Positions 1 to 39,957 of a DNA stretch of 39,957 bases are shown one piece after another. The notes below the pieces were generated by a model. That model did not search any database. It had not been told where the DNA came from and worked only from the letters and a program-made list of their open reading frames with translations. Made by a program: the position numbers and the translations under genes. Positions within the stretch are counted from its first letter, which is position 1. Each line of letters opens with the position of its first letter. Source of the DNA: Gemmatimonadota bacterium. GTDB lineage: Bacteria; Latescibacterota; UBA2968; UBA8231. Location: NCBI GenBank assembly GCA_038153405.1, contig JAYOYH010000034.1, positions 9,092-49,048 on the forward strand. The letters are read 5' to 3'.

Positions 1-55
1 AACCGATCAGACAACCGATCAGACAACCGACCAGACAACCGATCAGACAACCGAT
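1..55 (+). repeat. 12-bp tandem repeat (ACAACCGATCAG)n encoding a (TTDQ)n linker; runs off the window start
   Basis: About 4.5 direct copies, one with GAC for GAT and no spacers. In frame with the downstream CDS. Confidence 0.9.
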
Positions 56-1825
56 TTCTACACACCCCAACCGCTAGCGGCCATACTCGCTGCCACGCGC
101 CAGGTCACCTGGACGCCGCACAGCGGCTCGCTGACCAACTTAGCGCACCTCTCGTTGGGCATTGCCGGCACGCAGGACGTATTGCGCATCGACGACCAAA
201 GCAGAGATTTCGCTAGCACCGTTGAAGTGGCTAGCGCCATGGCGGCCACGACCGTACACAGCAACGACGCGCTGCTTCGAGCCACGTTCAAACTCATTGA
301 GGTCGGCATCGATACCTACATGCTCGTCTCGGCCAAGCACGCCAATTACGCCGTGGACGTTGCCGATCTGAACGGCGCGCGGACGCTGGTGCTGCGCGAC
401 TATCGCAGCTTTTATATGGAGTCCTCTACGGCGGCATTCCTAACCTTCCGCTTTGTATCTACCGGCAGCACAATATCGGTCACCGCCGATGCGCGCCACG
501 TATACAACGCCACTACGCGCGCGTTTATCGCCGATCCTTCTTGGACGGCACTCAACGTCGCCGTCCAAACGGGTCGAGCTGTACTGACAGCCGACCAAGG
601 CACGCCCTTTACCGCATTTGCTCTCTACATGCCCACGCTGTCGCTAGACATTCCATTCGACTTCAACCCCACTCGGGTCGCCCGCGTAAGCAACGGCGAG
701 TACGCGGCGACATGGGACGGGACGGATCGCATAGAAGCGACCATCAGAGACGTAGCTGAGGCCTACAGAGCCCAAGTTTCTGCGGCCGGACCGGACGGTG
801 CCACATCAGCAGCAGCGGAGACCATGCTAGCGGAGATTGAATCGACGCTAGCGGCCGAAGGGGCAGCACTGCGCTACCCCGCAGCGCTCTACAAGACGGT
901 GCGCGCCAGTCTACTAGCTCGAAAGGTGGAAGTGTCGGATGTGTATAATGCACCCATCGGCTCAAGGACAGTACCCTACGTCTTCTTCACCAACGAACAA
1001 GGATCGGACGGACGACATCATCCCTTTATGGTGATTGCTAGCTATGGGCTGACCGAGGGCATGAACCACCTGTGGGACGTTCCGCGCCCGCCCGGAGACG
1101 GTGCGCCGGGTACGACGTATGCTGAGCAGCAGGTGACGCGCAGCGCAGGCCGCCAAGCCTACTTCGCCAAAATTCCCCTGCGCGACTACGGCGAAGTGGA
1201 GACGCTGACGGAAAACAGCATGGTCAACGACCTGGCTTCCGATGCACCGGGATCCGTCCAGCGGGACCACTACAACTACGCTAGTATCTCGGCAACGGGA
1301 ATAGCCGTCGATGGAGTCGTCGTGTATCCGATCCTCAACAATACACTGAGCATAACGGCAGCGGCAGGAGAATTGTCCAGCGTGGGTATTCACTCGGGCC
1401 GAGGGCTGGGCGTGCACTATCACGCCGACGCACACAGTGCGACCCAAAGCGGCCTGAACCTGTATAACGAATCCGACTACGCGGGACGTGCGCACCCACC
1501 CCTCATCACAATGGGGTTTGACGGCGTGTCAGGGTACGGAAAATACCTAGACGGCGATACCACCAGTCACGGCAGCACGACGGCCCTCGATGCCTGGGGC
1601 GGCCATGGACACGGCGACTACGATTACCACTACCACGCCGAGACGGCCCAACGCACTGCAGAGATCAAGGGACCGAACGGCGGCAGCGTTGAGTATGTCG
1701 CCCACATGCTGCCTTCGCGCGGCGCGTGGCGGGGGCGCATAAACGACATCCCCGATTTTTGGGACCGAGATGCACCGGCGTACGGGGGCCAGCCCGGAAT
1801 CTATCAAGGCATCACTAAGCGATGA
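2..1825 (+). CDS. YHYH-domain-like protein, 5'-partial (N-terminus lies outside the window)
   Basis: The frame of the 155..1825 ORF is open from base 2 (TDQTTDQ...FYTPQPLAA...). The C-terminal region has the YHYH-family layout GIAVDGVVVYP...GVHYHAD...HPPLITMGFDGVSGYG...LDAWGGHGHGDYDYHYH. Confidence 0.7.
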   Translation, partial: TDQTTDQTTDQTTDQTTDFYTPQPLAAILAATRQVTWTPHSGSLTNLAHLSLGIAGTQDVLRIDDQSRDFASTVEVASAMAATTVHSNDALLRATFKLIEVGIDTYMLVSAKHANYAVDVADLNGARTLVLRDYRSFYMESSTAAFLTFRFVSTGSTISVTADARHVYNATTRAFIADPSWTALNVAVQTGRAVLTADQGTPFTAFALYMPTLSLDIPFDFNPTRVARVSNGEYAATWDGTDRIEATIRDVAEAYRAQVSAAGPDGATSAAAETMLAEIESTLAAEGAALRYPAALYKTVRASLLARKVEVSDVYNAPIGSRTVPYVFFTNEQGSDGRHHPFMVIASYGLTEGMNHLWDVPRPPGDGAPGTTYAEQQVTRSAGRQAYFAKIPLRDYGEVETLTENSMVNDLASDAPGSVQRDHYNYASISATGIAVDGVVVYPILNNTLSITAAAGELSSVGIHSGRGLGVHYHADAHSATQSGLNLYNESDYAGRAHPPLITMGFDGVSGYGKYLDGDTTSHGSTTALDAWGGHGHGDYDYHYHAETAQRTAEIKGPNGGSVEYVAHMLPSRGAWRGRINDIPDFWDRDAPAYGGQPGIYQGITKR

Positions 1826-1841
1826 TGTAGTCGACTGCAGG

Positions 1842-4217
1842 CTACCGCACGAGTAACAGCTTCTGCGTGCGGACCTGCAGTCCTTCCGCTTGGCGGAGCC
1901 CGCGTCCGGTTACGCGCAATTGGCAAATGTACACGCCCGAAGCTACGTCGTTGCCGCGCTCGTCACGGCCATCCCAGTGAACCTGATAATCTCCCGCGCG
2001 GCGCATGGCGCGCACCAATTTTATTACGCGCTGACCGGTCGCATTAAAAACATCGATCGATACTTGCAGATCGGCAGGAACAGAATAGCGAATGAGCGTG
2101 CCGCTGTTAAACGGGTTGGGCACGCTGGGTTTGAGTTGCAGGACGTTGGGTACACCGCTCGTTGTCTCTGTAACAGCCGTAATAACTTCGCCGCCTACGA
2201 GCCGTATTTCGTCTAAGTAGAATCGCCCGGAAAAATTACCCGAGAAACTAATTTCTCCGAGCCTTTCTACCTGCTGGAAAGCACCCAGGGGAATATCCAC
2301 TTCCTGCCAGCCGACTTTTGCTGTATCGACGAGTCCGCCACGGAACAGATCGTAGAGCGTCTCTCCCATGTAGATGGAAAACGTCGGCGCCTTTTGACGG
2401 GGATGGAATATGCGGTCTAAATTGACGGCAAAGCGCAGGCGCTCATAGCCCACCGTTTCGAGCGTTTCTGCCGGGCGAAAGCGCACGACCCAATCCCAAT
2501 CGCCGTCCATGACGCGGAAAGCGGCCGAGCGCTCGCCGCCAAATACGATGCCGTCCTCACCCAGATCGGCGGGCAACTTTTCCAACCACGTTTTGTTTTC
2601 AACGCGCCATCCCTCGCCCAGCACATCGTCAAAAACAACGCGATCGGCCAAGCGTTGGGGCGGCATCACGACCAGCGTATGGGGATAGCGAATCTCGTGC
2701 TCGTTGCCGCCGTCGCCCTGTTTTACACGAACGGAAACCGTCTTTACGCCGCCGACAACGCCTGCATTTAACGAAGTCGTAAGTGCGTATTCGCCCTCGC
2801 CTACGCGCGCGAGAGGCGCTGCGTTGGAACCGCCAAATGCGCTGAGGTCGGCCACGACTTCAGGCGGATTTCCGCCGGGGAGTGCCCGCTCTATTCCCAC
2901 AGTGACTCTGAGGCGGAATTCGGATCCCGCATAGACTGAGTCGGCTACTTCGAATTGGGCTCTTGCCACTAGGGGGCTGTGGTCAATGCGAAAAATGGCG
3001 TGCACGTTCAGGTCGCTCGATACGTACATGCGCCCAGCGCTATCCGTTGTAATACCTACGGGAAATCCCCACACGTCTTCCATTTCCGTGCCGGTTTGAA
3101 ATCCCGTTACAAAGTCTTCTCTGTATGCTTCGGAACCATCGGGTTTGCTAAATAATGCCACGACCTTGTAGCCGGGCGAAGGCGCCAGCTTGGCGTGGCC
3201 CGCATGCAGCGCTACGAACGCTGCCGACCTATAGCGGGCTGGAAATAAATTGCCCTCATAAAAGTGAATACCCATCGGTGCAGTGTGGGCCGGCAGCAGG
3301 GCGACGGGCCGTTCCATGCGCTCGACGAGCAGTGAGTCCTCGCGAGAAAGCGGCAGATTGTTGGCGTATTCGGGGATCGTAAAGTCGATGTAGGACCTGT
3401 AGCCATAGGCCAGCGGAACGCCGTAAAACCCGCCCTCGCGGATAATATCAACCCACTCCGGCGGGATGCCGGTGCCCTCTTTGTCGTGTCCGTTGTTGGT
3501 GCCCCACAGCTGGTTCGTTTCCGGGTGGAGTGCCATACCGATCACATTGCGCACGCCGCTGGCAAAGACGCGTCGGCCGGTGCCATCCATATTAAACTCT
3601 AGGATGACCCCTCGCTCGGGCTCGTCGTAACGGCACATGTCGCAGGGCCATCCCACCGACAGGTAAACCTTGCCGTTCTCCTCGTCTAGGACGATCGTGC
3701 GCGTGGAGTGGCTGCCGCTTGATGGAATATTATCGGCAAAGACCTCCCGCTGGCGATAGGTTCCATCGCCGTCGATATCTCGGTAGCGAACGATTTGGTG
3801 GCGATCGCCTACGAACATCGCGTCTCCCATAAACGCCAGACTGTGAGCGCGCTGAAACCCATCGGCAACCGTTATTGCGGCATCGGCCACGCCGTTGGCG
3901 TCGGCATCCGGCAGGGCGACAATGCGGCGGTTGTTCATATCGGCAACGTGCAGAACACCGCGCGCGTCAAAAGCCATCAGGCGCGGACGGTTAAAGTCGT
4001 GCGCCGAAAAGACGCTGGCCGAAAAGCCCGGCGGCAGGTTTAGAGTCAGGTCCCGGGGCAGGTGGTCAAACTCCGGTGGAACCTGCACGCTGACCGGTTG
4101 CAACATTGTCTCCCGTTTCGGCGTGAGGGCAAACGTGCCCGAACCATACGCCGGCTGCGCTGCAACCGGCGCGCTTGCGACCATTAGCCACGCGATAGCA
4201 AGAATGTATTTCATCAT
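1842..4217 (-). CDS. Secreted PQQ-dependent glucose/sorbosone dehydrogenase-like beta-propeller + Ig-like + CBM-like domain + FlgD-Ig/T9SS type A-like C-terminal domain
   Basis: Signal peptide MMKYILAIAWLMVASAPVAAQ with a GGGAGA RBS before ATG 4217. GSDH motifs LPPGFSASVF, HSTRTI, SVGWPCDMC, GVRNVIG, PAHTAPMG and GFPVGI. C-terminal PNPFN...WDGRDERG...SGVY...QKLLLVR. Confidence 0.8.
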   Translation of the reverse strand: MMKYILAIAWLMVASAPVAAQPAYGSGTFALTPKRETMLQPVSVQVPPEFDHLPRDLTLNLPPGFSASVFSAHDFNRPRLMAFDARGVLHVADMNNRRIVALPDADANGVADAAITVADGFQRAHSLAFMGDAMFVGDRHQIVRYRDIDGDGTYRQREVFADNIPSSGSHSTRTIVLDEENGKVYLSVGWPCDMCRYDEPERGVILEFNMDGTGRRVFASGVRNVIGMALHPETNQLWGTNNGHDKEGTGIPPEWVDIIREGGFYGVPLAYGYRSYIDFTIPEYANNLPLSREDSLLVERMERPVALLPAHTAPMGIHFYEGNLFPARYRSAAFVALHAGHAKLAPSPGYKVVALFSKPDGSEAYREDFVTGFQTGTEMEDVWGFPVGITTDSAGRMYVSSDLNVHAIFRIDHSPLVARAQFEVADSVYAGSEFRLRVTVGIERALPGGNPPEVVADLSAFGGSNAAPLARVGEGEYALTTSLNAGVVGGVKTVSVRVKQGDGGNEHEIRYPHTLVVMPPQRLADRVVFDDVLGEGWRVENKTWLEKLPADLGEDGIVFGGERSAAFRVMDGDWDWVVRFRPAETLETVGYERLRFAVNLDRIFHPRQKAPTFSIYMGETLYDLFRGGLVDTAKVGWQEVDIPLGAFQQVERLGEISFSGNFSGRFYLDEIRLVGGEVITAVTETTSGVPNVLQLKPSVPNPFNSGTLIRYSVPADLQVSIDVFNATGQRVIKLVRAMRRAGDYQVHWDGRDERGNDVASGVYICQLRVTGRGLRQAEGLQVRTQKLLLVR

Positions 4218-4376
4218 AGTGCGTTCTCCCCGTGTCTGGTGCACGTGCTTTCTCAGGTGACAATCCGTTTTTTTGGGCTTCTTTGCGTTCGACTTTTATC
4301 CGTTCTATTTTCCCACGCCTCTTTCGCCTGCCCGCTCGTCGTATGCATCTCGTATTTAAAGACGCACTTCACCGCG

Positions 4377-4405
4377 TTGCCGGGTCTTCCGTTGCCCCGT
4401 ATATT
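4377..4405 (+). promoter_or_regulatory. Putative sigma70 promoter for the ABC operon
   Basis: TTGCCG (4377-4382), 17-nt spacer, TATATT (4400-4405), upstream of the binding-protein start at 4463. Confidence 0.45.
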
Positions 4406-4462
4406 GCGTAGAATATGCTCACACTCCGATCCCACTGCGCTGCGCACACCCGTTGTACTCGC

Positions 4463-5728
4463 ATGTTCCGCAACATAGCCATACTCCTCTTTTGCTTGAG
4501 CTGTTTCAGCTGTGCCGCCTCCGAGACCGACACGAGCAAAGAGATCACCATTGAGTTTTGGACCATTGCGCTGGGCGATGCCTTTGCGGGCTACATCAAC
4601 GGCATGATCCAGACCTATGAGACTGAAAACCCCGGAGTGCGAATTAAATGGGTGGACGTAAGCGGCGGCGAAGTTTCGGAAAAACTCCTTGCTGCGCTGG
4701 TGGGAAAAACCCCTCCCGACGTCGTAAACCTTTACGATCTACCCCGGTTTCTTCAGTTCGGCGTTCTTGCCGATATGGATTCCCTCGTTTCGATAGAAGA
4801 GCGCGACAAGCGGTTTGAAATCTTCTGGCGCGGCATCGGTCAGTACCAAGGGCGCAACTACGTGATTCCCTGGTACACGGGTGTCTCCATGCTGTGGTAT
4901 AATACATCGCTCTTTGAGCGCGCAGGCCTCGATCCCGACCAGCCTCCCACTACGATAGATGAAATGCTGGCAATGGGCCAGCAAATCTACGAGCAAACGG
5001 GAAAATACGGTGTTTCCTGGCGCTTGCATCCTTCGCTGGGGACCCCGCCGTGGGCCCTCCTGCACATAGACGGCTTTTGGCCGCTGTTCAACGAGGATCG
5101 CAGCAAGACGCGAATCAACGACCCGGCCGCTGCCGCCATACTGCAAAAGTGGGTCAACGCATATCAAAACGGCACCATACCGCCCGAAGCGCTGGCCGCG
5201 TCGCATCGCGATGACGTGAACTGGTTTATCGAAGGACGCGCGGCGATGTTCCCGTTTTCCGGCGGGTGGATTACGCGTTACTTCGACCAGTCTTTCGAAC
5301 AGGTCGCTCGGCCTGCGGCCCAGCCGCGCGGGCGCTCGGGGCGCATTCCCGCCAATAGTCAGGCCATCGTCGTGCCCAGGATGTCCGCTCACGTCGAGCG
5401 CGCCGTCGACTTTGCCCTATTTATAACCAACGATGCCAACCAGCTTGAGTTTTGCCGCCAGGTGGCCATATTACCCTCGACTAAGGATGCGGCGGCGCAT
5501 CCCTATTTTCAACGCGAGCCCGTCACGCTGGCAGACCGGGCCAACCTATTCTCGTATGAAGACATCGACAATTCCTTTGTCGTGACGCCGCCCGATGTGA
5601 TTGGGTGGAGCCGCATGGAAGACGTGCTGTATGAGGAATTTGCCAAGGCCATGGCGGGAAAACAGAGCATCGAAAGCGCCCTTCAGCGCGTAGAGCGCAA
5701 GTGGAACCACCTGCTGACGTATCAGTAA
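4463..5728 (+). CDS. Sugar ABC transporter substrate-binding lipoprotein (CUT1 family)
   Basis: Lipoprotein-like signal MFRNIAILLFCLSCFSC. Motifs ITIEFWT, ENPGVRIKW, PPDVV, YVIPWY, LWYNTSLFERAGLDP..PPTT and FIEGRAAM. Followed by two permeases. The ORF track starts at 4415, but 4463 fits the signal peptide. Confidence 0.9.
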   Translation: MFRNIAILLFCLSCFSCAASETDTSKEITIEFWTIALGDAFAGYINGMIQTYETENPGVRIKWVDVSGGEVSEKLLAALVGKTPPDVVNLYDLPRFLQFGVLADMDSLVSIEERDKRFEIFWRGIGQYQGRNYVIPWYTGVSMLWYNTSLFERAGLDPDQPPTTIDEMLAMGQQIYEQTGKYGVSWRLHPSLGTPPWALLHIDGFWPLFNEDRSKTRINDPAAAAILQKWVNAYQNGTIPPEALAASHRDDVNWFIEGRAAMFPFSGGWITRYFDQSFEQVARPAAQPRGRSGRIPANSQAIVVPRMSAHVERAVDFALFITNDANQLEFCRQVAILPSTKDAAAHPYFQREPVTLADRANLFSYEDIDNSFVVTPPDVIGWSRMEDVLYEEFAKAMAGKQSIESALQRVERKWNHLLTYQ

Positions 5729-5746
5729 GTATGAGGTCAACGCTGC

Positions 5747-6682
5747 GTGTATAACCGACATTCTCCCTACGTATTCATGGCACCTGGCCTCCTGCTCTTG
5801 GCCGTGTTTTTTGCCTATCCACTCGTCGATACCTTCTGGCTCAGTCTGCACAAGTACAATCTCTTCAATACGCCAGAGTACATAGGTCTCGACAACTTTC
5901 GGCGCGCCATGGACGACGAGTTGTTCTGGCGCGTCCTCGCCAATACACTGCTCTACGCGCTGATCGTAGTCCCTTCCATCACCGTTATTTCCTTCGTCCT
6001 CGCCCTATTGGTTAACAGTTCTATACGCGGCATTCACTTCTTTCGCACGGCGTACTACATTCCGGTAGTAACCTCGATCGTGGTCGCGGGCATCGTGTGG
6101 AAGTGGGTATACAACGCCGACGGCCTGCTCAACGCAACGCTGCAAGGCCTGGGACTAAGCGGGACGTCGTGGCTCGTCGATACGCGCGGCTTGCCTAGCG
6201 TCATCTTGAGCGCCTTCGGCTTCGAGACCGATGCGCTCTGGGCCTCTGAGCCAGCGATCGCTCTGGTCGCCATCGCCGTAGTAACGCTGTGGAAGGCTTC
6301 GCCCTATTACATGATCATCTACTTGGCTGGTCTGCAGGGCATTCCCAAGGAGTTAGAAGAGGCCGCCCAAGTGGATGGCGCCAATCGGTGGAACGTCATC
6401 CGGCACGTGACGCTGCCGGCGGTTCGTCCCTACACGCTCGTCGTATGCATTATGGCCACCATTGCCTCGCTGAGGACGTTTGGTGAAGTATACGTCATGA
6501 CGGGGGGCGGACCCTTTCACCGCACGAACCTGCTTTCCTATTACATCTATACCCTCGGGTTTAAATACCTCGAAGTTGGCTATGCGGCCGCCGTTTCTCT
6601 CCTGTTGCTCTGCATTATCCTGCTGCTATCGTACGTCAATTTTCGCTTTGCAGGAGGCGATCTAGACGGGGATCGCCAATGA
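5747..6682 (+). CDS. Carbohydrate ABC transporter permease (MalF/UgpA-like)
   Basis: Multiple TM segments, YIGLDNF, RTAYYIPVV, and EAA loop LAGLQGIPKELEEAAQVDGAN. Confidence 0.92.
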   Translation: MYNRHSPYVFMAPGLLLLAVFFAYPLVDTFWLSLHKYNLFNTPEYIGLDNFRRAMDDELFWRVLANTLLYALIVVPSITVISFVLALLVNSSIRGIHFFRTAYYIPVVTSIVVAGIVWKWVYNADGLLNATLQGLGLSGTSWLVDTRGLPSVILSAFGFETDALWASEPAIALVAIAVVTLWKASPYYMIIYLAGLQGIPKELEEAAQVDGANRWNVIRHVTLPAVRPYTLVVCIMATIASLRTFGEVYVMTGGGPFHRTNLLSYYIYTLGFKYLEVGYAAAVSLLLLCIILLLSYVNFRFAGGDLDGDRQ

Positions 6683-7506
6683 ATAACCGAACGGTTCAGC
6701 TCGTCCTGCTGTACTGTGCACTGCTCGGTATTGCCGTACTACTACTAGCCCCCTTTGCGTGGCTTCTGTCGACGGCGCTCAAGGCAGAGTCGGCCGACCT
6801 ATTCGCCTTTCCTCCTCAGTGGATTCCCGACCCCATCGTGTGGAGCAACTTTGCCAAGGCGTGGGATATACTGCCCTTTATGCGCTACTTGCTCAACACC
6901 TTTTACATCGCCATTGCCACGGTTGCTATCAACGTGCTGCTCTCATCAATGACGGGCTTTGCCCTGGCCCGCATGCACTTTCCCGGCCGCCAGTTTATTC
7001 TCTACGCCGTTCTCGCAACCACTATGGTGCCTTTCCAGGTGCTGTTAATTCCCCTGTTTATCGTCACCCTAAAGCTCGGCCTAGTCGATTCCTATGCCGG
7101 CGTTATTTTACCCGTCGCCGTAAATGCCTTTGGCATTTTCCTGCTTCGCCAAGCTTTTTCGACCATTCCCAAAGATCTCGAAGACGCCGCCCGCATCGAC
7201 GGCTGCTCCGACTGGCACATTTTTTCTCGCATTATGGTCCCGCTTGTCAAACCCGCGCTGGCAACGCTGGCCGCCTTTACCTTTGTCGCGCAGTGGAACG
7301 ATTTTATATGGCCGCTGATCGTGTTGAAAAACCGCGACCTCTACACGCTACAGCTCGGGCTGGCCAGCCTGCAGGGCGTCTTTGGCGTGAACTGGCGCTA
7401 CATCTCTGCCGCTTCGATTATCGCACTCGTTCCAACGGTGCTTTTCTTTCTCCTTACCCAGCGCTTCTTCACCAAAGGCATGACGGCGGGAGCCGTGAAA
7501 GGATAG
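6679..7506 (+). CDS. Carbohydrate ABC transporter permease (MalG/UgpE-like)
   Basis: EAA loop IPKDLEDAARIDGCS, WNDFIWPL and C-terminal QRFFTKGMTAGAVKG. ATGA overlap with the upstream permease. Confidence 0.92.
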   Translation: MNNRTVQLVLLYCALLGIAVLLLAPFAWLLSTALKAESADLFAFPPQWIPDPIVWSNFAKAWDILPFMRYLLNTFYIAIATVAINVLLSSMTGFALARMHFPGRQFILYAVLATTMVPFQVLLIPLFIVTLKLGLVDSYAGVILPVAVNAFGIFLLRQAFSTIPKDLEDAARIDGCSDWHIFSRIMVPLVKPALATLAAFTFVAQWNDFIWPLIVLKNRDLYTLQLGLASLQGVFGVNWRYISAASIIALVPTVLFFLLTQRFFTKGMTAGAVKG

Positions 7507-7513
7507 CGCCCGC

Positions 7514-8284
7514 ATGCATCTACCGGACCCTACGCGCGCGGCGATGCGCATCGCCCGCGCCGCGTTGCTCTGCCTGTTTTTATCCAACACAACGCCATTT
7601 GCCCAAACGGAATTCCCGCTGCCTATATACGAAATATATTCGGTAAACGACTCGATTTTCGTCGATGGTTTACCGACGGAGCCGGCCTGGCAGCAAGCAC
7701 CCGTTATCGACGAATTTTCCTACCCCTGGTTTGAAGGCGGAGAGAAAGAGCGGACGGAAGTGCGGATGCTGTGGGACCGCTCTTACCTATACGTTTTCTT
7801 TACGGCCTACGACGCGTTTATATCTTCCCATCTCACGCAGCGCGACGATCCCGTTTCCAGGGACGACTGCGTCGAGGTCTTTATCGCGCCGGATACGGCA
7901 CGCGTCGAAAACTATTTTAACTTTGAGTTCAACGCGATCACGACCATACTCGACCGCTCGCCCCATATGGAGCGCAGCAGTAGCTGGAACGCCGACGGCA
8001 TCAAGGTGGCCAACCACATTGCGGGCACGCTAAACGACTCGTCTGACGTGGACGACTACTGGACGATCGAAGTAGCCATACCGCTATCCGTGTTCGAGCC
8101 CTTTGCGCCGGATAGCCCACCCAAACAGGGCCAGTCGTGGCGCCTCAACCTCTACAGGACCGGCGGCGACATCAACCTCCAGTACGCGACGTGGTCGAAT
8201 ACTCTGCGGCCTAAGCCACAGTTTCACGCTCCGGATCGCTTTGGCATTGTAACCTTCTCAACGACACCCGTTGACCTGCGTTAG
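7514..8284 (+). CDS. Secreted carbohydrate-binding family 9-like (CBM9/DOMON-like) protein
   Basis: Signal peptide. Motifs VDGLPTEPAWQQA, TEVRMLWDRSYLY, DDCVEVFI, YFNFEFN, WTIEVAIP, WRLNLYR and FHAPDRFG. Alternative start at 7544. Confidence 0.8.
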   Translation: MHLPDPTRAAMRIARAALLCLFLSNTTPFAQTEFPLPIYEIYSVNDSIFVDGLPTEPAWQQAPVIDEFSYPWFEGGEKERTEVRMLWDRSYLYVFFTAYDAFISSHLTQRDDPVSRDDCVEVFIAPDTARVENYFNFEFNAITTILDRSPHMERSSSWNADGIKVANHIAGTLNDSSDVDDYWTIEVAIPLSVFEPFAPDSPPKQGQSWRLNLYRTGGDINLQYATWSNTLRPKPQFHAPDRFGIVTFSTTPVDLR

Positions 8285-8307
8285 TCTACCCGTATCCAGC
8301 ATAAACC

Positions 8308-11300
8308 GTGACCTGCGCTATCCGTAAGCCGTCTTTGACTTTCGCTCACTGCCCTAGGCGCTACCTCACTGTCGTCGGCGTGCTCTTCGCCCTCTCGCAG
8401 ATGCTGTTCTCGGCCTGTTCTGGGCCGCAGGAAGCGCCCGACCCACCGGAGTCAAACGCCACAGACACACAGCAATCACACGTGCCCGACCAAAGCGGAC
8501 CGGCCGACACAGCACCGCCACCTGCTGCGCGATTTGTCGACGTCAGTGCGCACGCTGGCATTGTGGAACAGACCGTTTCGGGCAGCCCCGAGCAGGGCTA
8601 TATCGGCGAGACCATGTCGGCCGGCGTCGCCGTCTTCGACGCAGATGCCGACGGATACCTCGATCTCTTTCTGGTCGGCGGCAACAGGCTGTCTGCTCCC
8701 GACGTGACGACCAGTCAGCGGCTTTATATCAACGACCAAGACGGCACATTCCGCGACCAGACTCAATCTGCCGGCCTTGCGGCCGTCGGCTGGGGCATGG
8801 GTGCAGCCGTCGGCGATACGGACAACGATGGCGATGTCGATCTCTACGTAACCTATCTCGGAGAAAACAAATTCTACCTCAACAGCGGCGACGCCACGTT
8901 TAGCGAAGTGGGCGCAAAGGCCGGCGTGGCCGATGCGGCCTGGGGGGCCAGCGCCGCCTTTGGCGACTTGGACCAGGACGGCTTACTCGACCTATACGTC
9001 ACAAATTACGTGAAGTTCGATTTTGACCGTCCGCCGACGGGGCCCCTCAAGTGCACCTACAAAGGATTAGATACGTTTTGTGGCCCGCAGGGCATGGTCA
9101 GCAGCAGCGATCGACTGTATCGAAACAGGGGCGATAACGCATTTGTCGACGTCAGCGAGAAGACGCCTGTTAGCGACTTTGCACTGCCGGCACTTGGCGT
9201 CGTCTTGGCAGATATAGATAACGACGCAGACCTAGACATTTATGTCGCTAACGACTCGGAGCGCAATCTACTCTTTGAAAACACTGGACAGTGGACTTTT
9301 CGGGAGCGCGCGATTGAAGCGGGGCTCGCCTATAGCGAAGAGGGCCGTGCTCAAGCCGGGATGGGCGTAGATGCGGCGGACTTTGACGACGACGGAGATA
9401 TCGATATCGTCGTAACCAACTTTTCCGACGATGTGAATACGCTCTACCTGAACGATGGAACGGGCCTCTTTGCCGATCGCACCTATGCCGCCGGACTCGG
9501 CAGCGTCGTGCGCCCTTATTTGGGCTGGTCTACTCGCTTTTTCGATTTTGACAACGACGGCGACCTAGACCTCTACGTGGCCAATGGCCACATCTATCCA
9601 CAACTCGAGCAGTTGCCCGATGGGCTGCACTACGCACAGAAAAACCTGCTGTATAGAAACGACGCTGGTACGTACACTCCTGTCGACGGCGGGCCTGGAT
9701 GGCAGATCGAAAAAGTCAGCCGCGGTGGCGCTGTATTTGACTACGATAACGACGGCGACCTAGATGTTGTTATCAACAACCTCAACGATACGCCGGACCT
9801 TCTGCGCAACGACACGCCGCGTGCAAACAGCTGGATTGGCGTGCAGCTGACCGGCATGCAGAGCAACCGCGATGGCGTGGGCGCCCGCGTCGTTGTAAAA
9901 ACGGGCCGCACCACGCGGACGCGCTACGTCAATAGAGGACGCGGCTTTCAGGCGCAGAGCGATCCGCGTCTCGTCTTTGGCTTGCGACCCGACGAACGCC
10001 TCGATACCCTGTCGGTCTTCTGGCCCTCCGGCCAGGTGCACGTGCTGACGGACCTGCCTAGCAAGACGTATATCCTGATTGACGAGCGGGGCGGTTGGCG
10101 CCCGCTCTCCTTTAACCGTGTGGCCGACGCGCGCAGCACAGAAGAGTCTGCGGTCGACAGCACCCCGCGCGCAGCGCACCCGACGGGAAGCCAACAGCAG
10201 GCGGTCGATCGGTCTAATTGGAGCGCAACGGACTTTGCCCGCGCCGGACAAAGGCTGTATGACCAGGGACAGTATGATGCGTCCAGGAAGATGCTCGAAA
10301 GCGCCGTGCGCCTAGCCCCGCAAAACCCCGCGCTGCAGGTCAACCTCGCCATGGTATTTTTTCAGGGCATGGGCGACTACCAGCGAGCGGTCGACATCCT
10401 CTCAGAAACGACGCGATCGGCGCCCAATAACAGCGATGCCCACACCTTGCTCGGCAAGGCCTATTTGAGTTTAAACCAAATTCAACAGGCAAGGGAGGCT
10501 TTTGCGCGCGCCGCACGCGTCGACTCGCTCAACTGGGAAGTGCACAATTGGCTGGGCTTGGCCCACATGCGCTCCAATGACCCAAACGGGGCACTGGCCA
10601 GCTTTACATCGGCCGCGCGACTAGCGCCCTGGCAGCCCGCTCCTCATTTGCACTTATCGCGCGTTTTTGCCCAGCTGGGAAACTCCGCCCAGGCCACCGT
10701 TGCCAACCAGAACTTCACGCGCCTACAGCCGCTAGAGGAAAGCGTCGAGCGCTTCAAGGAAAAGGTTGCGCTTTTTCCAGACAGCACGCGCGCACATGCC
10801 CTGCTGGGGTTGGCGTACGTAGAGCAGGGACGCAAAGAGGCCGCTGCGCAGCACTTTGCAACGGCCATTCGTTTAGACTCTCTGTATGCGCCAGCATACC
10901 ACGGCTTCGGCAAGTTGCATATGCTCGACGGACGCGTAAATGAAGCCATCCGCTTTTTCGAGCGTGCCTGCGCGCTAGACCAGACGTTTGGGCTAGCCGT
11001 ATTCGACCTGGCCCAAGCCTATTTTCGCATTGGAGAATTTCAGCGCTCGATTGCCGTATACACCTTCGCCCTGACCATCGACTCGCGGCACGATATAATC
11101 AACACGAATTTGGCTATGGCATACGCCATGGCGGGCAATCTCGATCGGGCCAAACAGCTGTTTAATCGGGTAATTGAAAACGATGGCAATAGCATTGACG
11201 CCCGCGATGGGCTGGCCCAGGTGTTGCTCGCCGAGGGGGACAAGCAGGGCGCACTAGCGCAGTGGAAGTACATTCTCTCGCTCGACCCCACACACGCGAG

Positions 11301-11328
11301 AGCCGCTTCGGCCGTTGGCCAGCGCTAG
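8308..11328 (+). CDS. ASPIC/UnbV (CRTAC1-like) FG-GAP repeat lipoprotein with C-terminal TPR array
   Basis: Lipobox-like LFSAC. Repeated D-x-D-N-D-G-D-x-D-L-Y-V motifs. ASPIC/UnbV motif SNRDGVGARV...QSDPRLVFGL...WPSG. About 350 aa of TPR-like helical repeats at the C-terminus. Confidence 0.85.
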   Translation: MTCAIRKPSLTFAHCPRRYLTVVGVLFALSQMLFSACSGPQEAPDPPESNATDTQQSHVPDQSGPADTAPPPAARFVDVSAHAGIVEQTVSGSPEQGYIGETMSAGVAVFDADADGYLDLFLVGGNRLSAPDVTTSQRLYINDQDGTFRDQTQSAGLAAVGWGMGAAVGDTDNDGDVDLYVTYLGENKFYLNSGDATFSEVGAKAGVADAAWGASAAFGDLDQDGLLDLYVTNYVKFDFDRPPTGPLKCTYKGLDTFCGPQGMVSSSDRLYRNRGDNAFVDVSEKTPVSDFALPALGVVLADIDNDADLDIYVANDSERNLLFENTGQWTFRERAIEAGLAYSEEGRAQAGMGVDAADFDDDGDIDIVVTNFSDDVNTLYLNDGTGLFADRTYAAGLGSVVRPYLGWSTRFFDFDNDGDLDLYVANGHIYPQLEQLPDGLHYAQKNLLYRNDAGTYTPVDGGPGWQIEKVSRGGAVFDYDNDGDLDVVINNLNDTPDLLRNDTPRANSWIGVQLTGMQSNRDGVGARVVVKTGRTTRTRYVNRGRGFQAQSDPRLVFGLRPDERLDTLSVFWPSGQVHVLTDLPSKTYILIDERGGWRPLSFNRVADARSTEESAVDSTPRAAHPTGSQQQAVDRSNWSATDFARAGQRLYDQGQYDASRKMLESAVRLAPQNPALQVNLAMVFFQGMGDYQRAVDILSETTRSAPNNSDAHTLLGKAYLSLNQIQQAREAFARAARVDSLNWEVHNWLGLAHMRSNDPNGALASFTSAARLAPWQPAPHLHLSRVFAQLGNSAQATVANQNFTRLQPLEESVERFKEKVALFPDSTRAHALLGLAYVEQGRKEAAAQHFATAIRLDSLYAPAYHGFGKLHMLDGRVNEAIRFFERACALDQTFGLAVFDLAQAYFRIGEFQRSIAVYTFALTIDSRHDIINTNLAMAYAMAGNLDRAKQLFNRVIENDGNSIDARDGLAQVLLAEGDKQGALAQWKYILSLDPTHARAASAVGQR

Positions 11329-11756
11329 TCGCCGATTCCTCTCGTTGCGACTTGAACCTGCTGGTCATCCGTCGCCAACACGATCTTTTCCACGCCGACC
11401 CGCTTAGCCACTTCAAGCATTTCCAACATGTGCTTGTGCCGCGTCTGCTGATCGGTTCTCAGTATGAGCGTTAAGCTGCCCGTATCCTGCATTTCGCGCA
11501 GCAGAACGGACTCGAGCTCTCCGCTGGTAACCAGATTTCTATTGATTTCTACGCGCCCGTCGATCGTCACCGTACCCACCAGTTTTTTCTCTTCTATTTG
11601 ACCGGCCTTCGTCGCTTCAGGCAGCTGCACTTGCAGCGTGTAGGGCTGCTTAAAAACCGTTGTTACCATAAAGAAGATAAGCAACAAAAACACGCAATCG
11701 ATCAGCGGAGTTAGGTTGAGTCCTTGTTCTTCTTCGGCCAAGCTTCTCTTTGCCAC
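11325..11756 (-). CDS. exbD: ExbD/TolR family biopolymer transport protein
   Basis: LNLTPLIDCVFLLLIFFMVTT TM segment with the conserved Asp. C-terminal LILRTDQ...LEVAKRVGVEKI. Confidence 0.9.
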   Translation of the reverse strand: MAKRSLAEEEQGLNLTPLIDCVFLLLIFFMVTTVFKQPYTLQVQLPEATKAGQIEEKKLVGTVTIDGRVEINRNLVTSGELESVLLREMQDTGSLTLILRTDQQTRHKHMLEMLEVAKRVGVEKIVLATDDQQVQVATRGIGD

Positions 11757-11765
11757 AGTGCGACC

Positions 11766-12179
11766 TCACTCTTTTTCCTGAACAAAGGCAATACCCTCAA
11801 TGCCTACCTGCCGGGCACTGTCTACCACATAAACGACATCCTTCTGAACGCATTCCCCATCGGCTTGGATAATGATGTTGTCGTTATTGGCTTCTTCGAC
11901 CGCCTGTTTGAGCTTTTCCTGCAGCGCCTCGCGAGCGACGTCCTGTCCGCCGATTTGAATTTTGCCGTACTGATCAATGGCCACATTGATATCTTTTTTC
12001 TTCTCTTCCTCGGCCTGGCTGTCTGCCGGCATATCGACTTCAAGCCCTTTTGTCTGCAGAAAGACCGTCGTCACCATAAAAAAGATGAGCAACAGAAATA
12101 CGCAGTCGATCAAGGGCGTCATATCGGGCTCGCCGTCTTCGGAAAAGCTGCGAGCTCTGCGGATGCGGTGCCTGGCCAT
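11766..12179 (-). CDS. exbD: ExbD/TolR family biopolymer transport protein
   Basis: DMTPLIDCVFLLLIFFMVTT and IIIQADG...VVDSARQVGI. AGGAG RBS before ATG 12179; the ORF-track start at 12245 overlaps exbB. Confidence 0.9.
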   Translation of the reverse strand: MARHRIRRARSFSEDGEPDMTPLIDCVFLLLIFFMVTTVFLQTKGLEVDMPADSQAEEEKKKDINVAIDQYGKIQIGGQDVAREALQEKLKQAVEEANNDNIIIQADGECVQKDVVYVVDSARQVGIEGIAFVQEKE

Positions 12180-12189
12180 ACCGATTCTC

Positions 12190-12924
12190 CTACGCGCTCG
12201 CCTTCCGGCCCGACATGATGAGCGCATTGGCAAAAGCGTGGCCATAGGCCTCTACGCGCTCCAGCGAACGGTCGGCCGTTCGCGCCAAATAGCGATAAAA
12301 GACAATGGACGGTATCGCCACGATAAGGCCCGTCGCCGTGGTAACCAGCGCCTGAGAAATACCGCCAGCAACGACCTTGGGATCTCCGGCACCAGACGCG
12401 GCAATCGATTCAAAAGCGACGATCATACCGGTTATCGTGCCCAACAGGCCAATGAGCGGCGCGATGTTGCCGATGGTATTGATAATGGGTAAGTGCTTGC
12501 CTAGGTAAGTACGCGCCGATTCTTCCGTTTGTATAACGAGTTCATCCTTCATGTCGGCGATCTCTTTTTGCATAACCAGAAACCGGCCCATTTCGCCGCC
12601 GCCGCCGACTTCTCCCAGCTTGATGATCTCTTCGTTTGTCGCCTTGAATTCTTCCTGTTCAATTATGAGCGTGTTGTAGCGCTTTAACAGCGAGGCAAAG
12701 ACGAAGTTGAGTACGCCCTTACCGCTTTCGCAGATCTGCACCGCCGACTGCTGTCCCTCGCGCAGCAGCGCCCCTTCAATCTGCTCCAACTCTTCCTTAG
12801 ACTGTTCGGCGCTTGGCAGGGCATTTAGAACGAGGAGTCGCTCTATGGACAGGCAGACCGATAGCAAGCCGCAAACGATGAGGGGTATCATCAGTGGGCC
12901 ACCGCTTTGAATAATTTCCAACAT
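12190..12924 (-). CDS. exbB: MotA/TolQ/ExbB proton channel family protein
   Basis: GGPLMIPL...SIER, APLIGLLGTITGMIVAF and GGISQALVTTATGLIVAIP motifs. AAGGAG RBS. Confidence 0.92.
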   Translation of the reverse strand: MLEIIQSGGPLMIPLIVCGLLSVCLSIERLLVLNALPSAEQSKEELEQIEGALLREGQQSAVQICESGKGVLNFVFASLLKRYNTLIIEQEEFKATNEEIIKLGEVGGGGEMGRFLVMQKEIADMKDELVIQTEESARTYLGKHLPIINTIGNIAPLIGLLGTITGMIVAFESIAASGAGDPKVVAGGISQALVTTATGLIVAIPSIVFYRYLARTADRSLERVEAYGHAFANALIMSGRKASA

Positions 12925-12970
12925 AGTGATTCACTCCTTGCTTTGGATGGACTGCAGCCGCCCTCACGAT

Positions 12971-13858
12971 TTAGTTTTTCGTCTCGCCTGGAACTAAACG
13001 CGCCCCCAAACTCAACCCCGTCTGTATCGGACCTTCATTGTCAATGACAGCGGCCTTTGACAGGTGTTGACCTATGATTTCCTCTATCCGCACGGCACCG
13101 ACGTGCTGGCCGTTTTGCATAACAGAGAAAATATCTCCCCGCCTGACCAAATCGCCGTTGCCGATATTCAGATATATTTCTACCCCGTCAACGGCTAGCA
13201 CTTTCGCATCTTCTCGCAGCGCGATAGGCGCTCGCCCAAGCAGCGAATCGGCAATAGCCTGACTCAGTTCTCCGAACACGCTCTGCACGTGCTGGCCAAA
13301 GGTTAGGGCAAAGAACTTTTCCGACGCAAACTCTGCAGACAGCAGCTCTCGAAACTCCCGGTCTTGCGCGTTGGGCTTGCCAAACAGACTAAAGTCGATC
13401 GGGCGTTCTACCGAATCTCTCCTTACGTCCAACGTGGACAGGATCGAACCCGACTTTCCATCGATCAGCTCAATCTCGTCTATTTTAACACTGTGCGTAT
13501 ACGATTTATAGCCAAACGTATTGGGGTCGCCAGCCACGGTGCGGCGAACGCCAAACTTGCTGACGCGGCCGCGTATGAGCACATCCACATCGAGCTGCGC
13601 CGCGATCCCTTGCCACTGCTTGGCCATCTCGGCCAGGTCTCCCGTCGTGCGGGTATTTATTTCCGACGCCACGACGGCGATGCCCGGTATCTCGTCCAAG
13701 TGGGTGCCCAACAGTCTTGGCACGTCGCTAGCCAATTTCCACGCGCCCTGAAAGCCAGCCTGGTCATCAAAGGGCAGCAAAGCGACGCGAACGGGCGGCA
13801 AGCTGGCAAAGCTCGGCCACGCGAAAAACAGTATGCCCGCAAAGAGAAACACCGTCAC
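12971..13858 (-). CDS. Exported protein with CsgG/TolB-N-like alpha/beta domain and FlgT C-terminal-like domain
   Basis: GTG at 13858 gives a signal peptide (MTVFLFAGILFFAWPSFA). Motifs RVALLPFDD, LDVDVLIRGRV and LIDGKSG. C-terminal AKVLAVDGVEIYLNIGNGDLVRRGDIFSV resembles FlgT_C. Confidence 0.55.
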   Translation of the reverse strand: MTVFLFAGILFFAWPSFASLPPVRVALLPFDDQAGFQGAWKLASDVPRLLGTHLDEIPGIAVVASEINTRTTGDLAEMAKQWQGIAAQLDVDVLIRGRVSKFGVRRTVAGDPNTFGYKSYTHSVKIDEIELIDGKSGSILSTLDVRRDSVERPIDFSLFGKPNAQDREFRELLSAEFASEKFFALTFGQHVQSVFGELSQAIADSLLGRAPIALREDAKVLAVDGVEIYLNIGNGDLVRRGDIFSVMQNGQHVGAVRIEEIIGQHLSKAAVIDNEGPIQTGLSLGARLVPGETKN

Positions 13859-13859
13859 G

Positions 13860-14651
13860 CTAGTCCGTTTCCGCTGAGAGCAGCTCGACCGTGTGCTCGA
13901 ATGAAAGGGCCACATCCAGCGACTCAAGCGGCTGTCCCGACGCATCGAACTTGAATATGAAATCGCGCAGGACCATCTCTACGGACTCTACTTTGTCCTG
14001 CAGCGGCCTAAAGGCAATCAGGCCGCTGTAGCTCTCGCCTTTAAATACGAGCTGGTCTTCCAAGTAGGCCGAGCTGCGCACGTTGCCCATGCGCAGGTCG
14101 AAGCGATAGAATTCATTGCCGCTTTGTCCGCGCAGACCGCGATAGTACTGCTCGAAGCTCTCGTAGGGCGCAGATGCGGGAATGCCAAAGGCGTACAGCT
14201 TCTCTCCCTGATCCGTCAGCAAGTAGGACTTTATGGGATCCAAGAGCACTTTCGCGTAAATGTCGTTGACGACGGTCACGCGAAACACGGTGAAGCGCTT
14301 AGGGCGGTATCCCTTTAATGGATCGATCCAATCTCCATACGTATAGGGATTAGTCGAAAAGCGCCCCCTTGACGAATCTTGCGGAAAGAGCGCGTTCAGC
14401 TGGTCGTCGCTCAAGGGCTCCACCTTTATGCGCAGTCCCTCCATGGCAAACGTTATGGAGGCAGCGTCATCCGATGTATAGCTGCCGTTTTGCCGGGCTG
14501 CCAGTATGAGCTCGGACGACGTGTCGAGCCCCTTCTCTGCAGCATACAAATCGCTGTGGTAAATGGATAGCGATGGGTTAAATACGCTCTGACATCCGCT
14601 GAACCATACTACGCATAACACGCACAGGTATTTCATACCCAATTCTCTCAT
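13860..14651 (-). CDS. Hypothetical lipoprotein
   Basis: MKYLCVLCVVWFSG-C lipobox (alternative start 14636). ATGA-coupled to the upstream gene. Beta-rich C-terminal part. Confidence 0.75.
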   Translation of the reverse strand: MRELGMKYLCVLCVVWFSGCQSVFNPSLSIYHSDLYAAEKGLDTSSELILAARQNGSYTSDDAASITFAMEGLRIKVEPLSDDQLNALFPQDSSRGRFSTNPYTYGDWIDPLKGYRPKRFTVFRVTVVNDIYAKVLLDPIKSYLLTDQGEKLYAFGIPASAPYESFEQYYRGLRGQSGNEFYRFDLRMGNVRSSAYLEDQLVFKGESYSGLIAFRPLQDKVESVEMVLRDFIFKFDASGQPLESLDVALSFEHTVELLSAETD

Positions 14652-15874
14652 TCGCTTCGTTGACTGAAGAAATCGATTTGCTGTTGGGCAATAGAGCCCT
14701 GCTGCGTCAAGGCGAACACAACGGCATTAATGCCAAAGCGCAGTTGGGGTTCGTTGCCAAAGTTGCGCGCCCACGTATGGACATAACCTTTGTCGCAGTA
14801 AATAGCGACCAACCGATCGCCCAAGAACACGCCTTCGAGGTTGTACGACGGCTGGGCTATTACGACATTTTCCAACCCGCGCTGGCCGCCGCTGTCGGGC
14901 ACTTCCAGCTCCGAGCCAACAGGAGGGCCGTCAAAGTCGTAAAACGTATGGTAAATCGGGTGGTTGTTGGGAATGACTTGCAGCACGCCCTGCGACCTCA
15001 GCGCATCGCGAAAAACCTTGCGCAACGACGCTTCTGCTTGACTATACTCGGCAGTGGGATTGGCATTGTCGGCGAAAATAAACCCCCCTCGACGCAGGTA
15101 TTCACCGAGATTTTCGATCTCGCGCTCGGTCAGCTCGAATGCCTCCTGCGCCGTCAAGTAAACAAACGGCGTCCGAAAGAGCTCTTGAGAATCGATAAAG
15201 AGATGGGCGTCGACCTGTGCCGATATGCCCGTCTGTTTGTTGAGCGCATCAACTAGGTTTGGAATGGCCTTGGCGGCGCTGTCAAAGGTCGGCTCGAGAT
15301 CGTTGGCCCAGGCCGTACCCAGATAAATAAATCCCTTTACGCTGCGGCGATCGGATGGATCCTGTATGATCAGCCCCTTGTATTTACCCGTGTCCAGCGC
15401 CTTCAAATCGATCAATTCCTCGCGCATGGCTATGCGCTTTTCCGGCTCTTTAGTACCTGCTATAACCGCGGCCGACAAATCGACATCGCCGGCGTTCAGG
15501 TCGAGTTTTACATCGGGGCTGACGTTGTAGTCGAACGTAGCTATTCTGCCAATCGAGGATATACCAGCAACGCTTTGCGCCGCGGGCATCTGCACGCGAG
15601 GTGTCAGAGATGTCATTTTCTTTGTCATCGCGCGCGGCTGTATGCGCTGTTTTTTCAGAACAAACGCTTTGGAAGAGCGCGGCTTGCGGATAATTAGCCG
15701 GGTAATCGCCGGCGGTGGCGCCTCTTTCTTATCCTGGGAGAGAATCATATACAGCGTCAGCCCTCCTCCCAGTGCCAGCGCACACAGCAATCCCCAAACG
15801 GTATAGCGAGACGTATCCCGAAGTAGGTTTTTTAGACTAATGGTGTCGCTGGGCGAACTAAAGCGGGTGTTCAT
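14648..15874 (-). CDS. Membrane-anchored DUF4159-like domain protein
   Basis: N-terminal TM (VWGLLCALALGGGLTLYMIL), then a K/R/P-rich stalk. C-terminal PFVYLT...LTEREIENLGEYLRRGGFIFADN...IPNNHPIYHTFYDF...LEG...RLVAIY...RFGINAVVFALT is typical of DUF4159. Confidence 0.75.
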   Translation of the reverse strand: MNTRFSSPSDTISLKNLLRDTSRYTVWGLLCALALGGGLTLYMILSQDKKEAPPPAITRLIIRKPRSSKAFVLKKQRIQPRAMTKKMTSLTPRVQMPAAQSVAGISSIGRIATFDYNVSPDVKLDLNAGDVDLSAAVIAGTKEPEKRIAMREELIDLKALDTGKYKGLIIQDPSDRRSVKGFIYLGTAWANDLEPTFDSAAKAIPNLVDALNKQTGISAQVDAHLFIDSQELFRTPFVYLTAQEAFELTEREIENLGEYLRRGGFIFADNANPTAEYSQAEASLRKVFRDALRSQGVLQVIPNNHPIYHTFYDFDGPPVGSELEVPDSGGQRGLENVVIAQPSYNLEGVFLGDRLVAIYCDKGYVHTWARNFGNEPQLRFGINAVVFALTQQGSIAQQQIDFFSQRSE

Positions 15875-15891
15875 CTATGCACACTTTTCTA

Positions 15892-18800
15892 TCAGAGCCG
15901 TGAGGCCATGATCCAATCGCGATGAGATCGGGCAAACTGATACGCATCTCGCGTTGCCTTCTCTGCCTCATACAATTCAATAACCTGGTCGTAGACGCGA
16001 ACGGCATCGTTCCACTTGCCGATGCCCTCCAAGCACACGCCCATATTGCTGAGGGCGCCCAAAGCACTCTCTGTGCCGTCGTACTCTTCTATGATTTCTT
16101 CAAATACATCAATCGCTTCTTCGTAAAATTCCAGCCGATTGCCCACTTCTGCCGAATCCATTAGGGCCAGCCCCTTTTCATAGGCTTCGTAGGCAATGGC
16201 CTCCGTGAGCTCTTTCTTTAACTTGGGCACCTGCTGGGCAACGGTCGATCGTCGGTAGCGCTGTTCCACGATGGAATAGGCTTCGAGCGCCTGTTTGTAC
16301 TGCCCGGCGTTGTAGGCGTAGTCGCCAAACGTAAACTGCGCAGACGGCGCAAATTCGCTGTCGGGATAGCGCTCCAGCAGCAGGCCAAACTGTTCCATCG
16401 CCTCTTCTTGGCGTTCCAACTCGATCAGACACCACGCCATATTGTAGAGGGCATCGTCGGCGTTGTCGCTATCGCGATACGTCGTCAGCAGCACGCCGTA
16501 TGCATCGATCGCCTCTTGAAAACGACCCAGCTGATAGTTTGACTCGCCCAGACCAAAGTACAGCGCGTCAGCCGACTCGTGGTTGGGGTGATCGGCCACC
16601 ATTTGTTCAAACAGCGCATGGGCCGCTGCAAACTCGCGCAGGCTGTAGTGCGTATTGGCTAGATAGTAGGTCTTCAAAAAACGCTGCTCGGATGTCAGCT
16701 CTTCTGTCCGAACTTCCATTAGCTGGCTCTTTGCCGCCTCCAGATCTCCGTCTGAAAAGGCTATGGTTGCCAGACTGAGCTTGGCGTTCACGGCAAAGCG
16801 ACCCGATGGAAATTGCTGCACGTACTGTTGCAATGCATTGACGCCTTCGGCACTATCAGACGTGCGGACCAAAATTTCTCCGAGTATAAACAGCGCCTTT
16901 TCCCGTAGGCCATACGGCCTTTCCGCCGATGCCTGGTCTTCAAACGCAAGGGCGAGAATGCGCTTGGCCATCTGGGCCGTTTCCTCCCATCGCCCCTCGG
17001 CGTAATAGGAGTCCATAATGCGGCTTAGCAGCTCGGCTCGCTCCTGCGGCTTGGCCTCGCCATTCGACATGCTCTCCAACAGCTCAACCGCATCGGTCGC
17101 GCGGTTTTCCTTGAGCAGAAGCAAAATGAGCGTTTCGCGGGCATAGCGAATTTTTTCCACGTCTGTCACGTTCTCAATAACCCAGCTCAGATCGCCTTCG
17201 GCCAGCGCTAAACGGTCGTCCGAAAGGGCGGCGTTGCCCCTGGCCAGTCGCGACGCAACCAAGAGCTCGCCCTCCGGCTCCGATTCGATTAGGTCGCCAT
17301 ACGCCTGTATGGCTTGTGCCCAATGACCCATTGCCGAGTGTGCCTGTCCAATTAGGTATAAAAAGCTGTATACCTGTTGGTCATCCGCACCGCTCATACC
17401 CTCTGTCAGGATCTCTAGTGCCTGCTCATACTCGGTCTGTTCCAGCAGCTGGTGCCCCGCGCCTAGGCGAGAGCTCGTATAGTGACGCGAATCGCTCCCA
17501 ACGCGCAGAAACTCGCCAATGGAATCCTCGTATTGGCCCATGCTCTGCAGTGCGAGCGCCCTACGCATATGCGCATCGTCCAACCCTGCCGCGTCGGGGA
17601 AGAGAACGAGAACCTGATTGGCTAGAGAGTCTGAGAGGCGATGCTCGCCGCGCTGAAAGCTCAGCTCGGACAGCTGCAAGAGAGCCCTCTGGGCGTACGA
17701 CGCGCCGGCCTCGTCTATCAAAGACCGGTAGGCGCGCTCGGCGGAACGCTCGTTGTCGGCTCCGCCCACTGTTTGCAGAGCGTACGCCTTGTTAAACAGC
17801 GACTCCCACTTATACGGCGTGTTCTGCTCCTGTAGAATGGTGTCGTAATAGGCGACTGCCCGCATCAGAAGCGGCTCCGCTCCCACCTTGTCGCCCCCTT
17901 CGATGCGCGACTGAGCCTGCTGCTGGTAGCTATTGCCCATTCGGTAGTGTACTCGATCGAGGGGAAATCCCACACTGCTGGCCATATCGCTGTAGCCCTG
18001 TATAAACACTCGAAACTCCGACAGTGCGGCTTCGTACTGCTTTTGAGAAAAGAGCTTCTCTGCCAGCGCAAACTGAATACGCGCCCGCAAAGAGCGATCT
18101 GAAGAAATATCAATGGCCTCGCGGTAGGTGCGCACGGAACCGTCTAAATCGCCGCGCTGCTCGTACATATCGGCTAGGCGTAGGTAGGCCTCCTCAACGA
18201 GCGTCCGCTCGCTTGCAAAGCGCTTTATGACCCTGCGAAACGATGCCACGCCCGCTTCGTACTCGCCGATCTTGCCATAGCATGTAGCCGTGCGAATTTC
18301 CGCTTTTGCCGCCAGTTCCAACGCCGTCTCATCGACTAAACCGGCTAGCTTCTCGCGCTGCATAGCGGCCAGCTGATCCTCTGACAGTTCGTCTATGCGC
18401 TGTCGCTGGACAAGGCGCTGATAGTACTCTACGGCCGAGCCGCAGTCGTCCATGGCCAAATAGCACTCACCTATTTGGAACAGGCTGCGATCCGTGCGAT
18501 AACCGTTGGGGTAGTTTTCAACCAAGTCGACAAAGGCCTCTATCGAGGCGTTGTAATCGCCCATTTCGTAGTGGGCCCAACCCAAGTTGTAGAAGCCGGG
18601 CAGAGCATAGTCGTCAGCGCCGTACTCGTCGACCAAACGCTGCGACGCGCTAACGACGTCCTCGTATTTCTTTGCTTCAAAATGCGTCTCTATAAGCCGG
18701 CCGTGTGCCAGTCCTTTGAGCTCTTTGCTCGAGGCAGAGCGAATGACCTTCTCAAAAGAGTCGACGGACTGGGCGTATGAACTGTCGGCGAGCTGCAGGT

Positions 18801-19128
18801 ACTCGCCACTTCGACTCTGGTCGTTCTGCGAGAAACTGCGATAGTCTGAAAACCGCTTGTTGTAGGCATTGCCCATTTGGTACAGAGCAGCCTCTTGAAC
18901 GGGATAGTGATCTTCGCCAACCACGACCTGTATGGTTTCTGCATCCAGAACGCTACTCCGCACGACGGACACCTCGCGATAACGATCGATGGCCTGATCG
19001 TATGCACCTTCCGCGTAAAAGCGCTGCGCCTCTGTGAAAGAGGCTATCAGCTCCTGCTCCGTTGGCGCGCGAAATGAAAGCACGGCGCCCGCTGCCGTAA
19101 TCAGCCCGACGAGAAGTGCTAAACTCAT
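15892..19128 (-). CDS. Giant tetratricopeptide repeat protein (CpoB/BamD-like TPRs), N-terminal signal or anchor
   Basis: 1078 aa of repeated A..Y.LG..Y..G.Y..A...F..L...YP units. Hydrophobic N-terminus MSLALLVGLITAAGAVLSF. Confidence 0.85.
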   Translation of the reverse strand: MSLALLVGLITAAGAVLSFRAPTEQELIASFTEAQRFYAEGAYDQAIDRYREVSVVRSSVLDAETIQVVVGEDHYPVQEAALYQMGNAYNKRFSDYRSFSQNDQSRSGEYLQLADSSYAQSVDSFEKVIRSASSKELKGLAHGRLIETHFEAKKYEDVVSASQRLVDEYGADDYALPGFYNLGWAHYEMGDYNASIEAFVDLVENYPNGYRTDRSLFQIGECYLAMDDCGSAVEYYQRLVQRQRIDELSEDQLAAMQREKLAGLVDETALELAAKAEIRTATCYGKIGEYEAGVASFRRVIKRFASERTLVEEAYLRLADMYEQRGDLDGSVRTYREAIDISSDRSLRARIQFALAEKLFSQKQYEAALSEFRVFIQGYSDMASSVGFPLDRVHYRMGNSYQQQAQSRIEGGDKVGAEPLLMRAVAYYDTILQEQNTPYKWESLFNKAYALQTVGGADNERSAERAYRSLIDEAGASYAQRALLQLSELSFQRGEHRLSDSLANQVLVLFPDAAGLDDAHMRRALALQSMGQYEDSIGEFLRVGSDSRHYTSSRLGAGHQLLEQTEYEQALEILTEGMSGADDQQVYSFLYLIGQAHSAMGHWAQAIQAYGDLIESEPEGELLVASRLARGNAALSDDRLALAEGDLSWVIENVTDVEKIRYARETLILLLLKENRATDAVELLESMSNGEAKPQERAELLSRIMDSYYAEGRWEETAQMAKRILALAFEDQASAERPYGLREKALFILGEILVRTSDSAEGVNALQQYVQQFPSGRFAVNAKLSLATIAFSDGDLEAAKSQLMEVRTEELTSEQRFLKTYYLANTHYSLREFAAAHALFEQMVADHPNHESADALYFGLGESNYQLGRFQEAIDAYGVLLTTYRDSDNADDALYNMAWCLIELERQEEAMEQFGLLLERYPDSEFAPSAQFTFGDYAYNAGQYKQALEAYSIVEQRYRRSTVAQQVPKLKKELTEAIAYEAYEKGLALMDSAEVGNRLEFYEEAIDVFEEIIEEYDGTESALGALSNMGVCLEGIGKWNDAVRVYDQVIELYEAEKATRDAYQFARSHRDWIMASRL

Positions 19129-19131
19129 GGC

Positions 19132-22100
19132 CTATTCTGCCTCAAATCCCACGATGACGTTGACGAACGCAGCGACAAACTCTTCGTCGCCTGCTAGTCC
19201 TATTTCGCTGTTCTTGTACTCTTTGTTCCTGTGACTAATGCCGGCGTTTGTGGAGACGACATAGCCAAAGTACTTCGAATTGTTCGACACCATCGCCACG
19301 GCATCAAATTGTTGAAACGTGTTGTCCGAATCAGCGGAATCATTCACCCGGTACGGAAGAGCGAAACCCAAGCCCTGCACGCCGAGCTGAAAGCGCGTCT
19401 GCTCGGTCAGCCTATACTGCAGCTTTGCTATGGGAATGGTGTGCGTTTCGCGGGTAATGTCCCCTTCATCCGCGCTGTTCCACTCGCGGCGATAGCGCAT
19501 CTTTATACCCGAAAACAGGCTGACGCGCTCGCTCAGCTGCCACTGGTAATCAAAGGCGTTAACCATCGTCCAGCGGTTGAGGCGGCGGCCCTCCTGCAGC
19601 CTGCCGTCAAATACTTTGCCCTCGTGCTGGTTGTTGGTTTCGTATTTGATTTTGTTGCGAATTTTCCACGCAGAGCTTGCACCACCCCATTTCGTATCGA
19701 TGTAAATGCGCCCGCGCGTGCTGTTGAGAAAGAGCATGGGATCCTCGCGCGGTCCCTCGAGAAAGGGCGCCACCTTGATGTTGCGCTGTAGACCAGCAAA
19801 GTCGAGCTCAAACTGCTCGGCAATGGTCAGAACGCGGTCGCTGTATACGCTCAGCTCGTCCTCAATCCCATCCTCTATGCGCTCTATTGAAGCACTCGCT
19901 AAAAAGTTGCCGAGCGAAGGTATTTGCCGCGCGTAGCCAATGCGCGAGTAGAGCGACCTGTCGGGAGCTGGGCCTGCAATTTGACGCGTGTCTTTCAACC
20001 CGAGCGTCACGCTCATGCCGCGCAGGGGCCATATGCTCAAATAGGTGTGAAAGCCGCGCGTATCGATGTCGTATGGCAGGTCGGCGACAATATCGTTCTC
20101 GCGCGCATCAATGACGTCGTTGTGGTTGGCATCTTCGCCGAAATCGTAAACGGGCGGATCGGCCGTATACATCAGGAACGGCTCTTGGTAGTCCGGCACG
20201 GCGTTAAAGTTTCTATTCGTGTCGGGAATGCCGTCTTTGTCTTCGTCCAGACCCGGGAATACGCCGTCGACGTCCGACTGCCCCTGTAATCCGCTCGGCG
20301 CGTTGTTATACCAGCTGTCCGGATAGCGGTCGTCGTCGTCGTTGTCCTCTATGAGCCGGTGAATCATCGTGTTGTTATAGGCAATGGGATTGCCAGACGT
20401 ATCCCGTTCGTCGCGCCCGATGTAGCTGCGAAACTCCGTCGTGTAGTGGGGGCCAATAGAAAAGACCTCCGCACCGAATCCCCAGCGTTCGGCATCTTTC
20501 TTTACGGTCAGATAAAATGCGTTGTCGTTTATAGAGGATCGTCCACCCGGCATTGTTTCGCGCTGCAAAGCGTTGATGCTCAGCTCATCGAGCGACACCC
20601 GGGGCTGCGGAACGCCGCTTGCATACTGGAAGAAGCTCCTGCTGCGGCTGAACTCGGCATTTATTTCGAAGCCGTGCAACACGCCGTGCGCGTTTAGGCT
20701 ATACAGGCTGAGGCCAGTGGGTACGCCGCTTTTTACGCGAACGAGCTTCGGCGTGCCGTCTTGGGGGTTGCCTTCTGCCCTTGCCACCGTGCGAAAGTAG
20801 GTCGCGTAGCGATAGCGTTCGCGGTAGTTTGAGCGCGTTGGGCTAGGCGCTGTTCCCGAGATATCAATTTCGGACAGCTCGACGTGATAGTCGTTGGCCA
20901 ACGATAGGTCGACTTCAACCGATTCGATAAACTCACCGAGCGGTTCGAGGTCGACGTAGAGCATAGCGTACTCTTCTCCGTCGAATGCCTGAGGTAGATC
21001 CGCTTTCGTCGCAAAGCCGAAGTCGCCCGACTCTTCAACCAGCTCATGGGCAAACTCCTCATCTACGACGACGGGCGATTCCCCCTCATTTTCTACGCGG
21101 CTCTGGTTAATCACGTGTTCTGGTCCGTACAGCTTGTAGTCGCGATAGTAGAGGTGATCAACCCAAAAGGGAAATTCGTATCCGCGATAGTAGACATCTA
21201 CGTCAAACGCCGCGTAGTTGATATACGGATCATACGTGTTGTACGACGAGCCGCGGTTGATCGACTGGTAGTCGTTGGCCAACGGCGGCAGGGGCTTGCG
21301 CTCTCCGCTGCGCAGGCGGCCCGCCATATAGCTCTGCCTGTCGTCACCGCGTTTATTAAGACGCACGATAAACGGCTCCACCTCCGGTCGCACCACGCCG
21401 TTGACCCGCACGCTTACCGAATGAATAACTACGCCTCCCTTGCCGTCTGTGGGCGAGTCATCGGAAATGCGCAGGGCCAATATCGCGGGCGCATTCTGCA
21501 TGGCGCCCGGGACTCCTTTCGTCGACAGCGCCTTCTGCTCCATCATTGGTTCGTACTGATGAGCGTTAACAAATGTGGCGCCGAAATTCATAAATCCGAC
21601 GTGCCGTTCATAGTGGGCTCCCCAGAGCATCGCCTTCGCCTTGATGCTCTGGTCGTTTTCCCGACCGGACGAATAGATGGGCGCATGCAGGCGAGAAAAG
21701 AGCGCGGAAAAGCTGTTTTTCTTCGATCCCACGTCGATGCGCAGACCGTTCAGATTGGACATCTTCAGCGTAAGCGGAGTGAGACGAGTGCGTATTTCGT
21801 TGGCGTATATAAACCGCGATTGCCAATCGTCCGTTCCATCCGTCCCCACGATGACGTAGTTGAACAAGCGCGCGTAGCTAGAACCGCTCTGGCCGTGCGC
21901 TAAGCTCTCGCTCAACTGCGACCCCCCCGATCCAGCAAAGCGCTGGACGCCCAGCCCGCGTCGTTCCACCCACCGAATGGACTCGGATCCGTAGACCAGG
22001 GGATCTCCCATCAGACTGTAGTAGTTTCTCAAGTTGCTCGTTATACCAATCTGACGGGGATAGTCCACATCGCCCCAGTTGGTGTACTCATCGGTAAAGC

Positions 22101-22296
22101 GCCCCAGAAAAGCGCTGCTGCCCAGCACCCTTTGCGCCCCAATCTCCTCCGTCGCCTCCGTGCTGCCGCTCGCCGCGGGTTGAGCTACCCCATCACCAAC
22201 CAGCAGCACGAGTGCACTTGCACAGCGCAAAAACCACCGGACGGACAGCCCGATTTCTCTATTTGGCGAATTCGTTACCATATTAACGACTGTCAA
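19132..22296 (-). CDS. Large exported protein, putative outer-membrane beta-barrel (paralog 3 of 3)
   Basis: Signal peptide ending ...VGDGVAQ. Shares IRTxxTPLTL/NGLRxD, the DNDD..D..PD...GVFPGLD loop and amphipathic C-terminal strands with the next two ORFs. Exact start uncertain. Confidence 0.7.
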   Translation of the reverse strand: MTVVNMVTNSPNREIGLSVRWFLRCASALVLLVGDGVAQPAASGSTEATEEIGAQRVLGSSAFLGRFTDEYTNWGDVDYPRQIGITSNLRNYYSLMGDPLVYGSESIRWVERRGLGVQRFAGSGGSQLSESLAHGQSGSSYARLFNYVIVGTDGTDDWQSRFIYANEIRTRLTPLTLKMSNLNGLRIDVGSKKNSFSALFSRLHAPIYSSGRENDQSIKAKAMLWGAHYERHVGFMNFGATFVNAHQYEPMMEQKALSTKGVPGAMQNAPAILALRISDDSPTDGKGGVVIHSVSVRVNGVVRPEVEPFIVRLNKRGDDRQSYMAGRLRSGERKPLPPLANDYQSINRGSSYNTYDPYINYAAFDVDVYYRGYEFPFWVDHLYYRDYKLYGPEHVINQSRVENEGESPVVVDEEFAHELVEESGDFGFATKADLPQAFDGEEYAMLYVDLEPLGEFIESVEVDLSLANDYHVELSEIDISGTAPSPTRSNYRERYRYATYFRTVARAEGNPQDGTPKLVRVKSGVPTGLSLYSLNAHGVLHGFEINAEFSRSRSFFQYASGVPQPRVSLDELSINALQRETMPGGRSSINDNAFYLTVKKDAERWGFGAEVFSIGPHYTTEFRSYIGRDERDTSGNPIAYNNTMIHRLIEDNDDDDRYPDSWYNNAPSGLQGQSDVDGVFPGLDEDKDGIPDTNRNFNAVPDYQEPFLMYTADPPVYDFGEDANHNDVIDARENDIVADLPYDIDTRGFHTYLSIWPLRGMSVTLGLKDTRQIAGPAPDRSLYSRIGYARQIPSLGNFLASASIERIEDGIEDELSVYSDRVLTIAEQFELDFAGLQRNIKVAPFLEGPREDPMLFLNSTRGRIYIDTKWGGASSAWKIRNKIKYETNNQHEGKVFDGRLQEGRRLNRWTMVNAFDYQWQLSERVSLFSGIKMRYRREWNSADEGDITRETHTIPIAKLQYRLTEQTRFQLGVQGLGFALPYRVNDSADSDNTFQQFDAVAMVSNNSKYFGYVVSTNAGISHRNKEYKNSEIGLAGDEEFVAAFVNVIVGFEAE

Positions 22297-25091
22297 AACA
22301 GCGGCCTCAAGCCCGCTATAACTCGGAGAAAAATGCGCGAGTAATCCGTGTCTTGCTGACTACGATCTTCGGACAAAAACTCCCTAAATCGGCGTTCGTA
22401 CCCCAGGTTTACGTTGACCTGGTAGCCCAAGTACGTCGACGTGTTGTTTACCTGGGCTAAATAGACGCGGCTATCAAAGTCGACGCCATCGCTCACCCGG
22501 TTGCGGTAGATGCTCGGCAATAACGGCCCCCCCTGCGCGCCCAGCTTAACCGATGTGCGGTCGGAAACGGGATACTCCAAACGCAGTATGGGGAATACGT
22601 AGTGCTCCTTCACCGAAGCTATCTGCTCCGTATCGTCCAACAGACGGCGGTGCAACCACTTTACCTGCGAGCGAACGAGCAGCTCTTTCCAAGGATTCCA
22701 GATGTGCTGCGCCTTGTATACAATCGCCAAATCGGAGATTACGTTGTCGGGCTGCAACGAAGTGGCCTGCTGGTGGTTGGTCTCCCGCTTTACGCTGATT
22801 TCTGCGCTGATGTTTTCAAAGCGCGTAAATGTCGCTTTTGCATAGACCGTGTGCAGCCAGCTGTTCCGCAGCAGCATGGGATCGTCCTGTAGCACGGCCA
22901 CGCCCAGCGGATTTCGCAGCTCTTCGTCTGTGAGCGCAAAGAGGGGAATCGGCTCGGGTTCGAGGTAAATCGGACTGCGTCCCAAGCCAAAGACCCTATC
23001 CTCAATGTCGTCGTGCACCCGCTTCGTGCGGCCCACCGCTTTGACCTTGGCCCAAAATGGGATATCGCGCTCGTACTCCAGGCGCACATACGCCGTCCGC
23101 GCCTCGTCGCCTAGCGAAAGGGCCCGCGTATGGTGGTAGCCCCCCGTCAGCAAGCTATACGGGGTTGGCCTATACTGGCTGAAGAGGTTCCAACCCTGCT
23201 GGCCGACTTCGTACGGGTAGTCGGGGTCGTCGTCGTCTTCCCGCTCATCAATAACCCCGTTGTTGTTCATATCTTCGCCGAAATCGTATGCATCGGGGTT
23301 TACGCGGTAGAGCAAAAACGGTTCGAAGTAGTCGGGAATCCTATTGTCGTTCTCGTTTATATCGGGTCGACCGTTCAAGTCCAAGTCCAAGCCGGGAAAT
23401 ACGCCGTCGGGATCTTCAATAAACCGACCACCCGTCACCAGATTCGTCGTTTTGCGCAGAAAATAGCTATCGGGAAATGGATCCTTGTCGTCGTTGTCAT
23501 CGACGGAGTTGAACTCAATCGTGTTGGTAGGCGCCGGGCGTTCGCCTTCGACTTCGTCGGGCAGCCGCGGCTCGTTAAAGTTCGTCGGATATATAAACGG
23601 GCTGGTTAAAAACTGGAAGTAGCTCCGGTAATCGTCGTCCTGCACACTCAGTTCGGTCGAGTAGTTATCGCCAACGGCAAAGTACTCTGCCCCAAAGCTA
23701 ACCTTCTGCCAGTCGCGCTTTAGCGCCACAAAGAACGCATTGCTGTGCTGCGTCCGGTGCTTGAGGTTTGTGGTGATCAGAGAGGGGTACGCCCTGAAAG
23801 ACAGATTGTGGACGTACTCCGACCGCAGCATAAAGCCCTTCAGGTCCAAGTTGAAGTGACCGCCCAGCAGCGTGCGCCCTGTTTGCCGCCCGTAGCGCAC
23901 ACGGACCCGTTCGAAATAACCGTCGCTGGGATTGCCGTCGGCGTAAGCAGCACGGTAGAAATAGGTAGCCGGATTGGCCGAGGCTCCGTTGAACACCTCG
24001 GCTAGCTCGATTGTATAATCACCCGATACGTCAAAGTCGATCGACACCTGATCGACCATCGCCGTGTCGGACATCGCGGTAACGTATCCGGGCACCTTAA
24101 ACCAAAACAGCGCACTTTCATCGCCCTGCACCGAGTACAGTCCCTCCGGAGATGGCTCGGCATGGGGAAACTCAATAACCAAATCATTGCTGTTGTCGCG
24201 CCGCACGGGCGGTATGAGCAATTCGCCAACATGCTCCGTTACGGTGAGGGTGTACTCGTCGGGGTTGAGCTTGTCATAGGGAGCCAAGAGATGATCGACC
24301 GACACGCCGTTGATGCGCATCTTGGCGCGCCGTATATGCACACCGCTCAAGTCGTCTGGCGTCTGGTCGGCGACGCGGACGACAATCCACTCCGGCGGGC
24401 GCCCCGTAGTGGGCAGCGTGCCCTTGTAGGTCGACTCATCGAGCGACTTGAAGCTGTCCGTCCTGTACTGGTTTACCCACGTAACGCCGGCATCCAGCCC
24501 GCCGCGCTGCGTGCGAATATCGCCGCCGAGTAGGTAGGTGCTCCAGCGCGGGCGAAACTCGGACTTTTCATCGCCGTGTATGCCGTTGTCTGCGTTTTGC
24601 ACCGCCTCAAAAATGGGCTTATCAACCCTCGACGCGAGCAGGACGACGGAGCCATTCTTAAAGTTGGAGTCCCACCTCAATCCGTTCATTGCGGCTAAGT
24701 CGAGCGTGAGCGGAGTAAACTTGGCGCGTATGCGATCACCGATAATAAGCTTGGTATTCACGCCAGAATAATTGTCGCCGGATATTACCAGCCGGTTGAG
24801 ATAGCTCTCGTACACGCCGGGCTTTGTTATGATGCTGCCGGGAACGGGATTGATCGTCCGGTACTCATTTAGCTCGTATACGCTGACGCCGTTCATGATG
24901 AACTGCCCCAAATTGTCGAACTGGGGCGAGCGCGTCCGACCAAAAATCAACGACTCATAGGCGCGGTACCCTTCAAACGCATAGTTGGTGTAGGGCTCGC
25001 CCTGGCGAAACAGCAGCTGGGCATCAACCGGTCCCGTAGAGACCGCGACCAGCAGCATCGCTATGAATTGGCGAATAGAACGCTCCGTCAT
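22293..25091 (-). CDS. Large exported protein, putative outer-membrane beta-barrel (paralog 2 of 3)
   Basis: Signal peptide ending ...GPVDAQ. Motifs LIIGDRIRAKFTPLTL, NGLRWD, DDNDDKDPFPD, DGVFPGLDLDLNG and PILRLEY. Ends in ...RPLF. Confidence 0.7.
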   Translation of the reverse strand: MTERSIRQFIAMLLVAVSTGPVDAQLLFRQGEPYTNYAFEGYRAYESLIFGRTRSPQFDNLGQFIMNGVSVYELNEYRTINPVPGSIITKPGVYESYLNRLVISGDNYSGVNTKLIIGDRIRAKFTPLTLDLAAMNGLRWDSNFKNGSVVLLASRVDKPIFEAVQNADNGIHGDEKSEFRPRWSTYLLGGDIRTQRGGLDAGVTWVNQYRTDSFKSLDESTYKGTLPTTGRPPEWIVVRVADQTPDDLSGVHIRRAKMRINGVSVDHLLAPYDKLNPDEYTLTVTEHVGELLIPPVRRDNSNDLVIEFPHAEPSPEGLYSVQGDESALFWFKVPGYVTAMSDTAMVDQVSIDFDVSGDYTIELAEVFNGASANPATYFYRAAYADGNPSDGYFERVRVRYGRQTGRTLLGGHFNLDLKGFMLRSEYVHNLSFRAYPSLITTNLKHRTQHSNAFFVALKRDWQKVSFGAEYFAVGDNYSTELSVQDDDYRSYFQFLTSPFIYPTNFNEPRLPDEVEGERPAPTNTIEFNSVDDNDDKDPFPDSYFLRKTTNLVTGGRFIEDPDGVFPGLDLDLNGRPDINENDNRIPDYFEPFLLYRVNPDAYDFGEDMNNNGVIDEREDDDDPDYPYEVGQQGWNLFSQYRPTPYSLLTGGYHHTRALSLGDEARTAYVRLEYERDIPFWAKVKAVGRTKRVHDDIEDRVFGLGRSPIYLEPEPIPLFALTDEELRNPLGVAVLQDDPMLLRNSWLHTVYAKATFTRFENISAEISVKRETNHQQATSLQPDNVISDLAIVYKAQHIWNPWKELLVRSQVKWLHRRLLDDTEQIASVKEHYVFPILRLEYPVSDRTSVKLGAQGGPLLPSIYRNRVSDGVDFDSRVYLAQVNNTSTYLGYQVNVNLGYERRFREFLSEDRSQQDTDYSRIFLRVIAGLRPLF

Positions 25092-25094
25092 TTC

Positions 25095-27767
25095 TTACCC
25101 TATGAGCACGCGAAAAAAGTATTCTACAAAACCGACGCTGGGACGGGCCGTATTCGTGTATTCCTGCTTTGTCCGGTACAGGCCCATCAGTATGGACAGG
25201 TCGTATCCCAGATAGTTGCTATTGTTCTGACCAAAGATCGTGTAGGTCGACCGATCAAAGTTCTGGTCTGTAGCCGCTAGGTCACGCGACATTTCCGCAA
25301 AGAACGGCAGCCCCTGCAGGCCGGTGCGGATCTTGGTCTTTGGACCGATTTGCCAATCGGCGCGGAGAATGGGCATGAGCCAGTGGCGCTTTCGATAGGG
25401 CTCAGACCGCTCCGGGTACTTCACGTATTGGAAGATGTGCTTGAATTGGGGGTACACGCTGAGTCGACCACGAGCGTAGGTCCAGCCGACCTTGTTGACC
25501 AGCGTCGCCTGCAGCGTGGAGCCCGGCTTTGCCATCAGCGGGTCTGCCAAAATATCGCCCCGCAAATCAATGTGGTTAACCGAGGCAATATGGCGCGTAA
25601 CAATGCCCTGCGCCGGCTGCAGGTTGGCTTCCACGTAGGTCAGGTTGTCTAAGCTGTTCCTGTTTTGTAGGGCATCGGGCCGCAGCGTCGAGGGGTTTGT
25701 GTTGTAAATCGTATTGCCAATTGAGTCTTTGACCCACCGAATTCGATGGTGCATTTGGATGGTGCCCAACTGGCCGATTTCGCGGCCATAGCTGCCCTCT
25801 GTGTAAGTGGTTTCGTTCTTATCTCCTATCGCCTTGCGCCGCACTCGGTACGTTCCCAGGCGAACCTGCACGCCGGAAGACCAGCTGTGGCGCGCAAAGG
25901 CGTGTAGCCCTTTGTGGTCTATCGGATAGGCGTAATCCGGCAGGTTGTCGTTTTCGCGAAAATCGGCCACGCCGTTGTTGTTGAAGTCGTCTCCATAGAC
26001 GAGCTCTGGCGGCTCGGCGTAATAGGATATGAACGGCTGATACGCATCCGTGCCGCCCGCGCGGTCGACGTCAAAGTCAAGCACGCCGTCGGCATCGGGA
26101 TCTAAGCCGGGGTAGACGCCGTTACCCTGGGCTAGAGAGCGCTGATACGGTATGAGCGGATCTTCGTGCTCTATTCGGTCGGGCCACTGGTCTAGGTCGT
26201 CGTTGTCCTCGACCATATTGAACGGCGCATAGAGTCTGCCGCTGAGCGTAGGACCACGGCTCGACCGTTCAAAAATGGAGAAGTCCGTTCGATAGTCGTG
26301 CGGCACGTCAAAGTATTCGAGCCCCAGCAAAGCCCGGTCGCCGATCTCGCGCGACACGTTGACATACAGCGCCGAAGCCTGGCGCTGGTGTTGCTGACCG
26401 CCCAGCGCGGGCGCCTGGAAAAAGCGCGTGCTGCGCGTGTACTCCCCGCTGGCTGAAAACCCGGCGATCGTCGATTCAAAATTTACACCAACAATTGAAA
26501 TGCCCGTTGGAAATCCGTAGCTGAAGCGTATGCGACGCGTATTGCTAGAAGACGTTGGATTGCCGATCGCCCGGCTCGCGTTATACCAGTCGTAGTAGAA
26601 GTCGTCGTCGCCCGATGCCAGCGTAGGGACGCGCATCGCACCGACGACATCTATGCTGTAGTCGTTGGCGACGACCGCTTCAAACTGAATGTTTGCGGTG
26701 GTATCGGGCAGATCGTACTCGTAAATGATGAGATCTGTTCCGCTGACGGCTTCGGGACTTGCAATCGTGGGCGCCTGGACCAGTGGCGTGGTGACCTCCG
26801 AGATAAGCGCCTTGAAAAACGGCTGGTTGCTGGCCTCTATCACGCCGCGAATCCACGATCTGTTTTTCCTCAGATAGTTTATCTCATTCGGGCTCAGCAG
26901 CACGGTGCTGGAAACATCTTTGGTAACGGGCAGCTGCTGCAACAGATTGTCCACCCGGCTCACTCGAACCGGTTCGACCTGGCGCCCCCCCACGCTAAGG
27001 GTCAACTCGTGCAGGCGGGCCCCGTTTGCGTCTTCTTCCGGCGAGTCGTCGGATATAAACACGTACACTTTGCGCAGGCCGTTCTCCATGACGCGGGGAA
27101 TAACACCCTTTAGGTTATTTACCCGTCCGCTCGACTCGGCATCGTAGCGATGCGTATTTACGTAGCTGCTTCCAATTTTCAGAATGCTACCAATCTGACT
27201 CTCCCAATGTCCTGCAAAAATAGATGTGCCAAAAATGCGCCGATCTTCAAAGCTCTGATCGATGTTCGTATTGGAGGGAACGAAAATGGGATCCGTTAGC
27301 TGCGAGGTAAGCAGGCTAAAGCGATTCTTCTTTGAGGCTCCATCCCATCGAATGCCGTTAAACCTGGGCAGATTGAGCGTCATCGGTGTGAAAAACGTGC
27401 GGATGTGGTCGCCAATGATCAGGCGCGTGGACCAAGGTCCAAACCCCTCGTTGGATATAATCAGCTTGTCAAAAAAGCGATCGTAGCGCGCGTTGCGCGA
27501 TTCGTAGCTGCCTGGTATGCCAAGCTGGTCGCGGCGAATTTCGCTGTAGCGTATGACGTCTACGCCGTCGATAAGCAAGTCGCCAAAGTAGTCAAAGCGC
27601 CGATTCTCCTCGTCGTAGTCGTAGTCCCTATAGCCGGCCGTTCCGTAATTCTCGAAGACCTCATTCGACCAAAGATCGCGGAAGTCGCGCGAGAGGAACT
27701 GTGCATCGACCGAAAACGGAGTGCAGAGCACCCCTAGGACGAACAGGACAAACGTCTGTAATCGCAT
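25095..27767 (-). CDS. Large exported protein, putative outer-membrane beta-barrel (paralog 1 of 3)
   Basis: Signal peptide MRLQTFVLFVLGVLCTPFSVDAQ (ATG 27767; alternative TTG 27788). Motifs LIIGDHIRTFFTPMTL, NGIRWD, EDNDDLDQWPD, NGVYPGLDPDADG and PILRADW. Confidence 0.7.
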   Translation of the reverse strand: MRLQTFVLFVLGVLCTPFSVDAQFLSRDFRDLWSNEVFENYGTAGYRDYDYDEENRRFDYFGDLLIDGVDVIRYSEIRRDQLGIPGSYESRNARYDRFFDKLIISNEGFGPWSTRLIIGDHIRTFFTPMTLNLPRFNGIRWDGASKKNRFSLLTSQLTDPIFVPSNTNIDQSFEDRRIFGTSIFAGHWESQIGSILKIGSSYVNTHRYDAESSGRVNNLKGVIPRVMENGLRKVYVFISDDSPEEDANGARLHELTLSVGGRQVEPVRVSRVDNLLQQLPVTKDVSSTVLLSPNEINYLRKNRSWIRGVIEASNQPFFKALISEVTTPLVQAPTIASPEAVSGTDLIIYEYDLPDTTANIQFEAVVANDYSIDVVGAMRVPTLASGDDDFYYDWYNASRAIGNPTSSSNTRRIRFSYGFPTGISIVGVNFESTIAGFSASGEYTRSTRFFQAPALGGQQHQRQASALYVNVSREIGDRALLGLEYFDVPHDYRTDFSIFERSSRGPTLSGRLYAPFNMVEDNDDLDQWPDRIEHEDPLIPYQRSLAQGNGVYPGLDPDADGVLDFDVDRAGGTDAYQPFISYYAEPPELVYGDDFNNNGVADFRENDNLPDYAYPIDHKGLHAFARHSWSSGVQVRLGTYRVRRKAIGDKNETTYTEGSYGREIGQLGTIQMHHRIRWVKDSIGNTIYNTNPSTLRPDALQNRNSLDNLTYVEANLQPAQGIVTRHIASVNHIDLRGDILADPLMAKPGSTLQATLVNKVGWTYARGRLSVYPQFKHIFQYVKYPERSEPYRKRHWLMPILRADWQIGPKTKIRTGLQGLPFFAEMSRDLAATDQNFDRSTYTIFGQNNSNYLGYDLSILMGLYRTKQEYTNTARPSVGFVEYFFRVLIG

Positions 27768-27794
27768 TGACCTGTGGTAGTTATTCAATATCGT

Positions 27795-29957
27795 CTACCA
27801 AGCTACGCCGATTGACCCTACCGAAGCGCGTTCGGTCGGATCTAGCTCAACGACCAGTTTGTATACGTAAACGCCGGGAGCGACTAGGTGGCCCGCATCA
27901 TCACGCCCGTCCCAACGCACCAGAGAAGAGGAATCCCAGCCGCCGTAGCGGCCCGCGTTTATCCCCTCGTATGAAATTGTGCGCACGCGCTGCCCCGACA
28001 TGGTATATACTTCCAACCGAAGGGTGGCATCTTCCATCCGACCTAGTGTGAAGCGCAGCGACGCGCTGTCGTTAATGCCGTCCCCATTGGGCGTGACGAT
28101 CGCAGGACTAACCTCGACGTCCTGAAGAATGGGAATTTCGAAATCGTTGGTCGTAACGGTTAGCGCAAACGACTCGCCACTCGCCTCGTCTACGCCACTG
28201 CGCTCGTCCGTTTTAAGCGGGTTGGACGACTGGGGAGAAAAGAGAAACGACGAAAAGCGATGCTTTGCCGAAAGCAAGCGGCTGGTAAATGGAATCGTCA
28301 GTTCCGTTGTCTCAGCGATGGGCGGTGAAAAGTGCACGACGAGTGAATCGTCGGTTGCGTAGGAACGCTCCCGGTCAACGCTGGCCGCGCCGGTAGAGGT
28401 GATGGCATTCCAGTCGACGGTGGCCGGCCACTGCGTCAATACGGCAACCCGCTCGACGCCCTCGCCCTCAGCGCCTTCCATTTCGATTTGCAGCCGATAG
28501 GTAAAGTCGACGTCCTGGCCAATTGGCACCTGCAGCGGAGCAATCCAAGACTGCGCGCCCCGGGCCGGAATAATCTCTGCGTCGTATTCGATATGTAGGC
28601 TGTCCAAGCGCGGCGAAACCAGCACGTCGCGCGAGTCCATCAGGACCTGAAACTGAAGGTGGCTGCGCGGTTCGGCCACGTCTAGCCCCGACGCGCTGGC
28701 CGCCTGCCACGGGGACCACGCTTCCCAAAGGGCGCCGTCGTTGCCCGTGCGAAAGCGCAGCTTCATATCCGTTTGGTCGGGCACTTCGCCGTAGGCACGC
28801 ACGGCCCGAAAATTTATTGGTGCGCCATCGGCCAGATTCATAGGGGGCGACGTATAGAGACCGCTCGCCCCCAAGCCATCGCCGTAGACTTCCATTTCGC
28901 CTACGCGGGGCGACGCGTCGCGCGTTGAAAAATCCGTCGCCACTAGGCGAACGTGCCGCGCGACAATCGTCGGGAATTCGACGGTTGTCTCCTGAAAATT
29001 GACGATGTTATTGGCGGACCCGACCTCAATGAAGTCGACGCCGTCCTTGCTCACAAATATGCTATAGCCCCGCAGCGAGACGTCTTCAAACGATCCGCGA
29101 GAAGGGGGCTCCGTCAGGACGCGCACTTTGCTTATGGGCACCAACCGGCCCAAATCTGTCTGCGCACTTTGCAGCAGCGCCGATGCGCCCCGTCGAAAGT
29201 TGAAGGAGGTGTTTATGTCGCCGTCTACCAGGTTTGGATCGGCAGAATAGGAGCCCAGCGCGAGGTTAACGCCCTTGAACGAGCGCAGTTGCAAACCGCC
29301 CCGTCCGCCGTCGGCGCCTCCTGGATACCCAGCCAAACTCCTGACGTCCGTGTCCAAGCCTAGCACTTCGGCAAACGCGCCACCCGACAGAGAGCCTTCC
29401 TGCACGGGCGTCCAGCTCACTGCTTGGCCGTCTTCCTCGTGCCGGTCTAAACGATTGGACCTCAGCTCCATCCAATCGGCACCCGGTTCATTTTGCAGGG
29501 GAGAGTCTGTCCAAAACCAGGGAAACGTCCGATCGCTGGGCGAAGCGACGACCAGCGCCTCTTCCGTTTCAACGGCAAGAAAATATCCGTACGAATTGGG
29601 AAAGCCTTCGTCTTCCACTACGAGAGCTATATTGTTTGTATTTCGAGAAAACGAGACCTCGTAGGAAGCCAGTCCAGCACCGCCGTCGCCCTCGCCGACT
29701 AATTCACCGTCCAAATAGAGCGCGTACTGACCCCCGACCAACACGTGTATGCGACCGTCTATCGCCTGCTCAAAATCAATAAATCCTAGATAGTTCGTCG
29801 TCGTCGGCCAGGCGGTAACCACCTGCTGTTCTGCCCGTGCGTTCATCACCCATACAGCGGCAAGTACAAAGGCGAATCGAACCCAGTGCAACGGCAGTCC
29901 TCCTATCAGTAATAATAAGCCACCGGCGTACGGATACACCGGTGGCTTATCATGCAA
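27795..29957 (-). CDS. Secreted protein with discoidin/F5-8-like beta-sandwich and gliding-motility-associated (type B-like)/FlgD-Ig C-terminal domain
   Basis: Discoidin-like NLALG...NLVDGD...TDLGRLVPISKVRV...YSIFVSKDG...ARHVRL...GEMEVYG. C-terminal SPAIVTPNGDGIND...WDGRDDAG..VAPGVYVY. Start codon uncertain. Confidence 0.75.
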   Translation of the reverse strand: MHDKPPVYPYAGGLLLLIGGLPLHWVRFAFVLAAVWVMNARAEQQVVTAWPTTTNYLGFIDFEQAIDGRIHVLVGGQYALYLDGELVGEGDGGAGLASYEVSFSRNTNNIALVVEDEGFPNSYGYFLAVETEEALVVASPSDRTFPWFWTDSPLQNEPGADWMELRSNRLDRHEEDGQAVSWTPVQEGSLSGGAFAEVLGLDTDVRSLAGYPGGADGGRGGLQLRSFKGVNLALGSYSADPNLVDGDINTSFNFRRGASALLQSAQTDLGRLVPISKVRVLTEPPSRGSFEDVSLRGYSIFVSKDGVDFIEVGSANNIVNFQETTVEFPTIVARHVRLVATDFSTRDASPRVGEMEVYGDGLGASGLYTSPPMNLADGAPINFRAVRAYGEVPDQTDMKLRFRTGNDGALWEAWSPWQAASASGLDVAEPRSHLQFQVLMDSRDVLVSPRLDSLHIEYDAEIIPARGAQSWIAPLQVPIGQDVDFTYRLQIEMEGAEGEGVERVAVLTQWPATVDWNAITSTGAASVDRERSYATDDSLVVHFSPPIAETTELTIPFTSRLLSAKHRFSSFLFSPQSSNPLKTDERSGVDEASGESFALTVTTNDFEIPILQDVEVSPAIVTPNGDGINDSASLRFTLGRMEDATLRLEVYTMSGQRVRTISYEGINAGRYGGWDSSSLVRWDGRDDAGHLVAPGVYVYKLVVELDPTERASVGSIGVAW

Positions 29958-29970
29958 ACAAGTAGCAGAG

Positions 29971-31902
29971 CTACTTCAACAACGTGACTTTCCTCGTGAC
30001 GTTCAGGTTCGGCGCCTGGACGCGATACATATACATACCGCTTCCGACCTGAGCGCCGCTGTCGTCACGACCATCCCAAGAAATGCGGAACTCACCCGCA
30101 TTCATGCGATCGTCGAGCAGGGTGCGCACTTTCTGGCCTTGAGTGTTGTAGATCTCAACCAGAATGGGAGCATCCCAGGGCAGCGAGAAATTGATCGACG
30201 TTTCGGGGTTGAACGGGTTGGGAGCCGCATCGCTGATCTCGTACGCCGTCGGCAACGCTGCGCCTTCCAATTCGTAAACCGCCGTCGCGGGCTCGCCCAA
30301 TAGGGCGCGCTTCTGGTCGTAGGGCATGTGCACGATCGGATAGTGCGACAGTATGGCCAACGCACCTTCCTCTGGCACCGGAACAAAGTCGTTCGCCGCT
30401 GCCGCATCGCCAAAACCGCCGATGCTCATATACACGCCGTCCCAATCACCGTCCATTTCATCGACGATGATGTTGTACTGCGGCCAGCTGGTGGGAATGT
30501 TCTTGGGCTCAAAGTGGAACAGGCCCGAACCGTCCTCGCCCAACACGAAACCGTTCTGCGTCGTATTCGAACCGGCTTCGATGTTGGTAACCCAACCCCA
30601 CTTAGTAGAGTACAGCGAGTACTTAAACGCCGGTGCTTCCGTATGGCCGTATTCGAGACCTCCGAACGTGCCTTCGGAAAAAGTGCGCGAGTCGCCATAT
30701 CCGTCGCCGTTGCGGTTCATATATACGACGTTGCCGTCGTAGTCCAAGCGGACCGTCAGCGAAGTGTGGTGACCCGATAGGGTTATACCGGCTGGGTCGG
30801 GCTCGCCGTTGTAAAAGCGGGCCATCGTTCCGGGACCACCTGAACGATCGCTTCCGTTGTTATCGTAGAGGAACATGTCCGTCAGATCCCACTCGCCCAA
30901 GAGCGAACCGCTCTCTATCGAGTACGCGGCAATCTTGCTCACCGTGCCCGCAACGCCCGCCGTGGCATATACGACGGTCTTCTGGGGATTGGTGGTCGAG
31001 GCATACTGACGACCCGGAAGGACGTCTTGGAGATTCAACACGCCAAACTCGGCGCCGGCATCTTCGCCCCAATCTTCATGCATCGTGATCTGACGCGTAT
31101 CCCAATTGTACTGGTAGCGGTAGAGCCAGCCAACGTTGCCGCCGCGGTTGTTGCCAATCCACTCCGTTAGGCTGCCGTTGAGCGGCGTGGCGCTCAGCAT
31201 ACCCGTTGGGCACCCTTCGCGGTCACCGCAGGCATCTACGACGGACTGGTTGTCGACCAAGTCGTATGCATCAATACCAGCGGCAATCCAGTCGTTTTCC
31301 ATGTTGGCAACTTCGCCCGTGAAGTTCACAAACTCGCCGCGCGAAGGATTGATATAGATGGTCTGGCCACTGCCAAACTGACGGGCCGCTGCGCCCACGA
31401 TATGAGGCGTGGCCTCGTCATCAAACGCGGCGAGAAACATCTGGTACGATCCGCTCTGGACGATGTTGCCGTCCATATCGCGGCCGTTCCATACGATGGA
31501 GTTCTCGCCTTCGTTGAAGCGCTGGCCGGCGGACTTATAGACCAATACATCGGTGCCATTAACTACGTGCCAGCCCGGATTGCCGTGCTCTGGATCCTGG
31601 TAAGGCCCCGGCCCTTCTCCGCGAATGGTGAACGGCGCCTTGTAACCGTCGGTATAGATAATGAGCCAGACCGTTGCACCGCTTCCATTCAGAGTAAACG
31701 GGATCTCCAGATCCGCTCCGCCAAACGTGTAATTGGTCATATCGCCGAGACCGGATATCTCTAGCGTTACGGGCTTGCCTCCGCTCGTCATATCCGGAAG
31801 TTGGAGGTCCGGGTTTCCTATGTGCAGGAACTGCGCGTTAACGGAAACCGCGGCAGATAAGCCCATTGCAAACACGAGGGAAAGTTTGGACAGTATTCTC
31901 AT
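29971..31902 (-). CDS. Secreted protein with N-proximal FlgD-Ig-like domain and C-terminal T9SS type A-like/FlgD-Ig domain
   Basis: Signal peptide MRILSKLSLVFAMGLSAAVSVNAQ from ATG 31902. Internal WNGRDMDGNIVQSGSY. C-terminal APNPFNPET...IYNTQGQKVRTL...WDGRDDSG..VGSGMY...TRKVTLLK. Confidence 0.8.
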   Translation of the reverse strand: MRILSKLSLVFAMGLSAAVSVNAQFLHIGNPDLQLPDMTSGGKPVTLEISGLGDMTNYTFGGADLEIPFTLNGSGATVWLIIYTDGYKAPFTIRGEGPGPYQDPEHGNPGWHVVNGTDVLVYKSAGQRFNEGENSIVWNGRDMDGNIVQSGSYQMFLAAFDDEATPHIVGAAARQFGSGQTIYINPSRGEFVNFTGEVANMENDWIAAGIDAYDLVDNQSVVDACGDREGCPTGMLSATPLNGSLTEWIGNNRGGNVGWLYRYQYNWDTRQITMHEDWGEDAGAEFGVLNLQDVLPGRQYASTTNPQKTVVYATAGVAGTVSKIAAYSIESGSLLGEWDLTDMFLYDNNGSDRSGGPGTMARFYNGEPDPAGITLSGHHTSLTVRLDYDGNVVYMNRNGDGYGDSRTFSEGTFGGLEYGHTEAPAFKYSLYSTKWGWVTNIEAGSNTTQNGFVLGEDGSGLFHFEPKNIPTSWPQYNIIVDEMDGDWDGVYMSIGGFGDAAAANDFVPVPEEGALAILSHYPIVHMPYDQKRALLGEPATAVYELEGAALPTAYEISDAAPNPFNPETSINFSLPWDAPILVEIYNTQGQKVRTLLDDRMNAGEFRISWDGRDDSGAQVGSGMYMYRVQAPNLNVTRKVTLLK

Positions 31903-32133
31903 CTGCGAACACCCACCTTTCTTTAGTGTCGTGAAAAAAAATACTACGTAATGATTTAAAAAACGCATGCATGCTGCTTTTTTCGGTAGCGTTATTACTC
32001 TCCTTTCCGAAGGTCTAAAACAGCGATCACCCAGATCGCAGCACCCTATACACACCCCCACAATACGGTGCGATACGTCGAGGGGTGATACCCCATTCGG
32101 AGAACACGAGCGTGTAATAAGGAAACCGCCTTA

Positions 32134-32162
32134 TCCTTACCAAATCTGATGAGTTTAGTCAA
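32134..32162 (-). promoter_or_regulatory. Putative sigma70 promoter of the 12-gene operon
   Basis: On the minus strand an A-tract precedes TTGACT (32162-32157), a 17-nt spacer ending in TGG, and TAAGGA (32139-32134). The -10 match is weak. Confidence 0.35.
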
Positions 32163-32200
32163 GGTTTTTTTGCGCTTATCTCCCCTTACGCGGCGCGACC

Positions 32201-33817
32201 TCAGCGCCCACCGGCGCGCCGCAGCGCGCGCGCTATCGAGGTGTGGCCACGCCGTTCAGCCCAGGCCAGCGGACGCGCCCAATCTTCGCCCCCGTTGGGG
32301 TCGGCCCCGCGTGCCAGCAGCCATCGCACGGCGTCTTCCTGACCGCTGCGCGCCGCCCAGCCTAGCGGCGTCGAGCGATACTCCTCGTCTATCGCCTCTA
32401 TGTCGGCGCCAAATTCGAGAAAGAGCTCCATTCTCTCTTCGCGCTGATCGCGTTCCCCGCGCTGGGCAGGACGGGCGCGGCGGGGACCCATCGGATTGAT
32501 CTGAGCCAGCTCGTGCAGCGGAGTGGTCCACTGCCAGTTGGGTAAATTCGGATCCATGCCGGCCTCCAGTAGCCTTCTCGTCATCTCGGGCCGGCGCCAC
32601 AGGTAGGAGCGACACGAGTTAACGACGGGTGGAACGGGAACGTTTTGCGCCAGCAGCACGTCGAAAATCGCCCGCTTGTCAAAGGCAATCACAAAAGTGT
32701 AGATCGTCCCGCAGCCCGACACAGACGTTCCCTGCGGATCGCAAGCGGCCAGCGCAGCGACCACGTCAACTTGGTCTTCCAATACGAAGTCTGCCGCTGA
32801 TTTTGGGCGGGAACCGTAGCGATAGAGCAGCGCCTTCATCGACTCGTCTTTGGCCTGGTGCAGCGGTGCGCCAGACGACTCAATCGACGCCTCGGGATCC
32901 GCGCCGTGCTGCAAAAGGAGCTCGGCTATGCGCTCGTGCCCCGCCGCGACTGCGTGCCATAGCGCCGCACCGCGGGGTGCGCCCTGCGCGGGTTGAGTGG
33001 GGTGGACGCCGCCCTTTAATAGGATACGCACGAGCGCATCGTCTCCAGACTTTGTCGCAAAAATCAGCGCCTGGGCACCGTAGCGGGCGCGCTGCCTGCC
33101 CAGTCGGCACAGCGCACGCGCCGCTGTTCTGTCACCCGAAAATACGGCGGCGTCCAGCGTGTATTCCGCTCCCAGTCCCAGCAGGAGCCCTACCGTTTGG
33201 CGGTCGCCCTGACGCATCGCCACGTCAAGCGGCCGCTGGTTGCGCGGCCGGTACCAGTCGTGCGTGCTACCGCGCTGCACCGCATCAATCGGCGCACCGC
33301 ATTGAACCAGAAAGGTCACGAGCGCGCGATGACCGCATTCAACGGCGCGGTGCAGGGCCGTCGAGCCCTCTTCGTCGCCCCGACCAATGGCGGCGGGATC
33401 CTGGGCCAGCGCCGCGCTCACCGCGCTGACGTTGCCGCGCCGCACCGCCGTGTGGAGCGGGCCCGTCTGCTGAACGTTGTGCACCAGGCGATCGGCCTCA
33501 AGCAGCTGTGCAACCCGCTCGTGACCGCGGTCGCGCGCCACGACGACCAGATCTTCGTGGCCGTAGCGCACCCACGTCGAGTCCGCGCCGTTGGCCAGCA
33601 GCATTTCCACCGTTGTCGCGCGTCCTTCGCGCACGGCAAAGTGCAGCGGCTGCGTGTACCAGTACTCCGCAGAGACCAGTTTCTTGTCGCGCGCCAGCAT
33701 TTGCTTCAAACGGCGCGTCTGTCCGCGCTTTGCCGCGTTGAGTACTTCCCATACGGATGGCTGGATATCCGTCGGTTGCAGCAAGCTGAGACGCTTTGGA
33801 CGTTTTTTATGGGCCAT
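32201..33817 (-). CDS. Ankyrin repeat protein
   Basis: Multiple ankyrin motifs: TQPLHFAVREG, GSTALHRAVECGH, TTPLHELA and STPLGWAARSGQ..VRWLLARGADPN. ATG 33817 chosen; the ORF track starts at 33859. No signal peptide. Confidence 0.9.
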   Translation of the reverse strand: MAHKKRPKRLSLLQPTDIQPSVWEVLNAAKRGQTRRLKQMLARDKKLVSAEYWYTQPLHFAVREGRATTVEMLLANGADSTWVRYGHEDLVVVARDRGHERVAQLLEADRLVHNVQQTGPLHTAVRRGNVSAVSAALAQDPAAIGRGDEEGSTALHRAVECGHRALVTFLVQCGAPIDAVQRGSTHDWYRPRNQRPLDVAMRQGDRQTVGLLLGLGAEYTLDAAVFSGDRTAARALCRLGRQRARYGAQALIFATKSGDDALVRILLKGGVHPTQPAQGAPRGAALWHAVAAGHERIAELLLQHGADPEASIESSGAPLHQAKDESMKALLYRYGSRPKSAADFVLEDQVDVVAALAACDPQGTSVSGCGTIYTFVIAFDKRAIFDVLLAQNVPVPPVVNSCRSYLWRRPEMTRRLLEAGMDPNLPNWQWTTPLHELAQINPMGPRRARPAQRGERDQREERMELFLEFGADIEAIDEEYRSTPLGWAARSGQEDAVRWLLARGADPNGGEDWARPLAWAERRGHTSIARALRRAGGR

Positions 33818-34011
33818 TAAATAACCGCCTTGTTGGGTTGCACCGATTCTGTTTGACAAATGTAGCGACTTTGTTGCGCGAGTGATAAGCCTATATTGAC
33901 TACGGACTGCGTTATCGCATACGAACCTTCAACTTTGACCATGTAAACCAACGACGTGCGCTGCCTGCAAACGGCCGTTCCCGCTGCCGTCAACGCACAG
34001 AAGGAACAGCC

Positions 34012-34836
34012 ATGTACATTGCGCTCGACACAGACGAACGCACCAGCCAACAGCTGTCTCCGGCCCACCTCGCCCAGGCGCTGGCGGCCCTGCAGACAGA
34101 CGGCTACGTCGTCATAGAAGACATCGTTGCCCACGACCACTTGGGGCAGCTGCACGAACAGATGGATCGTGATGCAAAGCTGCTGTACGATGCCAAGCAG
34201 TGGAGCGGCGCCGGCGGACTGCCCGGTCACCTCATGCTGGGCCCCCCACCTTTTGCACCCTTTGTCTTTGGCGATATCGTCGCTAATCCATTCGTCGTAC
34301 AGGTCAGTCAGGCCATGCTCGGCGATCGCTTCTTCAACGGACTCTACAGCGGCAATACCAACTGTCCTGGCAGCCAAACGCAGCCGCTGCACCGCGACGT
34401 GGACCACCTGTGGCCCAACTTGACAGTGGCCCATCCGGCTGCTAGCCTGGTGGTCAATATCGCACCGCACGACGTATCGGAAGACAACGGCAGCATCGAG
34501 CTATGGCCCGGCTCGCATCTCGACCCGACCTTTGGCTCGGTCATCAGCGCCGAAGCCGAAGCGGCGCGGCGCGCAACCGTTCCGCCCGTCCGCGGCAATA
34601 CGCGCAAGGGCAGCGTGCTGATTCGCGACATGCGGCTGTGGCATCGCGGCATGCCCAACTGCGCCGATCGACCGCGCCATATGATCGCCATGGTCCACAA
34701 TATCGGCTGGCTCCAGCGAGGTCGCATTCTCAAGTTTGGCACGGGCTGCGAAGCGGCTTTTCCCGAAGGTCCGTTGGACCACAACGTCGCATTCACCGAC
34801 GAGCCCATCGATCACGTTGGCCTGAGAACGGATTAA
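34012..34836 (+). CDS. Phytanoyl-CoA dioxygenase (PhyH) family Fe(II)/2-oxoglutarate dioxygenase
   Basis: DGYVVIED, HxD motif QPLHRD, NGSIELWPGSH, and distal His plus Arg in RLWHRGMPN...PRHM. AAGGA RBS. Confidence 0.9.
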   Translation: MYIALDTDERTSQQLSPAHLAQALAALQTDGYVVIEDIVAHDHLGQLHEQMDRDAKLLYDAKQWSGAGGLPGHLMLGPPPFAPFVFGDIVANPFVVQVSQAMLGDRFFNGLYSGNTNCPGSQTQPLHRDVDHLWPNLTVAHPAASLVVNIAPHDVSEDNGSIELWPGSHLDPTFGSVISAEAEAARRATVPPVRGNTRKGSVLIRDMRLWHRGMPNCADRPRHMIAMVHNIGWLQRGRILKFGTGCEAAFPEGPLDHNVAFTDEPIDHVGLRTD

Positions 34837-34862
34837 ATCTGCATCCGGCACGGAGACGCCAC

Positions 34863-37800
34863 ATGCATATGAGCACACATCTTCGTCGCAGTCTGCTCAC
34901 GCTGAGCGCACTGCTTTTCACCATAGCTGCAGGAGCCGATGAGACGCTCATAGAGGTGCCCTCCTTCGCCGTCACGCGCATGCGCCAAGCACCCGTTATC
35001 GACGGGGCCATTAACGCAACCGAGTGGCAAGAGGCGCTGGCCGTCAGCGGTGTGGCCGACCAGTCGACCGATATGAGCAAACCGCTCCTGCCGCGACCCA
35101 CCACGTTCTATTTGGGCTGGGATCCCGATCACCTCTACTTTGCCGCGCGCACCTATATCAAGCCAGGGCACAAACCGGCCGTAACGGCGGGTCGGTCTCA
35201 GGGGCTAGCCTACGTGTGGGACGCCGGCCTCGAGCTCAACTGGCATCCGATGGGCGCCAACGTGCCAGCGGGCAACAAGGCCAACGCCTACAAGTGGTTT
35301 CTCAACGCCCTCGGCTTTATCGGCGACACGTCGCGCCTGGCGCTAGGCCAGCAGTTTAAAAGCTGGAATCCCCAGTTTGAGATCCAAGCCCGTTTGACCG
35401 ATCCGGGCACAGCGCCCGACGGCGGCCGCTGGTGGGAAATGGAGATGCGTGCCACGCCAGAGGGTTTCGAACTGGACGGACCTCATCAGGCCGGCGACCA
35501 GTGGCGCATGATGCTCGGCATAAACCACTTCCCAGCCTGGATGCAGGCGCGCATTCCCTGTCGCGGTCCCTATCTCGATCCCTACGGCTTCAACTTGATG
35601 ACGCTGGTCGACGAGACTCCTTCGGTGCAGATGACGATGGATAGCATTCCGAATCTGGCTACCGACGGTACGGCCGCCATCGACCTATACGCCTTTAACC
35701 CGACCGAGCAGCCCGTCGAACTGACGTTTTCGGTCAGCATTGCCGACGCACTAGAGCGGATAGAGATCTTGTCGATTCCACCCGGTCGCCGCGCGGGCTT
35801 TAGCCTCAATAAAAAACTGCCTGAAACCGTCACAGAGGGCCTAGCTTCTGTCAGTGTAACGCAGGGCGAGCGATCGCTGTTCTCGTACTCCGTGCCGTTC
35901 AGCGTGGGCGCCTACGCCTCGATGCTCGCTCCGTCCACCCCACCCGATACGACGAACTTCGCTTTTGAGACGCGCTTTAATCCCGTCCGCTCGTGGCTGC
36001 TTGTAAAGGGAGATACCTACTTCTTAGAAGACGCGACGCTGGCCAAGGCGCTGCACTACCGCGTGTTCTCAGAAGCCGTAGACAAGCCGATCGCGACGGG
36101 GAGCATCACCCAAGTGGCCGAGTACTACCTGCAGGACATCGTGCAGCTGCCCGCGCTCGAGCCGGGCACCTACCACATCGAAGCCACCATGGAGTTGACC
36201 AACGGACGCACCCTCGGTCCCATGAAGGGACAGTTTATCAAAAAGGACGAGGCAAAAGAGTACGCGCACTGGTGGAAAAACGAGTACGGCAACGTGGAGC
36301 GCGTCCTGCCGCCCTACACCGCGCTCGTCCAGCAGGATGAGCGCGTGGCCAGTTTGGGCCGCACCTACCACCTCAACGCCTTGGGCCTGCCCAAGCGCAT
36401 CGTCTCCAACGGCGCCGACGTAAGCGCGGCGCCGGCCCGCGTGGTGGTCGTGCGCGACGGCGTCGAACACGTCATCCCCTTGGGCGACCCGCGCTTTACA
36501 GAGACGACCGACTGGCGCGTGCGCTTTGCCGGAGAAACGCAGGGTGCCGGTCTGCGTCTGGGCAGCGAAGGATGGGTCGAACAGGACGGCTTGGTCTACA
36601 TCGACCTGACCTACGGTCCGTCCGGGGATCCGGTTGAGATCGACGCCCTGCGCTTGGAGTATCCCCTCTCGGAAGAGGACGCCGACGCCCTGCTGTGCAT
36701 CGGTCCGGGCAACAACTATTCAAGCCGCACGACCATGCTCCTACCAAAGGATGCGACCGGATCGCTCTGGTCTACGCTCGATACAGGTATCAATGGTAGC
36801 GGCATGACGGTGGGATCGTTCTATCCGACCGTGTGGATTGGCAGCGAACGCCGCGGCTTTCTCTGGTGGGCCGACAACGATCGCGGGTGGATTCAGAACA
36901 ACGCCGTCCCGGCCCACGAGGTCGTCCGACGCGACGAAGGGGTCGTGCTCATCAACCACATCGTCGCCCAGCCAACCTCGCTCAGCGCTGACCACACGCT
37001 GGCCCTGAGCTACATCGCCACGCCCTTCAAGCCAATGGTCAAAGGGTGGCGCATGACGCAGTCGACCGAAGACGGCACCTTTCACCAGCCTTTTCGCAAC
37101 GTGCGCACCGACTCGAAAACGGGCCTGAACGTCTTCCAAAATCCCGGCGGCGGCCTCCTGCACGTCAACTGGATCCACCCCGAGTCGCGCTATCCAGAAG
37201 AGTGGGAAGACCTATGGCATCAGCAGCGCACGGAGGGCTTTGCCGGCTGGCCAGCCGCCGACTCGGTGGCTCACGCAATGCAGTGGCGCGACCCCTATGC
37301 CGCGCGCAAGTTCGGCTTTACGCACATGTCGTTTCAAGTGTATGGCTACGGGCGCAAAACCCTAGAAGATCACCTGTATGACTACTTTGGCTCCGAGTGG
37401 GAAGCCGCGGGGAACGGAGACACCTGGCACGATACCTATACCGACTACGCCATGTACCTCTTTGACGGAGCCTTTAATCGCGGCGGCGTGCGGTCCACCT
37501 ATTGGGACCTGACCTTTCCCCTGCTCTTTTCCGACCCACTGAGCGGCCTGGCCTATCGCCTGCCCGACGGGCGCATGCAAAGCGGCTACCACGGGTGGAA
37601 CCTGCGCCGTTTTTACAAACGCCTGCACGCCATGCAGTATGACGCCGGACTGGTGCCCGGCGCCAACGGCTTTCACTCCACCAACGCCTACCTGCCCGTG
37701 GCCATGACTTGGACGGACGCCGTGCTCGACGGCGAGCGCAACTGGGACCTAGACTCCAGTCCGCTGGACTGGGTCGACAACATGCCCATTGAGCGCATGC

Positions 37801-38726
37801 GCAGCATGAGCATTCCGCAGAGCTGGGGCGTGGCCATCTGTTGGATGGCCAATATGGACGGCGCCGACCGCCCCGCGCGCGACCTGGCCAAACAGATCCA
37901 AGCGCAGTGGGTATGGATGCACGATTCCTGGCGCAACCCCTACATTCCCCAGCTGCCCGTCATGCCCGAATCCGTGCTCGACTGGGGCACAAACAACGCG
38001 ACGTACCACCCCTACTGGCGCAATGAATTTGTAACGGGCACCGATCCCGACTTACTGGTTTCGCTCTGGCGCACGCCCGAGCGCATCGTATTGGGGCTGT
38101 TTAATCACGGCAAGGACGGAGTGATTGACGACGAGCTCCGCGTGGATTTGGCGGCACTCGGCTTGGACCCCCAGCGCGTATACGCCCGCACGCTGTGGGA
38201 TGCGTTCGGTGGCCAGGCGACCCTAGACAAGACGGGCAGCGTGCTGCAGGTGCGCGACCTGCCGAGCCACAGACTACTGTTAGTGGGACTGGCTGAGGTA
38301 GACCCGAGCGCATTCGAGCAGGCGAGCGAACACCTGCCCGCGCCGTTTGCAGGCGACGTGCCCCCCTCTGTGGTCGACTTTGGCCTCGTCCATGCCGAGA
38401 CGCAGTATTACGCTTCCGGGACGAGTCCGTCTCTGGGCTGGGACGACGGCGCGCTGCGCGTGGGGCTGTGGCAGCGCAGCGATCGCATTCTGCTGTCGAT
38501 TGAGAATACAGATAAGACGGCCCCGCGCGATGCGGCTATCCGCCTGGACCTCGACGCGCTCGGCCTGAGACCCCAGCTGCCCTGGCAAGAATTTGTCGGC
38601 GTGCGCGACTTAAATCCAACAGACGGGGAAGAGACGAGCGCCTCGTTGGACTATCACGACCGCACGCTGCACGTAGAATCCATTGCGCCGCAGTCTGTGC
38701 GCCTAGTCGCGATACGACTCTACTGA
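34863..38726 (+). CDS. Large secreted putative glycoside hydrolase (CBM9-like N-terminal domain, DUF6067-like core)
   Basis: GGAGA RBS before ATG 34863 and a signal peptide ...FTIAAGADE. The ORF-track start at 34503 lies inside phyH. CBM9-like APVIDG..EW...GWDPDHLYFA. Core motifs VLPPYT, WIGSERRGFLW..DNDRGW, TPFKP, YWD, HSTN and DGE. Confidence 0.6.
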   Translation: MHMSTHLRRSLLTLSALLFTIAAGADETLIEVPSFAVTRMRQAPVIDGAINATEWQEALAVSGVADQSTDMSKPLLPRPTTFYLGWDPDHLYFAARTYIKPGHKPAVTAGRSQGLAYVWDAGLELNWHPMGANVPAGNKANAYKWFLNALGFIGDTSRLALGQQFKSWNPQFEIQARLTDPGTAPDGGRWWEMEMRATPEGFELDGPHQAGDQWRMMLGINHFPAWMQARIPCRGPYLDPYGFNLMTLVDETPSVQMTMDSIPNLATDGTAAIDLYAFNPTEQPVELTFSVSIADALERIEILSIPPGRRAGFSLNKKLPETVTEGLASVSVTQGERSLFSYSVPFSVGAYASMLAPSTPPDTTNFAFETRFNPVRSWLLVKGDTYFLEDATLAKALHYRVFSEAVDKPIATGSITQVAEYYLQDIVQLPALEPGTYHIEATMELTNGRTLGPMKGQFIKKDEAKEYAHWWKNEYGNVERVLPPYTALVQQDERVASLGRTYHLNALGLPKRIVSNGADVSAAPARVVVVRDGVEHVIPLGDPRFTETTDWRVRFAGETQGAGLRLGSEGWVEQDGLVYIDLTYGPSGDPVEIDALRLEYPLSEEDADALLCIGPGNNYSSRTTMLLPKDATGSLWSTLDTGINGSGMTVGSFYPTVWIGSERRGFLWWADNDRGWIQNNAVPAHEVVRRDEGVVLINHIVAQPTSLSADHTLALSYIATPFKPMVKGWRMTQSTEDGTFHQPFRNVRTDSKTGLNVFQNPGGGLLHVNWIHPESRYPEEWEDLWHQQRTEGFAGWPAADSVAHAMQWRDPYAARKFGFTHMSFQVYGYGRKTLEDHLYDYFGSEWEAAGNGDTWHDTYTDYAMYLFDGAFNRGGVRSTYWDLTFPLLFSDPLSGLAYRLPDGRMQSGYHGWNLRRFYKRLHAMQYDAGLVPGANGFHSTNAYLPVAMTWTDAVLDGERNWDLDSSPLDWVDNMPIERMRSMSIPQSWGVAICWMANMDGADRPARDLAKQIQAQWVWMHDSWRNPYIPQLPVMPESVLDWGTNNATYHPYWRNEFVTGTDPDLLVSLWRTPERIVLGLFNHGKDGVIDDELRVDLAALGLDPQRVYARTLWDAFGGQATLDKTGSVLQVRDLPSHRLLLVGLAEVDPSAFEQASEHLPAPFAGDVPPSVVDFGLVHAETQYYASGTSPSLGWDDGALRVGLWQRSDRILLSIENTDKTAPRDAAIRLDLDALGLRPQLPWQEFVGVRDLNPTDGEETSASLDYHDRTLHVESIAPQSVRLVAIRLY

Positions 38727-38807
38727 GCGGCACAGCCCTCTGGGATTGGGCACGTAGCCAGAAAAGCGCTGAAAGGAGAGTCGCTCTATCCCGCTACTAG
38801 GTGCGCA

Positions 38808-39722
38808 CTATTCCATCGGCAACGCGTCTAGGTAATGGGCGGCCGACGCACCGAGCGCGTCTCGGTGCATGCGCCAGCGATCGGAGAAAAAGTCTTCGCC
38901 TATTTGGATGTCAAACAGGTGCGTGCCCAAGCGATTCAACGCTCTTTCCTCGTCGAAAAGCGACTCGGCGTAGACAATCCGATCGCCCTCGCCCCGCTCG
39001 CCGAGCAGTTTGGCAAAGTATTGCGTGGTTAGGCTTTGCCGCCGAGCCATGGACGAACCGGGAATTACAACGCGCAGCGAAGCCCATTGCTCAGTCCCGA
39101 GTTCGGCGCGCCATGCCATGGCCTGTGCGTGGTAATTATCAATGCGATACGCCGCTGCACGGTCCAAATTCGCTTGGGCGTGGCCGACGTTCTGCCGAAT
39201 AAATTCAATCAACTCATCCCGCGAAACGCGCCCCGTGCGCAACACTCCATTTACAAACTGCGTACAACCTTCCAGCACCGCCTGCTGGCGCGGCGTATCC
39301 TCTGCGTCGTAAACACCCTGCTCAAAAACATCTAACGCTCCGTCTATCAGAAGCAACACGCCTCTTAACCGATCGGCCACTTCCTCTTTTAAGGGCCCAT
39401 CGGGCTCCTCGGCCAACGCACAGTATATGGCAATGGGCGTGTGGGCAACGGTCTTTAAATCGTGGTAGGCGCGGTCGACCGTCGTGCCCACGGTGCGCTC
39501 CCCCTGATTGATGAGGATTAACCGGTCGCCCGTTGCAACAATGATAGGACCACTGCTGTTTAGCACACTTTGACGAGCATGCGCATAGTTCGCGCGAAAA
39601 TACGCATTCAGCGCCTGTATGGGATCGCTGGACGATTTGGCGTATGGGTTATCCGCAGCTTCAGCAGAGATGAAAAAGAACGAACAGAATAGGGCTGAGG
39701 CCGTCCGCGTGATCCTCTTCAC
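38808..39722 (-). CDS. Hypothetical exported alpha-helical protein
   Basis: 304-aa ORF with an AGGAGG RBS before GTG and signal peptide MKRITRTASALFCSFFFISAEAA. No recognised family. Confidence 0.75.
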   Translation of the reverse strand: MKRITRTASALFCSFFFISAEAADNPYAKSSSDPIQALNAYFRANYAHARQSVLNSSGPIIVATGDRLILINQGERTVGTTVDRAYHDLKTVAHTPIAIYCALAEEPDGPLKEEVADRLRGVLLLIDGALDVFEQGVYDAEDTPRQQAVLEGCTQFVNGVLRTGRVSRDELIEFIRQNVGHAQANLDRAAAYRIDNYHAQAMAWRAELGTEQWASLRVVIPGSSMARRQSLTTQYFAKLLGERGEGDRIVYAESLFDEERALNRLGTHLFDIQIGEDFFSDRWRMHRDALGASAAHYLDALPME

Positions 39723-39768
39723 AAGGCATCCTCCTATGGGAAATAGTCAAAACAGCACAGCGGGAGTT

Positions 39769-39957
39769 CTACAGACCTCCTCCCATGGCCGACCCTACAT
39801 CGGGGGTATCGTTGGGAGGTTTACGGTGGGTTTTGTCATCTACGCTTCGGTAGAAAACCAAGATGCCGATGGAGGCTATGAAGGGCAGGAGCCACACGAG
39901 CAGAAGTTGGGCCCTCTTCTGAAACAGAGTGAACTCCGTTCGTCTGCGTATGAGAAG
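39769..39957 (-). CDS. Small membrane protein, 5'-partial
   Basis: Open frame from the window end: LLIRRRTEFTLFQKRAQLLLVWLLPFIASIGILVFYRSVDD...GGGL-stop (TAG at 39771-39769). One hydrophobic segment. Not in the ORF track. Confidence 0.55.
   Translation of the reverse strand, partial: LLIRRRTEFTLFQKRAQLLLVWLLPFIASIGILVFYRSVDDKTHRKPPNDTPDVGSAMGGGL

Follow-up and report, generated by a model that had tools for sequence, protein, structure and literature searches.

A twelve-gene ExbB/ExbD-linked cluster with predicted giant outer-membrane barrels in a Latescibacterota-type bacterium, possibly a proton-powered import machine

The cluster consists of twelve genes of an uncultured estuarine Latescibacterota-type bacterium, all on the minus strand at 11325..31902 of the window, the whole stretch of 39,957 nucleotides that was analysed (Table 1). 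A preliminary description had listed twelve co-oriented, tightly packed genes in this order, and all open reading frames are indeed present. The raw intergenic gaps are, in gene order, 13, 6, 3, −4, 3, 17, −4, −86, 46, −56 and 9 bp. Starts of g09 at 13858 (gap 1) and of g11 at 12179 (gap 10), both backed by orthologue lengths, remove the two long overlaps; after this correction all eleven gaps are below 50 bp. The start of g01 was set at 31902 from 643-aa orthologues. The gene linkage suggests a single machine made up of all twelve products. A promoter and terminator scan stayed at chance level, and Pfam recognised no catabolic enzyme in the operon. In two RNA runs of one study, 18 and 15 contigs map to the 20-kb cluster, with pieces of up to 1071 bases over g01, and 3 and 2 contigs map to a neighbouring 7.9-kb stretch. 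Such contigs cannot rank genes or reveal co-transcription and were not counted as expression evidence.

Table 1. Genes and inserted domains of the cluster, with positions in the window.
Feature	Description	Position	Strand	Basis
g01	643-aa exported protein, type-A-like CTD	29971..31902	-	Pfam/NCBIfam, orthologue start
g02	up to 720 aa (start uncertain), F5/8 lectin domain, type-B-like CTD	27795..29957	-	Pfam/NCBIfam, profile search
g03 (BigA)	897-aa barrel paralogue, slot A	25095..27788	-	fold inferred from BigB homology
g04 (BigB)	932-aa predicted outer-membrane beta-barrel	22293..25091	-	AlphaFold2 and fold searches
BigB insert 1	residues 213-401, Ig-like beta-sandwich	23889..24455	-	separate model
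BigB insert 2	residues 524-630, Asp-rich, likely Ca-binding	23202..23522	-	column conservation, motifs
g05 (BigC)	1054-aa barrel paralogue, slot C	19132..22296	-	fold inferred from BigB homology
g06	1078-aa TPR protein, N-terminal hydrophobic segment	15892..19128	-	Pfam/NCBIfam
g07	TM anchor, basic/Pro stalk and DUF4159 head; candidate force transducer	14648..15874	-	Pfam, PDB 4i66
g08	263-aa predicted lipoprotein, invariant Cys20	13860..14651	-	orthologue alignment
g09	exported protein of about 295 aa, weakly FlgT/CsgG-like	12971..13858	-	relatives' profile
g10	ExbB/TolQ-family subunit	12190..12924	-	Pfam
g11	ExbD/TolR-family subunit 1, 137 aa, TM Asp present	11766..12179	-	Pfam
g12	ExbD/TolR-family subunit 2, 143 aa, TM Asp present	11325..11756	-	Pfam

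The motor subunits g10 to g12 exceed the Pfam cut-offs of MotA_ExbB, ExbD and ExbD. Besides the aspartate in both ExbD TM segments, threonine motifs are seen in ExbB; the text of PMC12204202 describes the roles of these residues in the proton channel of ExbB/ExbD. Compared with two paralogues of the same genome, g10 has an insertion of 28 aa. The protein g07 has one hydrophobic segment (about residues 29-45), a linker of about 140 aa and a head (195-389) for which DUF4159 is the sole family match and whose profile matches PDB 4i66. TonB and TolA bind their motor via a histidine in the TM segment. This histidine (SHLS motif) is absent in all seven rows of the g07 subtype; across the family, 13 of the 26 aligned anchors lack it. 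Longer orthologues of the lipoprotein g08 carry the TonB-C-like AgmX/PglI domain of GltG and GltJ, and all five long orthologues tested exceeded its cut-off; g08 lacks this domain. An arm without the motor-binding histidine and a lipoprotein without AgmX/PglI count against a simple TonB-like reading. In the ESM Atlas, g08 falls into unnamed clusters only. The TPR protein g06 matches PorW/SprE at E 1e-27, far under the cut-off (97 vs 250 bits), and its YbgF/CpoB match consists of TPR repeats inside the 1078-aa protein; GltC and GltE models are absent among its TPR matches. The earlier label 'CsgG/FlgT-like' can be kept for g09 in a weak form at best. The protein itself matches nothing, two of 11 aligned relatives match CsgG and two FlgT_M (E around 1e-3), and the family profile matches FlgT (PDB 3w1e, E 0.005). 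As described before, no TonB_C, TonB-dependent receptor (TBDR), SusD, TolA, TolB or Pal family of Pfam or NCBIfam was matched by any of the twelve proteins. The lack of TolA, TolB propeller and Pal distinguishes the cluster from Tol-Pal.

Two tagged proteins precede the barrels. In g01, two FlgD_ig-like stretches were found, FlgD_ig is over its cut-off and TIGR04183 scores 32 bits (cut-off 23); the middle region has no match in Pfam or the PDB. The CTD of g02 scores 24.2 bits with CHU_C and 25.1 with FlgD_ig, both under 27, and many type-B-like paralogues of g02 pass the CHU_C cut-off. The profile of its F5/8 domain matches CBM32 and fucose-binding lectins with E to 7.5e-12. CBM32-like domains occur in the type-B-like family, whose members are often lectin-like. 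All 52 type-B-like proteins share with g02 a conserved pre-CTD domain of about 200 aa. A type-B-like gene lies directly upstream of 15 of the 23 barrels in the source genome, where type-A-like genes never adjoin a barrel. Within 10 kb of a barrel are 34 of 52 type-B-like genes vs 3 of 49 type-A-like genes, with a background of 95/2229. By gene linkage, it is only the type-B-like protein that is tied to the barrels.

As proposed, the three large proteins are paralogues of one another, with 25-32% identity and E to 1e-73. No Pfam or NCBIfam family exceeded its cut-off for g03, g04 or g05. In the AlphaFold2 model of BigB (pLDDT 81, pTM 0.81), 23 long strands were counted in addition to a probable first strand. 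BigB is thus predicted to be an outer-membrane barrel of about 24 strands with two inserted domains, and homology to the modelled BigB suggests the same barrel fold for BigA and BigC. The best Foldseek matches of BigB are the outer-membrane barrels SlpA, MtrB and LptD; for SlpA, the top match (E 1e-9), the TM-score is just 0.19 with an rmsd above 7. A weak SlpA_C match (E 9e-6) has 24.8 bits vs a cut-off of 35. In VIA, the FimD usher ranks first with a Z of 14.2 and an rmsd of 8.3 across 330 residues; CymA and Occ channels tie with it, and the fold likeness is generic. The barrel profile found nothing significant among PDB sequences (one match, E 0.11). The ESM Atlas gave unnamed clusters and one DUF6029 row at 0.90, a lead only. 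The families of the TBDR barrel and plug (PF00593, PF07715) were not matched by g03-g05, and a genome search with PF00593 found six other genes, none at this cluster. Residues 27-100 of BigB are modelled at low confidence (pLDDT 37-65 per block), with no plug evident. The large proteins thus did not prove to be ordinary TBDRs or soluble enzymes, as the model points to barrels unlike TBDRs.

Insert 1 of BigB is modelled at a pLDDT of 90 (residues 222-404). Folded alone, it had no Foldseek match at E ≤ 0.001, and the best Z among 48,161 chains was 5.5. It resembles an Ig-like sandwich of a generic kind, which neither favours nor rules out sugar binding, and the turn and loop parity of the BigB model suggests that it faces outward. 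Insert 2 is the best-conserved part of the family, with a conservation of at least 80% in 37 of its 107 columns across 146 sequences. It likely binds calcium, as judged from DxDxDG-type motifs, which we take to be Ca-binding. Docking or a structural task would explain such conservation of a presumably outer domain as well as transport would.

The cluster is one motor-bearing copy within a larger barrel family. The source genome has 23 barrels, of which 18 are in motor-less cassettes, and 4 ExbB genes, compared with 6 TBDR genes. Its one canonical TonB is located at a separate locus (C52) with its own ExbB-ExbD-ExbD. Some relatives have up to 88 first-look barrel candidates per genome. In a midpoint-rooted FastTree tree of 64 sequences, from which a partial copy (C60) was left out, slots A and B each form a single clade across genera (support 1.0); the support of slot C is 0.69. 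On account of these clades, a recent tandem triplication was rejected. The slots are of old origin, and the three paralogues may assemble together. Small PorV-like barrels are present in some of these loci.

A synteny check found the same gene order in five loci of four genera, so the arrangement is non-random. The order is kept in 5 of 11 fetched regions. The other six are rearranged paralogous versions, through which the barrel, TPR and DUF4159 genes remain linked; in some loci, exbBD is divergent from the barrel genes. Barrel and DUF4159 genes are repeatedly adjacent in contigs of Ca. Latescibacter anaerobius. The barrel family occurs in 94 of 151 genomes of the phylum. Anchored DUF4159 (E ≤ 1e-40) was detected in 93 of these 94 and in none of the 57 others, the pre-CTD domain (E < 1e-19) in 93 of 94 and in 1 of 57. 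This co-occurrence tracks family lines and therefore represents few independent events, not 151. SprA is near-universal (143/151); in the four families that have no barrel and no anchored DUF4159, 55 of 56 genomes encode it. The cluster is thus probably not a general type IX motor, and that candidate was rejected. A check for a canonical T9SS found SprA, PorV and PorU in the source genome, so export need not run through the barrels. PorP_SprF, GldN and GldL were not found in this genome (93% complete), with silent search controls, so these absences are weak. Nor were GldM, for which the control gave one sub-cut-off match, and PF16697, used as a stand-in for FHA.

The reading that we favour, at somewhat less than an even chance, is a machine that is powered by protons and captures and imports sugars or other large solutes, SusC/D-like in action and built of unrelated parts. 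The mechanism, all steps of which we infer, would start with the export of a type-B-tagged lectin-like protein by the SprA-type T9SS of the genome. The lectin would dock on the conserved outer domains of the neighbouring barrel and catch the substrate, in analogy to SusD and surface glycan-binding proteins. The motor would pull the DUF4159 arm in place of TonB. TPR protein and lipoprotein would relay the pull to a conserved N-terminal segment of about 40 residues that would gate the pore. For their power, the 18 barrels of the motor-less cassettes would rely on a motor encoded at one of the few motor loci, as TBDRs do.

This import reading draws on the barrel fold, the conserved gene order, the co-occurrence of barrel and DUF4159, and the upstream type-B genes. 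It draws further on the CBM32-like domains, the many barrels per motor and substrate-binding protein (SBP) genes near barrels: the zone of 15 kb around barrels, 8.6% of the genome, contains 4 of the 12 sugar-type SBP genes (p 0.015). AgmX/PglI in sister lipoproteins and a comparable transducer design add to it. In the transducer section of PMC12204202, vWA-headed TM-linker-head proteins beside TPR-tolQ-tolR-tolR are proposed as force transducers of unknown function. The cluster shares a TM-linker-globular head protein by a TPR gene and one ExbB-like plus two different ExbD-like genes; its head is DUF4159 instead of vWA, and the SHLS histidine is absent in the g07 subtype. Giant barrels and CTD proteins do not appear in that section, and the main text has no occurrence of 'Latescibacter' or 'DUF'. 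The import reading is weakened by the lack of an evident plug and of a Pfam-recognisable catabolic enzyme, by the missing histidine of the g07 subtype and the missing AgmX/PglI domain of g08, and by the SBP enrichment, which is modest, counts the SBP of this window and is far exceeded by that of FG-GAP/ASPIC proteins, of which 14 of 23 lie within 15 kb of a barrel.

Ton-SusC/SusD systems share with the cluster an ExbB/ExbD-family motor, a single-TM arm with stalk and a large number of barrels for each motor, every barrel having a surface binding protein as its partner. The cluster differs by its DUF4159 head instead of TonB_C, the canonical TonB locus being separate, and by a CTD-tagged, lectin-like partner that is not SusD. 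Its barrel has no TBDR or plug family match, about 24 strands and two inserts, whereas TBDRs have 22 strands and an N-terminal plug. In a bolder form, which we hold to be rather unlikely, the cluster would represent a further class of ExbBD-type machines, next to Ton, Tol-Pal, Agl-Glt and the vWA transducers. A DUF4159 arm, in this subtype lacking the canonical histidine and coupled via a remodelled ExbB, would drive a hetero-oligomer of three usher-sized barrels. This complex would hold lectins exported by the T9SS and pull entire oligo- or polysaccharides through the outer membrane. With tens of copies per genome, it would be the main uptake route of much of the phylum.

In the main rival reading, the barrels would serve type-B-tagged surface proteins as their cognate shuttles or anchors and take the place of PorP/SprF in an oversized form. 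The motor would free these proteins from SprA, or move or position them in the style of Agl-Glt/Nfs, and no solute would be imported. We consider this unlikely. PorP is a much smaller barrel, and about 24 strands far exceed the size that an anchor needs. Small PorV-like barrels already exist in some loci, and in some lineages the fetched loci contain several barrel-DUF4159 pairs but revealed no type-B-like gene. The type-B-like gene directly upstream of most barrels speaks for shuttles or anchors. In the T9SS, too, CTDs fall into two classes and gene linkage to a cognate barrel is confined to type B; passages of PMC12618676 and PMC9143113 describe type B substrates of Bacteroidota as often linked to, and dependent on, cognate PorP/SprF. 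The cluster differs in barrels of about 900-1050 aa, as g03-g05 did not match PorP_SprF (PF11751), in an ExbBD motor rather than GldLM, and in the extra conserved pre-CTD domain. SprA, PorV and PorU, shared with the T9SS, together with the missing PorP_SprF and GldL/M/N, would fit a replacement, but the silent controls for PorP, GldN and GldL limit this point. The AgmX/PglI domain ties the sister clusters to GltG/GltJ.

Very unlikely are usher-sized export channels for type-B-tagged proteins, energised by ExbBD, DUF4159 and TPR proteins in parallel to a SprA pathway for type-A. The FimD match suggests this, but it is generic at this rmsd and tied with unrelated channels, and no usher, chaperone or pilin family of Pfam was matched by any of the twelve proteins. 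An outer face probably capped by two domains and a pre-CTD domain whose strong matches track the barrels would suit export. SprA in nearly all genomes of the phylum would not, nor would tens of barrels in one genome, an unusual number for secretion channels. The PorW/SprE match of g06 also points to export, but falls far short of the cut-off.

Still less probable is a cluster that is not one machine, with the barrels as passive SlpA-like structural porins and the motor serving another envelope task, e.g. energising the SprA translocon instead of GldLM. Deinococcus SlpA (PDB 8ae1, 7zgx, 8agd) is a large barrel with inserted domains, and its Foldseek rank and the weak SlpA_C match favour this, as do the GldL/M/N not found in the source genome, the anchor without histidine and the divergent exbBD of some loci. 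The TM-score argues against it. The cluster barrels have no SLH match and tens of paralogues linked to a motor, the linkage of barrel, TPR and DUF4159 survives rearrangements, and the T9SS is independent of this set in genomes that lack it.

A parallel with Agl-Glt had been drawn in the preliminary description. The gene table of PMC3169522 lists one TolQ-like and two TolR-like subunits and TPR proteins. The parallel stands for this parts list, including a large TPR protein, a lipoprotein and three barrels, and for the AgmX/PglI domain, which is shared by sister clusters only, on lipoproteins. It fails for g08 and for the FHA-TM-TonB_C protein GltG (no gliding_GltG match), and the cluster barrels are four times larger and match no Glt model. 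Surface motility of the gliding type, in which the type-B-tagged protein would act as adhesin and for which these likenesses speak, is highly improbable and the least supported of the functions proposed earlier (import, export or display, motility), given the missing GltG/GltJ-like protein and GltC and GltE models, Glt barrels of 209-275 aa and a core complex that alone is unlikely to drive motility according to the sections of PMC3169522 concerned, and an expansion to at least 20 barrels per genome that better fits substrate diversity.

Powered outer-membrane transport is normally equated with TonB-dependent transporters. If true, the import reading would explain large-substrate uptake in a widespread uncultured phylum, give DUF4159 a role as motor effector and connect an ExbBD motor with a type IX-style export tag in bacteria other than Bacteroidota. 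A display reading would still provide a new large-barrel family with a testable set of interactions. The literature search (titles and abstract starts, few subscription papers) found no characterised system that matches. The gene set with its barrel-like subunits is apparently undescribed, and the barrel family has no name. From the earlier proposal of an undescribed pmf-driven system, a conserved pmf-linked envelope gene set thus remains, but the barrels are mostly in motor-less cassettes.

The twelve open reading frames of the preliminary description were all found at the positions claimed, and the cluster probably encodes an ExbBD-powered envelope system with an unnamed barrel family. Three starts were reset by orthologue lengths (Table), after which the intergenic gaps are -4 to 46 bp throughout. 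The domain labels proposed earlier were borne out by Pfam and NCBIfam, apart from a weak CsgG/FlgT label. By match labels and named loci, the relatives are Latescibacterota, part of them deposited as Gemmatimonadetes. Among 11 regions compared around the best matches of the second barrel, BigB, the gene order is conserved in five, which represent four genera within the same family; three of these are complete, and two break off at the first gene, where the stretch or contig ends. In two of the complete regions, the TPR gene is followed by two additional small genes; in one of these regions, the type-B-like CTD gene is split into two ORFs. The remaining six contain these parts in rearranged or incomplete form, at about 30-65% identity. 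The third barrel, BigC, retrieved 45 loci, which may overlap with the BigB regions in genomes: three have all twelve genes and two more reach the contig end. On Ca. Latescibacter anaerobius contigs, a barrel repeatedly adjoins a DUF4159 gene. Other genera have two extra conserved genes just upstream of the DUF4159 gene, for a membrane-type protein of ~190 aa and a lipoprotein-like protein of ~130 aa. This pair is missing from the window's cluster and, at locus L002 of a relative, had no NCBIfam match. The genes flanking the cluster were not fixed neighbours in the synteny maps.

The AlphaFold2 model of BigB (84 sequences; pLDDT 81, pTM 0.81) has 23 long strands in residues 101-928, the topology being read from the DSSP string, not coordinates. 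An amphipathic-looking strand at ~68-78 would bring the count to 24, leaving a conserved N-terminal segment of ~40 residues. The C-terminus of such barrels is periplasmic. One side of the model has consistently short turns and the opposite side long loops, so a beta-sandwich (213-401) and an Asp-rich domain (~474-630) would face outward. Conservation within the family, for which a library search found 996 representatives at E<=0.001, is highest in the Asp-rich part. Folded by itself, the beta-sandwich insert reached pLDDT 90 and matched only generic Ig-like sandwiches in structure searches. The best Foldseek matches of BigB were SlpA (E 1e-9, TM 0.19), MtrB and LptD; VIA ranked FimD highest (Z 14.2, rmsd 8.3 across 330 residues), on a par with CymA, Occ channels and BamA. 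BigB is thus predicted to be an outer-membrane barrel without a close solved relative and not a TonB-dependent receptor (TBDR).

BLAST and HMM searches agree on 23 such barrels in the window's genome; two motor loci account for five of them, and the other 18 are encoded elsewhere. In the tree, slots A and B form one clade each across genera, and motor-linked barrels are separate from the 17 full-length barrels of motor-less cassettes. CTD-like proteins were sorted solely by HMM score. All 52 type-B-like proteins carry the pre-CTD domain; 34 are encoded within 10 kb of a barrel and 16 adjacent, and 15/23 barrels have a type-B-like gene directly upstream. The 49 type-A-like proteins, counted without two internal matches, lack this domain; three are within 10 kb and none is adjacent. 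In profile searches, the type-B-like family matched CBM32 modules and fucose-binding lectins. F5/8-type matches (E<=0.001) occurred in 13 of the 33 type-B-like proteins scanned, enzyme family matches in none. A third C-terminal tail class (TAVExxSWGxIK-like) comprises 16 genes for proteins of 160-330 aa, two with CBM9-like matches; for nine of them, a giant barrel is no more than 8 kb away. FG-GAP/UnbV-ASPIC proteins show a strong concentration around barrel loci, 14 of the 23 (a total that includes the window copy) being encoded within 15 kb.

On the motor side, the transmembrane Asp is kept in both ExbD of the window and the Thr motifs in ExbB. Some other ExbD have replaced this Asp. The DUF4159 anchor shares its TM-stalk-head layout with vWA-headed force transducers, which PMC12204202 proposes beside TPR-tolQ-tolR-tolR genes. 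The absence of the transmembrane histidine, in 7/7 rows of the window's anchor subtype and 13/26 anchors overall, counts against this likeness. In 14 of 17 measurable rows (two further rows were not measurable), ExbB exceeds the two paralogues beside His-bearing anchors by 28 residues, which might compensate for a His-less anchor. Sister-cluster lipoproteins end in an AgmX/PglI domain over the cut-off (5/5 tested), which is the TonB-C-like domain also present in GltG/GltJ and points to TonB-box-like pulling in the family; the window lipoprotein lacks the domain, which counts against it.

Powered capture and import is the best-supported reading, in which we infer a physical machine from gene linkage at every step. 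It is favoured because many barrels would share few motors and each would have a lectin-like tagged partner protein. A further point in favour is a modest enrichment of sugar-type SBP genes near barrels (4/12, p 0.015), not shared by TBDR genes (0/6). These six are all the TBDR genes found in the genome, which also has one canonical TonB locus. A third motor locus has no giant barrel within its contig.

The main competing reading is display or shuttling of the type-B-tagged proteins in the manner of PorP/SprF, for which type-B linkage is the known signature (PMC9143113, PMC12618676). SprA, PorV and PorU-like genes were found in the window's genome; PorP, GldL, GldM and GldN were not, in searches with weak controls. 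Dedicated export through the barrels, gliding and unrelated functions of the cluster parts are less likely. The cluster probably works like Ton-SusC/D. The cluster fails a defining feature each of Ton, Tol-Pal, Agl-Glt, vWA transducers, PorP/SprF, SlpA and ushers, and no description of it was found in the literature searched, a scope outside which subscription papers and supplements fell. That it deserves the status of a separate class among ExbBD-powered envelope systems is less likely than not.

Table. Coordinates of features (C, contigs of the window's genome; L, loci of relatives)
Feature	Location	Remark
Type-A-like CTD gene	window 31902	reset start
FlgT/CsgG-like gene	window 13858	reset start
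First ExbD gene	window 12179	reset start
Cluster flanks	window 1842-8284, 34503-38726	type-A-tagged sugar-dehydrogenase-like protein, sugar-type ABC transporter, CBM9-like protein, GH123-like gene
FG-GAP/UnbV-ASPIC gene	window 8308-11328	TPR fusion, converges on operon end
T9SS loci	C29:30661-37059, C91:167-5065	SprA, PorV, PorU-like
Putative fliG	C29:42116-43150	near sprA, no evident flagellar neighbours
Third motor locus	C85:8437-14676	PorV-like barrel, TPR, ExbB, one ExbD, His-bearing DUF4159
ExbD1	C7:87615-88061	Asp to Asn
ExbD2 of relative G007	L007:3893-4309	Asp to Tyr
Extra pair upstream of DUF4159 gene	L002:34-988, L004:91-1073, L005:7129-8146, L017:15764-16743	
TAVExxSWGxIK-like tail genes	C7:72465-73442, C4:130047-130979, C79:4858-5727, C10:1555-2496	examples

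The distribution was surveyed in one draw of 151 genomes of the phylum. The barrel is present in 94 and in none of 56 genomes of four families. Anchored DUF4159 (E<=1e-40) occurs in 93/94 barrel-positive genomes and 0/57 others, the pre-CTD domain (E<1e-19) in 93/94 and 1/57, with one weak match each in 28 further barrel-negative genomes. SprA is present in 143/151, including 55/56 of the barrel-less families. Hence type-B cargo and anchored DUF4159 co-occur with the barrel, and the distribution of the three is separate from that of the T9SS translocon. As the pattern follows families, the co-distribution reflects few independent events. Metagenomes with at least half of the stretch (11 rows of runs) were from estuary, ballast water, marine and seawater samples.
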